A DNA stretch of 64,000 nt from a virus. This document shows positions 1 through 64,000 of this stretch, in pieces. How positions within the stretch are numbered: the stretch's first letter is position 1; every line of letters starts with the position of its first letter. The stretch is from positions 73,095 to 137,094 of the IMG/VR virus record IMGVR_UViG_3300042922_000836. One strand, given 5' to 3'. The notes beneath the pieces are model-generated. The model did no database searches and had not been told where the DNA came from. It was given only the letters and a program-made list of their open reading frames with translations. Position numbers and translations under genes: made by a program.

Positions 1-1091
1 AAAAGAGTATTTGTAAAATATCCGACACCAGAACCTCTTCCGCTATTTGTTATAATTCCACCCAGTTCTTCGGCTTTTTTTACAATTGCATAGTCAAATA
101 AGAAATAATCTGCCATACCTGTTTTTTTAATTACATCAACTTCATTTTTAACACCCTCATAATATCTGTCATATTCAGATTCAGGTATATTCTTCATATA
201 CTCTTTAAATTTTGCAGTAATCAATCTACTGTAAATTTTATTTTTTTCTTCTTGCGTATTATTTGGGTACACAGTTGGAAGTTTAATATCATTATTTAAT
301 ACAATATCTTCAAAACTTAAAACAATATCGGTATTATCCATGGCTCTTTTAATTTGCTCACTGTTTAAAATACCCTGTTTAATAAATCTATTTTTTGTTG
401 TTTCATCATCAGGATAATCCATAAACCAGCCATCTTCTTCATCATAATGAATACCTTTTGCCTCTAATACATAAGTCCTTTCTTTTTCCTGTTCAGGATA
501 AATATAGTGACTATCCATTCCGACAATAATATCAATTCCGTATTTTTCTGATAAATTAAGAATATATTTATTAATTATTCTCTGCTTATCCGTTAAATGA
601 TATTGCACTTCAAGCATTAAATTATCTTTAAAATGATTATGTAATTGCATGATAATTTCATCAATTTCAGCATACTGCCAGAAAGCAATACAGGCAGTAG
701 TTACAAACACATCATCAGGTGGAAGAGAAAGTAATAACTCAATATCAACTCTTGGTTTATAATAATAACCACTTTCGTTTGCATCGGAAAGAATACGATT
801 TATTGCTCTTCTTCCTGTTTCATTTTTAGCAAGAATAACAATATGTCCGTTTGTTCTATCTTTCTCAGAACGATCTTTAACCCAATATGCCTCAGTTCCA
901 AAAATAAATTTAAGGTTATATTTTTTTGCCATTTCATAGGTTTCATAGTAATAAGACTGCCATCCATGGTCTACACTTGATAATACTTTATGTCCTAATT
1001 CGATACATCTTTTTGCATAATCCTCATATGATGCGGCAGAATCAGGTGTAAATATATTTGAGTAATATGTATGTTTATGATAATTCTGCAT
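1..1091 (-). CDS. dnaE: DNA polymerase III alpha subunit (DnaE, SPbeta YorL-like), N-terminal part; runs off the window edge
   Basis: Not in the ORF track. Manual translation gives MQNYHKHTYYSN...DHG (PHP domain) and GRGSGVG near the edge; RBS AAGGAG upstream of ATG at 1091. Confidence 0.9.
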   Translation of the reverse strand, partial: MQNYHKHTYYSNIFTPDSAASYEDYAKRCIELGHKVLSSVDHGWQSYYYETYEMAKKYNLKFIFGTEAYWVKDRSEKDRTNGHIVILAKNETGRRAINRILSDANESGYYYKPRVDIELLLSLPPDDVFVTTACIAFWQYAEIDEIIMQLHNHFKDNLMLEVQYHLTDKQRIINKYILNLSEKYGIDIIVGMDSHYIYPEQEKERTYVLEAKGIHYDEEDGWFMDYPDDETTKNRFIKQGILNSEQIKRAMDNTDIVLSFEDIVLNNDIKLPTVYPNNTQEEKNKIYSRLITAKFKEYMKNIPESEYDRYYEGVKNEVDVIKKTGMADYFLFDYAIVKKAEELGGIITNSGRGSGVGYFTNTL

Positions 1092-1103
1092 TATATTACT
1101 CCT

Positions 1104-2201
1104 TTAAAATAAATCTTCATCGTTATTATTAAATTGTGAATCCTTTGTATCTAAAAACTTTTTAATATGAGGACATGATTTTCTATGATTGCACAAAACT
1201 GTACAAAAGAAAGTATCTTCGACAGCTTTACCGCTTTTATTGTATTTGGTGAAATTTTTTACTTTCCATTCACTCTCTTTGTCAGATTTATTTTCAAATC
1301 TTTTAATCATTTCCGTAATATATTCAATGGTTTCTCTTCTGACTTCATCTGTCAATTCGTATTTTCTCACATATGGTTTTATTGTATATTTGTCTATAAC
1401 ACTTGATGGTAAATTACTAAGTGAGTTATTTTTTAATGATTCTGTCAGCATATTTTCTACATCGAATTCATCATACCCTAAGTCATATAAGTTTTTTTCA
1501 AGATACGGTTTTAATTCTGATACAAGCTTACCACGATTAATTACTTTCGACTGCGTTGTTTCAGATTTAGAGGTTTTTTTGGTTTTTCCCATAAAAGTAA
1601 CTTCACAATATTTAACCATTATCCAAGCAACAAGCTTTACTTTGTTTCCCTCTTGCTCTTTAGCCATTGCATATAAACAAAGCTGTCTTCCCGCCTTAAT
1701 TAAGCTTTCATTGTCGAAATCAGTTGATGTTTTATAATCAAAGATTGAAATTGTATCATCATTATTATGCCTGATTAAATCAGTGTAACCTTGTAGATAT
1801 ACATCCTCATTCAGTTTATAAAGTATCAATTCCTCAGTAGTAAAGTATCCATATGGTCTTCTGTAATTTTCGCAGAAGTGGTTCATATCCTTTAACCAAT
1901 TTTCTCTTATTTTTTCATTGGGGAAATCTACTCCGACAAGGTCAAGTTCCTCCAGCTCTTTATGTAATGCAATTTTCAAATCTTCTTCAGTTGCCTCATC
2001 ATTCATAAGCAATTCCAAAGTATCATGAATAATTGAGCCGAGAATAGAATAAACACCGTCAATACCTTTATCATGTTTTATGTAAGTTCGCCATGCACTG
2101 TATTCACATTCATGAATTGTGTTTAGTTTGCTGATAGAGTAAATTCGTTTTTTTAATTCATATAACTTTTCAAGTCTTTCATCTTTTTCACGTATGCCTA
2201 T
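1104..2201 (-). CDS. PD-(D/E)XK nuclease, Cas4/AddB-like with Fe-S cysteines
   Basis: GYTDL...IFDYKTS...QLCLYA; C-terminal CTVLCNHRKSC. Frame is open upstream of the tracked start to an ATA at 2201 with RBS AGAAAGGAAG, adding YSIS...C...GSIIHD. Confidence 0.8.
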   Translation of the reverse strand: MGIREKDERLEKLYELKKRIYSISKLNTIHECEYSAWRTYIKHDKGIDGVYSILGSIIHDTLELLMNDEATEEDLKIALHKELEELDLVGVDFPNEKIRENWLKDMNHFCENYRRPYGYFTTEELILYKLNEDVYLQGYTDLIRHNNDDTISIFDYKTSTDFDNESLIKAGRQLCLYAMAKEQEGNKVKLVAWIMVKYCEVTFMGKTKKTSKSETTQSKVINRGKLVSELKPYLEKNLYDLGYDEFDVENMLTESLKNNSLSNLPSSVIDKYTIKPYVRKYELTDEVRRETIEYITEMIKRFENKSDKESEWKVKNFTKYNKSGKAVEDTFFCTVLCNHRKSCPHIKKFLDTKDSQFNNNDEDLF

Positions 2202-2216
2202 AATTATCTTCCTTTC

Positions 2217-3239
2217 TTATAACCATATTGTACATTCCTGAATGATTTTCTTAAAAATATCTTTTGGCATGTCACAAGGAGATAATTTACTGTCCTTTGG
2301 CAAATATTTATTTTCCAAATCATAAATAAAGCCAATTTGATTTTGAAACATCAAATTATCAACCTGTAATTTTTTACATTCCTCAATGATATCTTCGATT
2401 TTTAAACCTTCATCATAACATACAATGTATCTTTTAATTAATAAAGCTTTTAAATATTTTGCTTGTATGTCGGATATATGACAACCGCAACTTGCGACTG
2501 CATTGTTACAACCCATACTGAATAATTTCATTATTGATTTTTCACTTTCTACAATTAAACATAAATCTTTTTCTTGAATTGCCGAATAATTTTTAGCATA
2601 ACCATAGAGTGTTAAACTCCGACTACAAGGAATAATGGGTAAATATCTTTCCTCTTTTGCACAATGCTTATCATTTAATCTTCCCATTATTCCGATTAAT
2701 TTATTATCTAATGAATATTCAGGAATGGTAATCCTATTTGTTGTAAAATCATAACCAATACCGAATTCTTCTTGTGCTTGAAAGTCTATTCCGTCTTTAA
2801 AAAACAGCATATTATATTTGTTTTTATATGGCTCTAAAATGCTTTCAGGATATGTTTTCATAGATAGTTCAGGCTCTACAATATCTTTAAGAAGATCCTT
2901 ATAAAACCCGCCAAATGGAAATTTTACATCAGTTTGGAATTGAGATTTTTCCAACCCAGCTTTTTCTGTTATATAATCTAATGCTTGTAAAAAGCTTATT
3001 TCTTTCTTTTTCATGCATAAGGTATATAAATTTCCTTTATCATTATTGCTGAAACAATGGTATGACAAAGTATTTAAATTGAAAACAGTTGATGTAGGAT
3101 TTCTGCCTGATTCTCTTGCAAACCGTAATATTTCCTTTGTTTTATCATGAGAAATATTATCAAATCCCAAATCTTCCAATATTGAAATAACAGTTTCGGT
3201 GTTATTGCTTAAATAATCTGTTAATGCAATTAAATTGAT
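2217..3239 (-). CDS. DNA primase (DnaG-like TOPRIM, SPbeta YorJ-like)
   Basis: RITIPEY...GIMGR, IVESEKS, CYDEG motifs; next to helicase; likely start ATC at 3239 after GGAGGTG. Confidence 0.85.
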   Translation of the reverse strand: MNLIALTDYLSNNTETVISILEDLGFDNISHDKTKEILRFARESGRNPTSTVFNLNTLSYHCFSNNDKGNLYTLCMKKKEISFLQALDYITEKAGLEKSQFQTDVKFPFGGFYKDLLKDIVEPELSMKTYPESILEPYKNKYNMLFFKDGIDFQAQEEFGIGYDFTTNRITIPEYSLDNKLIGIMGRLNDKHCAKEERYLPIIPCSRSLTLYGYAKNYSAIQEKDLCLIVESEKSIMKLFSMGCNNAVASCGCHISDIQAKYLKALLIKRYIVCYDEGLKIEDIIEECKKLQVDNLMFQNQIGFIYDLENKYLPKDSKLSPCDMPKDIFKKIIQECTIWL

Positions 3240-3271
3240 GTAGCATCACCTCCCCTATCTTGCTTTATATT

Positions 3272-4741
3272 TTATTGGTGTGTATTGACTACTGTACAAT
3301 ATCCTACTTCAGTCCATTTATTATATCTGCCATTAAATTCATAGACCAACTGTACATTAGTTTCATCATTTCTACTTTTGTCTAAAAAGAATATTTTATA
3401 TGTTTTATTTTTATCAAGAGTTATCATTTTCCTGATTTTTGAATATTTACCGTTTTCATCTCTTTCAAGCTGATACGGTTTTACATCATATCTTTCGTTT
3501 TCAAATTCATCTGCCCATATATCACGAAAGTAAACCATTTCAGAAAATACTTCTTTTATTTGTTTAGCATTACTTAGACAACTTGCGTTTAAATACCTTT
3601 GATTTAAAGTGTGTAATGCCAACTGATATGTAGTGACAATTGCAATATTTTCTTTACTTGCAAGTTGCAATAATTTTCTTGACTGCATTAAAAGTTGTTG
3701 CCACATTGAATTATCATCAATTTCATCTTCACTTTTAAATGTGTCATACATAACCAAGTTATAACCAAGTTTGCTGTACTTTCGGATATATTTTGTAATC
3801 TTATTCATATCATTATCAAACATCTTATAAAACTTGATTGTCTTATATTTTTCATTGGCTATATCCTTTGCTTTATTTAACATATCAAGTTGTTCTTGTG
3901 TAAAATTGCCCATTTTAATTTTTTTACGAGTAAGATCCCAATAATTTAATTCTTGCGTTAAAATATGAATCAATAATAAAATTTTGAAAGCCTCTGATTT
4001 TTGTTCGTTACTTATGACAATACATTTGATACCACTTTCACAAGCTGGTATTATCATATTTTCAAAAACGAAAGATGATTTTCCACCACCTGAATAAGAA
4101 CTTAACATAAACAATTCAGATAAGGGAATTCCTAAAGTTAAATAATTTAATATTTTGCATATCTTTCCATAAGCAATTCCCATAGTTGAACCTTTATTAC
4201 ATTCGGCAATGAAATCATCATCTATTTCAAGAGTTTCAATATTCATATCATGACTTACATTTATCGCAACACTATTTAACTGATAATCAAAAAAATCATA
4301 AACATCTTGGCTTGTCATATTTTTGAATTTGTTTAAATTCTGCAAAATATTAAAACCTTTATCGTAATACTGTAACATTATATTTGCTTTAACAATTTTA
4401 TCGTGATAAGCATCAATATTATCTGTATTTATCAAATTTTTCAAATCTTCAACTGTCCTGCATCCACCCATTTCATCAAATTTTGATTTTACATTTGGCT
4501 TGTCCTGTAAAAACGTAAATATTGATACAGAATCAAAAGATTTAAATCCTTGATTATACATTTGTTTTCCGAGAGAAAAGTAAAATATGCCATCATCCGT
4601 TAATATTGTTTCGTCACCATTTTCATTTATCTTGCCATAATCATCATATAAATCAGGCTCTTTCCACAAACAAAAAATAAAGGAAGCCTCAATACTTTCT
4701 CTGCCATTAGTTAACTCTGCTGGATACTTTTTTAAATCTAT
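3272..4741 (-). CDS. Replicative DnaB-like helicase (SPbeta YorI-like)
   Basis: Walker A SYSGGGKSS, SNEQ, YDTFK, DKSRN; frame extends to ATA at 4741 overlapping the upstream TAG. Confidence 0.85.
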   Translation of the reverse strand: MDLKKYPAELTNGRESIEASFIFCLWKEPDLYDDYGKINENGDETILTDDGIFYFSLGKQMYNQGFKSFDSVSIFTFLQDKPNVKSKFDEMGGCRTVEDLKNLINTDNIDAYHDKIVKANIMLQYYDKGFNILQNLNKFKNMTSQDVYDFFDYQLNSVAINVSHDMNIETLEIDDDFIAECNKGSTMGIAYGKICKILNYLTLGIPLSELFMLSSYSGGGKSSFVFENMIIPACESGIKCIVISNEQKSEAFKILLLIHILTQELNYWDLTRKKIKMGNFTQEQLDMLNKAKDIANEKYKTIKFYKMFDNDMNKITKYIRKYSKLGYNLVMYDTFKSEDEIDDNSMWQQLLMQSRKLLQLASKENIAIVTTYQLALHTLNQRYLNASCLSNAKQIKEVFSEMVYFRDIWADEFENERYDVKPYQLERDENGKYSKIRKMITLDKNKTYKIFFLDKSRNDETNVQLVYEFNGRYNKWTEVGYCTVVNTHQ

Positions 4742-5259
4742 ACTTCGTCATCTCCTAAAAATTTACTTATATCTTTTCTATCTTTTTGATTATTGTTATT
4801 ATTAATATCTGCCATATCTCTTGCAGTGTCTATACATATAATTTTCATTTCACTGTTTTGCCTTGATTTTACACGTTTTTTATCTTCATATACTTGATTG
4901 ATATTGTTATTTATAATTCCAAAAATATAGGCTATTTTAAGACTTTCATTTTCAAAATCCTTTTGCCTTAATGCCTTTTTAATTTTTTCATCTTGCTGTT
5001 CGATTGTTTCTAAAATAACTTCATTACTATAAAAGTTAAGTTCATTTAATTTACGAGTTAATATTGTATTAAACTTTTGACCTTTTTCATAGTTCAAAAA
5101 TTCATAACAGATATGATCAACTATTTTTCTATATAAAGTTTTAGGTTTCTGAAATTCATCATAGACTTCTTGTGATTTATAATATTTATTCTTAATTTTA
5201 ATGAATTCATCAGTATAACCTATTTCGCCTGTTATTGTACATTTACATTTTCTTCTCAT
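4738..5259 (-). CDS. Replication-module protein (YorH-like position, possible helicase loader)
   Basis: Between AAA ATPase and helicase; ATG at 5259 preceded by GGGGGTG. Confidence 0.5.
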   Translation of the reverse strand: MRRKCKCTITGEIGYTDEFIKIKNKYYKSQEVYDEFQKPKTLYRKIVDHICYEFLNYEKGQKFNTILTRKLNELNFYSNEVILETIEQQDEKIKKALRQKDFENESLKIAYIFGIINNNINQVYEDKKRVKSRQNSEMKIICIDTARDMADINNNNNQKDRKDISKFLGDDEV

Positions 5260-5303
5260 ATTAACACCCCCAAGGAAAGGTGGGTAATACCCACCTATTT
5301 TAA

Positions 5304-6404
5304 TTACTGTTCTAAAAGTGCAACGATTTCGCAAAGAACATCAACAGGTAATTTTTCATCAGTAAATTTCTTACAATTGCTTTCGGCTAATTTTGCTTTT
5401 GCACTTGCTTTTACAGAATCTGATGCTTTAATGAATTTATCAGAAATAATGGCAAGATAATTTTGTCTTAAATCAATATTTGCGGTTTCATCATCGACTT
5501 CATGCTCTTTTTTTATTGCTATTTCTGCCTGTTTTTCATGCTGTTTTTCTTCTGCTTTTTTCATATTATTTAATTCACTTTCAGAAACAGGTTCTGTAAT
5601 TGAGTTTTTAACACCATATTCAAAAGCTTCAAGAAATGCCTCTGGTGATAAATCAATCTTTTCAGGTAATACAGTAAATCTGCTACCCGCATCGATAAAT
5701 GAATTACCTCTTAAATAAATAATTCTATGTTCACCGAGAATTTTACCGTCTACAATTTCTCTATCTATACCACCGACCATAACCATCTGTGCTGTATCGG
5801 CAATAGCAGAGTAAATATTGTCCTGAAGGTTATTTGTGATTTGTTCATACTTTTCACCACTGAATAAATCGGTTTTTTCCTTCAACTTTGTATGACACAG
5901 AATAAATACTGCTATACCAGCATTTCTTAAACGAGCCATTTGGTCATTTATAAGAAGTATTAATCTATCTTTGCCACGATTATAACCACCAAATGCATCA
6001 TTCAATGATTTACAAGGAGTACCTTTTTCTTTCTTATGTAATCTGAAAACTTCTTTTGTAGCCACATCAACCATTGTGTCGAAAGTATCAAAGCAAATTC
6101 CCTTTATACCATAAGTTTTATTATTTTCGACTATATCATCAACAATCTGTTCAAAACCTCTGGTTTCTGTTTCCTCATCATAATCCTGTGACCAATCTGT
6201 TGCAACTTCAACTTGTAAATTATCGAGTGAATGATAACCTTCCTCATTTCCAAAGGATACAAGCAATCCCTTTGTTTCATCACCCCATGCCTTTTTAACA
6301 AGCTTTGACCACCATGTAGTTTTACCAAATTTTCTTGGTGCAAGAAACATATAATGCGGATAACTACATAAATCCACTTTAACCTTATTCAATTTAAATC
6401 CCAT
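5304..6404 (-). CDS. AAA_24/Sak4-like ATPase (YorG-like)
   Basis: APRKFGKTT Walker A, FDTFD Walker B, ILCH, AGSR. Confidence 0.8.
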   Translation of the reverse strand: MGFKLNKVKVDLCSYPHYMFLAPRKFGKTTWWSKLVKKAWGDETKGLLVSFGNEEGYHSLDNLQVEVATDWSQDYDEETETRGFEQIVDDIVENNKTYGIKGICFDTFDTMVDVATKEVFRLHKKEKGTPCKSLNDAFGGYNRGKDRLILLINDQMARLRNAGIAVFILCHTKLKEKTDLFSGEKYEQITNNLQDNIYSAIADTAQMVMVGGIDREIVDGKILGEHRIIYLRGNSFIDAGSRFTVLPEKIDLSPEAFLEAFEYGVKNSITEPVSESELNNMKKAEEKQHEKQAEIAIKKEHEVDDETANIDLRQNYLAIISDKFIKASDSVKASAKAKLAESNCKKFTDEKLPVDVLCEIVALLEQ

Positions 6405-6430
6405 AATAAAATCCTTCTTTCTTTTTATAA

Positions 6431-6451
6431 GGTGGCAGATTGACTGCCACC
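6431..6451 (-). terminator. GC-rich hairpin between SSB-like and AAA genes
   Basis: GGTGGCAG-ATTGA-CTGCCACC perfect 8-bp stem; weak U-tract. Confidence 0.5.
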
Positions 6452-6467
6452 ATAATTTAATTTAATT

Positions 6468-7568
6468 TTAGAATAAATCAGAATCATCAACATCAGGCTT
6501 TTCTACTACTGTTTTTGTTTCAGGCTTGTCCTCTGCTTTTTTCATTACTTCCTCAAGATTTTCATCTTTGGTAGGAACAAAAATACTTTCTTCAAATTCT
6601 GACATTTTCATTTCTGAATCAATAATACCGTTTGCGAAATCACCTAAGAGTTTAGGATCGGCAAGTCTATATTCATTAATCTTTTCACCGACTATACTTC
6701 CTCTTGGCTTAAAATATTCAAGAGGATGAATATCAAGCTCAACCTGTTGTTTCTGTGCGGGAGTTAACATCGATTCATTAAATTCAACTTCTTCTGCACC
6801 ACGAATTAAGCGAACATCCCATAACATATGAGCCATTGTTTTGTTTTTTATATCGATATAATTCATTTTATAGTCGAATAATTTTTTATGGCTTTCGTTA
6901 TTTTCAAAGTCAAACTTAGAATAATTAAAAATAAGCTGTTGCGGAACGAATTTATTCTTTTCATCTTTATTTATGTACTGCTCGATAAAACCGTTTAAAT
7001 AAATCTTTTTATTTTCTTTCTGCTCAGATTTATCAATGCTATCCTTGTTGTAATAGAAATCAAAAGTGAGCAACAATTTATTTTTCTGTTCTTTATCAAC
7101 CGCATAAATATTCTGAAACTTGAATTTATCGTAATACTGATCCTTATACCATTCTTTGGCGAACTGTCCTATAACACAAACTTTGCCCTCATATTTCGGC
7201 AACCAATCTTTCAAAAAGACAAGAGCATCATACTGTGTAAGAAACTCTTTCCGACCACCAAAGTCTTCTCCAAGGTCTACTGTAAACTTTTTAAAACTTG
7301 CAATCTTTTTAAGCACATCTTCATCGAGCCTGTTTGCCCATTTTATTTCGATTTTTTCATTTTCAGTGTTCATAGATTGAATAACATCCTGAATACTATC
7401 AAATCCCTCAACAAAAGCCATATTGTTATCGCTTTCCTTGATACCGAAGTTTACACTTACCATTGCTTTTTTATTTTTGCCTGTCATTTCTTTAAAAAAA
7501 GGTCTTTTTGCATCCGTTTTCGGAATTAATATTGTTCCTGTAAAATTAAATCTTGCTGGTATACCCAT
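6468..7568 (-). CDS. Putative ssDNA-binding protein (YorF-like)
   Basis: Heads the replication module; acidic C-terminal tail DVDDSDLF typical of SSBs. Confidence 0.55.
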   Translation of the reverse strand: MGIPARFNFTGTILIPKTDAKRPFFKEMTGKNKKAMVSVNFGIKESDNNMAFVEGFDSIQDVIQSMNTENEKIEIKWANRLDEDVLKKIASFKKFTVDLGEDFGGRKEFLTQYDALVFLKDWLPKYEGKVCVIGQFAKEWYKDQYYDKFKFQNIYAVDKEQKNKLLLTFDFYYNKDSIDKSEQKENKKIYLNGFIEQYINKDEKNKFVPQQLIFNYSKFDFENNESHKKLFDYKMNYIDIKNKTMAHMLWDVRLIRGAEEVEFNESMLTPAQKQQVELDIHPLEYFKPRGSIVGEKINEYRLADPKLLGDFANGIIDSEMKMSEFEESIFVPTKDENLEEVMKKAEDKPETKTVVEKPDVDDSDLF

Positions 7569-7673
7569 TTGTTTTTCTCCTTTAAATTTTTAATATTTTT
7601 TAATTAATGTAATTATTGATAACATATTAAATCAGTAGTTGGTTTTAACCACCCCCTTTATGTAAATATTTAT

Positions 7674-7943
7674 TTAATCCCAACCACAGCAACCGCAACA
7701 GTAATTATCATATTCTTCATTAGGACTATATTCAAAAAAAGGCAAATCCCATTTACTATCTACGGTTTTGCTACAGAAAGAACACTTTGCTTTTCTTCCC
7801 TCTAATCCCTCATTTCCTATACATAATTTTTCAATTTCTTCATGCTCTTTTTTCATTCCGATGCAAATACCACATACTGGTTTATTGTTGCTATCTATTG
7901 CATTTGAAACATGTCCACATTTCATAAGATAAGCCATTTTCAA
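7674..7943 (-). CDS. Cys-rich hypothetical protein
   Basis: Several CxxC/CxH motifs; in operon. Confidence 0.55.
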   Translation of the reverse strand: MKMAYLMKCGHVSNAIDSNNKPVCGICIGMKKEHEEIEKLCIGNEGLEGRKAKCSFCSKTVDSKWDLPFFEYSPNEEYDNYCCGCCGWD

Positions 7944-8171
7944 CTTCCTTTACTATTTGAGCCAAAAAATGTATTAAACAATATTAAAAGTCCAATAGAT
8001 TGCCAGTATGTAATTGTGCCGAAATCGGTAATTTCAGGTATTATTCCATTCCATAACCAATATACAATCAATCCATTTATAAAAAATGCAAGAATAGTTC
8101 CAATAAAAGTAACAACACTGTCTGTAAGTTTATCATCTTTGTTTTCGTTATTTTTCATACGTTTTCCTTTC

Positions 8172-8438
8172 TTAATCGCCTTTATCTGATATATCATTAT
8201 TAAATTGTCTATCATTTTCAAGAACACATTCATGACAGGGATGAGTTTCATCATTTCTAACAGCATCTGTACATTCCATACAGAAAATATTATTTGTATT
8301 GCAGTCACTGATAAAACCGATACAATAAGGACAAAGTAACTTACCACAGATTGAACATCTATAATCATTTAAATCTTCTTCAGCAATTTCTTCATCACTA
8401 ATATCACAACCGCATACTTCACATTTTAAATTATCCAT
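8172..8438 (-). CDS. Zn-finger-like hypothetical protein
   Basis: Five CxxC motifs; RBS AAGGAG. Confidence 0.55.
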   Translation of the reverse strand: MDNLKCEVCGCDISDEEIAEEDLNDYRCSICGKLLCPYCIGFISDCNTNNIFCMECTDAVRNDETHPCHECVLENDRQFNNDISDKGD

Positions 8439-8470
8439 TGAATTACTCCTTCATCGTTATTTTTGCCATT

Positions 8471-8485
8471 ATTACTTTGAACGTT
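8471..8485 (-). promoter_or_regulatory. Operator-like motif AACG-N4-AAGTAAT
   Basis: Intergenic attactt-tgaa-cgtt. Confidence 0.6.
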
Positions 8486-8505
8486 TCAAGGTCAAAAAAT
8501 ATATG

Positions 8506-8739
8506 CTACATCCATTTACCAATAATCTTAGATACCATTGCAGTATATATTGAAATAATTATAATTACTATTACAAATATAATTATTGATAATCCTAATG
8601 ATATCCATAACGGTGAAAGCACCCATAACCAAGACCAATTAATTACTCCAAAACATTTCAATGCAACAAAGATTATTTCTAATAACCACACAGCACCTGA
8701 ACTAAAACCAAAAGTAACTTGGGCAGTATTTTTTTCCAT
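8506..8739 (-). CDS. Small membrane protein (WSWLWVLSPLW family)
   Basis: Two hydrophobic segments. Confidence 0.6.
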   Translation of the reverse strand: MEKNTAQVTFGFSSGAVWLLEIIFVALKCFGVINWSWLWVLSPLWISLGLSIIIFVIVIIIISIYTAMVSKIIGKWM

Positions 8740-8749
8740 TTTCTCACCT

Positions 8750-9151
8750 CTATTCTATAATTTCAAGTTCCATATAAATATCGCTTGGTACATCATCTTC
8801 CCAAATAATACTATTTTTTAAAATATAATTATTGTATGTACTTGCTGTTTTATTTGCTCTCATTTTAGCCTGTTCTGCCCAGCCCTGTTTTTCTTCCTTA
8901 TCACTGTCTTTATACTGTTCGTATGTAAGTTTATCAGTTTCATATGATGAAATCATTGCTCTGCATGTATCTTCAACCTTTTTTAAAGTCTTATAATTTG
9001 TGGCATCATCGGCTTTCTGAATGTCATATGCTCTTTTATTCCAAACTGCTCTGCCTTGCGGAGTTGCAACATAAAATATTGTTGCTCCGATTACGATAAC
9101 TAAGACTACAATTCCGATTATTTTATATGCTGTTTCACTCATTTTATTCAC
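8750..9151 (-). CDS. Membrane-anchored protein
   Basis: N-terminal TM helix; overlaps the lipoprotein gene. Confidence 0.65.
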   Translation of the reverse strand: MNKMSETAYKIIGIVVLVIVIGATIFYVATPQGRAVWNKRAYDIQKADDATNYKTLKKVEDTCRAMISSYETDKLTYEQYKDSDKEEKQGWAEQAKMRANKTASTYNNYILKNSIIWEDDVPSDIYMELEIIE

Positions 9152-9704
9152 CTGTTCCTACTTCATATTTAATAACAGGATCGTCAATTTCAAAAGGAAT
9201 ATCAGAATATAAATATGTACCTGTCCACTCTATGTATCTTCCATCTGGTGTAAAGAAGAATATTCCGTCTTGCTGATCACCGTAACAACCGTCTATATCT
9301 GCCAACCATTCTGTATATGAACCATTATACTCTTCACTGATAGGTGTTAAATAATTCGTTAAGCTTGTAACTTTACCCTCAACAATAAATCTGCCTATAA
9401 CCGCACCGTTGTCAGAAAACAATAATACATATCCTAAAGGCATATCTGCAATCGGACAAGGTAATGTTCTTGCCTTTTCTCTCTGTCCATTAACCCAATA
9501 TGTTTTTCTGATTATATTATATCGTTCCAATGAATAATCAATATCGGTTGGTGTCGGTTGATTTGCTTGAAGGATATCTGCCATATTTTTAGTGTTTAAT
9601 GTATCTTGATATGAGCCATCATCTAATAAGTCACACCCCATAAATGTTACCATTAATATGCCTACAATTAATACGCAAATGATTTTTTTAATAAGTTTCT
9701 TCAT
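9144..9704 (-). CDS. Lipoprotein
   Basis: MKK signal, hydrophobic stretch, lipobox FMGC. Confidence 0.7.
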   Translation of the reverse strand: MKKLIKKIICVLIVGILMVTFMGCDLLDDGSYQDTLNTKNMADILQANQPTPTDIDYSLERYNIIRKTYWVNGQREKARTLPCPIADMPLGYVLLFSDNGAVIGRFIVEGKVTSLTNYLTPISEEYNGSYTEWLADIDGCYGDQQDGIFFFTPDGRYIEWTGTYLYSDIPFEIDDPVIKYEVGTGE

Positions 9705-9979
9705 AATTTTTTTAATCTCCTTTAATTTATATGTTTTATTTTAATTTATTTATTAAGCCATCAAGAATAAGGTTTACTTGGTCAACATCATAAGGATCAT
9801 AATCCAAAAGACCACAAGGACATTTACAATGATACAAATAGTCCTCTTTATTTCCTGTTAATATATTTTCTACTTTAATACTGATTTCACTTCCGTTAGG
9901 TTCAATAACATATCTAACATTTCCAAATAAAATTTCTAATCTTTTCATTTAAATATCCTCTTTCTTCTTATAACGTTTA

Positions 9980-9994
9980 ATTACTTTAATCGTT
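9980..9994 (-). promoter_or_regulatory. Operator-like motif AACG-N4-AAGTAAT
   Basis: Intergenic attactt-taat-cgtt. Confidence 0.6.
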
Positions 9995-9999
9995 GTGAC

Positions 10000-11724
10000 T
10001 TAAAAATTTTTATGCAATAATGCTCTTATCTCTGCCAAAGACTGTTCCCTCAATAATTTACCATCTTCAAATATCGGTTCAAGTAAATTATCCGTTGCTT
10101 TATCATATTCTTCCTGTGACAAGCCATCCCTATAAAGAATATCATCACCGTTACGGTATACACAAACTTTTCCTGTTGCAGATTTCTTAAAACCTGAATC
10201 GGTAATCGGATCTTTGTAAAGATTCTTTTCTTCACTACCGAATATTCCGTATGTTGATTTTAAAGCAAAGCCAAAAGTATCCCTTGTATTATACTGATAT
10301 GTATAAGAACCGATACCATATACCATATTGGTAGATGCAAAACCTTTTGCTTTTAATCTATCACAAATTTCTTTACATCTGTCTAATGTAATTGCATCAC
10401 CGTAGATACAGCCGATATGTGTATCAAGCTGTTTATATCCCTGTGCAGTAATTGTTCCACCGAAAATTTCCCAAAGGATTTCAATAACACCTTTTTGTTC
10501 AGATTTCAATTTAATTTCATTACATCTTGCAAGATTATATGTATAAATATAATAATACTGTTTATCATATCTGTTCCAATCAACATCAAATACAATTTCA
10601 TAATTAATATTATTGAATTTAAATACCCCGCTAACTTCACTTTTACCACATTCACCATGTGGAGTATTGGTTCTTAATTCATCAATTAGAGTTTCTTCCA
10701 TCCATTTTTTACAATCATCAAGAGTTTTTATGTAATTCTCTTTGTCTAAATCATATATCTGGACAGTACCGCAAACAATATCCACAGGATTACCTGAGTC
10801 TGGTCTTATAACTATTCTACCGTCACGATTTATAATTTCAGGCTTTAATTTACCTATAACATCATACAATACACTCCATAAATCCCAAGTATCTGAAACT
10901 ATAGAGGCAAAACCTTTCGGATATACTTCCGTAATTATATGGCGATAAGATTCCAATTCATTTCTGCCATATGCACACATAACCGAATGTTCTGTTGCGG
11001 GAATTGAACAGCCTACAAGTTCTTTTTCAATGTTTGCATTGTAATAATTCTCATGATATAAAATAGCGGGAATTGTATCTGTACCAACAAATGATGTTAA
11101 GTGACCAGCACCACTTGATACTGCACTTTCTACTCCACCCATGCCTCTAAAAGAAAAATCATGTCCTTGGAATTTAACACCGCTTAAATCACCATTGGTT
11201 TCATTTGCATAATCATTAAGCATTTTCCGATACTTATATGCAATAGTAGCAGAAGTAGTTGGTTGCCATAAACAACTCGACATTAAAGTTTCCAGATAAT
11301 TTGTCAGCCAGAAGAATTCAGGTTTCGTGTTTTCAATCGTTAACATGGGAGTTCTTATGTTTACTCTCGTACCTTCCTTAACAGCACTTATTTTAATAGG
11401 AAGATAACCTAACTTATGTAATGCCTCAAGGTGACTTGCATCAGGATCAGGATCGTTTAAGGTATATTTAATTGCTCTTTTGTATTCATTGATTACATCT
11501 TCCAAAGGTCTTTTGAAGAAATTTTCATCAAAATAGTTAATTAAATAGTTTTTAATAAATCCCTGAAATCCAAAAGCTACTATCTTGTCCACACCTTTTA
11601 TTCTGGTCATTCTTGGTGTCCATGTGCTATAAATTTTCTCCGTATTTGCTGGATACTGCTTTCTATGTGATATCTTATAAAAATCACACAGCAAAGTTGC
11701 GGGTAATTTCAAATTTTCTTTCAT
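10000..11724 (-). CDS. Nicotinamide phosphoribosyltransferase-like protein (NadV/Namat)
   Basis: DFYKISH, HDFSFRG, PATEHSVM, VSDTWD, RPDSG, YGDAIT motifs. Confidence 0.92.
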   Translation of the reverse strand: MKENLKLPATLLCDFYKISHRKQYPANTEKIYSTWTPRMTRIKGVDKIVAFGFQGFIKNYLINYFDENFFKRPLEDVINEYKRAIKYTLNDPDPDASHLEALHKLGYLPIKISAVKEGTRVNIRTPMLTIENTKPEFFWLTNYLETLMSSCLWQPTTSATIAYKYRKMLNDYANETNGDLSGVKFQGHDFSFRGMGGVESAVSSGAGHLTSFVGTDTIPAILYHENYYNANIEKELVGCSIPATEHSVMCAYGRNELESYRHIITEVYPKGFASIVSDTWDLWSVLYDVIGKLKPEIINRDGRIVIRPDSGNPVDIVCGTVQIYDLDKENYIKTLDDCKKWMEETLIDELRTNTPHGECGKSEVSGVFKFNNINYEIVFDVDWNRYDKQYYYIYTYNLARCNEIKLKSEQKGVIEILWEIFGGTITAQGYKQLDTHIGCIYGDAITLDRCKEICDRLKAKGFASTNMVYGIGSYTYQYNTRDTFGFALKSTYGIFGSEEKNLYKDPITDSGFKKSATGKVCVYRNGDDILYRDGLSQEEYDKATDNLLEPIFEDGKLLREQSLAEIRALLHKNF

Positions 11725-12326
11725 TATTTTTGCTCTCCTTTTAAGTTTTTTATTAAATTTAATGTATACGATAAACAGTCATAAGCCGACTGCAAACCAG
11801 CTCTGTCATCCAAAAAAATGTTATAATATATTTTTCTGCCTCCATACGATATGTAATCCATATTTTCGTTTATCTTATCGTAAGGCAAACCAATTTCATT
11901 AAGATAATTTATAATAAAAGGTTCATCTATTTTTTCACGACAAGTAAATACAATAAAATTTGCTCCATATTTTTTACATTCTTTTAAAAGATTTATTACT
12001 TCATCAAATTTATGCCCTTTTCCATGAAAATCATAAATCGTTTCATCGAAGTCATATGCAATTATAATTCTACCGTATTTTGCCCATTCTTGATAAAGTC
12101 GATTTATAACATTTCTATTTTTTAAGTAAAAGTCCAAATGAGAATCTTTTTCAATATATTTAATAATTTTGTCTGCCATAGAACTCATTCCGACCATTCT
12201 ACCTTCTAAATATCCATCTTTCCAATTTTCACCATCTACAAGTTTTAACATCTCTTTTTTATGATCTTCATAAGCTGTTTCTTCTAATTCTCTAATATAA
12301 TATTTAAGGTTCTCTGTTTCAATCAT
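11724..12326 (-). CDS. HAD-superfamily phosphatase-like protein
   Basis: YDFDETI (DxD), FTCR, FLDDRAG. Confidence 0.7.
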   Translation of the reverse strand: MIETENLKYYIRELEETAYEDHKKEMLKLVDGENWKDGYLEGRMVGMSSMADKIIKYIEKDSHLDFYLKNRNVINRLYQEWAKYGRIIIAYDFDETIYDFHGKGHKFDEVINLLKECKKYGANFIVFTCREKIDEPFIINYLNEIGLPYDKINENMDYISYGGRKIYYNIFLDDRAGLQSAYDCLSYTLNLIKNLKGEQK

Positions 12327-12333
12327 TTTATTA

Positions 12334-12630
12334 TTACCTTCCTCTAAAAGAGTGCATCATATTCATTGTACTTATAGCACCAGCGGTACTAATATTATTT
12401 AATGTATTAATTGTATGAAGTGTATGCAAATGATTCGTTCTGTTGTTACAATTTGAAATATATTCATTTCGTATTTGTTGTCTTTGACACCTTTTATATT
12501 TTTTAAAATTCTTCTTTTTACAATTTCCGCATTTTATACTTTCATATATTAATTCATATATTAATAAGAAAACAAAGAAGATAAAAAGTATAACCAAAAA
12601 AACAAGTAAACCTGTCAAGAAAATATCCAT
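12334..12630 (-). CDS. Membrane-anchored hypothetical protein
   Basis: N-terminal TM helix followed by CxxC. Confidence 0.5.
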   Translation of the reverse strand: MDIFLTGLLVFLVILFIFFVFLLIYELIYESIKCGNCKKKNFKKYKRCQRQQIRNEYISNCNNRTNHLHTLHTINTLNNISTAGAISTMNMMHSFRGR

Positions 12631-12635
12631 TTAAT

Positions 12636-13427
12636 TTAATCTCCAATTATTATTATTTTTTCATGTGAATCATTAAACATGTTGTTTGCTGTATAAACTT
12701 TTTTTATCAAATTGCTTTTTAATATTTCGCCATTAAATATTGTATTTTCACAATGAGATACATAAAGAAAAATATCTTTTGCTCCTTGGTCTTTAAGTAA
12801 TTGGGCAGATGCCATAAATGTACCACCTTTTGCACAAAGGTCATCAATTATCAATATATTTTTATCCTTTATGTCAGGACAATTTTCAAGTTCAAAACCG
12901 ATTATTTTACCTGTATTTAAATCTCTCTTTTTGTTTGCATTAAAATAAGGTACAGAAAGTTGAAACATTTCCGAATATCTTGACATTGCACCCTTATCAG
13001 GATAAAGAACATAATCAATTTTTTCAGCTTTAAAAACATTACTAACGTAATATATAGGAGTTAATTCATATACATTATTAATTAATTCTTTAGTAACTTT
13101 TGAATGAACATCAAAAACTAATACTGAATCAAAATCCATTGAATTTATAATATTTGCAAAATATTTTAAGCTGAACATATAACCGTCTATCTTTCGATCC
13201 ATACGTGAATACGGAACATACTTCATCATTAAATATTTAAATTTATTTGGATATACATCATCAAGATATTGCTTGACCATCTGTAACACCATTAAATCGA
13301 TATCGGTTTCATACTTTAATTCAACCATTATTTCTGAAAATGATTCAGGTATAATCTCTTTATATATCCTTTCATTATTCGGGTAGCACTCATTTCCTAT
13401 TATTTTACCATTTATGTATACTGCCAT
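12636..13427 (-). CDS. Ribose-phosphate pyrophosphokinase-like protein (Prs/Adps)
   Basis: YVPYSRMDR, DVHS, YPDKGA, LIIDDLCAKGGTF, YVSH. Confidence 0.9.
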   Translation of the reverse strand: MAVYINGKIIGNECYPNNERIYKEIIPESFSEIMVELKYETDIDLMVLQMVKQYLDDVYPNKFKYLMMKYVPYSRMDRKIDGYMFSLKYFANIINSMDFDSVLVFDVHSKVTKELINNVYELTPIYYVSNVFKAEKIDYVLYPDKGAMSRYSEMFQLSVPYFNANKKRDLNTGKIIGFELENCPDIKDKNILIIDDLCAKGGTFMASAQLLKDQGAKDIFLYVSHCENTIFNGEILKSNLIKKVYTANNMFNDSHEKIIIIGD

Positions 13428-13460
13428 TCTTTTAACTTCCCTCTTTCTTTTTAATTATCT

Positions 13461-16111
13461 TTAATTTTGGTATTTTTCTAATGCTTTATATTTTTCTTTT
13501 ATTTTAATAACATCGATTATATTTAAAAGATTACATCTTTCATCAATTGTAAATTCTAAAGCTAAAAATCCATTAGACAAACCTATCATCCAAGTTTCTA
13601 CCTTTTCAAATTCCGCATTTAAATATTCTGTGGGCATTGAATTTTTATCTTCATAACTACAACTATAAAATATATCTGGATTGTTTTTATTCCTAAGTCT
13701 AATCCAATCATCTGAAAGCATTTTAGTTCCTTCAGGGAAAAGAGGATGAGAAACTAAATCTTTGTTATCTTCAATCTCTTTTAATTTTTCTGTTATTGTC
13801 AATATAACTCACTCCTTATTAATGTAATGTCGAAACCATATAGTTTCAAAATATTTATTAATTACAGTTTTTATCATAAACTATTCCTTACCTTGATGTA
13901 TTATTATTTTCGGCATTGTTTGAGGAATAATAAGAAATCAAATCCATTGCCATATTAGCTAACGTATCGGCTTGAACATTTCCCTCACAGTCAGCATGTC
14001 CAATACATTTTACAAATTCAATATTTTTAAATTGATCTTTTAAATCGATAAGTTCTTGCCAAAGTTCTTTGTTTAATACAGGTTCTTTATTACTGGTTTT
14101 CCACCCATTTTTAATCCAACCCAATGTCCATTTGTTCATACCATTAATAACATACTGACTATCCATAACAACTTTTACTGGTATATCTTTTCTCTTGATA
14201 CTTTCTAAACCTTTGATACAAGCAGTGAGTTCCATTACATTATTTGTGGTATTTAAAGCATTTCCGTTTATCTCTTTTGTTAAATTATTATATTTGAGAA
14301 GAACACCCCAGCCACCGATATTTGTTTTACTCTGATTTCCTCTGCATCCGCCATCAGCATATATGTAAATTGGTTCTACATTCATAATTTCACCCCTGAC
14401 TAATTGAATATATTAAGTCTTGAACATATTCAAAAATTATTATTTCAGGTAAAGTATAACATGTCACAATAGTATATACTTGTATTCCTATTAAAACAAA
14501 GCTAAAGATAGAAAACGCACTTGATATAATAACAAACAATATATCACTCTCACTAAAATCATTATATTTTTTGCTAAAAAGTCTTTTTATGCTAATAAAT
14601 AAAAACACAAGACTTAATAAAAGTAAGAGAATACTGATTATAATCCAAACCCAGCTTGTAGCAATTTTAAAGTTTATTATTTTAGTTCCAAGTTCTTCTA
14701 TGTAGGGCATTACGTTTTGAGAAGACCAATCAAATGCTATACCGAATTTTTCCGATAACTTATCTATGACCTGAATGATACCATTAGTTATTTCCACTTT
14801 TATTCCTCTCTTTCATTATCTTTTATTATTTTAAAAGAACCTTGCATTAATTTAAGAAGTTCTTTATCTATATAATTTACACTATCACTATTAATTTTGG
14901 CATTAATACTTTTTGTTATTGCTTCAATCGATTTATCTATCTTTTCTTTTACTTCAGGAAGATTAGCAACTTCTTTAATTTCAGAAACAGCTTTATTAAT
15001 AATTTCACCCCTGATTGAATCTTTTAAAATTTCTTTAGCGATAAGCTTATAAAAGACTTCATCATCTTCAACATCAATTATTATTTTCATTCAAACATCT
15101 CCTTTTACTTTTCAATAATAGTATATATTTTGCCATCTTGATTAATAATTTCATATTTTCTGTTAAATTCATTAAAATTAATATTATCATCGATAGTTAC
15201 TTTATATATGAATTTATCTGTCTTTATATTTTGTTTTTGAGAACCGATTGCTATTAACATAACAAAAATTAATGATATAGTAAAAATGATAATTGAACAA
15301 AGTTCTTCATCATGAAATAAACAAATTCCTATAATAAATGTAATTATACATAACATAACTAATAAAAAAATTTCTAATTCAGGGAAAAGTGTACTATTTA
15401 TTATCTGAACTTGCTGACTTAAAATTTCAATACCTTCCAAAATATAAAACCTACCTTTCTAATAAATAAATACTTGTTGCAACAAGAAGACAATCACCTG
15501 TATATGTTGCATATTGTGAATCTACTTTATAGCATTGTGGTTTATATTCATAACCACCACTCATATTAGAGCCTTCTTCATCATAAACAGGCAGACATAC
15601 CCATTTTTCATCTTTTGAAAAAGTTAATCCATCAATTGAAACCCCATTAAGTGACCAGCCATTTCTACCTATTAAAATATCTTTATTTTTATGATCAATT
15701 TTTTGTTCATCTAATCTATGTAGAACATCTTTATAAATCCATTCCATTTGATTTACTTCCCTCTTTTGGATTAACTACGATTAAATCTCCTGTAAAGAAC
15801 AGCCATTTAGGATCGGTGGTATCTTCTTTTAGACAGACAATACTTGGTTTTTCCCTATGTTTTTCATCATATACAAGAGTAAATATTTCATCTTTATGAG
15901 CTTCAGTCCAAGCTTTATATTTCTCCGATAATTTATCATAGTCAGGATGATTTCTAATTACATCTAAATTCAACTTGACTTTAGAAAACTCATCTAAATA
16001 AGGTGATATTTGTAAAAGTTCCTTATAAGCTATCATTTTTCTAATTTCTTCATTAGATAAACCTTTCTTCTTTAATTGAGTTGTATAATTTCTTTTTTGT
16101 TCTCTGTTCAT
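13461..16111 (-). other. Run of small co-oriented hypothetical genes (13461-13802, 14390-14797, 14800-15090, 15105-15440, 15451-15747, 15731-16111)
   Basis: Tightly packed ORFs, most with an RBS; two have TM segments. Confidence 0.6.
13888..14385 (-). CDS. rnhA: Ribonuclease HI
   Basis: YADGGC, TTNNVMELTA, DSQYV, NKELW, GH...GNVQADTLA. Confidence 0.93.
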   Translation of the reverse strand: MNVEPIYIYADGGCRGNQSKTNIGGWGVLLKYNNLTKEINGNALNTTNNVMELTACIKGLESIKRKDIPVKVVMDSQYVINGMNKWTLGWIKNGWKTSNKEPVLNKELWQELIDLKDQFKNIEFVKCIGHADCEGNVQADTLANMAMDLISYYSSNNAENNNTSR

Positions 16112-16221
16112 ATTTTATCAACCTTTCTTTACACATTGTTTTATTACTTATGACCTCATAAACTCTTTAATAATAATAAATAATCATAAAATTACTTATT
16201 ATATATTGGTTATACATTATA

Positions 16222-16236
16222 ATTACTTGTTACGTT
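16222..16236 (-). promoter_or_regulatory. Operator-like motif AACG-N4-AAGTAAT
   Basis: Intergenic attactt-gtta-cgtt. Confidence 0.6.
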
Positions 16237-16280
16237 TATAATCTAAAAATAAAGGGGAAATCCCCAATATTTTTAATGTA

Positions 16281-17180
16281 TTATAATTTAAATGTTTTCT
16301 TCCACTGTTGATAATCGTTCATAAAAGCTTTAACTTGACTTGCATTTGGTTCACTATCATGGAAACCTTCTTCGATTAGAATGTCTTTATATTCAATACG
16401 ATCTGCCCTACGTTCTTTTTCGTAAATTCGATAATACATACCTGAACGATATACACTCGTAATTGTTAGTTCTTTTGCCCAATCCGTTAGATATATCATT
16501 CTACTTACTTTACGGAAATTAGTTGATACAGTCATACGAATTAGATAAGGTGTATTCTCTAAGTCTTTTGTATAACTACTACGAATATCACTTTCAATTT
16601 CAATAGTTTTCATTTGAAGTGCTTTTTTAAATGTATGAACTGATTGTGGATAAATTTTATATGTTTTAAAATCAAAATTAACAACACCATGTATTAAATC
16701 AATATCATCTTTTTTAACATTTACCACATCTTGTATTCCACTAAATGCTAACCACAAAGCTGTACATGCCATTATATCAATTGTATCTACATTGGGATTA
16801 TAACCATACTTATCGAGATGCTCTTGAAAATGTTCTGGTGAACTAATGAGTTCATTCTTATGAGTTTCCATAAATTTAATTTTTGTGCTATCAACATCTT
16901 CAAGAAAGTTAGAGATATTACGGTCAACAAGTTGATTTAAAATACACCAATCAAGATATTTCCGAAGTAGGATAATCATTGAATTTACAGAGTTGGTTGT
17001 TTTCCCACCACATTGTGCAATAACTGAAACAGCTTTTTCTCTGGTAAATTGTGAAAAATCTTTACCACTGTTTTTCTCAAACATTTCGATTGAGTTGAAA
17101 ATTCTTATGAGTCTGTCTTTTGTCATTTGTACTTCGGTGAAATCTTCAAGAAATTTTTCTTTTTGTTTTGAGTTATACAT
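16281..17180 (-). CDS. MrpR (YopR)-like phage repressor, degenerate tyrosine-recombinase fold
   Basis: MYNSKQKEKFLE...FEK..GKDFSQF...LRKYLDWC N-terminus and LAFSGI...VYRSG resemble SPbeta YopR; catalytic R/H residues not evident. Confidence 0.7.
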   Translation of the reverse strand: MYNSKQKEKFLEDFTEVQMTKDRLIRIFNSIEMFEKNSGKDFSQFTREKAVSVIAQCGGKTTNSVNSMIILLRKYLDWCILNQLVDRNISNFLEDVDSTKIKFMETHKNELISSPEHFQEHLDKYGYNPNVDTIDIMACTALWLAFSGIQDVVNVKKDDIDLIHGVVNFDFKTYKIYPQSVHTFKKALQMKTIEIESDIRSSYTKDLENTPYLIRMTVSTNFRKVSRMIYLTDWAKELTITSVYRSGMYYRIYEKERRADRIEYKDILIEEGFHDSEPNASQVKAFMNDYQQWKKTFKL

Positions 17181-17220
17181 TTAATCCCCTCCGTCTATTA
17201 ATATTATTTTCAACATTGAT

Positions 17221-17249
17221 ATTATAGCATGTACGAAACATTTTGTCAA
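17221..17249 (-). promoter_or_regulatory. SigA promoter of the mrpR-like gene
   Basis: TTGACA-17 bp-TATAAT with extended -10 TG. Confidence 0.85.
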
Positions 17250-17288
17250 CTGTTTACAATATTGATTAACAAATAATTTACATATCTG

Positions 17289-17792
17289 CTATATATGTAT
17301 TTTTTGTTCATAGAGATGTGTGAATTTTTTCAATTCGCTTTGTGTTGGTAAAATTTTATAACATTTACTTTCATAATCATTTTCATGCGGAGAATTATAG
17401 AATTCATCAGATTTTTCAAATATTTCTAAATAAAATGTTTTATCATATTCACTGATTTCATTGCATGTTGCTTTTATAATACTTTCCCTTTCTGATTGCA
17501 TCCAAATAGCTGGTTTTATTTGAACTTCAATAAATATGATTAAATTTTCATTTACTCTACGAATTAGAAATGATAATTTAACATCATCTTTATTATAAAA
17601 CACCCACTCTTTTTCTTCAGCAATATCAATACATAAAGATTCAAGTAAAACAGTTGTTTCATAGCAATTATTATTAATAATTAAAAGTCCGTTTTCACCT
17701 AATATTATGTCTGTTTCCTTAATCATATCCCAATCGACAGGTATACTCATTAATATATTATCGTGTCTAATTTTCATTCTTAGATACCTCAT
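17289..17792 (-). CDS. Hypothetical protein
   Basis: 167-aa ORF between mazF-like and mrpR-like genes. Confidence 0.55.
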   Translation of the reverse strand: MRYLRMKIRHDNILMSIPVDWDMIKETDIILGENGLLIINNNCYETTVLLESLCIDIAEEKEWVFYNKDDVKLSFLIRRVNENLIIFIEVQIKPAIWMQSERESIIKATCNEISEYDKTFYLEIFEKSDEFYNSPHENDYESKCYKILPTQSELKKFTHLYEQKIHI

Positions 17793-17829
17793 TTATAAAT
17801 TATGTAGTAAACTATGCTTGAATTTAAAT

Positions 17830-17844
17830 ATTACTTTAATCGTA
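17830..17844 (-). promoter_or_regulatory. Operator-like motif (one mismatch)
   Basis: Intergenic attactt-taat-cgta. Confidence 0.55.
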
Positions 17845-17870
17845 TTTTCCAAGCATAATTTGTGGATTCG

Positions 17871-18314
17871 CTAACAAAATGCTACAATGTCTTTAAATTG
17901 TGATGTATTCTGAACACCTTTGTTATAAGCCATTATTGTTATAGGATTCTGAAATGCCATTGCATATGCTATTTTCAATAACTGGTCTTCTGTTAAATGC
18001 CCTACACATTCTTCAATTTCATTCTGAGTTAAAGTATCTCTGTTTTCTATCATAACTGTTGAGTCTGCTGTAGTACCAGCAATTTCACCCGCTATGTAGT
18101 TTACATGTGATGGAGAAGGTTTGCCCCATCTTTTTGAGGTTATCGGGAAAGCTTCAACTACATCAGAAAAATAATTAAACTTGTTGTTAGAAATTATAAC
18201 GTACAAATGTCTTCCCACATATTTTCTGTTTCCGTTAGAACCTTCTCTCTCTACCGTTGCCCAAACTACATCACCAATTTTGTATGATGTTTTTTTTCTT
18301 ATGTTGTTATTCAA
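17871..18314 (-). CDS. PemK/MazF-family endoribonuclease-like protein
   Basis: GDVVWA...GRHLYVIISNNKFN...PITS motifs; likely TTG start after AAGGAGGGG. Confidence 0.8.
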   Translation of the reverse strand: MNNNIRKKTSYKIGDVVWATVEREGSNGNRKYVGRHLYVIISNNKFNYFSDVVEAFPITSKRWGKPSPSHVNYIAGEIAGTTADSTVMIENRDTLTQNEIEECVGHLTEDQLLKIAYAMAFQNPITIMAYNKGVQNTSQFKDIVAFC

Positions 18315-18341
18315 GGGGTATACCCCTCCTTTCAATTATCT

Positions 18342-18356
18342 AACGTTTAAAGTAAT
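18342..18356 (+). promoter_or_regulatory. Operator-like motif at the predicted mazF transcription start
   Basis: aacg-ttta-aagtaat. Confidence 0.6.
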
Positions 18357-18359
18357 AAT

Positions 18360-18388
18360 ATTATACTACCTTTATCTCTTTTTGTCAA
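18360..18388 (-). promoter_or_regulatory. SigA promoter of the mazF-like gene
   Basis: TTGACA-17 bp-TATAAT. Confidence 0.8.
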
Positions 18389-18839
18389 TAGGTTTTTTTA
18401 CTTTATTTTGTGAATTTTCTGTTACAGAAAACCAATTCAATCGAATTTCTTTATTATATTCCAACAAATTTATTATTTCAATAGGTGACATTTGTGCTTT
18501 AATCGGCATAATATCATTGTTTCTACGTTTATAATAATAATTGTTTTCATTTCTTTTATTATTAAAAGCATTACATTCTATGGAAAATGAAAGATCACAA
18601 TTATAATTATTGCTCCTTTCTATTTTAATATCAACTACATTATCACTGTCTGTGTCAGAAACATTCATACCATTTTTCTTTGCCAATTCAAGAACAGTAT
18701 GTAAATCATTCTTATCTATTTTACTTGTAATGATAGGAATGAGCCATGAGTTTTTATAATTAAATTTATCGGTTAATTTTAATAAATCCATTGTAATAGG
18801 AAATTGAGTTAAAATTTTATCGTTTTCATATATGTTCAT
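18372..18839 (-). CDS. Hypothetical protein upstream of mazF-like gene
   Basis: 155 aa, RBS GAAGGA, own promoter. Confidence 0.55.
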   Translation of the reverse strand: MNIYENDKILTQFPITMDLLKLTDKFNYKNSWLIPIITSKIDKNDLHTVLELAKKNGMNVSDTDSDNVVDIKIERSNNYNCDLSFSIECNAFNNKRNENNYYYKRRNNDIMPIKAQMSPIEIINLLEYNKEIRLNWFSVTENSQNKVKKPIDKKR

Positions 18840-18909
18840 ATCTTATATAAGCAGATGTTCTGCTTTTCCTTCTTTCTCTCTCTATAATTTAATAATCAGT
18901 AACACATTT

Positions 18910-18947
18910 TGTGATATTATTATAAGACAAATATCACAGTTTGTCAA
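18910..18947 (-). promoter_or_regulatory. SigA promoter overlapped by an inverted repeat
   Basis: TTGACA (18942-47)-17 bp-TATAAT (18919-24); TGTGATATT-N11-AATATCACA brackets the -10. Confidence 0.75.
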
Positions 18948-19034
18948 GTGTCAAATTTTGATTGTCGATTTTATTTAACCATAAATATTTTAATGCTTTA
19001 TTATACTAAAATATTTTGATGTTTTAGTGATGAA

Positions 19035-19385
19035 TTAATTAATTAAATCCCAATATTTCTCTACAATCGGTTTTGCATCAGTATACTGAGGATATCCATA
19101 TAAATCTTCACTTATTGCTGAGTTTAAACAATTTTGAATAATAGCTGTTACATATTTTTTTGTATATTTTATTCTTTTAAACTGCACAATAAAAGCTTTT
19201 ATATTTTCTTCTCCGACAGTTGTATTATGCTCTTTTAAATACATATCGCTTTTAATAGGATTTTTTGGGTTCTCATCCAATTCTCTTACTTTTTGTATTA
19301 ATTTCTTTTTTTTATATTTGTTATGAAAGAAACAACCAATAGCTACAAAGATCCAAAAATAAGCGATAAATATTGTTAATGCCAT
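19035..19385 (-). CDS. Membrane-anchored hypothetical protein
   Basis: N-terminal TM helix; RBS AAGGGGA. Confidence 0.55.
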   Translation of the reverse strand: MALTIFIAYFWIFVAIGCFFHNKYKKKKLIQKVRELDENPKNPIKSDMYLKEHNTTVGEENIKAFIVQFKRIKYTKKYVTAIIQNCLNSAISEDLYGYPQYTDAKPIVEKYWDLIN

Positions 19386-19732
19386 AAACTTTCCCCCTTA
19401 TTATTGAATTTTAATTATCAGAAGATATGTTTCAAATCATGTGGTATCATTTTTAAATATTAAACATTCAATTCTCATCTTTATTTCCTCTCTTTAAGTT
19501 TCTTTAATTCTTTATTATAAGAAGCTTGTAAATTATTCATAAATTTTACATCTATTTCATTGTAGTTTCCAGTATCACCCTCTATTTCATCTGCAAAGGA
19601 TACATCACTTGCAATAAAACTATCCAAACATTTGTCTTCAATAACATCTTTATTAAAAATATCTTTCGCTGTTTTGTTTTTTTCAGTGTTATTCATAATG
19701 CTAATTCCTTTTCAAGAAGAATTTATTTTATA

Positions 19733-20254
19733 TTATCTTTCTTGTTCTAATAACCGTCTAACTTTATTAATTTCTTCGTCTGAATGGACTGTACCACCCG
19801 CATTGAATTCGATATACCATTGAAGAACTTCTTTCCTTGTTTGAAGATCATTTATATTAATTTTCATAACATTCAAAAAATCAGGCTTGTCTTCATATTC
19901 ATTGAAATAATAACCAAGCACTTTAATTTCATTATTAATAAATCTTTTCATAGCAGTAATTCTTTGAAGTCCATCAACACAGACAAATTCTTTATATGGA
20001 TTATTTTTATGCCTATATGTCCAATTGGGATGATTTAAATAAACTATTCTTGATGTATTACCACCTTTCAAAATGAATTCAACAAATTTTATTTGTTGAT
20101 TTTCAATCCAAATATTACCTCTTTGAAAATCTGGATTTAAAATTAATCCATCATCTTTTTCCATCCTTTCTATCGATTTTACAAAATCAACTATATCATA
20201 ATCACCTTGCCATGATCCATATTTCGTAAACTGTGGAATATCAAAAAATTTCAT
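19733..20254 (-). CDS. DUF262 (ParB/GmrS-like) domain protein
   Basis: PDFQRG..W and VDGLQRITA motifs. Confidence 0.8.
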   Translation of the reverse strand: MKFFDIPQFTKYGSWQGDYDIVDFVKSIERMEKDDGLILNPDFQRGNIWIENQQIKFVEFILKGGNTSRIVYLNHPNWTYRHKNNPYKEFVCVDGLQRITAMKRFINNEIKVLGYYFNEYEDKPDFLNVMKININDLQTRKEVLQWYIEFNAGGTVHSDEEINKVRRLLEQER

Positions 20255-20269
20255 ATGTATTTCCTTTCT

Positions 20270-21445
20270 TTAATCTTCATATGCATTTTTATCTTTCCAA
20301 ACCCAAAAACAAGTATCAATATCATTTTGTTCATTGAATTTTGTAAAAGGTATAGTTAGAAAGAAAAACTTATTGTAACCATCTATTGTTTTATCTGAAT
20401 TTTCCCAAGTACCACTGATAAAACTATTAATTTTATTTTCTTTCAGATATTCTTTAAAACTTTCAATATTTTCAAGATGTTCTTCTTTTGATTTTGCATT
20501 AATTATAATAAATTCAAAGCTAAGACCACTAACTGTAGTCCTTTTAAGTAAATGGTTTGTCATGTCCTGTTCTTCTTTTTGAGTTATTACCTGTATTAAT
20601 TTTGCATCCATAATGTGTTTATTCTCCTTTTTCAATTATATTTTTAATCTGCCTGAGCTGATTTAATGATAATTGAGAATCACTACCATATTCAGAGAAA
20701 TGTTTCTTAATGAAATCTATAAGATTATGAGATTCAATTTCTATATTGAGAGCTTCTTTGTTTAAATATAATTTCCATTCAGGAGAAAACTGACCACTTC
20801 TTTCACGAAAATTATCTTCAATATTAAATTGTATTGAACAATGAGGCTCTCCAAAAGTTGTCGTAATGTATTTTCTACCAATATCTACTACAGTTACCTC
20901 TTTCAAAAGGTCATCAAATCGGCTTTTTTGATATCCAATATATTTTATATATACAACTTGTCCTTTTTTGAAATCACTTTTAACCATTGCATTACCAACT
21001 TTCATTCATCATTATCATATAATTTACTTATCGTATCGTTCCATTGAAAAAGATTGGTATCTTTTTGCTGTATTGAAATATCTATATTTTCGTATATAAT
21101 CTCTCTGATTCTTATAAGCTGATTATATGATAAATTAGCGGAATTTTCATTAAAATTAAAAAATGGCTTAATATCATTTATAATTTTTTCATTTTCAGTT
21201 ACATAATTAGATTCGATATCTTCCTTATGTAAATATAATTTCCATTCGTATGCATATTTGCAAACCTGATGGAATTCATTTTTAATATCAAATTGAATAT
21301 TATTTAAATATTCTCTATAATCTACAGTTAAATAATTAACTCCAATACTTTTGACTGTAACTTCTATTACCATATTTGGATTTACGGAAGCTATATAAAC
21401 CGTTTGACTTTTCTTAAAATCACTTTTTTCTATTTTAGACACCAA
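20270..21445 (-). other. Three hypothetical genes; 20619-21005 and 21002-21445 are tandem paralogs
   Basis: Both paralogs share KSDFKKxQxVYI...EVTV..IG..Y...IQF.I...WKLYL.KE...LSxNQLxxI. Confidence 0.65.
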
Positions 21446-21476
21446 CTTTCTAAATTCATCTTACATCTATATTTTT

Positions 21477-22070
21477 TTATATTAACCTCATATTATGTTT
21501 AGCCTGATATTCTGCCCAACAATCCATGAAAGCATTTGAATTATCTTTCAATAACCGTTTGTATTTTCTATATTTCTTTTTCAATTCTTTCATTTCTTCG
21601 TATACATCTTCATTGACATAACTCCAAATATCAAAATAAATTGTATCGAATTTAGTTCCCTTTGGAAATTCATGCGTAAAACAATCACTTTCTATTATTT
21701 TAACTTTTTCATTTAAAGGGAGTTGGTTTCCGACCAATTCAATTACTTCTTTATATTTTTCCAATATTGTTATTGATTTTACATCAAATTTATCTTGAAT
21801 TGCTAATACAATTAAGCCTAACCCTAACCCAGCGATCAGCACATCACCGTTGGCATTGTATACAAAATTGCTATTTGTTCTTGTTTCCATAGGTGTATTT
21901 GACATTACACATTCATCATTATATGTAAGCCTAATATAATTTCCATAAGGAATTGTATCCATAATAAATCGGTTTTCTTTTGTTACGGTGAATTTTTCTA
22001 ATTTAAATTTGCCTACTTGCCCTTCTTTTAGAATTTCATGCATTTCTTTATATAAACCTATATGAATCAC
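21477..22070 (-). CDS. Class I SAM-dependent methyltransferase (spermidine-synthase-like fold)
   Basis: VLIAGLGLG, ITILE, FDTIYFDIW. Confidence 0.8.
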   Translation of the reverse strand: MIHIGLYKEMHEILKEGQVGKFKLEKFTVTKENRFIMDTIPYGNYIRLTYNDECVMSNTPMETRTNSNFVYNANGDVLIAGLGLGLIVLAIQDKFDVKSITILEKYKEVIELVGNQLPLNEKVKIIESDCFTHEFPKGTKFDTIYFDIWSYVNEDVYEEMKELKKKYRKYKRLLKDNSNAFMDCWAEYQAKHNMRLI

Positions 22071-22072
22071 TC

Positions 22073-22423
22073 CTATTCATTTTTTAAAATATTTTCTCGG
22101 TTTTCAATATTCTCTTTGAGTTCACCTTTTAAATATAATTCCTGTTTATATTGTCTTAATTTTCTAACAGATTCCGTTAATTTTTTTCTGTCAGAATATT
22201 CTTGCCAGTGTTCCTTTTGCCTTATTCTTCTTTTTTCGGCTATTTCAGGATTGACTATTATTTGAATTAATGTTCTGCTAACACCAAATTGTTTTGCTAA
22301 AATTCTTGTTCCGACTTTTTGCGTTTTATATATTTCTCTGATTTCATGTTTTTGTTCATCTGTTAGTTTTTTTCGTCTATCTTGTAGACCTGTTAATTTA
22401 ATTTTCTCACTTTTATATGGCAC
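22073..22423 (-). CDS. HTH DNA-binding protein
   Basis: KLTDEQKHEIR...RILAKQFGVSRTLIQIIV. Confidence 0.7.
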   Translation of the reverse strand: MPYKSEKIKLTGLQDRRKKLTDEQKHEIREIYKTQKVGTRILAKQFGVSRTLIQIIVNPEIAEKRRIRQKEHWQEYSDRKKLTESVRKLRQYKQELYLKGELKENIENRENILKNE

Positions 22424-23281
22424 TAATTCCTCTCCTATTATAATTATTAATATTTTATATTCAAATTATCATATTGCTCATCGGTTATAGAAATTACATC
22501 AAGAATTTTAACTTCTGTTGTAGTTCCTGATATAAATCTTTTTTGTCCTTTTTTCCAAGAATAATTATCACTTGATAACCACCATAAATTTTTCTTTGAT
22601 TTTGTATATTGAGCCAATATTAGATAATGTTCCATTTCTTTTTCCTCTCAATCTTAAAATACCCATTGTTCTCTGTCAATCATTAAATGAAATTCATTTC
22701 TACTGATATGTGCATTTTTAATTGCAAGTTCCTGATATTCTTTTGGTATATCTTTTAATTTATATCCTTTTTGAACTTTGCCTGTATTATCTTCAAAAAT
22801 AATAATCATATTTTGATTTAAAAACGGTAATATTTCATTTACTTTCATTTTATCATTCATATCATTTTTAATTTCTAACATATATAGCCTTTCTGTGGGA
22901 TTTAACCAATTCTTTTTTAGGAACTAATTCATTTTGCCATTGCAATAATATTTTTAAATTTTCTATATTCAACAAAGGGATCAATTCATTTATTTTCAAA
23001 GAATTAACTAAATTTCTTTTTTCTATTGATTCTAAAATTTTTGGAGTTATTTTGTATAGACGAATACCACAATATTTATCAGTGGTAATAAATGTACCAT
23101 CTGAATTAAATTTAATTCCACCTAATAAAATAATTCTTCCAGTAGGAGAAATTTTTTCAATTTCATTAATTTCATATTTAGCTTTTTCCCATGGTTTAGA
23201 AACATTAACAGCTACTTTATCACCTACCTTTAATTCTTTTAACCAGTCATTATATAACATTATAAGTTTCCTTTCTGGCTT

Positions 23282-24028
23282 TTAGTTAATTTTATCAACC
23301 AATACTCTAAAATGAAAGCATTGAATATTCCAACCACCCGCAGAAATCGTGTTGACTTTTGCAGAGCCTTTTTCACCGATAACAATTCCATTGATTTCAC
23401 CGTTGCCACCGATTGTTAAACCTTTAGCATCCGTAATAACACCTGTGATATCTTTAACACGTTCAAGGAATAATTTGCGTTTATTATTTTTTTCTTTTTC
23501 CATTTCGTTTTCAATTTTAATATTTCTTTCTTCATCAGGAAGACCATATAAGCTTTGAGTTAACTCTGAATACATAGAAAATTGTAATCTTTTAGATTGT
23601 TTATCAAGTCTTAATTCTTTTTCCTTTTCAATATAATCAGGAAGTTTTGTGTGAGCATATGAATGATATTTTTTATCTTCTTTCCATTTTTTAAATTCAT
23701 TAAGTCTGTTTTTATAACCATCATAAAATTCAACATATCTTATATATTCTTGCTTATGCCATTCTATGGCTCTGATTTTCCATGCCGACAGAAATTCCTC
23801 TACGATTGGGATCTTTTCAATGCTTTCTTCAATTTTTTGTTTTTCAAGGTATTTAGCAAGGGAAGTTTTATATTCTTCCAGATCTCTATTAGCATATTTT
23901 AAATCATCTTTATCATAATAATACGGATTTTTACCTGTTGAAAGAGCCTGTTTAATTCTTTCAATTTTCTTTTCGGTTTTTTCAATTGATTTCATCGCAC
24001 CTTCAATTCTTTTTTCAATAAAAGACAA
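23282..24028 (-). CDS. Hypothetical coiled-coil phage protein
   Basis: C-terminal TISAGGWNIQCFHFRVLV; TTG start after AAGGGGG. Confidence 0.6.
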   Translation of the reverse strand: MSFIEKRIEGAMKSIEKTEKKIERIKQALSTGKNPYYYDKDDLKYANRDLEEYKTSLAKYLEKQKIEESIEKIPIVEEFLSAWKIRAIEWHKQEYIRYVEFYDGYKNRLNEFKKWKEDKKYHSYAHTKLPDYIEKEKELRLDKQSKRLQFSMYSELTQSLYGLPDEERNIKIENEMEKEKNNKRKLFLERVKDITGVITDAKGLTIGGNGEINGIVIGEKGSAKVNTISAGGWNIQCFHFRVLVDKIN

Positions 24029-24105
24029 AATACATCCCCCTTTAAATCTATTATAGTTTTTCATTCGTTTAAATACATTTCTACATATCATTTTACCATA
24101 TTTTG

Positions 24106-24134
24106 ATTATAGCATGTTTTATCAAAATTATCAA
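24106..24134 (-). promoter_or_regulatory. SigA promoter
   Basis: TTGATA-17 bp-TATAAT with TG extension. Confidence 0.65.
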
Positions 24135-24423
24135 TATTATATTTTATTTTTTATATTACGTAATACAGTATATACGAACTTCAATTTATCATTGTACGAA
24201 ATATAGTTATTTGTTTATCCAAGATTAAAATTGCAATTCTAACAAATTGTTTAATTAATATATCATATATATGTGTATAATTTGTGTATATTTTACATGT
24301 TATTTTATACCAGTTATTTAATTCTAAACATTATGACCAATAAAAGGGATTTGCCCCACTTTTTTCCCTTATATCCATTAATACACATGTTATAAAATTA
24401 CAGTTTAAACAAGGCATGGTAAT

Positions 24424-25335
24424 TTATTGTTTATTATTGGAATAAATAGTATTCTTACCGTATTTAATGCTGACAATATCATTAGCTTTATAATCATAAT
24501 GACCAAAATATTTTTTATAATTATATCTGTCTTGTGCTGTTATATCAAGAGAACTATAATAACTGTTGTTTCTTTTTAAGGTATCTGCTTCAGTTTTAAA
24601 TGTAAATTCCCTGTTATTTACATTTATTGTAACGTTAACTGTTTTGGCTTCACTTTTTGTAACTGCCGAAGCAATTTTTCTTCTTAAATGAACTATATTA
24701 TTGTTATCTTCCAATATTTCATTAATTTTTTCTTGTATCAAGTCTTTTCTTTTGAAAACTTCTGAAATCATTAATTTATTATCTTCATTTTTTAAATATT
24801 CATTGGATAACTTTTCAATAGTTTTGTCAGGATCAACAATAAAATTAATTATTGTATCTGTACTAAATTCAGCATGTTGAATTTTTAAACTATAATTAAC
24901 TTTATTATTTCCCGCAAATACTTCTCTTTCAGCTTTTTCCGCTATATCATATTTACATTCATCTGTATCAATAAATGCCCTGACAATATTCATTTTAGAG
25001 ATTTTGTCATTTATAGTATATTGAAGGTTTTTCGATAAATCAGCTTTTATTGATGATAAGTATATTCTTGAAGAATAATCACAGTTAAGTAAATCTGCAC
25101 ACTCAAATTTCATATCATAAACCTTATCATTAATTATCATTCCTTGATATCTTAAATGACTTTCAAGAATTAAATTTTCATGATAAAAATTTTCACCATA
25201 TAAAATTTGAACATCATTATTATAATGTGCCTTTACAAAATGATAGTGTTGGAAATACGATGACTTTTCAATTGTACAATAAAATTCTATGCTGTTTTTA
25301 TCTTTCAACCAGTTTCCGAAATCTTCTTTATTCAT
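24424..25335 (-). CDS. Hypothetical protein
   Basis: 303-aa ORF, RBS AAGGAG. Confidence 0.65.
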   Translation of the reverse strand: MNKEDFGNWLKDKNSIEFYCTIEKSSYFQHYHFVKAHYNNDVQILYGENFYHENLILESHLRYQGMIINDKVYDMKFECADLLNCDYSSRIYLSSIKADLSKNLQYTINDKISKMNIVRAFIDTDECKYDIAEKAEREVFAGNNKVNYSLKIQHAEFSTDTIINFIVDPDKTIEKLSNEYLKNEDNKLMISEVFKRKDLIQEKINEILEDNNNIVHLRRKIASAVTKSEAKTVNVTINVNNREFTFKTEADTLKRNNSYYSSLDITAQDRYNYKKYFGHYDYKANDIVSIKYGKNTIYSNNKQ

Positions 25336-25397
25336 TTTAATCTCCTTTTTTCATGTTAATATTATAATTTATTTCAACGTACCCTGAGTGTCCTGTT

Positions 25398-26042
25398 TTA
25401 TGATTTACATAAATCAATTCCTAAGATTTTTATTGTCGGAACGAAAATACCGATTACTTCAAAATCTTTTCTTAATAACCATTCCGCATCATTTGACCAA
25501 TATTTTTCATTTGAACGCATAAGCTGACAGAAAGCATAATTTATATTATTGGAGTCTTTAGATGATGAAAAATCATATCCGTCAATAATACCGAATTTGT
25601 TTTTATATTTAACAATAGTACCCCTTGGAATTGATATTTTCTCTGCGGATTCTTCACTGATATCATAACTGCCATCACATTCTTCGCATGTTGTACAATA
25701 TCCTAATTCATCTAAACTCCATCCGTTTAACTCTTGTGTGTGACCGCAGTCTAAACATTCAACAGTAACCGTATTATTTAAGTTTTCATTAACTACAATA
25801 AATTCAACTTTATCTCTATCTAAATCAATATATAATATGTCTAAATCCTCATTATCTTCACAGTTATTTCCACAACCACAGACAGAACAATAAAAGTCAC
25901 CGTTTCCATCTGCATTTTTCAATTCATCAACGAGAATATCACTGTATGCCTCTTTACATTCAGTACAAATACATACCCATATTCCATGTTCATCATCACA
26001 CCAGTCATCAAACAGAATATTTTTATACCTTAAATACTTCAT
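25398..26042 (-). CDS. Acidic Cys-rich (Zn-ribbon) hypothetical protein
   Basis: Four CxxC pairs; overlaps the clpX stop. Confidence 0.55.
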   Translation of the reverse strand: MKYLRYKNILFDDWCDDEHGIWVCICTECKEAYSDILVDELKNADGNGDFYCSVCGCGNNCEDNEDLDILYIDLDRDKVEFIVVNENLNNTVTVECLDCGHTQELNGWSLDELGYCTTCEECDGSYDISEESAEKISIPRGTIVKYKNKFGIIDGYDFSSSKDSNNINYAFCQLMRSNEKYWSNDAEWLLRKDFEVIGIFVPTIKILGIDLCKS

Positions 26043-27214
26043 ATAGCTAACTCCTTATCGAATATCATTTGTGGATTTTCTTTATGCAATATTGCATTAG
26101 AAGTTATAATGCACTTTTTAATGCTTTCGTTTAAAGTAACATCATAAATTGCTTTCGTTATAATATCTTCTATTATTGTACGAAGACCTCTTGCTCCAGT
26201 TTCCGTTGATATTGCGATATTTGCAATTGTTTCCAACGCATCTTTGGTAAATTCAAGTTCAACATTATCCATGTTGAATAATTTTTGATATTGTTTTACA
26301 AGAGCATTTTTAGGCTCGGTCAGGATCTTAATCAGGTCATTAATGCTTAACGAATGAAGATTAACAATGACAGGAATTCTGCCGACCAATTCAGGCATTA
26401 AACCATATTTTATTATATCTGTTGATTTAACCTTATTTTTTATCGGTGACTTTATTTCAAAATCATTCGTGTTATTAAATCCGACTTTACGAAAAGATGA
26501 TGTATCAAGAATATTTTCAATGCCTGTAAAAGCACCACCGCATATAAATAAGACATTCTTTGTATTAAATGTGAAATTATCTTTCTTAAAATTAAAGCTT
26601 GATTCCTTGCCCTCTAACAGTTTCAGAAAGCATGATTGTACTTCCGATGCAATAGCACCATCTTTTCTGATTATTGAAGGATTATTTTCGGTATTGGCTA
26701 TTTTATCAATTTCATCAATAAATACAATACCACGTTCTGCCCTTTCATGATCTCCACAAGATTTATTTAATAAATCTATTAAAATATCTTCTGTTGACCT
26801 TCCGACAATTCCTGTTGGAGTAAAATCTGTGGCATCAACACCAACAAAGGGAACATCCAGTATTTTAGCAAGTGTTTCAACAAGAAGTGTTTTACCGCTA
26901 CCTGACTTGCCAACTAACAATACATTGCTTTTTTGTAATTCAACATCCCCTTCGGTTTGGTTTATTCTTTTATAATGGTTATAAGCTGATACCGCTAATG
27001 TTATCTTTGCATCTTCTTGACCGATAACATATTCATCTAATTTTTTCTTAATCTCAAAAGGTTTGAGAATTTCTTTTTTATTTTTGTTGTTCTGAATTTT
27101 TGTGTTTTCATTGACTAAAACTCTGATTGCTTCACAATAAATATCAGACATTTTTAATCCATTTTCTAAAACAATATCTGATTTTGGATAGATACTTTTA
27201 TTATCAACTGTCAC
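26039..27214 (-). CDS. clpX: ClpX-like AAA+ unfoldase lacking the N-terminal Zn-binding domain
   Basis: VIGQEDAK, NHYKR, KSNVLLVGKSGSGKT, IDEIDKI, VGF loop, PELVGRIP, TGARGLR. Confidence 0.9.
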   Translation of the reverse strand: MTVDNKSIYPKSDIVLENGLKMSDIYCEAIRVLVNENTKIQNNKNKKEILKPFEIKKKLDEYVIGQEDAKITLAVSAYNHYKRINQTEGDVELQKSNVLLVGKSGSGKTLLVETLAKILDVPFVGVDATDFTPTGIVGRSTEDILIDLLNKSCGDHERAERGIVFIDEIDKIANTENNPSIIRKDGAIASEVQSCFLKLLEGKESSFNFKKDNFTFNTKNVLFICGGAFTGIENILDTSSFRKVGFNNTNDFEIKSPIKNKVKSTDIIKYGLMPELVGRIPVIVNLHSLSINDLIKILTEPKNALVKQYQKLFNMDNVELEFTKDALETIANIAISTETGARGLRTIIEDIITKAIYDVTLNESIKKCIITSNAILHKENPQMIFDKELAI

Positions 27215-27237
27215 TATTTCAATCCCCTTTCTTTTTA

Positions 27238-27266
27238 TATAACAATTATTTTTACGATTTCCTTAC
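27238..27266 (-). promoter_or_regulatory. Phage promoter-like motif, copy 1 (upstream of clpX)
   Basis: GTAAGGAA-N15-GTTATA. Confidence 0.8.
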
Positions 27267-29587
27267 AAGACAAATTATAGAAGCTCATATTTCAGAACTT
27301 CTATATATCCATATTTTAAACAATTATTTATTTCTGTAACATCTTGATTTTCAATTTTGCTATTTGATTTTTTATATTCCATATTTCCAAATTCAATTTC
27401 TTTGGATATTAAACTTTTTAGCTTTTGTAAATTATCAGTAGATGCAATCAATTTCATACTATTATGAGTTTTCCATTTGTTACAACTAAAGAGAAGATAT
27501 GTATTTTCTTTATTTTCATCTTCATTATCCAAGCCAATCACACCTTTAAATTAAATTTTTCCAGACCAACATCTTCAAGATAATCTTGAAATGCATCATA
27601 TAATGATTTCGATTTATCGGTATAAAGAGGATGTGTTTTAAAATCATTAATTATTTTTATACTTAAATCAAAAACTTCATCACATACCATTTCTTTCTTT
27701 TCAAATACTCGGCAAAAATCATATCCCATAACTAAAAGTAAATATGCCTCTTCCTCAGAAAAGGATTTGTTACTGTTTTTTATATTATTAACATCAACCA
27801 TTGTTTTTCTCCTTTTATGTTTTAACTTTTTCTCATCATATAATAACTGAAACCATCTTCAGGTACTTCTTTAATATCGAAATTACCTGATGAATCTCCA
27901 CCGCTTTTTTTCCAAGCTTTTTCTTCTGCCTGTTTAATTTCATCTGCCATAACGACACCTACGGTAGTTGCTGTGAGTTCTCCTGTTCTCCTGTGAAAAT
28001 GATTTAAACTATAAAAATAAGGTTTCATTTGTTTATATCTCCTTTATATTATTCAGGTACTCCACATCCATCTTTAAAGACTGCTCCGCTAATTCTAAAC
28101 CATTTTGACATATGATCATAATCTTCGTCAGGAATAAAATTCACACCTTCAATATAATATTTTTCAGTTTTAGGAAAATTTCGTTTTAACTCTTTTATCA
28201 TATCGTCATTTGTTTTAATTGGCTTTTCTGTTTTTAAATAAAATGTATATTCTTTATTATGGTCGGTTTTTTCATTTTCTTCTCCATAATAATAAAACCA
28301 TATCTCATAATATTTTGTTTCATAATAATCTGATATTAAAACTTCGTGCTTGTCCTCATCATCGTCTGCCCAAGAAAGAGTACCATTTACATCACATAAT
28401 GGACATACATCAGTACCCCTATCTACAAGCATTAATTCTTCACAATTACAACATTTCACAAAATCAGCATATTCGCTATAATTATTGTTTTCAGGATTTA
28501 CCATGTTTTTAATACTCATATAATCCCCTTTAATTAGTAATCTGTTTCATTTTAGTTAATATATCATTTGCTAAATTGTAAATATAATTATCCTGTGTAT
28601 AATTTATTATCCGTTTTATATTTGTAAATGTTGGCTTTTCAATTATTGTTTTTAAATCCATTATTTCATCTTTTATCTCATTAATCAACATGATTGATGT
28701 ATTAAATTTTAATTGTTTCTCCCTTTCTTGAATAGCATTTATTATTGATTCTTTACATAATACCATTCTAAATCACTCCTTTCATGAATTTCTATAATTA
28801 TTTTCCTTGATAAACTATATTTTGAATTTTAACCGCCCTATTGCATATGTTATCTACAATATCTGCCAATCTACTATCGGTACAAAAATCAAATTGATGA
28901 CCATCCTTATTTAATTCCTCTATTGCAACATAACACTCAACTAACATTTTATATGAATTTTTTAAATGTTCTTTTACTTCATTTTTTGTCATTGTATTAT
29001 ATCTCCTTATTTTATTTATAACATATTGTTGTAAAATCTTGATAGTCATTTTTTGCCATACCATCCACAAATGAATTAAATGTAGTCAATTTCTCAACAA
29101 TAGCCTTTTCAGATTTTGTAAAATATCCACTAACCTCATTTTTTAATTCTTCTATTGTGTCAAAACTCATATATCTACCATATCTTCTTATTAATAATGT
29201 ATACATAATTAATTCTCCTTTAATTTTTATTTTTGGTGGTAGGTTTTCGGCAACCCACTAACACCGATTAAACATGCTAACCGCATATTTTTTCATCACC
29301 ATCAGAGAGTTCATAATCCTCTAACATTTTTTGATATTTTTTTGGTAATTCTTTATAATATTTTTTCACTCTATGACCGCTACTCCATTCATTCAAATAA
29401 TATTCTTCAATTACAAACTGGTGCAATTTATCACTATGTAAAATAACAGTTCCTAATCCTAAAACACCCTCTCTAACTGTTGTAACATCTCCCCCTTTTT
29501 CAAAATATCTGTTCATTAAGTTTTCAGCATTTGCTAAACTTATTTCATATGTTTTCATATATCTCCTTTTAATTTTATTTCTACTTA

Positions 29588-29616
29588 TATAACAATTAAA
29601 AAGCTAAATTCCTTAC
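29588..29616 (-). promoter_or_regulatory. Promoter-like motif, copy 2
   Basis: GTAAGGAA-N15-GTTATA. Confidence 0.8.
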
Positions 29617-30179
29617 ACTTATTACAATTTTTATTTTTTTATTTTAAAATGATCTATAATCTATCATCTGAAGTTCACCTTTTTATACCATATTAAACTT
29701 CTGTTAATTCATCAGCAAAAGCATCACATTCAATACCATCTTCAAATATAATTTTCCATATAGTTCCAACCTCTTCAAAATCATATTCAGATTCAACGAA
29801 ACGATTTATTACAGTACATTTTTGTTTATCATATTTTTTCCATTTACTATCTAAGCCTTGTGTATCAAAAATGCATATTTTACCTATAAGATTTCTCTTA
29901 TCTCTTTCCATTTGTTCTACAAATTCATTTGCTGTTAAAATATTTTTTTTACATAGTTTAACATATCCTGTTTTATCTGATTTATGGTTAATTTCTTGTA
30001 TATGATATTCATCTCCATTATTATCATAATATATATCATTAACTTTAAAATTAAACCAATTAACTATAATATTGTTTTTACTATTTTCTTTTAGTTCTTC
30101 TTCTAATTCTACAGAACATTCGACTGCATAATTATTAATTATCATTTAAAAATCTCCTTCCAATATCTATGTATATTTA

Positions 30180-30208
30180 TATAACAATTAAAAGAGATAA
30201 ATCCTTAC
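30180..30208 (-). promoter_or_regulatory. Promoter-like motif, copy 3
   Basis: GTAAGGAT-N15-GTTATA. Confidence 0.8.
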
Positions 30209-30580
30209 AAAATCGATTTATCGGTATTTTAAAATTTAATTTCTTGTCCAGTTGTAATAAATTCAGAATATACATCAATATCTGGGAAAGCTGGTATATA
30301 TTCGTATCTCGCAATATACAATTCGTTTCCTACAATTTTTCCGTATAATCTGTATGTATCGGTAAAGCCGACACTTTCTTCTGCGGTTAAATTGATTATG
30401 ACATTGTTTTCTTTCTTTACAACATAAATATGGTCTTGATTATCGTTTCTGAGTTCCAACATGACATTGTTTAATGTTTTTTTAGGGTTTCTAAGAAAGT
30501 CATTCCAGTTGTATACAAGTTTACATTTATTCATTTTTAATACCTCTTAAATTTCTATGTATAATTTCTTTTTACATTTA

Positions 30581-30609
30581 TATAACAATTAAAATATCAC
30601 ATTCCTTAC
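30581..30609 (-). promoter_or_regulatory. Promoter-like motif, copy 4
   Basis: GTAAGGAA-N15-GTTATA. Confidence 0.8.
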
Positions 30610-33398
30610 AAAGATTGTCACCTTCAACAATTCATATCTGATGTTAAGTTTAAAGAATAAACATAATTGCTTATTTTAAATCATTATAATCGTTTATTGC
30701 TCTTTCTTTAATAGTGTTATATAAAGGATTATCTGCTGTTATATTATGCCATCCATCTGGATCATCTTCATTCCAGTCCTCTCTTGATTCAAATAAAATT
30801 ATTCCATTAAATGCAAAAATTCCGTCTACCTGTTCATCAAATTGCACTTCAACAATTCCATCTAAATCACCTCTAACTTCATAGTTAGAAAAATCAATAT
30901 ATCCACCGTCATAACGCATATTTAACATAATAATACCTACTCTCAATATTTATTTTTCATCTTATCTAAATCCATCTTTGATGTAATTATTATTTTTATA
31001 TTTCTTACCAACATAAAATTCTACAGGCTGATTATTCTCCAAAGATTTAATTATTTCTGTTTCATTGTTTAAAGTAGTTAAAATTCTACGATATGATATT
31101 CGTTTTCCACTATATATTGAATCATAAAAATAATTTTCAAATTCTTTTGGAGTTAATGTTTTTCTCTCTGGTTCATACAGTTCCACTCCATCATATCTAT
31201 TTGCCCTAAACCGTCTTTCTGAACAAAAATCATCATATGAAATGGCTCTTTTTGACATTCGTAATAAATGCTCGCCATAATCATAATAACTACAATATCT
31301 GTTTCCTATTTTTAACTCCCCTCTGTATTCTTTACTTGGTTTCCCGCCTTTCATAAAACTCTCGGTATAATCTCTTAATTTTTCATTTGTATATATTTTT
31401 CCTATAAAATCTGATAGGCTTCTACCTGATGTGTCATTATTACATCCACTTCTGTCTAAATGTAGTAATCTTCCGTCAGATAATTTTACAAATTTTGTTT
31501 CAAATATTATTGAATGACTCATATAAAATCTCCTTTAATCTCCTTAATTTAATTTTCATAAATTTTTTCGTCTTTGTTGGAAAGTTGTTCAATAGTAATT
31601 TTTTGCATTTATTCCTCATCACTAAATTGTAAAGCCTCAATTAAATCCTGTTTACTATTTATCGGTGTAGGAGTATTCATAGAGTTGCCCAACCATATAT
31701 TCCAATGACAAAATCGTAAAAACGTTCATTCACATAAAGGGTTACAACATCTATCATTTTATTTCTTTAATTCCACCGTTCTTCCAAAAAGAAGAACACA
31801 TTCCATATATTTCATCAACACCATAACCTCTGTTGCCATCGATTGTAGCTGAACTAATATATTTTATAGGAAGTTTTACATCTTTATCTAAAGATATCTC
31901 TAATATACTACCAGCACCATTCCAGTTATCATATAACCCACATGATGTATTTTTATCAATTGTTAAATATCCTTTACCTTTACGTTTATTTATTGTTCTA
32001 TATCCTTCTTTAATATCGTTCTCACTGTCTTCTATGATTTTATCTTGCAAATCTAATAATTCACCTAAAGTTATATCTACAAAAAATGCAAGAGAATTCA
32101 TATGTGATGTACAATTTGCAACTTCATCCCTAACAGATTTTAAAAATTTACTATCACCATAATCACAATCACGCAAAGCTTTATTTAATTGTAATTTTGT
32201 ATAACCTTGCTGTTTTGTCAACCACACAAGAGATGCCTGATTATTTATTATTTCACCATATCTGCCATTATAATGAGGATATACACAATTCAATGTATAA
32301 TCGTAACTTTCATCACCTGTGTCTACTATGATATCAACTTGTACCGATTGATTAATATAATGTTCATATGGATAATTAAAATTAACATGCATATATACCC
32401 AATCTTTAATAAAATCTTCGTATCCATCATATATTTCTTCATCTAAATTATCTGCAATTGTTTTAATAACATCATATTGATATTCAAAACCACAGTCAAC
32501 ATAACATTCGTCAAGTAATTCATAAAATTTATTTTTCGGATTTTTAGATTTAAAAATATCTTTTATTGTACTATCTTCAAGATAATCATTGTAATCTGTA
32601 TAAATATCACCTGTATATGTACCATTTTCTTTGTTATAATTTAAATAGCAATTTTTATTTATGCAATCTTTTATCAATTCAACAATTTGTTTCTCTGTTA
32701 TTTCAACTGCAATTTTACTCATTTTATATTCTCCTTTATCTATGCTTATTCATTCTATTATTCCATATTAATATATAATTGTAATCGGTCATCATAAGAG
32801 CCACCACTTAAATATCTCCCAGCTATTATTAACTCCACCTCTGCATTTAAAAGTTCAATAGAAAAATTTTGTTTTCCTGTTTCAAAATTAAATGTTTGTA
32901 TATCTTGCCAAAAAGTATTTGATTTATCTTTTTCAACTTTTATAAAATTTACATTATACAGAGTTGAATAACTGAACTTTGGTAATGCATATAATATATC
33001 TTTAACTTTCATATAACCACCTATCAACAGTAAATAGTTCCTATATATTCGACAAACTTGTTATCATAATCAAAATTTTCAGGTAAATATTTACTATAAG
33101 ATTCTTTCAATTCAATCAGAGCATCTTCTTTATTTTTGTATGCTTGACTAAATAATGTTGGATATTTTTTAATACTTCCTATATAGAAAGATTCGTTAAC
33201 ATAAAATTTATTATCAGTAATTATTGACTTAGCTTCTCCCTCGGCTTCATTAAATTCAAATAAATTTGCCTCAACTGCTATATCTGCAATATCCTTATTA
33301 TTTTTAACTTTATAATCAACAAGATCATCATCTGTAATGTACAGACCATATACATAAATACCATATTTATAAATTGACATATTTAATCATCAACTTTT

Positions 33399-33680
33399 CT
33401 AATCTTCATCAGGAAAGAGAACAGTTGTTACACCTCTATTCCATTCCGTTATAATCCATATTTCACCTATACAAGTGTTATAACTTGCTAAAATTCTATC
33501 ATCATTATTTTCAACAGCTTTATCATTTAAAGGCTTATCATCCTCACATGTATCTCCCCAATCACATTTTTTATATCGTGTTAAAGCATTAATTACATCT
33601 TTTGCAAACTGTTCATTATCAGCTATTTCATCATTTATTCGCCTTGTCCAAACAAGCTGACCAAGTTTAAATTTATTCAT
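33399..33680 (-). CDS. Small protein of a family common in plasmids and phages
   Basis: CDWGD...RILASY...IWIITEW.R.VTTVLFPDE signature. Confidence 0.6.
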   Translation of the reverse strand: MNKFKLGQLVWTRRINDEIADNEQFAKDVINALTRYKKCDWGDTCEDDKPLNDKAVENNDDRILASYNTCIGEIWIITEWNRGVTTVLFPDED

Positions 33681-33919
33681 ATAGAATATCCTTCTTTCTT
33701 ATAATTCTTTGATAAACATTTGCAGTTCATCTTCAGATATTTAATTTAATTGCTTGTGTGAATACCAATCTATTTTACTACCTATACATACGCATACAGC
33801 TACATGTTCACCTTTAAATAAATTACTATTAAAGGCTGTTTCTTTTACAATACCAATTTCTTTTGTTCTTTTTATTATAATTTCATCACCGTTATATAAT
33901 TTATAAGCATTTATAATTT

Positions 33920-34264
33920 TCATTCGTCTTCATCTTCTTCATCTTCATCATCATCATCTTCATCTTGACAACAATACAAGGCATCGTCTTCATCATCATA
34001 TTCTTCACCGCAAATAGGACAGATATAAACATCCTCTTCTTCTTGATAATCAGCAAATCCGCAATTATAAGCTGTGGGATCGAGTTCTTTTAATGCATAA
34101 GCGGAATCATATGTATAACCGCAAATATCGACTGTACCATATGTTTCATTAAGCATATCATCATAATCATCTTCTGTATATTTTTCATGACTTTCATATT
34201 TAACTTCTAATAACTTTTTTGACATAATTTTTTCCCCTTTTAATATATCATGTGTAAAGCACAT
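33920..34264 (-). CDS. Extremely acidic protein with Zn-finger-like C-terminus
   Basis: YDDMLNETYG...LKELDPTAY, CPIC...CC, poly-D/E tail. Confidence 0.6.
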   Translation of the reverse strand: MCFTHDILKGEKIMSKKLLEVKYESHEKYTEDDYDDMLNETYGTVDICGYTYDSAYALKELDPTAYNCGFADYQEEEDVYICPICGEEYDDEDDALYCCQDEDDDDEDEEDEDE

Positions 34265-34568
34265 AATGGATAATAGTCTTTTTTCTGATAAATTTCAATT
34301 AAATCTCCTGAATTTTCAACTATAAGCTTACGCATATCATCTGATGTTAAAAATTTAATACTTTTCAAAAATGTGAGAACTTCTTTATTTGTTGCATTAT
34401 TATCAATATATAAATCATCAAATTCTATACATTGATTATTTATTTCATAACCATCTTCCTTGTTACCCAAAACATCGGTATAATTTATAAGCTTAAACCG
34501 ATTACATTTAGTTGTATTAACAACTTTATTTCTCATAAATTTCATCTCCTATTACGTATTGTCATCTA

Positions 34569-34597
34569 TATAACATTTAAAATTTCATTATCCTTAC
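34569..34597 (-). promoter_or_regulatory. Promoter-like motif, copy 5
   Basis: GTAAGGAT-N15-GTTATA. Confidence 0.8.
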
Positions 34598-36341
34598 ATC
34601 GGTTTATTCATATGAATAAAAGCTTAAAACATCAGAATCATAAAAACAACCATCATTAATATCGGCTGTGATTATTTTATATTCTTTACTTGTTTTTACC
34701 AATTTTATTAATGTTTTAAAATCATAAATGGTTGCATAATTTTTTCTTCCTACCCATTGTGATAAAGCTACATTTGTGGTATTTAAGAAAAAATGCATAT
34801 CTCTGATGTTTGTTCTGCATATCATTCCACCTTTTTGTTTGATCTTCATTAAAACATCATATTTCACATAATTTAAACCTTTAGATCCGATCCTTTCAAA
34901 TCTCTTTTTGCCTGTAACATAATCGGTTCTTAAAAAATATATTGCATTTTCAAACCCTGTAACTTTGTTTATATTTTCATATGTATCACATTTTACTTCA
35001 CCGATAAAATCAAAATTATCATTATAAGCTTCATAATTATACGTTTTTATAAATTCCATTTATTTTCTCCTTATGAATTTTAATTATCCTACTTTATCAT
35101 GCCACAGTAATCCTCTTGCCTCATAAAGAGGAATCCAATGTTCTTCATAAAAATCATATCCAGCACCGTCAATTCCAAATATATAACCTATATCATCTGT
35201 TTTATATATTCTAAAACCGCAATTTGCCATGATTTGTAAACCACCGTTTTCTTCCAACCACCATTTATCACAGCTATCTCCAAATTGCCACATAGTTCCC
35301 CACATAGGAAGAAAATCATCTCTTTGTACTTCAAAATCTTCTTCTTCAATTTCAACTACTTCATCATTAATTTCAGCTTTAATGTTTCCATTAGAAAGTT
35401 TTTCTATAATTTCACCATATTCACTATGGTTAAACGAATATATGTAATTTCCTACAGATGATGGTGTTATTTCGGTTATATCATCAATATTTTTAATATA
35501 TGCTCTTTTGATTAATACATGTGGAATAGCATTAAAACCATTAACCCATTGTTCACATGCTTCTTTTTTAGTCATTAATTTTATTCTCCTTTTATTACTT
35601 TTTATATTTACTATTCATCTGTAAATAATGAAAAACCATATTGAGCTATAACCAAATAATTTATATCATTTAAATTTTTACATACACTTATATCAAGTTT
35701 TTTATCATCAATAATAATTGCTTTAATATCATCTATTTCCGCATATATTTCAACTTCACCAGACCTGAAATCAAAATGTTTATACTTCATTTTTAAAGGC
35801 TCATTATCATCAATTTCCAGAAAAGATTTATGAAAATATTTGCGTTCATCATACCATCCAGATACTAAAATATAACCTCTTAACATTTTTATTCTCCTAT
35901 TAAATCCAATTATAATAATCGAGTGGCTCGTCATTTCTACGAAGATAATCTTCACATTCTTGACCTCTGTTCAACCATTTAAGAGCAATATCTTCCTTTA
36001 TATAAAGGACACCATCAATAACCTTATACATATCATTGTCTGGATTATTTTTATTTTGTTTATATAAATACTTTTGATAATCAAGTTCAGTGCATGTATT
36101 ATTCCAATATTTACAATTGTAATTATTTTCGTTCATCCAATCTTGACACATTTTATCTAATTTTTTCATATCACCCATATGGTCATATCTGCCTGTATAT
36201 TCTATTTTATCTAATAATTTTTCAGTTTCATCATCGACAATATGAATAATATGCTGTGTAAAATAATAATTAAAATTAATATGTTTTTCTTTATTTTTTG
36301 ACATTTTTATACCTCTTTCAATTTATAGAATATTATTTTTT

Positions 36342-36401
36342 GGTAATGACAGCCACCTTTGAGGTGGCTATTTCGGCTAATCAAGCCATCATCAGATTAC
36401 C
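36342..36401 (-). ncRNA. Type I hammerhead ribozyme
   Basis: - strand reads GGUAAU CUGAUGA U GGCU-UGAUU-AGCC GAAA UAGCCACC-UCAAA-GGUGGCUG UC AUUACC: full catalytic core, three stems, GUC cleavage triplet. Confidence 0.9.
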
Positions 36402-36419
36402 TTTTAATATCTTCATTTA

Positions 36420-36448
36420 TATAACAATTTAAAATATCCTTTCCTTAC
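36420..36448 (-). promoter_or_regulatory. Promoter-like motif, copy 6 (upstream of the hammerhead; contains the GATase stop)
   Basis: GTAAGGAA-N15-GTTATA. Confidence 0.8.
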
Positions 36449-37398
36449 ATTTTAATTTTTGTTTTTGTTTTTGTTTTTGTTTTCGGTTTTGTTGTTGTTT
36501 GAAGTTTCATAGGGATTTTAGGTTCAAGCCATACATCAACATACGATGCACTATCCTCATCAAATTTATAAGTTAGTCCTTGATGTGTTAAAGCAGAATA
36601 ACCAATCTTTTTAATTGCAGTATCAGTATCATAATCATAGAGATAAACATTATTATTTTTATCAATCATATATAAATTTGAATCATCTATTATTCCTTTA
36701 TTTGTTTTAACATATCCTTCGGAATCATCAAGCCACATTAGTTTTCTAACATCTAAATCAAAATCATTTAATTTATCATAATAATCATCCCACATGTCAT
36801 AAATACTATTAAAAATTCTTGGTTCATATGAACTATTGCTATATAAAATACCATCCTTTTCTTCAAAATTTCCAATTGTATAAATTTCACCCAAATCATC
36901 AAGAAAAGACATTTTACTTGTTATTGCATTATAAATTAATTTGTGACAAGTATTATCTTTATAAAAATCTTTCTTTAATTGTTTTATAGGAACTAATTGA
37001 GATATTATATATTCCATAGTATCAGAGATATTTTTTCTTGGCACTATATTAATAATACCATTATGAGCAACTCCTAAATTTGTTCTGAAAGATAATTTTT
37101 GCAATGCTTCTACATTTTCAATTATAGGGAAAGGATGGCAATTTTGCTGATTAACTCCACCATGTGTTGCTATCCTAAAATGCATTATAAGAGAAATATC
37201 TTTTAAATCTATTCGGCTTTTTAATTTATTTAATTGTTCCTTTAATTCTTCAAGTTTCATAAAGCCTTTTTCTATATTTACCATTTTATTTTCTGTCCAC
37301 ATGATACCCGCACCATCTGAATTGTTAGTCCACATTGTTTCAATCAATTCATCTGAAGGCATTTCTACACCCTTTGGTTTACAAGCAATTATACACAT
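36445..37398 (-). CDS. Class II glutamine amidotransferase
   Basis: N-terminal MC nucleophile, NSDGAG, HFRIATHG, CHPF, HNGII, SDT. Confidence 0.88.
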   Translation of the reverse strand: MCIIACKPKGVEMPSDELIETMWTNNSDGAGIMWTENKMVNIEKGFMKLEELKEQLNKLKSRIDLKDISLIMHFRIATHGGVNQQNCHPFPIIENVEALQKLSFRTNLGVAHNGIINIVPRKNISDTMEYIISQLVPIKQLKKDFYKDNTCHKLIYNAITSKMSFLDDLGEIYTIGNFEEKDGILYSNSSYEPRIFNSIYDMWDDYYDKLNDFDLDVRKLMWLDDSEGYVKTNKGIIDDSNLYMIDKNNNVYLYDYDTDTAIKKIGYSALTHQGLTYKFDEDSASYVDVWLEPKIPMKLQTTTKPKTKTKTKTKIKM

Positions 37399-38735
37399 AC
37401 TGATACCTCACGTTCAATTAATTTCATGTTTTCCATATAATTATTTAATTCCTCATAAGAAGTATCTTCAAAAATATCTTCCCATTTTGTGGAGCTTATC
37501 ATTTTCAGATTAATTTTTTTAGCATATCTGCAAATCGTATCAACGAATTGTAATGTAGCTTTAAGTGTACTAATATTTAATGTACCCTTGAAAATACGGA
37601 ACTCAATTGTATTTCTGTTTTCAAGATTTATAGCTTGATACCTATTACCCTTGCAATATTTTACTTTATCGCACATTGTATATTCATTATCGTATGTATC
37701 ATAAGATAATTCATTTTTTCTTGCCCATTCATATAATTTGTTTACATTTCTTCGAGAGAATTTAACAACATTTGTGTCCCAAAACCTATTTATTAATAAA
37801 ATAAGTTTTGCTATGTTTAGATCTTGAGTAACCTCATTTTGACCGAAAAATTTTCGACTAACATGAACATGTAAACCACATGTATTTGTTTCATGCGACT
37901 TAAAGCCATTTTCCTTGCAAATATCAGCAATTTTATCCCAACCTAAATCATCCATATGATAATCAAGGGAGGCTGGGTGCGAAACAATTTCAAAACCATG
38001 ATTAAGACTTCCATCATGTTTACAATAAATATCATCAGTCATATCTGTTAATCTTTTAGCAATTCTATTTGGTTCATCACCATCATCAACTTCCAGTTCA
38101 ACACCCATATATAAATTATCTATTGGATTACCTAAAAATTCTGGATCTGGTTTATAACCATGGTTTCTAATACTTGATCTTTCAATATTATCATAACAAT
38201 TATTACAATAATATTCTTCTGTTTCATCATCATAATTTGCATCATCATTTTGTATAACATCATCACAACTGTGGCATTGAGTCCAATTACCACTACAGCT
38301 ATCACATATTATTAAGTTTGTGTCATAAGTTATATATGCATAAGAATAATATCTACCGCAATCAGCACACTGATAATAGTCACCAGCACAACGATCACAT
38401 ACATGTTTTTCATGGTTTGTACCATAATTTATAATTTCATAATCATTTGTTATTTCACCGCAGTCTTCACAAGTTATACATGAATCATTATCATAACAAC
38501 CTTGACAAACATAATCATTATTGTGTTCATCATAACACGCATCTTCTTCTTTAACAAATTCACCACATTCTCTGCATTTAATATAACCCATTCTTTCAGA
38601 ACATTCACAACACAATTCATCACCGTCTTCAGTAGTTATATAATCGCCATCTTCACAAACACAACCACATTCGGTGCATATAATATCATTGTTTTCCATT
38701 TCCTCATTGTTTTCAATTATTTCGTTGTTTTTCAT
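37389..38735 (-). CDS. Amidoligase (COOH-NH2 ligase) with N-terminal CxxC repeats
   Basis: GVELEV, DGSL, GFEIVSHP, CGLHVHVSR, RYQAIN, TIEFRIF; about 10 CxxC pairs at the N-terminus. Confidence 0.85.
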   Translation of the reverse strand: MKNNEIIENNEEMENNDIICTECGCVCEDGDYITTEDGDELCCECSERMGYIKCRECGEFVKEEDACYDEHNNDYVCQGCYDNDSCITCEDCGEITNDYEIINYGTNHEKHVCDRCAGDYYQCADCGRYYSYAYITYDTNLIICDSCSGNWTQCHSCDDVIQNDDANYDDETEEYYCNNCYDNIERSSIRNHGYKPDPEFLGNPIDNLYMGVELEVDDGDEPNRIAKRLTDMTDDIYCKHDGSLNHGFEIVSHPASLDYHMDDLGWDKIADICKENGFKSHETNTCGLHVHVSRKFFGQNEVTQDLNIAKLILLINRFWDTNVVKFSRRNVNKLYEWARKNELSYDTYDNEYTMCDKVKYCKGNRYQAINLENRNTIEFRIFKGTLNISTLKATLQFVDTICRYAKKINLKMISSTKWEDIFEDTSYEELNNYMENMKLIEREVSVCV

Positions 38736-38773
38736 TTTTATAATCCCCTTAAAGTTTATTTATATTTAAATTT

Positions 38774-38788
38774 ATTACTTTGTACGTT
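38774..38788 (-). promoter_or_regulatory. Operator-like motif
   Basis: attactt-tgta-cgtt, 2 bp from promoter motif copy 7. Confidence 0.6.
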
Positions 38789-38790
38789 CT

Positions 38791-38819
38791 TATAACAAAT
38801 AAAATCGGTATTTCCTTAC
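38791..38819 (-). promoter_or_regulatory. Promoter-like motif, copy 7
   Basis: GTAAGGAA-N15-GTTATA; operator-like motif adjacent at 38774-38788. Confidence 0.8.
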
Positions 38820-39203
38820 AAGCTAAAAGCTTTAAGAAATTCCTGTGCCTCATCAATAAATGATGTAGCAACTTCATCAAAAATATAATTATCAGAGTCA
38901 TTGTCATAACGCAAACATATCCATACAGATGATGTAAATTGAAATTCGCTGAAAAAATCACTATTTAAATCAAAATTATTATCAAGTTCATAATAATAAT
39001 CATGTATTAAATTTGCATTTTCTTGACTTTTAATATGAAACCAGCGATGTTCATATCCTTCACTTGCATAACCTACATACGGTGGTTTTAAATAAAAATT
39101 TTCTATTGCTTCAACTTTTTGCTTTAAAATTTGTAAATCTGTTTTGTTCATAGCTAATCTCCTTGAATTAAAATCATATTTAAATTATTATTTACGACAT
39201 TGT

Positions 39204-39232
39204 TATAACAATAAAAAACGTTATTTCCTTAC
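39204..39232 (-). promoter_or_regulatory. Promoter-like motif, copy 8
   Basis: GTAAGGAA-N15-GTTATA. Confidence 0.8.
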
Positions 39233-39697
39233 ATAACGTTTACATTATCAAGATTTATAACGGAAGATATACCCTCAATATAATATTCGCCACCATTGAT
39301 TGGAATGTATGTATCTAAGTCTTCATCAGACAATTCTTCAGCTTTATATAAGGGAACAGGAAAACCCTCCACACTGAATTCTTCATAATAATCATCAAGA
39401 GCTTTAATTAAATCACCATTTTCATCACAATTAACTATTATAAAATTTGTCCATGCTGTGCCTGAAATTAAATTTAATCTTAACATATTAAATCTCCTTT
39501 GCTGTTTCCCAAATTTCCAATATTAATTGTTTTAAATCAAAAAACATCATTATTTGTTTTTTAGTAAAAAGAAAATAAATACCCATAGGCAAGAATATTA
39601 ATACTGCTGTAATATCTTTTGTGATAAAAACATTAACTATTGAAATTGCCACAAGAATTAAACCGCATAATCTTTGTTTCATATGTATCTCCATTTT

Positions 39698-39712
39698 ATT
39701 ACTTTAATCGTT
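39698..39712 (-). promoter_or_regulatory. Operator-like motif
   Basis: attactt-taat-cgtt downstream of a SigA promoter. Confidence 0.6.
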
Positions 39713-39724
39713 CTTCATGTATTT

Positions 39725-39753
39725 ATATTACTACAATTTTTGCTATATGTCAA
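39725..39753 (-). promoter_or_regulatory. SigA-type promoter
   Basis: TTGACA-17 bp-TAATAT; operator-like motif just downstream at 39698-39712. Confidence 0.6.
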
Positions 39754-39796
39754 TATCCTTTTTTTTACAATGATTATTATTTTAAACGTTATTAGC

Positions 39797-39825
39797 AAAA
39801 AATAAAACTCCGTCATTAACGGAGT
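39797..39825 (-). terminator. Intrinsic terminator
   Basis: ACTCCGT-TAATG-ACGGAGT then TTTTATTTTTT on the - strand. Confidence 0.75.
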
Positions 39826-40262
39826 CTTATTTATTAATCAACTATTTTTAAAACATCATTAACATTAATATCAAATAATAGAGAACCATCCAAAGTTGGC
39901 TCAATATCGAAAACATCAATATTTTTTATAAACTCAATAAATTCAACTTTTTGGTCACGTTTTAAGTCAAATATATCAATTTTTATTTGAAAAAAGCCAT
40001 TTGTTTCTGTTGGCTCTATATTATCTATTGGTACAATTTCACCATTATATTCTATAACCAATTTTTTCATATATTCAATAGCCTTTTGATATTTTTCATA
40101 TTGTGGTTGATTAATGATAAATTTTTTGTCTTTTATGCTTTCCCTATATCTCCTATCCAGTTCCATTAAAAATTTTGCTAAAACTACATCTTTTTCTTCG
40201 GGAGTCATTAAATCCCTCCTTTATCAGACATAAATTCATCATTTCAAGTTTATTTTCAATTA

Positions 40263-40291
40263 TATAACAACAAGAAAGCTGAATTCCTTAC
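40263..40291 (-). promoter_or_regulatory. Promoter-like motif, copy 9
   Basis: GTAAGGAA-N15-GTTATA. Confidence 0.8.
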
Positions 40292-40602
40292 TTATAATAT
40301 TTCGGTGGTAACAATTTTTTGCCGATATAACTTGCAAGATTTTCACGTTTTATTGGTATTTCAACTTTAGATCTTGTAATTCTGCCACCATCAGTTTTTT
40401 GATTCCAATTTATATAATTGTTTTCAGTATCATAAAACCAAATTTCTATATATCCATCAACAAATCTTTGATTCTCAATCCGATTAATCGAAATAATTTT
40501 ATCTTTAAGTATAATGGTATCTCCGCTTTTTACTCTCCTGACTTTACCCATTTATAATAATTCTCACTTCCCTATTTCGTTGTTTTTATATTCAATCATT
40601 TA

Positions 40603-40824
40603 TTAATTTATTTCTTCTTCAACCATTTTCATGAATTCTTTGTCTTTTCTCAATTGTTCGCTGGCAAACTGCAATGCCCATCCATATTGCTTAACAGCTT
40701 TCATAACCACTTCACGATCATTACGAAGTTCAAGACTGACAAATTCTAATGTCATTCCACCTTCATTTTTTATTTTCTTTAATACGAATTCCTTATCCGA
40801 CCAATTTTCTCTCATGATTTCCAC
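40603..40824 (-). CDS. DUF4116-repeat protein
   Basis: DKEFVLK...LEFVSLELRNDREVVMKAVKQYGWALQFASEQLRKDKEF. Confidence 0.75.
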   Translation of the reverse strand: MEIMRENWSDKEFVLKKIKNEGGMTLEFVSLELRNDREVVMKAVKQYGWALQFASEQLRKDKEFMKMVEEEIN

Positions 40825-42090
40825 CTACTTAATAATCTTCAGATTCAATTGGTTCTTCCCAATTTTCAGGTGGTTTCAAGTGTTGACCAAACATATTATA
40901 CCACTCGCCACATTCACATTGACAAGCACCACAATATTGGTCAGTAAGTTCAACTTCTTTGCCACATTTATCACAAATTCCAACTGAAGGTTTCATATAA
41001 CTACTTTCATATTTTACAATACCTTTATCAATAAGATCAGGATGTTTACCATTAATACAATCATCATAATTTTCATTTGCTCTTGTATTATTTGGCTCTA
41101 TTTTTAAATTTCCTTCTTCATCGCAAGGAAAAGAAAACCCAAAATTATTTGTTTTATCCATAAACTCACGTTTATAATAAAAACTTGTAATTTTATGCCT
41201 TTGACTTATTATTTTCATATTATACCTCATCTGTTTCATTCTATAGCTGATTCTATGCTTTGAATAGCTTCATCCAAGTTATTTACAGCTTCGTCTAAGT
41301 TATCACGAGCCGATTCTGCTTGTTGATAACGTTCTGAGCCTTGCAAATTTTCAGGTATGTTATCGAGATATTCTTCTTCCTCATCTTTGATATTGTTTAA
41401 ATCATCACGCAGTTCATTAAGCTGGTCTATGATTTCTTGCAAAGATTTTCTTCTTTCTTTATTCATATATTTTTTAATCTCCTTTTATTTTTTATTCAAT
41501 TTTTCTATTTTCAAACTACCAACAATTAAATCAGCTAATAAATTATTATCTAAAACATTAAAATTATTAATCATCCCCTCATCAGTAAAATAATAAGGAT
41601 TTTTAATTTTTTGTAGTATATTTGGTCGTTCTTTTATAATATTGAATTCTTCAAACAGGTCTAATCCAATTAAATTGCAAACCTCATCCATATGATTCAT
41701 TTCTTTATCATCCTTATTTTACATTAATAACTTATATCCATGTGGAAAAAGTATTCACTTGAATTGTTTTCCATATCAAAAATAGTTTGCTGACTTTTAC
41801 CATTTAAATCATCTATATCTGCAAACAATATTGTTATTTCTTCTTTGTCAGAAATATCGCCCATATGCTCTCTAATATAATCATCTATTTCATCAGCAGT
41901 TACCACCGCTACAATATTTGTATTTTCATATGTTTTTATATCAAATATTTTATTATCCGTAGAAGATTTAAGGTTTGTCAAAGCCAAAATTCCTTTGGCA
42001 AACTTATCAATGTCATCATGACCTTGTATTGTATAACAAAAACCTTTTACTTTATTCAACTTAAACACCTCTTATTAATTTATTCATTTA

Positions 42091-42119
42091 TATAACAATA
42101 ATAACCTAAAATTCCTTAC
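42091..42119 (-). promoter_or_regulatory. Promoter-like motif, copy 10
   Basis: GTAAGGAA-N15-GTTATA. Confidence 0.8.
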
Positions 42120-42133
42120 ATGTCAATACTTTG

Positions 42134-42325
42134 TTAGGAATTTTTTGTATTTCTCTTATTAACATTCGGAACATATTCTTTAAAACAAACCATATTATTT
42201 TCTTCATCAATCAAAATTTCCATAGGCATACCCTCTTTAAGATTAAAAGGTATACTAACATCTTTCGGAATTAATACCTTGCCATTTTCATCGATACGTA
42301 CCATAATTTCTAAGCTTTTCAACAT
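42134..42325 (-). CDS. AbrB/SpoVT-family DNA-binding protein
   Basis: VRIDENGKVLIPKDV...LKEGMPMEILID; ATG at 42325 after AAAGGA. Confidence 0.75.
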   Translation of the reverse strand: MLKSLEIMVRIDENGKVLIPKDVSIPFNLKEGMPMEILIDEENNMVCFKEYVPNVNKRNTKNS

Positions 42326-42344
42326 AAACATTTCCTTTCGTTTA

Positions 42345-42373
42345 TATAACTTTTTGAATTGAATAATCCTTAC
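42345..42373 (-). promoter_or_regulatory. Promoter-like motif, copy 11
   Basis: GTAAGGAT-N15-GTTATA. Confidence 0.8.
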
Positions 42374-42424
42374 ATTCACATAAGCACCCAAACCGAAATT
42401 TCGATGCTTATATTAATCCAAGAA

Positions 42425-42453
42425 TATAACAATTGAAATTGATCTTTCCTTAC
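42425..42453 (-). promoter_or_regulatory. Promoter-like motif, copy 12
   Basis: GTAAGGAA-N15-GTTATA. Confidence 0.8.
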
Positions 42454-43181
42454 ATCATTTAAGTAACAATTTCACAACTTCTTCCGCAATACATAAATGA
42501 CTGTCACCCAAAACATTTATAACCCTTTGATAATCATTATCATAGGTTACAATAACAGCCTCTGTCAAATTATAAAGTTTATCACTAAAACGATTAAGTT
42601 TATATTCATAATCATTTTTGTATTCAAGCTTTTTCAAACCTCTTTCGCCTTTGAGAGCCTCAGACAATTTTTCAACAAACTGTCTTTTAGCCTCAAATTC
42701 TTCTTTATTCTCAATTTTTTCGGTTTCAGTTAATTTTTCGTACATATTATCAATCACCATTCTTAATTTATTTTATTTGATAGGTCATCAATATCAAACA
42801 TTGCTTTACTACCGTTCTGTAAATAATACAGCACAGCTTCATAAGCTTCAATCGCACCTTTACAATTATTATACATTGCAACAACTTGCGGATTTTTATC
42901 ATTTTCAAAATCTTTGGCATACTTTACCTGTTTTTCCATTGCTTTTTTAATGATAATTTTAAGTTCTGACATTGACTTAGCCATATATTTTAATCTCCTT
43001 AAATTATTTAATAGAAATAAGTCGCATTTTTTTCATTTTCATTTTATTGTCTGGAAATTCCTCATGGTAAATATTTTTCATTTTTTTAATTGCATCACCA
43101 ACATTTTTTGCAGTTATTTTGTATGGATTAGATTCTATGTAGCCTATAAATTTTTGCATATTTACATTCCCCTTTCATTTA

Positions 43182-43210
43182 CATAACAATTAAGATTAAA
43201 TATTCCTTAC
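43182..43210 (-). promoter_or_regulatory. Promoter-like motif, copy 13
   Basis: GTAAGGAA-N15-GTTATG. Confidence 0.75.
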
Positions 43211-43843
43211 CTTAAATCATTTTCTAAACAATCAACAATACATTTTGCTATAATATGTTTATCATATTCACACCAACGATTTCGACCTAAAACTCCCAAT
43301 CCATTACTTGAATAATCTTTTGTATCTTTTGCATATCGGTACATTATTTTATTATGTAAAGAATTACAACATGACCTTTCAGTTGTGAGATATACCACTT
43401 TGTTATTAACTGGATTTTTTACAAATCCACTGCAACCTCTTTTTTCACCATTAATTATGATATTTTTAAGAGAATATTCAAATCCATCATTAATATTTTT
43501 TACCGAATTTTTAATTGTTGTTGCTAAAAGAATTTCCTCATAATTAAGTTTCATTAATCAACCAGCTCCTTCATCATTTCATTTAATGCATTATAATCTA
43601 AATTACCGCTTATATATTTTATATGGTCTGGTGTTTTGTCATATTGCATACCCATATGTTTTATAAAGCTTGAATAAGGCTTTTTTGACTCCTTGTGATT
43701 TTTCATAAAATCAACTGCACTGCGATATAAAGGTTCTTCATTGTTTATCCATAATGAAACATTCCAAGTTGACTGATTTCTCCAACCATTGTAGTCTGTA
43801 TTTTCCATATTAGCACCTCATTAAAAATTTTTATCTACAATCA

Positions 43844-43872
43844 TATAACGTTTAAGATGATTAATTCCTTAC
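43844..43872 (-). promoter_or_regulatory. Promoter-like motif, copy 14
   Basis: GTAAGGAA-N15-GTTATA. Confidence 0.8.
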
Positions 43873-44580
43873 GTTATTTTTTCTTTACAGGTTTTACATT
43901 TTTATAAGCTATTAAATTTATGTAACCTATATATATATTTTTATCATAATATTCATTCATCATTATGTCGTGTAATTTATCATTTGCCTCATCATAATTT
44001 TTTGCGGTTATATTGTATTTGTCAAAATTTATAATGCCAATATATTTTCTCATATATTTGCCATTTCGTAATATTCTTCAATTTCGGTTGTCGGAAATTT
44101 ATTTGCAAAATAATTCGCATTATCATTATCAAAATCGTAAATCATTGAGCCTAAAGACATACCGTCTTTAACGATATATGTTATCGTTTCATCAAAAATT
44201 GCATATGCTTTAGCCATTATATATGCAGTAAAACTATCTTCAAAATATCCTATGACCGACATACCAAGTGAATTATTTTCATCATCGAATTTTATTTTTG
44301 TTACTTTATACATATATTTTATCTCCTATACAAATACATTCATCTTCCATGATACCGTCAAGCCATTCTAAAAGCTGTTTTTCATTTTTAAAATATAAAG
44401 GAAGAGCCAAACCGTCTGCATAAACTCTTAAAGAGTCTTTATCGGACTCAATAGGATCGAGAGCATAACCCATTGTTTCAAGTTTTTTAATTGTTGAATT
44501 TTTCAATTTTACTGCCATGATTTATTACCTCATTATTTTAAATTTAATTGTAGGATGATTTTTCAACCACCCTACAATCA

Positions 44581-44609
44581 TATAACATTTATATTAATAA
44601 TTTCCTTAC
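44581..44609 (-). promoter_or_regulatory. Promoter-like motif, copy 15
   Basis: GTAAGGAA-N15-GTTATA; a stem-loop (about 44547-44578) follows. Confidence 0.8.
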
Positions 44610-45070
44610 ATTGTCAATTTATCGATTTTTGCTTTGAGGATTTCTTTTCTTTCAGAAATTTTATTAATTTCAGTTCTTATATCATTTAACATAGACATAA
44701 ATTCAGCTAAAACTGAACCATCGAATGAATTATCAATTACTGAAAAGAACCGTTTATATTCAAATAATCTTACTTCATTAGTTCCCAATTTTTGATTGAT
44801 TTTATCATTTAATTTTTCAAACAAATAGAAAAGATGAGATTCTTCTACTTCCATAATTTCGTTTTTTAAGCGATTCATGTCTTCAGAATTATAACCAAGG
44901 TCTTTCAATGTATCATATACACCGTCATAATAGCTTTGATATGCAAGATAATCATCATCGTGTTCTTTTTCCTTATACATTCCGTAAGCATTTTTGAATC
45001 TTTTTTCAATTTGCGATTTCTGTTTTTTTGTCATGGTAAAACCACCTTTAAAAAATTTTATTTACATTTA

Positions 45071-45099
45071 TATAACATTCAGAATTAAATATTCCTTAC
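45071..45099 (-). promoter_or_regulatory. Promoter-like motif, copy 16
   Basis: GTAAGGAA-N15-GTTATA. Confidence 0.8.
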
Positions 45100-45608
45100 A
45101 AACAACATTTTCGCCTCATCAACATATTTATACTGATTTTGAACAGTCAACCATAAGGTAGATGTTTTAAGCGAGGTATCTATCTTTGCGTATGCATCCG
45201 CAAAGTGTTGTTCAACCTCTAAATTCGGAGTCGCATATATTCTTATATATTCATCCCTTTCTTTTAAATTTCGGTACTACACGCAGTTACTTTCACTGCC
45301 CTCATCCTCTATCGGCTCGTCAGCCTCACCTCTACCTCGTACCATTTTAACCTCTTTCATTAATTTGTTTATTGATTTTAATTATTTATTCAGTAAAAGT
45401 GTTTCATAAAAATCACCCCTTTTGCTTGATAAATTTGGCGAAATCGTCATCAATATTCATCATACTACAATTCAAAACTCATTCTATAATTCATCATTTT
45501 TCCATTTAAATTAAACTACCACTTGATAACCACCCTCTTTCAATTATGTAATTTTAAAAATCTTTAATTCCTACTAATTTTTTTCATAGAAATCACCTCT
45601 TTCACTTA

Positions 45609-45637
45609 TATAACGTTTCAAACATTTAATTCCTTAC
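45609..45637 (-). promoter_or_regulatory. Promoter-like motif, copy 17
   Basis: GTAAGGAA-N15-GTTATA. Confidence 0.8.
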
Positions 45638-45741
45638 CAAGTCATAAAACCACCCCTTTAAAGAATTTTTGCATGGATTATAAAACAATCATCTTTATTT
45701 CCCAACAGATGAATACACCGTTGAATTTTGTTTTACATTTA

Positions 45742-45770
45742 TATAACGTTTGCTTTGAGTATTTCCTTAC
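45742..45770 (-). promoter_or_regulatory. Promoter-like motif, copy 18
   Basis: GTAAGGAA-N15-GTTATA. Confidence 0.8.
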
Positions 45771-45836
45771 GGTAAATTATCCGTACAATCGAAGGCTTGA
45801 AGATTTATTTCCTCAAGCCATCTCAACACCTATAAT

Positions 45837-46337
45837 TTATCTTAAAACTGAAAATTTCGTTTCATATTCAACCGAGCCATATCTTGCTCTTATTTGTTCA
45901 AGTGACATTTTATGTTTATTTTTTGTGTTGTCTTCGGGCAAATGCCATGCCCAAGCTGTTTTGTTTTTACACCATGAAAAACCTAAACTTTTCAGCTTGT
46001 CTTTATATTGTAAGGTATTACCACTTATCCAGATCCATTTACCAACGAGTTCAACCTTGCATCCACCCATAAAAATTACCGAATTTATGATTTTTTGAAA
46101 TTCTTCAGGAGTTTCGGAATTTTCGGTTTTGCTTTCATAAACCTCATTTTCTATATTACGATGAATATTCTTATATATCATAAATGCTGTTTCATATTCA
46201 GCATTTATTTGTTGCATTATTACAGTAGTATCAATATCTTTATTAAGATCAGGATGATACTTTTTTGTGAGAACACGATATAATTCTTTTACATCTTCCA
46301 AAGTTTTAACATTTACAAAATATTTCATGATAAGCAC
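45837..46337 (-). CDS. J-domain (DnaJ-like) protein
   Basis: YRVLTKKYHPDLN...MQQINAEYE J-domain with HPD motif. Confidence 0.85.
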   Translation of the reverse strand: MLIMKYFVNVKTLEDVKELYRVLTKKYHPDLNKDIDTTVIMQQINAEYETAFMIYKNIHRNIENEVYESKTENSETPEEFQKIINSVIFMGGCKVELVGKWIWISGNTLQYKDKLKSLGFSWCKNKTAWAWHLPEDNTKNKHKMSLEQIRARYGSVEYETKFSVLR

Positions 46338-46374
46338 CTCATATTAAATTTTAAATTAAATTTCCTTGCAATTA

Positions 46375-46403
46375 TATAATACTTGAATTTAAGATTTCCT
46401 TAC
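46375..46403 (-). promoter_or_regulatory. Promoter-like motif, copy 19
   Basis: GTAAGGAA-N15-ATTATA. Confidence 0.75.
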
Positions 46404-46752
46404 GCAACGATTTCAAGGACTTTCATTCGGTCAGCCAATATCCATTGACCGCCTTGTGACTCAGGTCTATCATATGTAGAAAAATTTTCAACTTCGACTT
46501 TTACCCAAACTCTCGCACAGCCATTTTTAGGATTTTTACTTAAATGTGGTGCATATGGTGTAAAGGTACAATGCCATCCTTGACGAACCGCAAAACCTTT
46601 TGTCGGAATACATTCAGACTTCAACCATTGACCAACAGGAACAACATTTTTTGCACCAATAAACAAAGCACCCAGAGTTCCGTTTTTTCTTAATTTCATC
46701 AGTTTATAAGCTATCATTTTCAAAACCAACCTTTAAATTTTAATTACACTTA

Positions 46753-46781
46753 TATAACAATTGAATTAATTGATTCCTTAC
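46753..46781 (-). promoter_or_regulatory. Promoter-like motif, copy 20
   Basis: GTAAGGAA-N15-GTTATA. Confidence 0.8.
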
Positions 46782-47089
46782 GATATATAGCAATTATTTT
46801 CGATTCTGCCTGTTTGCATGGTATACCATGACATTACAAGCACATGATTATCAGTTTCCGCAATATCAATTTTTGTAGAGCCTTCGCTACCGCAAAATAT
46901 TCCGCAAAAAGGTGTTCCATCCTCATTGACCATAGTCAAGCCATTGTTTGCCAGAATTGTCTGTACCTCGTCAACTGCGACCTCATCACGATAGATCACA
47001 TCAGACAACTGATAATTACATTTTTTTATTGCCAACTTTAAACTTCCCATAATAGTTACCTCTTTTTTAATAATTTTGTGTTACACTTA

Positions 47090-47118
47090 TATAACAACAG
47101 AAAATTAGTTTTCCTTAC
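47090..47118 (-). promoter_or_regulatory. Promoter-like motif, copy 21
   Basis: GTAAGGAA-N15-GTTATA. Confidence 0.8.
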
Positions 47119-47120
47119 GC

Positions 47121-47780
47121 AAAATTATCTGCATAATAAAAAGCATGAAAATATCATGCTCTTGATTATGTATAAAATTTGTAATAATCGGCATGTAAGG
47201 CAATAGCAATCTCTATTTACTACTGCCTTATATGGAAACTAACAGATAACTGTTTGAATTTTTCCATACTACACCGACTACCTTTTTTTCATAGATTTTA
47301 TCACATCCTTTCATTGTACTCATCCCCATGACTTATAAACCAAACTTTAAATCATTATGTAAATTTTATTTGATTTTTTTGTTTGTTTTATCACTCTTTA
47401 CTCTTGACCGCTAAGAGTAAAGACTCGCCCACTGTTGCCAGTAAGAGAGTTATCGCCATGGGTACATTTTAACGAATTTTTCCAGAAACTAAGGTTATCG
47501 TGATTCTTACCCTATAGCGGTCAAAACAAAATACTTGCAATTACTTAATTTTGTCTATAGTTCCCATAAAAGGGAGTAAGAAAGTCATTCCTTCCAAAGT
47601 TTGCCATACAGGAGATTCTGTGAAAATTTCGCCAAAATGATGATTATTTGTTTGGTACAGTATTCGCTATTACGTGGCAACCGTATTAGTACCATTTAAG
47701 CTATAAATTTTTGTAATGATTTTTTGCATAATTTAAAACACTAAATATTTTTAATATTTTAAACTACATAAAAAAACTTT
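47121..47780 (-). ncRNA. Candidate large structured non-coding RNA
   Basis: No ORF of 60 aa or more; at least six hairpins, a GNRA-capped stem with G-U pairs on the - strand, a 10-nt loop-distal complementarity; directly downstream of five tandem promoter motifs. Confidence 0.6.
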
Positions 47781-47787
47781 ACATTTA

Positions 47788-48139
47788 TATAACACTTGAA
47801 AATCATTTTTCCTTACAAGCTTTTTTTACTGATTTTTAAATGTTTATTGCTTACGATAATATAACATTTAAAAACTTAATTTCCTTACATTGAATTTTTA
47901 TTGATTTTTCCATGCAATTATATAACATTTATAATCTTAATTTCCTTACATATTGCATTTAAGGAAATTTTAAAAATATACTTTACAATTATATAACACT
48001 TATTTTTTATGATTCCTTACAGATCGTAGTGTAACACTTTTGTCACACATTTTTAACTAAAATTTACCGATTGCATATTTGAATTATTTGTAAATTAATC
48101 TTTACAATAATATAACACTTAAAAACACTGATTCCTTAC
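47788..48139 (-). repeat. Tandem stack of five promoter-like motifs (copies 22-26)
   Basis: Copies at 47788-47816, 47860-47888, 47921-47949, 47992-48020, 48111-48139; all GTAAGGAA-N15-GTTATA. Confidence 0.9.
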
Positions 48140-48167
48140 ACCTAAAATTTACCAGTAAAAATATGGT

Positions 48168-48195
48168 AAAAAATAGGAGGCATCACTGCCTCCTA
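48168..48195 (-). terminator. Intrinsic terminator of the sigma-like gene
   Basis: TAGGAGGCA-GTGA-TGCCTCCTA followed by TTTTTT on the - strand. Confidence 0.85.
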
Positions 48196-48218
48196 AATCT
48201 TACCAGTATCGTCTGGGA

Positions 48219-49607
48219 TTATTTACCAAAATGTTTTTTAACCATTTTTTGGAATTTTTCTATTAAATACCATTTTTCAAGCTTGTTACAATATATGGTA
48301 TATAAGGAAATATTATCCATATATTCAATATCACTTTCTGTGTATTCCGACTCTTGACCGACTTTTAAATTATTATACACTTCGTGAGATTCAAGCCACT
48401 TGAAATAATTTACCATATTATGGTTAAAAGCACCGTCTATCACATGGTGTATATTAAAGTTACCGTCTTTTATCGCAGTATGTGAATTTTCGAGTTTGTC
48501 AAGGAACTTTGTACCCTTTGTGACTTTTTTGTGTCCTGTCATCAATTCTTCAATAGCTTGATAATCTTTACGTCTGTATGACTTAATTGCGTCAATATCT
48601 TTAAATTTCAATGCCACTTCACGAATTCGTGACATATGACCGCTTACGGTCTTCATACTGCATCCAACTTTTTCCGCTATTGCCAGATCCTGCCAGCCAT
48701 ATGACCGATATTTTAAAATTTGTGCCTGTCTGGGAGTAATTTCCTTTAAAAAGGAATTAATTAACTCATTTTCTCCAGATTTTTCCAGTAGCCTGTCAAT
48801 CTCGGAATTGACACAAATCTGGGAATAAATACCATTTTCACCGTTCTCATCAAGTGTGTCTTCAATGTAAAGTTTTCTTGGAACATAATCAACTTTTCTG
48901 TGAAGTTTTTCTTCCTCAATTAAACTGTCAATATTTACCAGTGTAACATTTTTATCGGCAATCATGCTGGCAATCTCTTCCAGTTTAGCGGTTGAAACTT
49001 CCACTTTTTGGTGCTTTAGGATTTTTCTGGCAATAATCAAATTATTGTAAAGTTTGGTATTTTCGGTATTTTTTACCATTTTATTATTTCCGTATAAGGA
49101 ATTTTTTACCATATTACAAGCTTTTAAAAATATTGATTTCATGGTATTTTTTGCCAGTATCATATCAGCATATTCACTGGAATTTAATTCCAGTCCGTCT
49201 TTTAATTTTTGCTCCAGTTTATACCAGTAATTTAAGGTTTCAATGGGTATTTTTACCAGTTCTTCATACATTGCTAAATAGGCAATATTTACCAGATCCA
49301 TAGAGTCATTGTTGATGCTTGACAAATTTTGGAAATTATTTACCATTTTAAGGTTATGAACTGACGGATTTTTTGACATAATATATTTGCAAGAATAACA
49401 TGCACATGTCACAGAAATGTCATATAGAATTTTCATTCTTAAAAGCGGGTATTTGGTAAACTTTTCCTTAATTTCTGCATTTACTTCTGCCAAAGTTTGG
49501 TAATTTTCAGGTACTACTAAATTTTCCATATTCTGGGCGATTAAAGGGTTTTTGGAATTTTCTTCCAGTGTGAGATTCTCCGAGTAAATTTTTACAGTTT
49601 TTTCCAT
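48219..49607 (-). CDS. Putative phage-encoded alternative sigma factor (region 2-like plus region 4/LuxR HTH, long insertions and C-terminal extension)
   Basis: SMDLVNIAYLAMYEE resembles ECF region 2.2; ITPRQAQILKYRSYGWQDLAIAEKVGCSMKTVSGHMSRIRE is a sigma-4/LuxR HTH. Confidence 0.65.
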   Translation of the reverse strand: MEKTVKIYSENLTLEENSKNPLIAQNMENLVVPENYQTLAEVNAEIKEKFTKYPLLRMKILYDISVTCACYSCKYIMSKNPSVHNLKMVNNFQNLSSINNDSMDLVNIAYLAMYEELVKIPIETLNYWYKLEQKLKDGLELNSSEYADMILAKNTMKSIFLKACNMVKNSLYGNNKMVKNTENTKLYNNLIIARKILKHQKVEVSTAKLEEIASMIADKNVTLVNIDSLIEEEKLHRKVDYVPRKLYIEDTLDENGENGIYSQICVNSEIDRLLEKSGENELINSFLKEITPRQAQILKYRSYGWQDLAIAEKVGCSMKTVSGHMSRIREVALKFKDIDAIKSYRRKDYQAIEELMTGHKKVTKGTKFLDKLENSHTAIKDGNFNIHHVIDGAFNHNMVNYFKWLESHEVYNNLKVGQESEYTESDIEYMDNISLYTIYCNKLEKWYLIEKFQKMVKKHFGK

Positions 49608-49693
49608 TTTTTAGTACTTCCTTTTTTAAAATATAATTTTAGTCAAAGGTTATAATTGCATATTCAATTTTCAACTAAACCTTCGCCATGACT

Positions 49694-49722
49694 ATAGTAT
49701 CACATTAAAGTTATTAAGTCAA
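49694..49722 (-). promoter_or_regulatory. SigA promoter of the sigma-like gene
   Basis: TTGACT-17 bp-TACTAT with TG extension. Confidence 0.7.
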
Positions 49723-50330
49723 TAGGCAATTTTTACCAGTAATAATGTTTCCGATGGTAAATAATGGTATTTTTTTATAAATCACCCGAAGTCGCCTAAA
49801 ATTTACCAGTTTTTTAAATGGAAATATATGGTAATGCGACCTTTTGCTGTAAAGTCGAATTATACGGGGTATTTACCATTTTTTTAGGAGGTTTTCCGAC
49901 CGAAAATGAGGATTAGTAGGTACTTCTCATCGATCCAGTCCTTCCCAGAACCGATTGATTTGTCACTAAACAGCACTTTTCTTTCGGAAATTTCTTCGGT
50001 GCAAAGATCATCACCAATACACTTCAAACTCTCATTGTAGTCACTAAAAACCGATTTTAACAGCACACAGAAATAGCCTTGTTTTTGGCTGTTTTTCACC
50101 TCTGTTTTGTCTTGTTTTGTGCGGATTCACATTGTTTTAAAGCTGAAACCCTCATGTTTCCTGTGTTTTATCGAAGATTACAGGTGGACAGGGGGTTATT
50201 TGTCATTTATGGGGGTGTATTTTGAGCAGTAACCTACCTATTATATAGGAAGATAAAACATACAGCCAACTATAATACCCGCCTTAAATACGAACACAAG
50301 CTGTCAGGAACGGTTTTAAACGCACTCTAT

Positions 50331-50345
50331 AACGCATAAAGTAAT
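50331..50345 (+). promoter_or_regulatory. Operator-like motif
   Basis: aacg-cata-aagtaat in the divergent intergenic region. Confidence 0.55.
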
Positions 50346-50536
50346 AATGTATAAACAGCACAAATACAGTCTGAATACTCGGTCAACAACCAACCTTATA
50401 TATATGTAAAGCACTGTATCAGTTCACAGCAAAAGAAAATCCATAATCGCTGAAAGCCTTACAACATCAATGTTTATATAATGTATGTTCAACGTTGATA
50501 ATAATAATAGTTCACAAATATTTCACAAATACCCTA

Positions 50537-50565
50537 TTGACTTACCACCTATACTATGATATAAT
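50537..50565 (+). promoter_or_regulatory. SigA promoter of the recombinase gene
   Basis: TTGACT-17 bp-TATAAT with TG extension. Confidence 0.85.
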
Positions 50566-50610
50566 TATCGTGTTGAAAGTAATAACACTTACAACAAAAG
50601 GAGAATTTAT

Positions 50611-51402
50611 ATGATAAATACTTATGTTTCAGGCAATAGCACAATAACAGTTAATCCCGCTTTCAGAAGAGTAGTTGAACAGTGGAAACAGAGAAACAAA
50701 GTCGAGAAAGCCACTGTAGAGAATAACTTTCCGAAACAGGAGTTCACAGCAAAGCCTACAGCGAAATATTCTCTGTATACAACAGATGGCAGACCGAAAC
50801 CAAAGTGCGGAGATGCAATTAAAGACAAGGACACCATACAGGCAATAAAAGAAGCTCTCCTTAACTCAGGCAAATTCGGATACCGCAACTACCTTATATA
50901 TACAGTGGGCATAAATGTAGGTCGCAGAGCTGGTGACTTGCTTAAACTGAAGGTCAGTGATGTAATGTCCAAAGGAAACATAAAGTGTGAGATTGTCCAT
51001 GTCGAGGAAAAGACAGGCAAGATTATAGAGTTCTACTTTAACGATACAATCAGAAATGCAATTGCAGAATACTTGAATTCACAGCCTGACCTTAAAGCTA
51101 CAGATTACCTGTTCAAAAGCCACAAGGGTGATGGTAGGTTGACCACAAAAGCATACTGGAGAATACTTAAAGATGTACAGAACCAGTTGCAACTCACAGA
51201 TCACCTGTCAACACACAGTATGCGTAAAACCTTTGGATATCACAAGTACCAAGAATACAAAGGTCAGCAAATAGAGGGCGGGTTTGATGTGGTAGATATG
51301 TTACAGGATGCATACGGACACAGCAGTCGCAAACAGACCATGACTTATATAGGTATAAGCAAGGAAAACAAAAAGAAGTTGTATTGTGACTCTACACTAT
51401 AA
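50611..51402 (+). CDS. Tyrosine recombinase (catalytic-domain type)
   Basis: GRRAGDL (R), EEKTGK (K), HSMRKT (HxxR), GHSS (H), TMTYIG (Y). Confidence 0.92.
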   Translation: MINTYVSGNSTITVNPAFRRVVEQWKQRNKVEKATVENNFPKQEFTAKPTAKYSLYTTDGRPKPKCGDAIKDKDTIQAIKEALLNSGKFGYRNYLIYTVGINVGRRAGDLLKLKVSDVMSKGNIKCEIVHVEEKTGKIIEFYFNDTIRNAIAEYLNSQPDLKATDYLFKSHKGDGRLTTKAYWRILKDVQNQLQLTDHLSTHSMRKTFGYHKYQEYKGQQIEGGFDVVDMLQDAYGHSSRKQTMTYIGISKENKKKLYCDSTL

Positions 51403-51609
51403 TACAGGAAAGGAAGTTTGTGCATATGGTTAATACAGGTTAGAGGTTACAGGAAAAAGGACAGTGGTAGTGAAAGTGGTAACTCACAAACCAAAAAGTA
51501 AACCACAAACCAACCACAACCACACAGGTAAACCACCCGCATCCAAACCACCGTAAAAGAAAGCGGTTACATATTATCTTCTCTTATATATCTTATCTAA
51601 TAAGATAGT

Positions 51610-51680
51610 GTTTAGTGTGCGTTTTTGCACACTGGATTGAGTAGTGTACTAAGGATAGTGTGCAATTTTGTACACTAAAC
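51610..51680. repeat. Two tandem palindromes AGTGTGC-N6-GYACACT within a larger inverted repeat
   Basis: tagtgtgc-gttttt-gcacact (51613-51633) and tagtgtgc-aatttt-gtacacta (51656-51677). Confidence 0.75.
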
Positions 51681-51761
51681 GAAAAGCGATAACTAAAAAA
51701 ATTGAAAGGAAAACTTCAACTAAAACAAAAATAATTGAACAATTGAAAGGTGATTTAAAAT

Positions 51762-52892
51762 ATGATTATAAATAAAATGAAAGACAATGCAAATGCAATT
51801 TACAATAATGAAATTGAAAATGAAAATGTAAACAACAACTTAGCTTTGGCTAAACAAGAGAATTTCGGCAATACAGAATGTGACTTCTGGAAAAATGATA
51901 ATGGTCAGGTATTTATGACCAGAGATCAGATCGGACAGGCATTGGAATATAACAATCCAATGATAGCTATTTATAAAATACATGAAAGGCACAAGGAAAG
52001 ATTAGACCAATTTTCAGTATTAACCAAATTGACTAATACTGACGGAAAGTCTTATGATACCTATCTTTATTCTGCTAAAGGTGTCTATGAAATTTGCAGA
52101 TGGAGTCAACAACCCAAAGCAGATACTTTCATGAATTGGGTATGGGATGTAATTGATGGTTTAAGAACAGGAAGTTTAGGAGATGGCTATTTAAAAACTA
52201 TCAATAACACGAATGTTCAATTACAAGCGGTTGCTAAAATGATTCAGGAACTTTATAAGCAAAATTTTAATATGCAAAATGATATAAATGTCTTAAAGAA
52301 ATCATTGTTGCCGAAACCTGAATATTCCGCATGGAAGAATTCCATAAATCCCAAAATAACACAGTTGGCTGAAAAACTTCAAATCGATAAGAATAAAATT
52401 TTGAGTAGCATTTACATAGAAATAAAAAAGAGGCATTTAGTTAATTTGGAGGCATTACAGAGAATACTTTCTGAAGAAACAGGTTCTGATAAAACAACTC
52501 TTGATACAGTTGAACAATATGCAAAAGATTATTTTGAAGAAATACTTGATGAAATGCTCATTAACAATGGATTGAAAGAATTGCCAGAACCATTAAAACA
52601 GTTAGAACCGTCAGAACCTGTAAAGAATACAATTACTTTTGATGCTCTTGACCTTATTATAAATCCTCTTGTAGCAAGATATAAAGATAAATCCCCGCAT
52701 GGAATTGTAACCCGCAGAAGAATTTTTTCAAAAATGAACGTAAACTGGCATAACAGAATTACAAGATATATGAAGAAATTCAACACTGAGAAAGAGCCTA
52801 AAAAATCGGCACTTGTTTTACAAGACAAAACATTATTAAGTGAATTTAAGAAAGCAGTTAAAATATTATCAAATGAAAGTGTTCCTGTATAA
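51762..52892 (+). CDS. Bro-N domain protein
   Basis: FMTRDQIGQALEY...IHERHKERL...YSAKGVYEICRWSQQPKADTFMNWV. Confidence 0.8.
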   Translation: MIINKMKDNANAIYNNEIENENVNNNLALAKQENFGNTECDFWKNDNGQVFMTRDQIGQALEYNNPMIAIYKIHERHKERLDQFSVLTKLTNTDGKSYDTYLYSAKGVYEICRWSQQPKADTFMNWVWDVIDGLRTGSLGDGYLKTINNTNVQLQAVAKMIQELYKQNFNMQNDINVLKKSLLPKPEYSAWKNSINPKITQLAEKLQIDKNKILSSIYIEIKKRHLVNLEALQRILSEETGSDKTTLDTVEQYAKDYFEEILDEMLINNGLKELPEPLKQLEPSEPVKNTITFDALDLIINPLVARYKDKSPHGIVTRRRIFSKMNVNWHNRITRYMKKFNTEKEPKKSALVLQDKTLLSEFKKAVKILSNESVPV

Positions 52893-52898
52893 TTAATA

Positions 52899-53663
52899 AT
52901 GATAAACGATTTAATGTTCATAAAATATTATATCAGCTTGTTTAAAGGTGTTAATTTTGAAACAAGTCCACCTAACGCAAAGCAACTTCTTATATACGGT
53001 TTTTTATTTATGAATCGTACCATGCGGGATGAAGTAAATATATCTTTGGAATTTTTAGTAACTAAATGCGGATATAAGATAAGCAGAAGCTCAGGCAAAA
53101 GTATCGAAACATTTCGGCAAGAATTACATAATATGATTCAGATTAAAAATATTGGACATTTTGAATTGTCTACCGAAACAGATATATTGACTATTTTGCC
53201 AAATAAAACATTTACAATATATCTTGGTGAAATTATAGCTGACAGTGACCAATTTACGAAAATACTGTTTGATGAATTTGATAAAATAACAGCATCAGAT
53301 TATAGTTACAAATGTAATATGTTATTAATTTATCTGTACATAAAATCATTTATTTACGAAAAGCCAAAAGAAAAGCAATTATATTCGGTTGCAAATCCTG
53401 AAGAACCGCAGAGAGGCTGTTCCATATCTTTATATGATATGAGTGTGGCAACAGGCATATCGATTTCTTCAATCCAAACTATTATCAAAGAACTACAGGA
53501 TTTAAAGCTTATAACTTCATATACCACAGGCAAATATTTATCAAGCAAAGGAACACTCTGCAATGCCAAAAATATTTATGTGCTATACGGTGAAGAAAGC
53601 GAAATTCCTAATGTTGAACAAAGATTAAAGCAATTTTATAATGTTAAAAAATTTATAAATTAA
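52899..53663 (+). CDS. Tandem winged-HTH DNA-binding protein (possibly Rep-like)
   Basis: LLIYGFL...SLEFLVTKCG and LLIYLYI...SLYDMSVATGISISSIQTIIKELQDLKLI...NIY. Confidence 0.55.
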   Translation: MINDLMFIKYYISLFKGVNFETSPPNAKQLLIYGFLFMNRTMRDEVNISLEFLVTKCGYKISRSSGKSIETFRQELHNMIQIKNIGHFELSTETDILTILPNKTFTIYLGEIIADSDQFTKILFDEFDKITASDYSYKCNMLLIYLYIKSFIYEKPKEKQLYSVANPEEPQRGCSISLYDMSVATGISISSIQTIIKELQDLKLITSYTTGKYLSSKGTLCNAKNIYVLYGEESEIPNVEQRLKQFYNVKKFIN

Positions 53664-54205
53664 GGAGATTAAATTATGTTATTGTTAAAAAAAGCTAATA
53701 AGCATTTTAATATAGGTGAAAAAGTTTTAGTTCCGACTGAATTGATGGCAACTACCCGCTATGGTGAATCTACATATAACCAGAGTTATTACAAAGGTGT
53801 TGTTCTTTATAATGTCGGAAAGTTATGTTGTGTCAGAATATTGGCAAATGGTGATAAAAACGCATACACAGAATGTTTTGATCCAAATAAACTAAAGAGA
53901 GATAAGGGTAAAATATTGGTAAGCTATGGGAAGATTTAAAATAAACAATCTGTGCATTAATTGTTATTGGTCTGAAAAATGCATGGATACAGACAATAAA
54001 AAAAGAAAATGTCCTGACTATACTCCAATCGAGATGGCGGGAATTGATGACAGAGATATAGATTTCTATGAAAAAGTCTTATATGAGAATACAAAAGAAT
54101 ATAATAAACAATTGAAAGAACTTGAACAGAAGTTCATTTTTTAGACATTACAATGTCACAAGTAATAATCCCAAAATTGACTTTAATTAAAAGGAGAATT
54201 AAATA

Positions 54206-54982
54206 ATGAATGAATTAAAAATATTTGAACAAAGAGAAGTATTAGGCAAAGATTTTAGAATATATGGAAATATAGAAAACCCTCTATTTATGGCAAAAGA
54301 TGTTGCTATATGGATTGAGTATGACACAAACAAAGTAAATGAAATGGTAGCTATGGTTGACGAAGAAGAAAAGCTGACAGAAACAATTTCGTGGTCAGGT
54401 CAAAGACGAAAAATGTGGTTTTTAACTGAGAATGGTTTGTATGAAGTTTTGATGCAGAGTCGAAAACCAATTGCGAAAGAGTTTAAAACAAAAGTAAAAG
54501 AAATATTAAAGACAATTCGTAAAACTGGTGGTTACGTGGCAAATGATGAATTATTTGTTAATACATATTTACCTCATGCTGATGAAAACACAAAAGAATT
54601 ATTCAAATTGAATTTAACAGTTATAAGACAGTTAAACAATAAGCTTGATGAACAAAAACCTTTAGTAGAATTTGCAGAACAAGTTATAAGTTCAGAAGAT
54701 ACAGTGGACATTGGACAAATGGCGAAATTGGCTTCTGATAATAATTTTAAAATCGGTAGAAATAAGCTTTGTGTTTTTCTGCGGGAAAAAGGTATGTTTA
54801 TGAAAAATAATATTCCATATCAAAAATATATGAATGTTGATTTATTTGAAGTTGTTGAAATAGTAAAAAAAATTGGAAACGATTACAAAGTATTTCTTAA
54901 AACAATGATAAAACCAAAAGGTCAGATTAAAATAATTGAAATGTTAAAAGCTGAATTTGATTCAAAAGAAAGGGTTAGTTAA
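54206..54982 (+). CDS. Phage antirepressor (Bro-N plus KilA-C)
   Basis: PLFMAKDVA...FLTENGLYEVLMQSRKPIAKEFK...IRKTGGY; KPLVEFA...IGRNKL..FLR...KGQ. Confidence 0.9.
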   Translation: MNELKIFEQREVLGKDFRIYGNIENPLFMAKDVAIWIEYDTNKVNEMVAMVDEEEKLTETISWSGQRRKMWFLTENGLYEVLMQSRKPIAKEFKTKVKEILKTIRKTGGYVANDELFVNTYLPHADENTKELFKLNLTVIRQLNNKLDEQKPLVEFAEQVISSEDTVDIGQMAKLASDNNFKIGRNKLCVFLREKGMFMKNNIPYQKYMNVDLFEVVEIVKKIGNDYKVFLKTMIKPKGQIKIIEMLKAEFDSKERVS

Positions 54983-55434
54983 TATGAAAGCAACAGAATT
55001 AATCGGCAAGAGAGCCATCAGAACAAACTGTGCGACATTAAGTTATGGAATTGACAGGAGTTATACAGATACACCAATACGAATACTTAAAGCTACCGAT
55101 AGCCATATCATATATCAATATGATAAAGAATTTGATCCAGTTTTTGATCCAATAAAATTTCATATTATGTCTTATGCATTTTGTGATGATAATTGGACAG
55201 ATTTTGATGAACTGATAAAAGGCATAAATGTAGATAGGGAGTTATTAAAATGATAGATATATTAACTTTTTCTGGTTCACCAGAATTTGTCGCAAAAGAA
55301 TTAAAAGATGCATTAAATAATGGTTATGAAATAATAAATTTTACATCAGCAATTTTGAAAGATGATGGTTCAATAATAAGCAGATGTATGCCTATTTCGT
55401 GTGTTTATCTTAAAAAAGGGAGAGCAGAAAAATC

Positions 55435-56166
55435 ATAGAATTAAATAAGTTATACAATGAAGATTGTCTTATAGGTATGAAAAATATACCTGACCAATCG
55501 GTTGATTTAATTCTTTGTGATTTGCCTTATGGTACAAGCAAGTGCCGATGGGATTCTATAATACCTTTTAATCCGCTATGGAAAGAATACGAGAGAATTA
55601 TCAAGCCAAATTCTGCGGTTGTTTTATTCGGAAGTGAACCGTTCAGCAGTCACCTACGATTGAGCAACTTAAAACAGTATAAATATGATTGGAATTGGGT
55701 AAAGAGCAAAGCAAACGGATTTCTTAATGCAAAAAAAATGCCCATGAAAAATCATGAGCAAATTATGGTGTTTGGTTATGGCACTGTTCCCTATTATCCG
55801 CAAGGAACAGTCGAGGGCGAATTTAAAACATCAAGAAAGTCAAAAGTTGATAAAGGTGACGATGTTTACGGTGAAGAAAAGGAATTTGGAATATCCAAAG
55901 TCGGTAATTATCCTAAGTCTACAATTTACTTTTCTAATCCAAGCGGTAAAGGACATTTGCATCCGACACAAAAACCTGTTGACCTACTGGAATATCTTAT
56001 TTGCACATATACCCAAGAGGGTGCTGTTGTACTTGACAATTGTGCGGGAAGTGGCTCAACAATGATTGCCTGTCTTAATACCAATCGTAATTACATAGGT
56101 TTTGAACTTGATGTTACATATTATCGGATTGCAATACAAAGAATTGAAGAATATATAAGGAGTTAA
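55435..56166 (+). CDS. N4/N6 DNA methyltransferase (beta class)
   Basis: DLPY, HPTQKP, DNCAGSGST; N-terminus (I)ELNKLYNEDCL starts at ATA 55435. Confidence 0.9.
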   Translation: MELNKLYNEDCLIGMKNIPDQSVDLILCDLPYGTSKCRWDSIIPFNPLWKEYERIIKPNSAVVLFGSEPFSSHLRLSNLKQYKYDWNWVKSKANGFLNAKKMPMKNHEQIMVFGYGTVPYYPQGTVEGEFKTSRKSKVDKGDDVYGEEKEFGISKVGNYPKSTIYFSNPSGKGHLHPTQKPVDLLEYLICTYTQEGAVVLDNCAGSGSTMIACLNTNRNYIGFELDVTYYRIAIQRIEEYIRS

Positions 56167-56395
56167 GTATGTTAATTTTTACAATTGCGATTTGTGTTTT
56201 TGTTAGTATTATTGAAATTCTCTTTCTTGCTGGTATAGTTGGTGTTGTTGTAATGTTAATAAGACAATTACCTGATGCTAATTTATTTGAATGGGTATTT
56301 TCAATAATCATTATATTAATGCTTTTATCAGGTGGAACAATGATAGGTTATTTAACATTACATGTATTATTTAATATATAAAGGAGATTTTTAAA

Positions 56396-56944
56396 ATGAA
56401 TTATTTTACAAGTGACTTGCATTTTGGTCATAAAAACATACTTGAATATGATAACAGACCATTTTATTCTGTCCAAGAAATGGACAATTCTATAATTAGA
56501 TGTTGGAATAACATGGTTACTAACGATGATACAATTTTTATTTTAGGTGATGTTTCTTGGTATAATCGTGATAAAACATTGGAAATTCTTAAACAATTGA
56601 AAGGTGATTTAGTATTAATCAGAGGTAATCATGATGAAATTTTCAAAACAAATTCACCTTTTCCGTTTCAATATATAACTGATTATCAGGAAATATATGA
56701 AAATGGTAAATTAGTTGTTTTGAGCCATTTCCCTATCATGTATTGGAAGGATCAATATAAAGGCAGTATCCATTTATATGGTCATGTTCATAAAACAGAA
56801 GATTATAATTCACTGTTAAAGTTTAAGAATAAAGCAAAAGAAAATGGTAATCCGTTTAAATCATATAATGTCGGATGCATGATGAAATATATGGATTATA
56901 TACCAAGAACATTGGAAGATATAGAAAGGAATTGTCATGATTAG
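56396..56944 (+). CDS. Calcineurin-like metallophosphoesterase
   Basis: SDLHFGH, LGD, GNHD, HLYGHVH. Confidence 0.9.
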   Translation: MNYFTSDLHFGHKNILEYDNRPFYSVQEMDNSIIRCWNNMVTNDDTIFILGDVSWYNRDKTLEILKQLKGDLVLIRGNHDEIFKTNSPFPFQYITDYQEIYENGKLVVLSHFPIMYWKDQYKGSIHLYGHVHKTEDYNSLLKFKNKAKENGNPFKSYNVGCMMKYMDYIPRTLEDIERNCHD

Positions 56945-57413
56945 AGAGATTGATTTTAAAGCAATATCCAAAGATACAAATAATTGGGTATTTGGATTTT
57001 ATGCAGTCGAGCCTGAAGACGGTGCGGTAATGTTAGTTCCTACGAAAGATGTTTATGATGGTCAAGATATGTTACTTGAGGTTGATATCATTGATGAAAC
57101 TGCTGGACAGTATATTGGAAAACATGATAAAAACGGTAAAAAAATATACGAACATGACATATGTAAAATTATGATTTTGGGAGATGAAGATAAAGTTTAT
57201 CCTCCTGAAGCATTATTAGCAGTAATTGAATGTAAAAAAGGTTCTTGGGGATTTAGACCTCTCTTTCCTGAATTAGTCCATAAAGATGTTAGAGAATGGA
57301 AGTCATTTATAAAAGCAAATGGAGATGAATGGTCTGAAGAATATTTTGAAGATATAGGAAATGTCTTCGATAATTTTAAAAGTGAAAGAGGTAAAAAAAG
57401 ATTAACTGAATGA
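56937..57413 (+). CDS. YopX-family protein
   Basis: REIDFKA...GQYIGKHDKNGKKIYEHDI...IGNVFDN. Confidence 0.85.
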   Translation: MIREIDFKAISKDTNNWVFGFYAVEPEDGAVMLVPTKDVYDGQDMLLEVDIIDETAGQYIGKHDKNGKKIYEHDICKIMILGDEDKVYPPEALLAVIECKKGSWGFRPLFPELVHKDVREWKSFIKANGDEWSEEYFEDIGNVFDNFKSERGKKRLTE

Positions 57414-57446
57414 CTCAAAATTATATTAAAGGGAGATTGAAAATTA

Positions 57447-57836
57447 ATGAGAAAAGATAAATATAGAGCATGGGAAAAGAACCTGAAAGAAATTATACCT
57501 GTATTTGACATTGATTTTAAAAATAGGATGATTAACACAAAATCAGCATGGAGAACATTTGATGAAGTGGTACTCATGCAGAGTACAGGTAGAAATGACA
57601 AGAAAGGTATTGAAATTTACGAATACGATATTGTAAAAGTCAAATATTTTCAATCAGAGTATATAGGTAGGGTTGTTTTTAATGAAATAACTTGTGGTTT
57701 TGAAATCTGGTACTCCACTGTTGAGGGTGCTTATGGTGAAAAAGCAACACATAAAATAAGCTTTGCATCTGATATAGACATTGAAGTTATCGGTAATATG
57801 TATAATATTCCTGAATGTTTAAAAAGATATTTTTAA
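57447..57836 (+). CDS. YopX-family protein
   Basis: KYRAW...LMQSTGRNDKKGIEIYEYDIV...EVIGNMY. Confidence 0.85.
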   Translation: MRKDKYRAWEKNLKEIIPVFDIDFKNRMINTKSAWRTFDEVVLMQSTGRNDKKGIEIYEYDIVKVKYFQSEYIGRVVFNEITCGFEIWYSTVEGAYGEKATHKISFASDIDIEVIGNMYNIPECLKRYF

Positions 57837-59175
57837 TTAAAGGAAGGAAAAAAGTAAATGAAAAAATCGTCATTGTTTGAAGAAATATCAAAGCTTAATC
57901 TTTGCAGAAATAATAAAAAAGTGCAAGTATTAGAAAGTGGTGCGGGGTTTTACATAGGCACTCTTGATGAAGATGGTTGTCCTTATTGTAGAATATCTAC
58001 AACTTATTATGAAACATCAGAACAAGCTCAGTCTGCGTTAAATAGTAGAGAATTTATTGAACGTGAATGTGCCGAGAATATTTTTTGTAATGGAACTATA
58101 GGAATGTGTTTCGTTAGTTATATGCCAAAAGTTGAAAAGGAGAGATAGATATGGAACAGGAAAATAACAAAATAACAGATTATGTTTATAAACTTGGAGA
58201 TAATGTAAGACTTGTCAATTGTCCGAATAAGGGAATAAACGGTGAGGAATGTATAATTAACGATATAGATTTAAATAATTATCATCCATACAACGTAATT
58301 CATATAGGTGATAAAATTACATTCTTTACAAGAGTAAGAGCAGAAAATCTTGAATTAATCAAGAAAGACAATAAAGTTTCAGAAGATATCCCTATGCAAC
58401 TTAATGCAACTGAGCAAACACAGCAATCGCAAGAGGTTCAGCAATTAGATTTATCAAATGCAAGTGAACTTGATAATATTGAACAAATTTTAGGGATTAT
58501 AAAAGGCGAAAAATTTAATTTAAAAGAGGTAGGAGATAATCCGTATTTATATAACGGATATTGTATTTTTAATAAATACGGCTCTCCTATATCTCATTCA
58601 ATGATTTGTGGCTTAATTAATCATCCTGAACAGGTTGAAAAAAAATCACATACAGGGAAAGATTAAATGGATAAAGATACACAGAATTATAAGCCTGAAA
58701 TTAATCCAAAAACATATGAAAAAATAAATTTCCTACATGAAGTTATTGATGAAATACTTTTTATTGAAGAATATGAAAAACAAATAAAGGAGAATATTAA
58801 AAATGGAAAGATTAACAAAACCTTATGGTGAAAATAAATATGCTATAAAGTCTGAAATACTTAATTGTGCTGATGGTATTAAAGGAATGAGTGAATTATT
58901 AAGTACAATTCAACAAAAATTAGGTGAGTATGAAAATGCGGAAGAAAACGGTTTACTTGTCAGATTACCTTGTAAAATCGGTGATGAAGTAACTATAGAC
59001 TTTCAAAATGGATATATTCTTCGTGACAAAATAGAACATATACATATCGATATTGATGGTAAAGTTTTATATAATACAAAAAATACAATGGAATTCTATG
59101 AAGTTGCGGAACTTGGTAAAGAAATTATTTTAAAAGAATATAAATTTAAACATGAGATAAAGGAGTTAAAAACTG

Positions 59176-59745
59176 ATGACAAATAAAGAAATATTTGAAA
59201 AGGAATTAAATTTAATAATTGACGGAGAACTTAGAGATTTTATAGGCAAGGTGTTGAACGATCTGCCTGATTATTTCCGCAAGATCGGAGCATCTACTTC
59301 AGGTAATTTTCATCCCGCTTATACACTTGGCGAGGGTGGACTTATCAGACATACAAAAGCCGCAGTCGGTATTGCAAAAGAATTGCTGAGAGCTGAAATA
59401 TATGATATTGAACCTATTTATAATGATGTTGTATATGCATCCCTTCTTCTTCATGACGGTTTGAAGTGCGGAATGTGGGAAGATAAAACAGCCTTTGACC
59501 ATCCGTTGTTAATGGGTGAATTTGTATTAAGCAAAGCACATGAATACAAATTTAGTAGTTTCTTTTCTATAGTACAAATAAAATTATGTATTGAATCACA
59601 TATGGGTAAATGGAATACAAAAGATGGTTACAATTATAAATTACCTACTCCAAAAAGTGATTTACAGAAAATTGTTCATTTAGCTGATTATATAGCAAGT
59701 CGGAAATGCCTTGAATACAATTTTAATGTTGAGGAAGTTAATTAA
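59176..59745 (+). CDS. HD-domain phosphohydrolase
   Basis: ASTSGNFHP...GGLIRHT, LLHDG, HMGKW, HLADY. Confidence 0.85.
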   Translation: MTNKEIFEKELNLIIDGELRDFIGKVLNDLPDYFRKIGASTSGNFHPAYTLGEGGLIRHTKAAVGIAKELLRAEIYDIEPIYNDVVYASLLLHDGLKCGMWEDKTAFDHPLLMGEFVLSKAHEYKFSSFFSIVQIKLCIESHMGKWNTKDGYNYKLPTPKSDLQKIVHLADYIASRKCLEYNFNVEEVN

Positions 59746-59985
59746 TAATGGATATAGTTGGAATATTGGCATTTATAGTAATATCAGTATTAACAATAAT
59801 TTACATAATTTTTTGTATTTATTATTGGAAACTTGTATATAAATATAGAAAAATAGATGGTTTAATGGATTACATAATTGGAATTCTTATTTCCATGGTT
59901 TCTTTATTTATGATATATATGGATATAACTATCTTGATAAATGTAATTAAATAAAATTATAGTAAAAGAAAGGAACGAAAAAAAT

Positions 59986-60786
59986 ATAATAGAATTAAAT
60001 ACAATACATAATACTGACGGAATAACTTTAATGAAGCAAATATATAAAGAATATGGCAATGAAAGTATAAATATGTTTTTATGTGATTTTCCATACACAT
60101 TTAAAGGGAAACAAAGAGTTACAGCAAATGCATGGGATTTACCGATAGATGATAAAAGCTTTTTTGAATTAGCATTAAAACTTTTAACACCTAATGGGGT
60201 TATTGTATTAACCGCAAGTCAACCTTTTACAAGCTATTTAGTAATGAATCATTTAGATTGTTTTAAATATGAATGGATATGGGAAAAAGACAATGGGAGT
60301 AATTTTGTTCATGTGAAACATCAACCATTCAAAGTACATGAATCTGTTTTAATTTTTGGCAAAGCACCTACTACATATAATAAAGCTGAAAAATATATGA
60401 TTTATAATCCACAGTTTACATATGGCAAACCTTACTCAATGAATAGAGATGGAAGTGATGTAGAAAATTTACAAGGATTTAACGGAAGAACTAATACAAT
60501 AAATGAAGATGGGAAACGATATCCAAGAAGTGTCCAAAAAGTAAATTTGGAAAGAGGTCTACACCCTACTCAAAAGCCAACAAAACTATTTAAGTTCTTT
60601 ATAGAAACATATACGAATATTGGAGATATAGTTGTTGATATATGTGCGGGAAGTGGAACAACCGCTATAAGTGCTTTAGAATGTAAGCGAAATTTTATAG
60701 TTAATGATAATAATAATAAATATTATGATATTATAACAAATCGTATTCAAAAAGTATTAGAAGAAAAAAATGTAGAGATTTTATAA
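59986..60786 (+). CDS. N4/N6 DNA methyltransferase
   Basis: DFPY, HPTQKP, DICAGSGTT; frame extends to ATA at 59986 after AAGGA. Confidence 0.88.
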   Translation: MIELNTIHNTDGITLMKQIYKEYGNESINMFLCDFPYTFKGKQRVTANAWDLPIDDKSFFELALKLLTPNGVIVLTASQPFTSYLVMNHLDCFKYEWIWEKDNGSNFVHVKHQPFKVHESVLIFGKAPTTYNKAEKYMIYNPQFTYGKPYSMNRDGSDVENLQGFNGRTNTINEDGKRYPRSVQKVNLERGLHPTQKPTKLFKFFIETYTNIGDIVVDICAGSGTTAISALECKRNFIVNDNNNKYYDIITNRIQKVLEEKNVEIL

Positions 60787-60840
60787 AAAATGAAGTGATA
60801 TTTAAATTGGGAATATACAAATAAGAAAAGAGGAATAAAA

Positions 60841-62145
60841 ATACAAACAATTTACAAAACAAAAAACGGTGAAATAATTAATGGTGATAATTTAGAAGTA
60901 TTAGATACTTTGCAAGAAAATACGGTTGATAATTGTATATCCGATTTTCCATATGATTTATCTTTCATGGGAAAGAAATGGGATAATACAGGTGATTTCT
61001 ATCAATGGAATAAAGCCAGAGCCGAAAAACTCTATCGAGTAATAAAACATGGCGGGTATGTTGCAATTTTCGGACACCCTAAGACAAATCATAGAATGAA
61101 ATGTGCATTTGAAGATGCGGGATTTAAGATTGTTGAAGAAATAGATTGGATTTACTTAACAGGGATGCCAAAAAATCAAGACATTGGTAAACTATTTGAT
61201 AAAAAGGTAGGTGCTGAACGAGAAGTTATTACAACAGTTAAAAAATTGCAGTCATACGGATATGAGGGCAATACCTGTTATGGTGGTGATGTTGATAGAC
61301 AAGGAGTAATGGATATAACTGCTCCAGCTACAGAACAGGCTAAGAAATGGGATGGATGGAAAACATCAGGTCTGAAACCCGCCCATGAGCCGATAACAAT
61401 TTTTCAAAAACCTTTAGAGGGTACATACATACAAAACATTGAAAAATACGGTTGCGGTGGAATGAATATCGATGCTTGTCGAGTTCCGATATCACAAGAA
61501 GATATTGAAATGATAAATGCTAAATCATCTAAAAATCCTACAAATAATTATAATGATAAAGACGGAAAAGTTTATGGTGATTATGAAAAGAATCTTTCTA
61601 CACCAGCAAATGAAAATGGCAGATTTCCCGCCAATATAATTCTTGACGAATATACTGCTGAAGTTTTAGATGAACAGACAGGAATTTCAAAATCATCAGG
61701 TGGAAGTGGCAGAGCTTCAAGAATAGGTAGAGCAAGACATGTTTATGGTGCATATAATGACCAAGTTAACGAGGAATATATAAATCCATCTTTAGGTGGT
61801 TTAGGTGACACAGGTGGTGGCAGTCGCATGTTCCCTATTATAAAATACAATGCAAAAGTTTCTCCATCGGAACGCAAATTGCCAAATGGTGAACGTAATC
61901 CGCATGTCACATTAAAACCTGTAGAATTAATCAAATGGCTTGTTAAACTACTCACTCCGATTGATGGAACAACAATTGACATAACTGCGGGAAGCTTCAC
62001 ACATGGAGTTGCATGTGAGGAACTCATTAAATCGGAAAAATACAATCTTAAATGGATCGATATTGAATTAATGAACACAGAAGAAGAACCTTATTGTAAT
62101 GTCGGCAAATTAAGAATTGAAAATGTAAATCAAGAAAGGAATTAA
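60841..62145 (+). CDS. N4/N6 DNA methyltransferase (long type)
   Basis: DFPY..FMGKKWD, LKPAHEPI, GRFPAN, HVTLKP, DITAGSFT; ATA start at 60841 after GAGGA. Confidence 0.85.
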   Translation: MQTIYKTKNGEIINGDNLEVLDTLQENTVDNCISDFPYDLSFMGKKWDNTGDFYQWNKARAEKLYRVIKHGGYVAIFGHPKTNHRMKCAFEDAGFKIVEEIDWIYLTGMPKNQDIGKLFDKKVGAEREVITTVKKLQSYGYEGNTCYGGDVDRQGVMDITAPATEQAKKWDGWKTSGLKPAHEPITIFQKPLEGTYIQNIEKYGCGGMNIDACRVPISQEDIEMINAKSSKNPTNNYNDKDGKVYGDYEKNLSTPANENGRFPANIILDEYTAEVLDEQTGISKSSGGSGRASRIGRARHVYGAYNDQVNEEYINPSLGGLGDTGGGSRMFPIIKYNAKVSPSERKLPNGERNPHVTLKPVELIKWLVKLLTPIDGTTIDITAGSFTHGVACEELIKSEKYNLKWIDIELMNTEEEPYCNVGKLRIENVNQERN

Positions 62146-62146
62146 T

Positions 62147-62446
62147 ATGAAAGAAATAAAAACAATTGAAAAATTAGTTATGGAAATACTGGAGATATAT
62201 TCAGACTCAAGGTCGGATGATTTTATATTATATGGTTATGTATGTCAAAGAACAAATCCCGCTTTATTGGATTTAGATTTTTTCGACATAATAATAAATC
62301 ATAAAAAATATAAAATGCCCTCTTATGAAACGGTTTCAAGAGTAAGGCGAAAAGTGTTTGAAAAATATCCTGAGTTAAAGCCTGAAAAAATAACTAAATT
62401 ACGTAAAGAAAAAGAACAAAATTTTAAAAATTATTTTAAGTATTAA
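62147..62446 (+). CDS. Hypothetical phage protein
   Basis: SRSDDFIL...PSYETVSRVRRK...PEL; RBS AAGGA. Confidence 0.6.
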   Translation: MKEIKTIEKLVMEILEIYSDSRSDDFILYGYVCQRTNPALLDLDFFDIIINHKKYKMPSYETVSRVRRKVFEKYPELKPEKITKLRKEKEQNFKNYFKY

Positions 62447-62603
62447 TAAAGGTAGCTGTATACCTATAGCTTATGCATATCTACATGCGAAATTTAAGGC
62501 ATTAAAGTCATAAGTAATAATACCCTGATACATTTGTCTACTGATTTCAAGAGTGCCTTAAATCGTATTGTAGGGTGTTATAAAAGGAAATTATAATTAA
62601 GGA

Positions 62604-63311
62604 GTGTTAAATATAGAATTAAATAAAATTTACAACATGGATTGCATGGATGGATTAAAACTTATAGAAGATAATTCAATTGATTTGGTGCTAACTGATC
62701 CGCCCTACCCTACTACCGCAAGAGGTAGTGCTGGAAACAGCGGGGGTATGTTACAGAAAGATATAAATAAAAAAGGTAAAGTTTTTGAGTTTAATCGTAT
62801 AGATGTTTCGGTTTATGTTCCAGAGATATATAGAACTTTAAAAGATGGAAGTCACTTTTACATAATGACAAATCATGTTAATTTACAACATATATTAAAT
62901 GTTTGCACAGATATAGGATTTCATTTTATAAAATCGTTAATTTGGAATAAAGGTAATAAAATTATGGGGCAATATTACATGTCACAATTTGAATACATAT
63001 TATTTTTTCGTAAAGGTAAAGGTGTAAAAATTAATAATTGCGGAACAGCAGATATTATTAATGTACCGAATATAAAGACTAAAAATGCTGACGGTAAAAA
63101 TCTGCATGATACAGAAAAACCTGTAGAATTAATGAAAATATTAATTGAAAATTCAAGCTTAGAAAATCAAGTAGTTCTCGATCCTTTTATCGGAATAAGT
63201 AGTGTTCCTCTTGCCTGTATTGAAACAAATAGGAAATATATAGGTTTTGAGATTGATAAAAATTATTATGATATTTCATGTGAAAGGATTAAGAATGTTA
63301 GAGATAAATAA
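62604..63311 (+). CDS. N4/N6 DNA methyltransferase
   Basis: DPPY, HDTEKP, DPFIG. Confidence 0.9.
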   Translation: MLNIELNKIYNMDCMDGLKLIEDNSIDLVLTDPPYPTTARGSAGNSGGMLQKDINKKGKVFEFNRIDVSVYVPEIYRTLKDGSHFYIMTNHVNLQHILNVCTDIGFHFIKSLIWNKGNKIMGQYYMSQFEYILFFRKGKGVKINNCGTADIINVPNIKTKNADGKNLHDTEKPVELMKILIENSSLENQVVLDPFIGISSVPLACIETNRKYIGFEIDKNYYDISCERIKNVRDK

Positions 63312-64000
63312 AATTTACAATGAAGATTGTCTTGAGGGAATGAAAAAAATCTGCGACAAAAGCATTAATATGATTTTATGTGACTTGCCATACGGAACAA
63401 CATCATGTGATTGGGATACAGTTATTCCAGATCAACTTTTATGGAGTCAATACGATAGAATATTAAAAGATAACGGTGTAGTAGTTTTGTTTGGTAAAGA
63501 ACCTTTTACGAGTAACTTGATAAATAATCATAAAAGTGAATTTAAAGAAAAAATTACATGGTTAAAAAACAAAGCTGGTAATGGTTTTAATGCAACACAA
63601 AAACATATTCAAGTGACAGAAGATATTTGTGTATTTTCCAATTCTCCTACATATACATTTAATCCACAAAAGTGGCTGGTGAATGAAAAAGAATTTTTAA
63701 CTCAACGGAAAACATTTAATGAAGTTGAAGTGGGTAATAATATTTATGGCAAAATAAAAAGAATACGTAAACCAGATACAGGAGAACGAAATCCAATAAA
63801 TATTATTTCGTGTGCTGTTCCAATAATTCCTGCAAAATCAAAAATATATTCTGCTGATATTGATTTAAGGATGCATCCTACTCAAAAACCTGTAGCTTTG
63901 TGCGAATATTTAATTAACACATATTCAAATGAGAGTGAAACAATTTTAGATAATTGTATGGGTTCTGGAACAACTGCAATTGCTTGTTTAAATTTAAATA
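63295..64000 (+). CDS. N4/N6 DNA methyltransferase, truncated by the window edge
   Basis: Not in the ORF track. MLEINKIYNEDCLEGMK...DLPYG...HPTQKPV...DNCMGSGTT. Confidence 0.88.
   Translation, partial: MLEINKIYNEDCLEGMKKICDKSINMILCDLPYGTTSCDWDTVIPDQLLWSQYDRILKDNGVVVLFGKEPFTSNLINNHKSEFKEKITWLKNKAGNGFNATQKHIQVTEDICVFSNSPTYTFNPQKWLVNEKEFLTQRKTFNEVEVGNNIYGKIKRIRKPDTGERNPINIISCAVPIIPAKSKIYSADIDLRMHPTQKPVALCEYLINTYSNESETILDNCMGSGTTAIACLNLN

What the first reader, a model, noticed from the sequence alone, without database searches (positions are those of the whole stretch)
27238..49722. Private transcription system: an atypical sigma-like protein and 26 copies of GTAAGGAW-N15-GTTATA
Seen: 26 copies, all on the - strand, all at gene boundaries or intergenic, with an invariant 15-bp spacer of variable sequence. 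They are confined to 27.2-48.1 kb and get denser towards a 462-aa gene with a sigma region-2-like segment and a region-4 HTH. That gene has a SigA promoter and a terminator insulating it from the array. Known: two fixed-spaced boxes are promoter geometry; GTTATA is the -10 of clostridial BotR/TetR sigma promoters; AGGA resembles the SigH -35; the combination matches neither. Inference: host SigA makes a phage sigma (about twice ECF size, with a roughly 125-aa C-terminal extension) that turns on a 21-kb regulon of small host-takeover or anti-defence genes.
Basis: partly seen in the sequence, partly recalled or inferred. Interest (0 to 1): 0.88.

Follow-up and report, generated by a model that had tools for sequence, protein, structure and literature searches.

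The report
Phage sigma factor with 26 private promoters
A large temperate phage carries a very divergent sigma-type transcription factor gene followed by 26 near-identical two-box promoters, a self-contained switch of a known general kind whose protein and promoter sequence have not been described.

Summary
GTAAGGAW-N15-GTTATA occurs 24 times exactly and twice with one mismatch. All 26 copies lie on the minus strand between 27238 and 48139 and nowhere else in the 137-kb genome. A 40-column matrix scores them at 33-46 bits; the next best site in the genome scores 8.5 bits. The conserved stretch is longer than first reported: tGTAAGGAA-N7-tTttAA-N-TGTTATATaA-N-TG-N-Aa.

The 462-aa gene is the genome's only sigma-like gene. 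Region 4 is clear. Region 2 is detectable only by profile methods, and the fold evidence for it is inconclusive. The gene has a SigA-like promoter and a terminator.

The genome is an SPbeta-like phage that also encodes the single-chain RNA polymerase YonO.

Best reading, about 60%: host SigA makes the phage sigma, which then reads the 26 promoters. These include five in tandem before a roughly 660-nt structured non-coding RNA.

The link between protein and motif is inferred. No RNA data, no relative carrying the motif and no complex prediction were obtained. The functions of the regulon genes are unknown. I class this as a new variant of a known kind.

The parts
48219..49607 (-). 462-aa divergent sigma-70-family protein (P0001). 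It has an N-terminal extension, a region-2-like helical domain (about residues 55-180, with a roughly 34-aa insertion), a three-helix middle domain, a region-4 HTH (about 280-335), and an unplaced C-terminal extension of about 127 aa.
   Evidence: for sequence; for folds.
49694..49722 (-). SigA-type promoter of the sigma gene (TTGACT-17-TACTAT with an upstream TG).
   Evidence: sequence read.
48174..48195 (-). Intrinsic terminator between the sigma gene and the first motif copy.
   Evidence: 9 pairs, 5 G-C, then a T run; sequence read.
48111..48139 (-). Motif copy 1, first of five tandem promoters; no ORF follows.
47992..48020 (-). Motif copy 2 (tandem).
47921..47949 (-). Motif copy 3 (tandem).
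47860..47888 (-). Motif copy 4 (tandem).
47788..47816 (-). Motif copy 5 (tandem), directly before the non-coding stretch.
47119..47780 (-). ORF-free, strongly structured stretch downstream of the five tandem promoters. It is a candidate non-coding RNA of about 660 nt ending in a hairpin followed by a T run.
   Evidence: no ORF over 36 aa; MFE -180 kcal/mol, z -9.6 against 20 shuffles; no Rfam family; no blastn match in the phage collection.
47090..47118 (-). Motif copy 6, before the 90-aa ORF 46778-47050.
46753..46781 (-). Motif copy 7, before ORF 46400-46729. The upstream ORF stops at the TAA in the motif.
46375..46403 (-). Motif copy 8 (one mismatch, ATTATA), before the J-domain protein 45837-46337.
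45742..45770 (-). Motif copy 9, before ORF-poor DNA containing micro-ORFs.
45609..45637 (-). Motif copy 10, before ORF-poor DNA containing micro-ORFs.
45071..45099 (-). Motif copy 11, before the 142-aa ORF 44606-45034.
44581..44609 (-). Motif copy 12, before ORF 44306-44518.
43844..43872 (-). Motif copy 13, before ORF 43554-43808.
43182..43210 (-). Motif copy 14 (one mismatch, GTTATG), before ORF 43004-43159.
42425..42453 (-). Motif copy 15, before ORF 42134-42379.
42345..42373 (-). Motif copy 16, 80 nt after copy 15 and before the same ORF.
42091..42119 (-). Motif copy 17, before ORF 41724-42059.
40263..40291 (-). Motif copy 18, before ORF 39834-40208.
39204..39232 (-). Motif copy 19, before ORF 38816-39151.
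38791..38819 (-). Motif copy 20, before the 448-aa amidoligase-like gene 37389-38735.
36420..36448 (-). Motif copy 21, before ORF 35900-36304, with a 115-nt leader holding a hammerhead-like element.
34569..34597 (-). Motif copy 22, before ORF 34240-34536.
30581..30609 (-). Motif copy 23, before ORF 30229-30534.
30180..30208 (-). Motif copy 24, before ORF 29693-30145.
29588..29616 (-). Motif copy 25, before ORF 29277-29558.
27238..27266 (-). Motif copy 26 (last), before the 391-aa ATPase-like gene 26039-27214. Replication genes follow it.

Best explanation
The window comes from a 137-kb temperate, SPbeta-like phage. Its leftward gene block opens with a very divergent sigma-70-family gene.

Proposed mechanism:
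1. Host RNA polymerase with the housekeeping sigma transcribes this gene from an ordinary extended -10 promoter and stops at the terminator behind it.
2. The new sigma binds host core polymerase.
3. Its region 4 reads GTAAGGAA at about -35 and its region 2 reads TGTTATATAA at about -10. Transcription probably starts at the conserved A about 7 nt downstream.
4. This switches on 26 promoters spread over 21 kb. About 20 sit directly before small genes, with no terminators between them, so transcription accumulates along the block. Five stand in tandem before a structured non-coding RNA of about 660 nt.
5. Late genes on the other strand are presumably left to the phage's YonO polymerase.

Shown here: the sites, their geometry and placement, the sigma-family kinship of the protein, and its promoter and terminator.
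Inferred: that the protein binds core, that it reads these sites, the start site and the timing.
For: Sites:
- There are 26, all co-directional with the genes, and none elsewhere in the genome.
- Matrix scores are 33-46 bits against 8.5 for the next best position.
- The spacer length is fixed, and conservation runs from the -35 box to a putative +1.
- 19 of 26 sites are followed within 19-115 nt by a Shine-Dalgarno sequence and a start codon.
- Read in any register, the -10 box lacks either the A at -11 or the T at -7 that housekeeping sigmas need. This is a reading of the consensus against textbook knowledge.

Protein:
- GerE/region-4 HTH, E 6.4e-7.
- The NCBIfam sigma70-ECF model matches P0001 at 27.9 bits (below its cut-off). 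It matches the relatives over regions 2 to 4: P0011 at 44.5 bits (cut-off 42.9), P0009 at 41.2 bits and P0010 at 39.3 bits.
- P0009 aligns to P0001 over residues 48-334, E 3.9e-10.
- hhalign of the family against 12 sigma factors of one bacterial genome: region 4 at 96.8% probability, E 3e-10. The N-terminal segments alone gave 79.8%, E 1.4e-5, pairing DLVNIAYLAM with region 2.2 and FLKACNMVKN with region 2.3-2.4. The reversed control gave 0.6% and 20 column shuffles gave at most 0.9%.
- 49 of the 50 Foldseek rows shown for the whole model are sigma chains, although the best E is only 4.7e-3. VIA-align gave sigma region 4 Z 8.4 and whole ECF sigma H Z 8.1.

Link between protein and sites:
- It is the only sigma-like gene in the genome.
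- It is the first gene of the block, with a SigA-like promoter and a terminator 35 nt before motif copy 1.
- Five other YonO-encoding phage records lack both the motif (at control level) and a homologue.
Against: - There is no direct evidence of transcription. The only run holding this DNA is the source DNA run.
- No second genome carries either the motif or a close homologue, so co-occurrence cannot be tested.
- P0001 itself does not reach any curated sigma cut-off. Pfam Sigma70_r2 finds nothing in the genome.
- The fold of the N-terminal domain alone (pLDDT 90.8) gives sigma domain-2 matches only at Z 4.9-6.0. These are mixed with unrelated helical bundles, and the top hit is a protein of unknown function at Z 7.0. 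Foldseek gives nothing.
- TGT-TATATA can also be read as an extended -10, so some host SigA activity cannot be excluded.
- The C-terminal 127 aa are unexplained.
Confidence: 0.6

Rival explanations
1. Host housekeeping sigma reads the extended -10 (TGnTATATA). The GTAAGGAA box at -35 is bound by an activator or sigma-remodelling factor, possibly the 462-aa protein acting as a LuxR-type activator. This would resemble T4 middle promoters with MotA and AsiA.
For: The consensus contains TG, one base, then TATATA. The best direct family hit of P0001 is the LuxR/GerE HTH, and LuxR/NarL-type regulators head the PDB sequence search. The fold evidence for a sigma domain 2 is inconclusive.
Against: No register of the -10 box has both the A at -11 and the T at -7. 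The G before TTATA is kept in 25 of 26 sites and the box is conserved over 10 bp, more than an extended -10 needs. Region-2 homology of the family is detectable.
Confidence: 0.17
2. The sites are promoters for the phage's own single-chain RNA polymerase YonO, with or without the sigma-like protein as its specificity factor.
For: The genome encodes a full-length YonO homologue (842 aa; 52% identical to SPbeta YonO, 60% to that of Clostridium phage D-1873). Passages of PMC5467207 say the promoter sequence and any cofactors of YonO are unknown. Very stringent, long promoters are typical of phage polymerases; this last point is my own knowledge.
Against: In SPbeta, YonO transcribes the late structural genes as one operon from a single start (PMC5467207 passages). 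Here the sites lie only in the early-type block on the other strand. Five other YonO phage records have neither the motif nor the protein.
Confidence: 0.07
3. A host alternative sigma reads the sites, for example a SigH-like or a TcdR/BotR-like factor of a clostridial host. The 462-aa protein would do something else.
For: The -10 is identical to the BotR/TetR -10, GTTATA, within the same ATGTTATAT context (PMC3610760 passages). AGGA at -35 recalls SigH (recalled, not tested).
Against: The -35 differs from the TTTACA of group 5 sigmas (PMC4031146 passages). Tying a 26-promoter phage programme to a stationary-phase host sigma would be odd. The phage carries its own sigma-like gene at the head of the block.
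Confidence: 0.05
4. The elements are mainly protein-binding or recombination sites rather than promoters. They could be operators of a master repressor (as SPBRE is for MrpR in SPbeta), or junctions for exchange of gene units by the neighbouring tyrosine recombinase.
For: SPbeta has a repeated 15-bp element bound by its repressor at 9 peaks (PMC10516654 passages). A 263-aa tyrosine-recombinase-fold gene lies divergently next to the sigma gene. Eight upstream ORFs end exactly at the TAA inside the element.
Against: The element has two unlike boxes with no dyad symmetry, is strictly co-oriented with the genes, and sits at promoter distance from start codons. These roles would also not exclude promoter function.
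Confidence: 0.06

Closest known systems
Bacillus phage SPO1 sigma cascade (gp28, then gp33/34)
   Same: Host SigA makes a phage sigma, which redirects host core polymerase to a class of phage promoters with their own -35 and -10 boxes. The abstract of PMC13401047 was seen in the listing; the rest is my own knowledge.
   Different: SPO1 is virulent, whereas this phage is temperate and also has YonO. No sequence match to any of 50,697 phage records. The boxes differ; the SPO1 middle consensus is recalled only. This protein is 462 aa with unexplained extensions.
TcdR/BotR/TetR/UviA group 5 sigma factors of clostridia
   Same: Same -10 hexamer GTTATA, in the same ATGTTATAT context.
   Different: The -35 here is GTAAGGAA rather than TTTACA. 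The SRQ marker of region 4.2 is absent (S-M-K at the aligned place). hhalign of the family against BotR of phage c-st gave 1.7% probability.
SPbeta-group phages (YonO late polymerase; MrpR repressor with SPBRE)
   Same: Genome size, YonO homologue, large serine recombinase, block layout.
   Different: SPBc2, Perkons, a D-1873 contig, PMBT24 and TR-TP1 have no homologue of the protein and no excess of the motif. SPBRE is a 15-bp operator at 9 peaks. I did not see its sequence, because the figure is not held.
T4 middle promoters (MotA box plus host -10, with AsiA)
   Same: A conserved box replaces the -35, alongside a -10-like element. This comparison is my own knowledge.
   Different: The protein here is sigma-like, not MotA-like. 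The -10 box is unlike the host consensus at key positions.

Membership tests
sigma-70 family | Region 4 (sigma domain 4) helix-turn-helix | tested here: met
   Pfam GerE, E 6.4e-7, 29.4 bits against a cut-off of 23.5. TIGR02937 matches residues 215-330 to model positions 85-159. hhalign 96.8%, E 3e-10, against 12 sigma factors. VIA Z 8.4, rmsd 1.6 over 56 residues, to SigF region 4.
sigma-70 family | Region 2 (sigma domain 2: core binding and -10 recognition) | tested here: met
   Met only by profile methods. hhalign on the N-terminal segments gave 79.8%, E 1.4e-5, against at most 0.9% in 21 controls. The relatives match TIGR02937 from model position 5 or 24, and P0011 is above the cut-off. 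P0001 alone gives no Pfam Sigma70_r2 hit. The fold is inconclusive: sigma domain-2 rows at Z 4.9-6.0 lie among unrelated helical bundles.
sigma-70 family | Binds core RNA polymerase and directs initiation at its promoters | not testable with these tools
   Needs biochemistry or 5'-end mapping.
TcdR/BotR group 5 sigma factors | -10 element GTTATA | tested here: met
   24 of 26 sites carry GTTATA exactly. The literature -10 was read in passages of PMC3610760 and PMC4031146.
TcdR/BotR group 5 sigma factors | -35 element TTTACA and the SRQ motif in region 4.2 | tested here: not met
   The -35 box is GTAAGGAA in all 26 sites. In the alignment with BotR of phage c-st, S-M-K stands where S-R-Q does. 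The markers come from PMC4031146 passages.
TcdR/BotR group 5 sigma factors | Sequence kinship with a member | tested here: not met
   hhalign of A1 against BotR of phage c-st gave 1.7% probability, aligning 33 columns of the HTH only. Only one member was tested.
SPbeta-type repressor operator (SPBRE/MrpR) | Short repeated element bound by a catalytically dead tyrosine-recombinase-fold repressor | tested here: inconclusive
   A recombinase-fold gene is adjacent, but it keeps R, HxxR, H and Y at the aligned catalytic places. The element here is bipartite and directional.
Integron-like attC or other tyrosine-recombinase core sites | Inverted-repeat arms around a crossover spacer | tested here: not met
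   The consensus has no dyad symmetry: the reverse complement of GTAAGGAA does not occur in the conserved part.

The most novel reading that the evidence does not exclude
The phage gates its whole lytic programme through one orthogonal sigma-promoter pair. In lysogeny only the single SigA promoter of the sigma gene would need to be shut, perhaps through the cluster of CTGGTAAA boxes around it, because the 26 downstream promoters are unreadable by the host. Once made, the sigma fires the accessory block and a heavily transcribed structured RNA, and YonO then takes the late genes. That would give three successive polymerase specificities in one temperate phage. The promoter elements would also serve as the seams at which gene units are swapped.
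Probability: 0.3. Interest if true: 0.72.

Novelty: new variant of a known kind. Interest (0 to 1): 0.6.

Why it matters
Phage sigma factors with their own promoter class are textbook. This one differs in four ways:
- It belongs to a tiny, unnamed and very divergent branch: 12 relatives among 1.84 billion representative proteins, and none among 50,697 phage records.
- It sits in a temperate SPbeta-like phage that also has the YonO polymerase.
- Its promoter class is unusually clean, with 26 sites at 33-46 bits and nothing in between.
- Part of its regulon is five tandem promoters before a large structured RNA.

If confirmed, it would add a middle tier to the SPbeta-type transcription programme. 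It would also give a compact orthogonal sigma-promoter pair for Gram-positive engineering, and a natural case in which silencing one promoter silences a 21-kb regulon.

Tried and rejected
Relatives:
- The search for homologous proteins returned only the query itself.
- tblastn of P0001 against the phage collection found nothing.
- Megablast of 46000-50000 found nothing.
- The search for related loci with P0001, P0002 and P0008 in viral contigs found nothing.
- The listing of cluster members showed ten relatives as singletons from metagenomes. Two are named 'sigma-70 family' by their source.

Motif elsewhere:
- The tandem pattern gave 3, 17 and 6 loci in viral, metagenome and genome contigs. 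Each holds only one full motif.
- On inspection these were CRISPR repeats, other tandem repeats or coding DNA.

RNA evidence: no RNA holder was listed. The one DNA run is probably the source.

Complex: the N-terminal domain folded with residues 1-420 of a clostridial beta-prime gave no answer.

C-terminal extension: no usable look-alike.

Literature: a string search for the boxes returned only unrelated primers and similar. Searches found no paper on a sigma factor in SPbeta-type phages.

Supplements are closed. The YonO start-site figure, the SPBRE logo and their supplements could bear on the rival explanations, and I did not see them.

Rfam at gathering level found no family in the window.

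Full report
**1. The observation**

The pattern GTAAGGAW-N15-GTTATA has 24 exact matches in the window, all on the minus strand. 100 shuffles expect 0.01. Allowing mismatches adds two sites with one mismatch each, making 26.

The window is the last 64 kb of a single 137,094-bp contig whose ends overlap. IMG/VR classes the record as having direct terminal repeats. The whole genome holds the same 26 sites and no others. 26 of its 28 GTAAGGA heptamers belong to the motif, and only one spacer length occurs.

Aligning the sites with their flanks shows a longer element: tGTAAGGAA-N7-tTttAA-N-TGTTATATaA-N-TG-N-Aa. Sequence outside it is unconserved. A 40-column matrix scores the sites at 32.9-45.7 bits. 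The next best position on either strand scores 8.5 bits, the level of shuffled genomes. The class is all-or-none.

**2. Placement**

By my script, 19 of 26 sites are followed within 19-115 nt by a Shine-Dalgarno sequence and a start codon. One more (46781) qualifies by eye.

The remaining six sites are:
- the five tandem copies at 47788-48139, followed by 662 nt with no ORF over 36 aa;
- one of the two copies at 45609-45770, which precede DNA holding only micro-ORFs.

Twenty sites have an upstream ORF of at least 45 codons ending nearby. Eight of these stop at the TAA inside GTAAGG, one stops at +13, and eleven stop 3-83 nt upstream.

Apart from the one behind the 462-aa gene, the scan of 40-52 kb lists no other minus-strand terminator within the array part it covers (40-48.2 kb). 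Transcripts should therefore add up along the block there. 27-40 kb was not scanned.

**3. The protein**

The 462-aa product hits Pfam only through a GerE/LuxR HTH at residues 290-329, with a weak Sigma70_r4_2 match. PHROGs gives a weak sigma family hit.

It has no near relative in 5.8 billion clusters and no tblastn match in 50,697 phage records. An exhaustive phmmer search of 1.84 billion representatives finds 12 relatives of 169-567 aa.

Aligned (A1), the relatives share three features:
- an N-terminal D-x-x-D-L-V/I-Q-x-A segment;
- an A-F-x-x-A-C-K-A-V-R-x-Y segment;
- a C-terminal HTH.

NCBIfam's sigma70-ECF model matches the relatives across regions 2 to 4: P0011 at 44.5 bits (above the 42.9 cut-off), P0009 at 41.2 and P0010 at 39.3. 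P0001 itself scores only 27.9 bits, over the region-4 half. P0009 aligns to P0001 over residues 48-334.

I built a reference alignment from 12 sigma-family genes of one bacterial genome. hhalign against it gave 96.8% for region 4. For the N-terminal segments alone it gave 79.8%, E 1.4e-5. That alignment places P0001's NNDSMDLVNIAYLAMYEEL on regions 2.1-2.2 and IFLKACNMVKNSLY on regions 2.3-2.4, with a 34-aa insertion between them. The reversed control gave 0.6% and 20 column shuffles gave at most 0.9%.

**4. Folds**

The whole-protein model is only partly confident: mean pLDDT 62, good for residues 56-240 and 280-335, and poor for the last 127 residues. Foldseek found no match at E below 1e-3, yet 49 of the 50 rows shown are sigma chains. 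VIA-align gave region 4 Z 8.4 and whole ECF sigma H Z 8.1.

Residues 55-245 folded alone reach pLDDT 90.8. The search with that model is not discriminating. The best hit is Z 7.0 to a protein of unknown function. About 16 of the 50 rows are sigma domain-2 structures at Z 4.9-6.0, mixed with terpene synthases and designed bundles. Foldseek found nothing. I therefore rest the region-2 call on sequence profiles, not on the fold.

**5. Surroundings**

The genome encodes an 842-aa homologue of YonO, the single-chain RNA polymerase of SPbeta. It is 60% identical to that of Clostridium phage D-1873 and about 52% identical to those of the SPbeta group.

Other identified genes are a terminase, a portal, a large serine recombinase and ribonucleotide reductase, and primase, helicase and exonuclease.

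Plus-strand genes run from 123.7 kb across the contig join to 46 kb. Minus-strand genes run from 122.7 kb down to 47 kb, and the sigma gene is the first of them. It is the only match to the sigma70-ECF model in the genome, and Pfam Sigma70_r2 finds none.

Motif copy 1 begins 35 nt after the terminator.

**6. Mechanism**

The two unlike boxes, the fixed spacing, the strict co-orientation and the distance to start codons are promoter properties.

The -10 box can be read as TGT plus TATATA, but no register has both the A at -11 and the T at -7. The box is also conserved over 10 bp. This argues for a dedicated reader rather than host SigA. The only candidate reader in the genome is the sigma-like protein at the head of the block.

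I put the joint reading at about 0.6: host SigA makes the phage sigma, which fires the 26 promoters. The steps from 'sigma-family protein' to 'binds core' and 'reads these boxes' are inference.

**7. Tests of the rivals**

[quoted passage not shown] Five YonO phage records carry neither an excess of the motif nor a homologue of the protein. The one exception is a weak HTH-only hit in PMBT24.

*Group 5 clostridial sigmas.* Passages of PMC3610760 and PMC4031146 confirm the -10 GTTATA, the -35 TTTACA and an SRQ marker. Here the -35 differs, SRQ is absent, and hhalign against BotR of phage c-st gives 1.7%.

*Operators.* SPBRE in SPbeta is a 15-bp repressor site at 9 peaks (passages of PMC10516654). 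I could not see its sequence.

*Recombination sites.* The element has no dyad symmetry.

**8. What the regulon encodes**

Of 47 ORFs in the block, PHROGs matched 15 families. Nearly all have no known function; the exceptions are an amidoligase and an antitoxin-like family. Pfam adds a J-domain protein, an amidoligase and an amidotransferase.

'Host takeover or anti-defence' is therefore untested.

The 662 nt after the tandem promoters fold with z -9.6. They match no Rfam family and no phage record.

**9. Novelty**

Phage sigma factors with their own promoter class are long known. The new elements here are:
- the divergent protein branch;
- the box sequences;
- the setting in a temperate YonO phage;
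- the cleanness of the class;
- the tandem-promoter RNA.

I found no relative with the motif and no paper on it. My class is 'new variant of a known kind', with interest 0.6.

Noticed in passing
window 47119-47780 (-): A 662-nt ORF-free stretch lies behind five tandem copies of the promoter. Its predicted fold is -180 kcal/mol, z -9.6 against 20 shuffles, and it ends in a hairpin plus a T run. It matches no Rfam family and no phage record. It is probably a highly expressed structured phage RNA of unknown role.
   Followed up: partly
window 48063-49818 (-): ACTGGTAAA occurs 5 times in the 137-kb genome, all on the minus strand within 1.7 kb around the sigma gene (48156, 48942, 49260, 49740, 49810). 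Three near-copies lie at 48071, 48207 and 49295. One abuts the -35 of the SigA-type promoter, two flank the terminator, and three lie inside the gene, where they encode L-V-N/K-I using the rare CTG codon. They are candidate operator boxes.
   Followed up: partly
window 50611-51402 (+): A 263-aa tyrosine-recombinase-fold protein is transcribed divergently from the sigma gene. It has no recognisable N-terminal core-binding domain, but R, HxxR, H and Y stand at the aligned catalytic places. Its nearest matches are small 'integrases' in the middle of Streptococcus prophages. It could be a regulator like MrpR of SPbeta or an active Xer-like enzyme.
   Followed up: partly
window 36343-36422 (-): A hammerhead-like element lies in the 115-nt leader after motif copy 21. 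Rfam RAGATH-1 hammerhead scores 26.4 bits (gathering score 56.3), E 0.012 in a 211-nt search, with CUGAUGA, GAAA and a 9-bp stem present. It is not reported at gathering level.
   Followed up: partly
window 36420-46781 (-): Eight upstream ORFs take their stop codon from the TAA inside GTAAGG (sites 46781, 46403, 44609, 43210, 40291, 39232, 38819, 36448). Only one ORF runs on, to +13, and one doubtful ORF to +30. This fits tight packing, or gene units joined at the element.
   Followed up: yes
window 45100-45735 (-): This ORF-poor stretch lies behind two promoter copies. It holds several micro-ORFs of 3-27 codons, each with a strong Shine-Dalgarno sequence. Its fold z-score is -3.0.
   Followed up: no
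window 49750-50600: About 850 bp between the sigma gene and the recombinase-fold gene has no convincing ORF and a higher G+C content (0.36 against about 0.27). It was not examined further.
   Followed up: no
G000 1502-4030 (+), outside the window: A full-length YonO homologue (single-chain RNA polymerase) is present. The genome is a distant, low-G+C member of the SPbeta-like phages, assembled from a soil metagenome.
   Followed up: partly
window 54206-63311 (+): The plus-strand block opposite the array holds two Bro-N/antirepressor-type genes, four N6/N4 DNA methylase genes and a metallophosphatase.
   Followed up: no

What the first reader, a model, noticed from the sequence alone, without database searches (positions are those of the whole stretch)
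47121..47780. About 650-nt ORF-free, highly structured RNA candidate fed by five tandem promoters
Seen: hairpins at about 47130-47172, 47192-47234, 47231-47267, 47396-47422 (perfect 10-bp stem) and 47653-47694. CUUACUG-GCAA-CAGUGGG (about 47428-47445) has a GNRA loop and G-U pairs that work only on the - strand. The loop of the 47396 hairpin (ttgaccgcta, about 47404-47413) is perfectly complementary to tagcggtcaa at 47515-47524, a pseudoknot or switch signature. Further long-range pairs: 47315-47330 with 47457-47466, and 47231-47241 with 47558-47568. Known: Firmicutes phages and prophages carry large structured RNAs of this size range (ROOL, GOLLD). Inference: this would be the most heavily transcribed product of the phage sigma regulon, possibly a scaffold, decoy or antitoxin mimic.
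Basis: partly seen in the sequence, partly recalled or inferred. Interest (0 to 1): 0.82.

Follow-up and report, generated by a model that had tools for sequence, protein, structure and literature searches.

The report
Orphan 650-nt folded phage RNA candidate
A gene-free stretch of an uncultured soil phage related to Bacillus phage SPbeta looks like a separate gene for a 650-base, very strongly folded non-coding RNA, but no relative of it was found, so its reality and role remain untested.

Summary
47121-47780 has no credible ORF. It lies behind five tandem copies of the phage's own promoter-like element and ends at a terminator-like hairpin just before the next promoter copy.

On the minus strand it folds 56 kcal/mol better than its shuffles. 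That makes it the strongest of 96 equal tiles of the window; the next best is 24 kcal/mol. The excess is spread over a 5' hairpin, three domains and the terminator, and it is weaker on the plus strand.

A neighbouring ORF-poor stretch (45035-45780) keeps ribosome-binding sites with stub ORFs and is not structured. Simple gene decay is therefore a poor explanation.

No Rfam family matches, so it is not ROOL or GOLLD. I found no homologue in two public DNA collections, three exact-word scans, 50 related phage records and about 440 bacterial genomes. No RNA data exist. Covariation, expression and the proposed pseudoknot are therefore untested.

The "sigma" label for the upstream 462-aa protein is only weakly supported.

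Earlier notes of this scan describe a similar architecture (promoter array plus folded RNA) in unrelated phages, not this sequence.

Verdict: a good but unproven candidate for a new large phage non-coding RNA.

The parts
48219..49607 (-). Upstream gene: a 462-aa divergent sigma-like or LuxR-HTH protein. It is the first gene of the minus-strand early arm and the candidate factor for the repeated promoter element.
   Evidence: ORF. GerE HTH E 6.4e-7. TIGR02937 sigma70-ECF superfamily E 1.5e-6, below its cut-off. Only 13 relatives among 1.84 billion representatives. AlphaFold model pLDDT 62.4. Foldseek: no hit at E <= 0.001, but 49 of the 50 rows listed are RNA-polymerase/sigma entries.
48165..48195 (-). 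Terminator-like hairpin plus T-run that closes the sigma-like gene's transcript.
   Evidence: 9 pairs, 5 G-C, tail TTTTTTACCA.
47785..48139 (-). Array of five promoter-like elements (GTAAGGAA, 14 nt, TGTTATATAA) at 48139-48108, 48020-47989, 47949-47918, 47888-47857 and 47816-47785. The array is 17-20% G+C.
   Evidence: families D1-D3; G+C. None of the five is followed by an SD-led ORF of at least 30 aa.
47130..47778 (-). Predicted non-coding transcript of about 650 nt. The 5' end is inferred at 6-8 nt after the -10-like TATATAA; the 3' end is in the U-run after the terminator hairpin.
   Evidence: MFE -178.9 against -125.3 for shuffles, z -6.4. Best of 96 tiles. The ends are inferred and were not measured.
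47720..47775 (-). 5'-terminal A/U-rich hairpin (19 + 6 bp).
   Evidence: P 0.95 and 0.65. z -5.4 on the minus strand, -0.9 on the plus strand.
47465..47639 (-). Domain I, closed by a 21-bp interrupted helix (47639-47617 with 47486-47465). Its interior is poorly defined and contains 47524-47515, the complement of the domain II loop.
   Evidence: closing helix P 0.93-0.98; inner helices 0.18-0.40. z -2.9.
47325..47462 (-). Domain II, a three-way junction closed by 47462-47455 with 47332-47325. It holds the GCAA-loop hairpin 47450-47423, the 10-bp hairpin 47422-47396 with a 7-nt loop, and the A/U hairpin 47391-47335.
   Evidence: P 1.00, 0.87-1.00, 0.96. z -7.95, 0 of 100 shuffles as stable.
47171..47293 (-). 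Domain III, a Y-shaped domain closed by the 12-bp helix 47282-47271 with 47194-47183. It holds hairpins 47269-47230 and 47229-47197.
   Evidence: P 0.91-0.96. z -6.4 on the minus strand, -2.5 on the plus strand.
47130..47170 (-). Terminator-like hairpin (core AGCAUGA/UCAUGCU) followed by UUUUAUUAU.
   Evidence: P 0.98. z -5.9. The scan reports this hairpin on the plus strand; the minus-strand U-run was read.
47087..47118 (-). The next promoter-element copy. It drives the 90-aa gene 47050..46778, so the downstream gene does not depend on the ORF-free unit.
   Evidence: SD-led ATG 36 nt after the element.

Best explanation
The stretch is a free-standing non-coding RNA gene of an SPbeta-like temperate phage.

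What the sequence shows:
- A terminator closes the upstream sigma-like gene.
- Five tandem copies of the phage's own early promoter element follow.
- Then come about 650 nt with no translatable ORF.
- On the transcribed strand these fold into a 5'-terminal hairpin, three independently stable domains and a terminator hairpin.
- Directly behind the terminator sits the promoter copy of the next gene.

What is inferred:
- After induction the phage-specific transcription factor, probably the 462-aa sigma-like protein, fires these promoters.
- The RNA is capped by hairpins at both ends, so it should resist the host's 5' and 3' exonucleases and accumulate.
- It acts in trans as a structured RNA, most likely as a protein-binding scaffold or decoy or as a self-assembling RNA in the manner of ROOL and GOLLD. 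It probably does not act as an antisense regulator.

No expression data and no homologues exist, so the existence of the transcript and any function remain unproven.
For: - Architecture: the unit is bracketed by two terminator-like hairpins, with 5 promoter-element copies in front and the next gene's own copy behind.
- The element behaves as a promoter. The -35-like and -10-like parts are 17 nt apart with a TG before the -10. All 26 copies are co-oriented. 19 of 26 are followed at 16-112 nt by an SD-led ORF of at least 30 aa.
- Non-coding.
- Folding: -178.9 against -125.3 kcal/mol, z -6.4. It is the best of 96 tiles, at -56 kcal/mol against -24 for the runner-up; the tiles have mean z -0.76 and sd 1.6.
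- The excess is spread over separate parts: z -7.95, -6.4, -5.9, -5.4 and -2.9.
- It is strand-specific. The plus strand gives -135 kcal/mol, z -4.7. The MFE has 28 G-U pairs of 219 on the minus strand against 17 of 205 on the plus strand.
- 191-203 of the 219 pairs persist when the 5' end is moved to each upstream promoter.
- G+C is 0.33-0.38 in the core against 0.17-0.20 in the promoter array.
- Contrast: the ORF-poor stretch 45035-45780 keeps SD+ATG stubs and has z -0.5.
- No antisense target beyond chance was found in the phage genome: the longest match is 15 nt.
Against: - The RNA is an orphan. I found no homologue by blastn in the phage or plasmid collections, in 48 SPbeta-like virus records, in 50 bacterial genomes with a YonO relative or in 391 scored genomes of the family of G052.
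- nhmmer on 1.1 Mb of fetched loci also found nothing. A domain II covariance model gave a best E of about 0.1 in 50 records and only its own sequence in 85 sources.
- There is therefore no covariation and no evidence of purifying selection.
- Several helices are long and near-perfect, which is less typical of ornate conserved RNAs.
- The five copies are only 61-119 bp apart, so they can hardly all be occupied at once; this is my inference from the usual size of RNA polymerase footprints.
- The four 'empty' copies upstream and the stub cassettes at 45035-45780 show that this arm does accumulate debris.
Confidence: 0.45

Rival explanations
1. Non-functional filler: a decayed gene cassette or cassettes left between promoter copies, whose stable fold is unselected.
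For: The sequence is an orphan with no relatives. Four gene-less promoter copies lie directly upstream. A second ORF-poor stretch at 45035-45780 holds truncated cassettes. A degenerate look-alike of the element's first part lies inside the stretch (family D5, 47578-47596).
Against: The known debris stretch keeps SD+start stubs and folds like its shuffles (z -0.5). This stretch has no such stubs, is the extreme outlier of 96 tiles, and has excess stability in five separate parts on one strand.
Confidence: 0.2
2. A cis-acting leader. The structured RNA and its terminal hairpin would form a conditional terminator, switch or antitermination element. This would set how much transcription from the promoter battery reads on into the early genes.
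For: It lies at the head of the 20-kb early arm. An alternative 28-bp pairing between 47531-47502 and 47426-47396 (-27.2 kcal/mol against -11.9 for the hairpin) could act as a switch. Earlier notes of this scan describe phage early leaders of this size.
Against: The next gene has its own promoter copy immediately after the hairpin. No Rfam riboswitch or leader family matches. No boxA-like word lies in 47051-48218; the two consensus forms were recalled from memory, and hits elsewhere in the window are at chance level. Enforcing the alternative helix costs about 15 kcal/mol overall.
Confidence: 0.12
3. Part of a transcription-activated or RNA-primed replication origin, of the ColE1 RNA II or T7 primary-origin type. 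The promoters would give a structured pre-primer next to a very A+T-rich stretch that unwinds easily.
For: The adjacent 360-bp array is 17-20% G+C. The locus lies 2-3 kb from the point where the two gene arms diverge and the cumulative GC skew flattens. A long, ORF-free, structured transcript from strong promoters is the anatomy of ColE1 RNA II (established knowledge, recalled).
Against: No DnaA-box-like word lies in 47051-48218: 0 of the 20 matches in the window, and the window total is below chance. The only repeats are the promoter copies, which also precede 19 ordinary genes. The GC-skew turn coincides with the switch of gene orientation, so it is not independent evidence. A terminator ends the RNA before any obvious priming site.
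Confidence: 0.08
4. One or more small-protein genes (for example a type I toxin) with a structured mRNA.
For: Short ORFs exist: 33 and 36 aa on the minus strand, and a 28-aa hydrophobic one on the plus strand. SPbeta itself carries small toxin genes under its repeated promoter element, e.g. spbT (passages of PMC10516654).
Against: None of these ORFs has an SD, while all 9 control gene starts have one. The minus-strand peptides have no membrane-length hydrophobic run (my reading). The hydrophobic plus-strand ORF lies on the T-rich strand, antisense to the promoters.
Confidence: 0.05

Closest known systems
ROOL and GOLLD large ornate RNAs of phages and prophages
   Same: All are large non-coding RNAs of unknown function: ROOL averages 581 nt, and this candidate is about 650 nt. 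They are carried by phages or prophages of Firmicutes and others and have multi-domain folds (passages of PMC5737381; search listing of the cryo-EM preprint 10.1101/2024.12.08.627333).
   Different: There is no match to any Rfam model, even at E <= 10, inside 47121-47780. No tRNA gene is nearby. There are no homologues, so no conserved nucleotides or covarying pseudoknots are known. The helices here are longer and more perfect. The promoter battery in front has no counterpart known to me for ROOL or GOLLD (recalled).
SPbeta early-gene control: the SPBRE repeated element in early promoters, bound by the tyrosine-recombinase-fold repressor MrpR, and the AimX ncRNA
   Same: The phage is SPbeta-like: its YonO is 52% identical to SPbeta's, and it has a PolIII-alpha-like protein, a large serine recombinase and a ribonucleotide reductase. 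A short repeated element marks many early promoters. A tyrosine-recombinase-family gene (50611-51402) lies divergent from the early arm. SPbeta also uses a non-coding RNA in its lysis-lysogeny control (passages of PMC10516654).
   Different: The element's sequence is specific to this phage: it is absent from 50 related records, and IMG/VR holds only single chance copies. Binding by the recombinase-like protein is untested. By my reading of the translation this protein keeps recombinase-type catalytic residues, which MrpR lacks according to the paper. Nothing links this RNA to AimX.
ColE1 RNA II pre-primer and the T7 primary origin (tandem promoters plus an A+T-rich stretch)
   Same: A long, ORF-free, highly structured transcript from strong promoters lies beside very A+T-rich DNA. 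Loop-to-distant-segment complementarity could control its folding (established knowledge, recalled).
   Different: No antisense RNA I-like gene, no origin signals and no priming site were identified. A terminator ends the RNA.
Gene-free promoter arrays with folded RNAs noted earlier in this scan in unrelated phages (e1-935973; phiEco32-like leaders e1-163407, e1-208463, e1-223559)
   Same: Repeated phage promoters lie in front of a 0.3-0.9-kb strongly folded RNA that matches no Rfam family.
   Different: Those are other sequences in other phages, and I did not see them. The phiEco32-like cases are described as carrying boxA antitermination signals, which are not found here. These are unchecked AI notes, not evidence.

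Membership tests
ROOL / GOLLD (Rfam families) | Match to the family covariance model at the gathering score | tested here: not met
   0 matches at gathering in the whole window. No match of any family inside 47121-47780 even at E <= 10.
ROOL / GOLLD (Rfam families) | Often next to tRNA genes | tested here: not met
   ARAGORN finds 0 tRNA or tmRNA genes in the 64-kb window. The feature is taken from passages of PMC5737381.
ROOL / GOLLD (Rfam families) | Carried by phages or prophages; size of several hundred nucleotides | tested here: met
   The record is a 137-kb SPbeta-like virus record. The predicted RNA is about 650 nt.
Structured non-coding RNA gene (generic) | Compensatory base changes in homologues | not testable with these tools
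   No homologue was found. The public collections can only be scanned for exact words.
Structured non-coding RNA gene (generic) | A discrete transcript with defined ends | not testable with these tools
   The one run listed is on record as DNA; no listed holder is RNA. Nothing could be laid on the stretch.
Structured non-coding RNA gene (generic) | Folding energy beyond composition and beyond the rest of the genome, on the transcribed strand | tested here: met
   z -6.4. Rank 1 of 96 tiles. The plus strand is weaker.
rRNA-type boxA antitermination leader | A boxA word downstream of the promoters | tested here: not met
   No match with up to 2 mismatches in 47051-48218 for two consensus forms recalled from memory; matches elsewhere are at chance level.
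Sigma-70 family factor (the upstream 462-aa protein) | Region 4 helix-turn-helix | tested here: met
   GerE E 6.4e-7, above the Pfam cut-off. Relatives carry GerE and Sigma70_r4.
Sigma-70 family factor (the upstream 462-aa protein) | Region 2 (core binding and -10 recognition) | tested here: inconclusive
   No Pfam or NCBIfam region-2 hit. TIGR02937 matches only profile positions 85-159 and falls below its cut-off. Foldseek has 0 hits at E <= 0.001; the 49 RNA-polymerase/sigma rows have E 0.005-0.4 and TM at most 0.15. The model's pLDDT is 62.
DnaA-dependent replication origin | A cluster of DnaA boxes | tested here: not met
   0 of the window's 20 one-mismatch matches lie in 47051-48218; the window total is below the shuffle mean of 28.
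Type I toxin-antitoxin locus | A small hydrophobic ORF with a ribosome-binding site on the transcribed strand | tested here: not met

The most novel reading that the evidence does not exclude
This is the founding member of a new class of large multi-domain phage RNAs. It would be made in bulk from a battery of phage-factor-dependent promoters at the very start of the lytic programme, be stabilised by hairpins at both ends, and act in trans. It could sequester a host protein such as a ribonuclease, the host's RNA polymerase holoenzyme or an RNA-sensing defence protein, or it could assemble into an RNA-only particle as ROOL and GOLLD do. The GC-rich loop-to-domain-I complementarity (47413-47404 with 47524-47515) would be either a tertiary contact within one molecule or the contact between molecules. 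Together with the similar promoter-array-plus-RNA units noted in unrelated phages, it would point to a recurrent phage design.
Probability: 0.25. Interest if true: 0.75.

Novelty: new variant of a known kind. Interest (0 to 1): 0.5.

Why it matters
Large structured RNAs of phages (GOLLD, ROOL) are among the least understood RNA classes, and few are known.

A new one would give an experimentally tractable case. It would have a clear transcription unit, a dedicated promoter battery and a candidate dedicated transcription factor, in a phage group with a laboratory model (SPbeta). The unit and the factor gene could be moved together into a model host to ask what such RNAs do.

If the stretch is only debris, it is a caution. 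Extreme single-sequence folding scores can arise without function.

Tried and rejected
Homology searches, all negative.
- blastn 'distant' against the phage collection and the plasmid collection found nothing.
- BLAST in 48 SPbeta-like virus records gave only 14-101-nt matches, mostly A/T-rich, with a best E of 8e-5 on an A-rich run.
- BLAST in 50 bacterial genomes holding a YonO relative gave 3 short matches.
- BLAST in 401 genomes of the family of G052 scored 391; 22 had 29-79-nt matches, all in the A/U-rich parts (query 1-87 or 381-449), and only 2 candidates per genome were scored.
- nhmmer against 184 fetched loci (1.1 Mb) found nothing.
- The covariance model R1 of domain II was built from the single sequence with its predicted fold, so it has little power. 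Its best E was about 0.1 in 50 records, and it found only itself in 85 sources.
- Exact 19-20-nt words from the RNA gave 0 hits in metagenome contigs twice and 0 in viral contigs.

Looking for relatives through neighbouring genes and the repeated element.
- The sigma-like protein has no loci, only itself among 7523 candidates and 13 distant relatives.
- The recombinase-like protein has no loci.
- The 109-aa protein has 409 relatives. I fetched 80 loci with an alignment of 29 of them, and none holds the RNA.
- The promoter element is absent from 50 related records. In IMG/VR there are 22 contigs with one copy each.
- YonO relatives in genome contigs are at most 61% identical.

Expression.
- No RNA holder is listed; the one run is a soil metagenome on record as DNA.
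- Read laying laid 0 contigs.

Analogous units in the two nearest records (G001, G002).
- ORF-free gaps there fold at most 31 kcal/mol below their shuffles, with 6 shuffles per 400-nt window.
- I did not establish any positional equivalence and dropped this line.
- The repeated 10-mers of G002 turned out to lie just before start codons.

Other readings tested and rejected.
- Antisense targets in the phage genome: longest 15 nt, which I judged chance level.
- boxA words and DnaA boxes.
- Other genetic codes.

Limits on the literature: papers were seen only as passages (PMC10516654, PMC5737381) or as search listings. Supplements were not opened; the cow-rumen-4 motif is described only in the supplement of PMC5737381.

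Full report
CONTEXT. The window is bases 73095-137094 of a 137,094-bp IMG/VR virus record with direct terminal repeats, found in a soil metagenome. A script found a 127-bp terminal repeat and 28.9% G+C.

The phage is SPbeta-like. It has an 842-aa YonO-type single-subunit RNA polymerase, 52% identical to SPbeta yonO and 60% to the best phage record. It also has a PolIII-alpha-like polymerase, a large serine recombinase and a ribonucleotide reductase.

Genes from about 49607 down to base 1 of the window lie on the minus strand. Genes from 50611 onward lie on the plus strand.

THE REPEATED ELEMENT. GTAAGGAA, 14 nt, TGTTATATAA occurs 26 times with up to 3 mismatches. All copies are on the minus strand, all lie between 27235 and 48139, and 0.29 copies are expected by chance.
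- Its two conserved parts have sigma-70 geometry: a -35-like word, 17 nt, then TATATA preceded by TG. This is my reading.
- 19 of the 26 copies are followed at 16-112 nt by a Shine-Dalgarno-led ORF of at least 30 aa.
- The seven exceptions are the five tandem copies at 48139-47785 and two copies in a stub-ORF stretch at 45035-45780.
- The element is private to this phage. It has 0 copies in 50 related records, and IMG/VR shows only single chance copies in 22 contigs.

In SPbeta a comparable repeated element (SPBRE) lies in about ten early promoters and is bound by MrpR, a repressor with a tyrosine-recombinase fold (passages of PMC10516654). Here a 263-aa tyrosine-recombinase-family gene lies divergent from the early arm. 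The element may therefore combine a promoter and an operator; this is inference.

THE FACTOR. The gene just upstream (48219-49607) encodes a 462-aa protein.
- It has a GerE/region-4 type HTH.
- It has a sub-threshold sigma70-ECF superfamily match.
- It has only 13 distant relatives among 1.84 billion representatives.
- Its AlphaFold model is mediocre, with pLDDT 62.4.
- The model has no Foldseek hit at E <= 0.001. However, 49 of the 50 listed rows are RNA polymerase holoenzyme or sigma entries.

'Sigma-like' is plausible but not shown.

THE STRETCH ITSELF. It is ORF-free in every sensible sense. Read on the minus strand, the order of features is:
1. the terminator of the sigma-like gene (48195-48165);
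2. five element copies;
3. about 650 nt;
4. a hairpin plus U-run (47170-47130);
5. the element copy of the next gene (47118-47087) and its SD-led ATG at 47050.

RNAfold gives -178.9 kcal/mol for the minus strand against -125.3 +/- 8.4 for 20 dinucleotide shuffles, z -6.4. The plus strand gives -135.0 against -110.5, z -4.7.

As a within-genome control I tiled the window's minus strand in 96 tiles of 660 nt with 8 shuffles each.
- The candidate lies 56 kcal/mol below its shuffles (pooled-sd z -9.4).
- The runner-up lies 24 kcal/mol below (z -4.1).
- The tiles have mean z -0.76 and sd 1.6.

The excess is not due to one hairpin. With 100 shuffles each:

| Part | z, minus strand | z, plus strand |
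|---|---|---|
| Domain II | -7.95 | -5.4 |
| Domain III | -6.4 | -2.5 |
| Terminator | -5.9 | -4.4 |
| 5' hairpin | -5.4 | -0.9 |
| Domain I | -2.9 | -2.55 |
| Surround of hairpin 47694-47653 | -0.75 | -1.7 |

Further points on the fold:
- The MFE has 28 G-U pairs of 219.
- The helices have high pair probabilities.
- 191-203 of the 219 pairs survive when the 5' end is moved to any upstream promoter copy.

Core G+C is 0.33-0.38, like coding DNA, while the promoter array is 0.17-0.20.

THE PSEUDOKNOT OR SWITCH CLAIM. The 10-nt complement is exact. It extends to a 28-bp imperfect duplex of -27.2 kcal/mol that competes with the -11.9 kcal/mol hairpin.

Perfect 10-mers as such are not unusual: 14% of 500 shuffles reach the observed count. 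A G/C-rich one is rare, at 0.9% of 2000 shuffles, but that criterion was chosen after seeing it.

Enforcing the helix gives -163.6 kcal/mol against -178.9 for the MFE. It is a reasonable hypothesis and nothing more.

WHAT IT IS NOT.
- It is in no Rfam family.
- No tRNA gene is near.
- It has no boxA word and no DnaA boxes.
- It has no tandem repeats inside.
- It has no antisense target beyond chance.
- It has no paralogue of domain II in its own genome: the only match of the domain II model in the window and L002-L005 is the stretch itself.

DEBRIS OR GENE? The same arm holds a 640-bp ORF-poor stretch (45035-45780). By my reading, it contains four good ribosome-binding sites, each followed by a start codon and only 3-11 codons. 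That is clear cassette debris, and it folds like its shuffles (z -0.5).

The candidate differs on both counts: it has no such stubs and its folding is extreme. This is my main argument against simple decay.

THE WEAKNESS. The RNA is an orphan. All searches listed under Tried and rejected were negative. There is therefore no covariation, no conservation and no expression evidence.

Earlier notes of this scan describe promoter arrays in front of folded RNAs in unrelated phages. That is a parallel, not support.

VERDICT. I put 0.45 on a free-standing structured non-coding RNA. The rest is divided among debris (0.20), a cis-acting leader (0.12), an origin element (0.08), small proteins (0.05) and other readings.

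Noticed in passing
window 45035-45780 (minus strand): A second ORF-poor stretch holds two promoter-element copies (45770, 45637). It also has several strong SD+start sites followed by only 3-11 codons; one ORF (ATG ACT TGG TAA) runs straight into the next element. This looks like truncated gene cassettes. It folds like its shuffles (z -0.5).
   Followed up: partly
window 47844-47901 (minus strand): The Rfam motif cow-rumen-4 (RF02948) gives a weak match (22 bits, E 1.1) on one promoter-element copy. The family consensus carries GUAAGGAA in its hairpin loop followed by an A/U-rich TATA-like run. That 'RNA motif' may therefore be a phage promoter-like DNA element of the same kind.
   Followed up: no
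window 50611-51402 (plus strand): A 263-aa tyrosine-recombinase-family protein lies divergent from the 26-copy element array. Its best NCBIfam match is XerA/integron-integrase type (E 5e-18, below cut-off). By eye it keeps recombinase-type R, H-x-x-R, H and Y residues. It could be an MrpR-like repressor of the element or an active recombinase acting on it. Its relatives lie mid-genome in streptococcal phages.
   Followed up: partly
window 48057-48068, 48141-48157, 48192-48208: Three direct copies of CTAAAATTTACC(AGTA) flank the first promoter copy and overlap the terminator of the sigma-like gene (families D8 and D10). They are a possible regulator binding site. A first-reader note also reports dense TTACCA hexamers here.
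   Followed up: no
own genome 46547-46980 (L004:6547-6980), outside the window: A 434-bp ORF-free gap lies just before the large serine recombinase gene (L004:6981-8501). It folds 29-32 kcal/mol below its shuffles on both strands. It is a DNA-level inverted-repeat region and a candidate attP or regulatory site.
   Followed up: no
window 46400-46729 (minus strand): This 109-aa protein belongs to a widespread family with no Pfam or NCBIfam model. It has 409 relatives up to 74% identical and 24 invariant residues, including several W, H, P and G. The family occurs in many unrelated viral contigs.
   Followed up: partly
window 36342-36401: A first-reader note (e1-6147873) claims a hammerhead ribozyme here. 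The Rfam scan of the whole window at gathering scores found no family at all, so the claim is not confirmed at that threshold.
   Followed up: no
related record G002 (L274-L281): The word ATACATAAGGA occurs 15 or more times, nearly all on one strand. In the clearest cases it lies directly behind a TATAAT-like word and just ahead of a start codon. It is a different repeated expression signal in a related phage.
   Followed up: no
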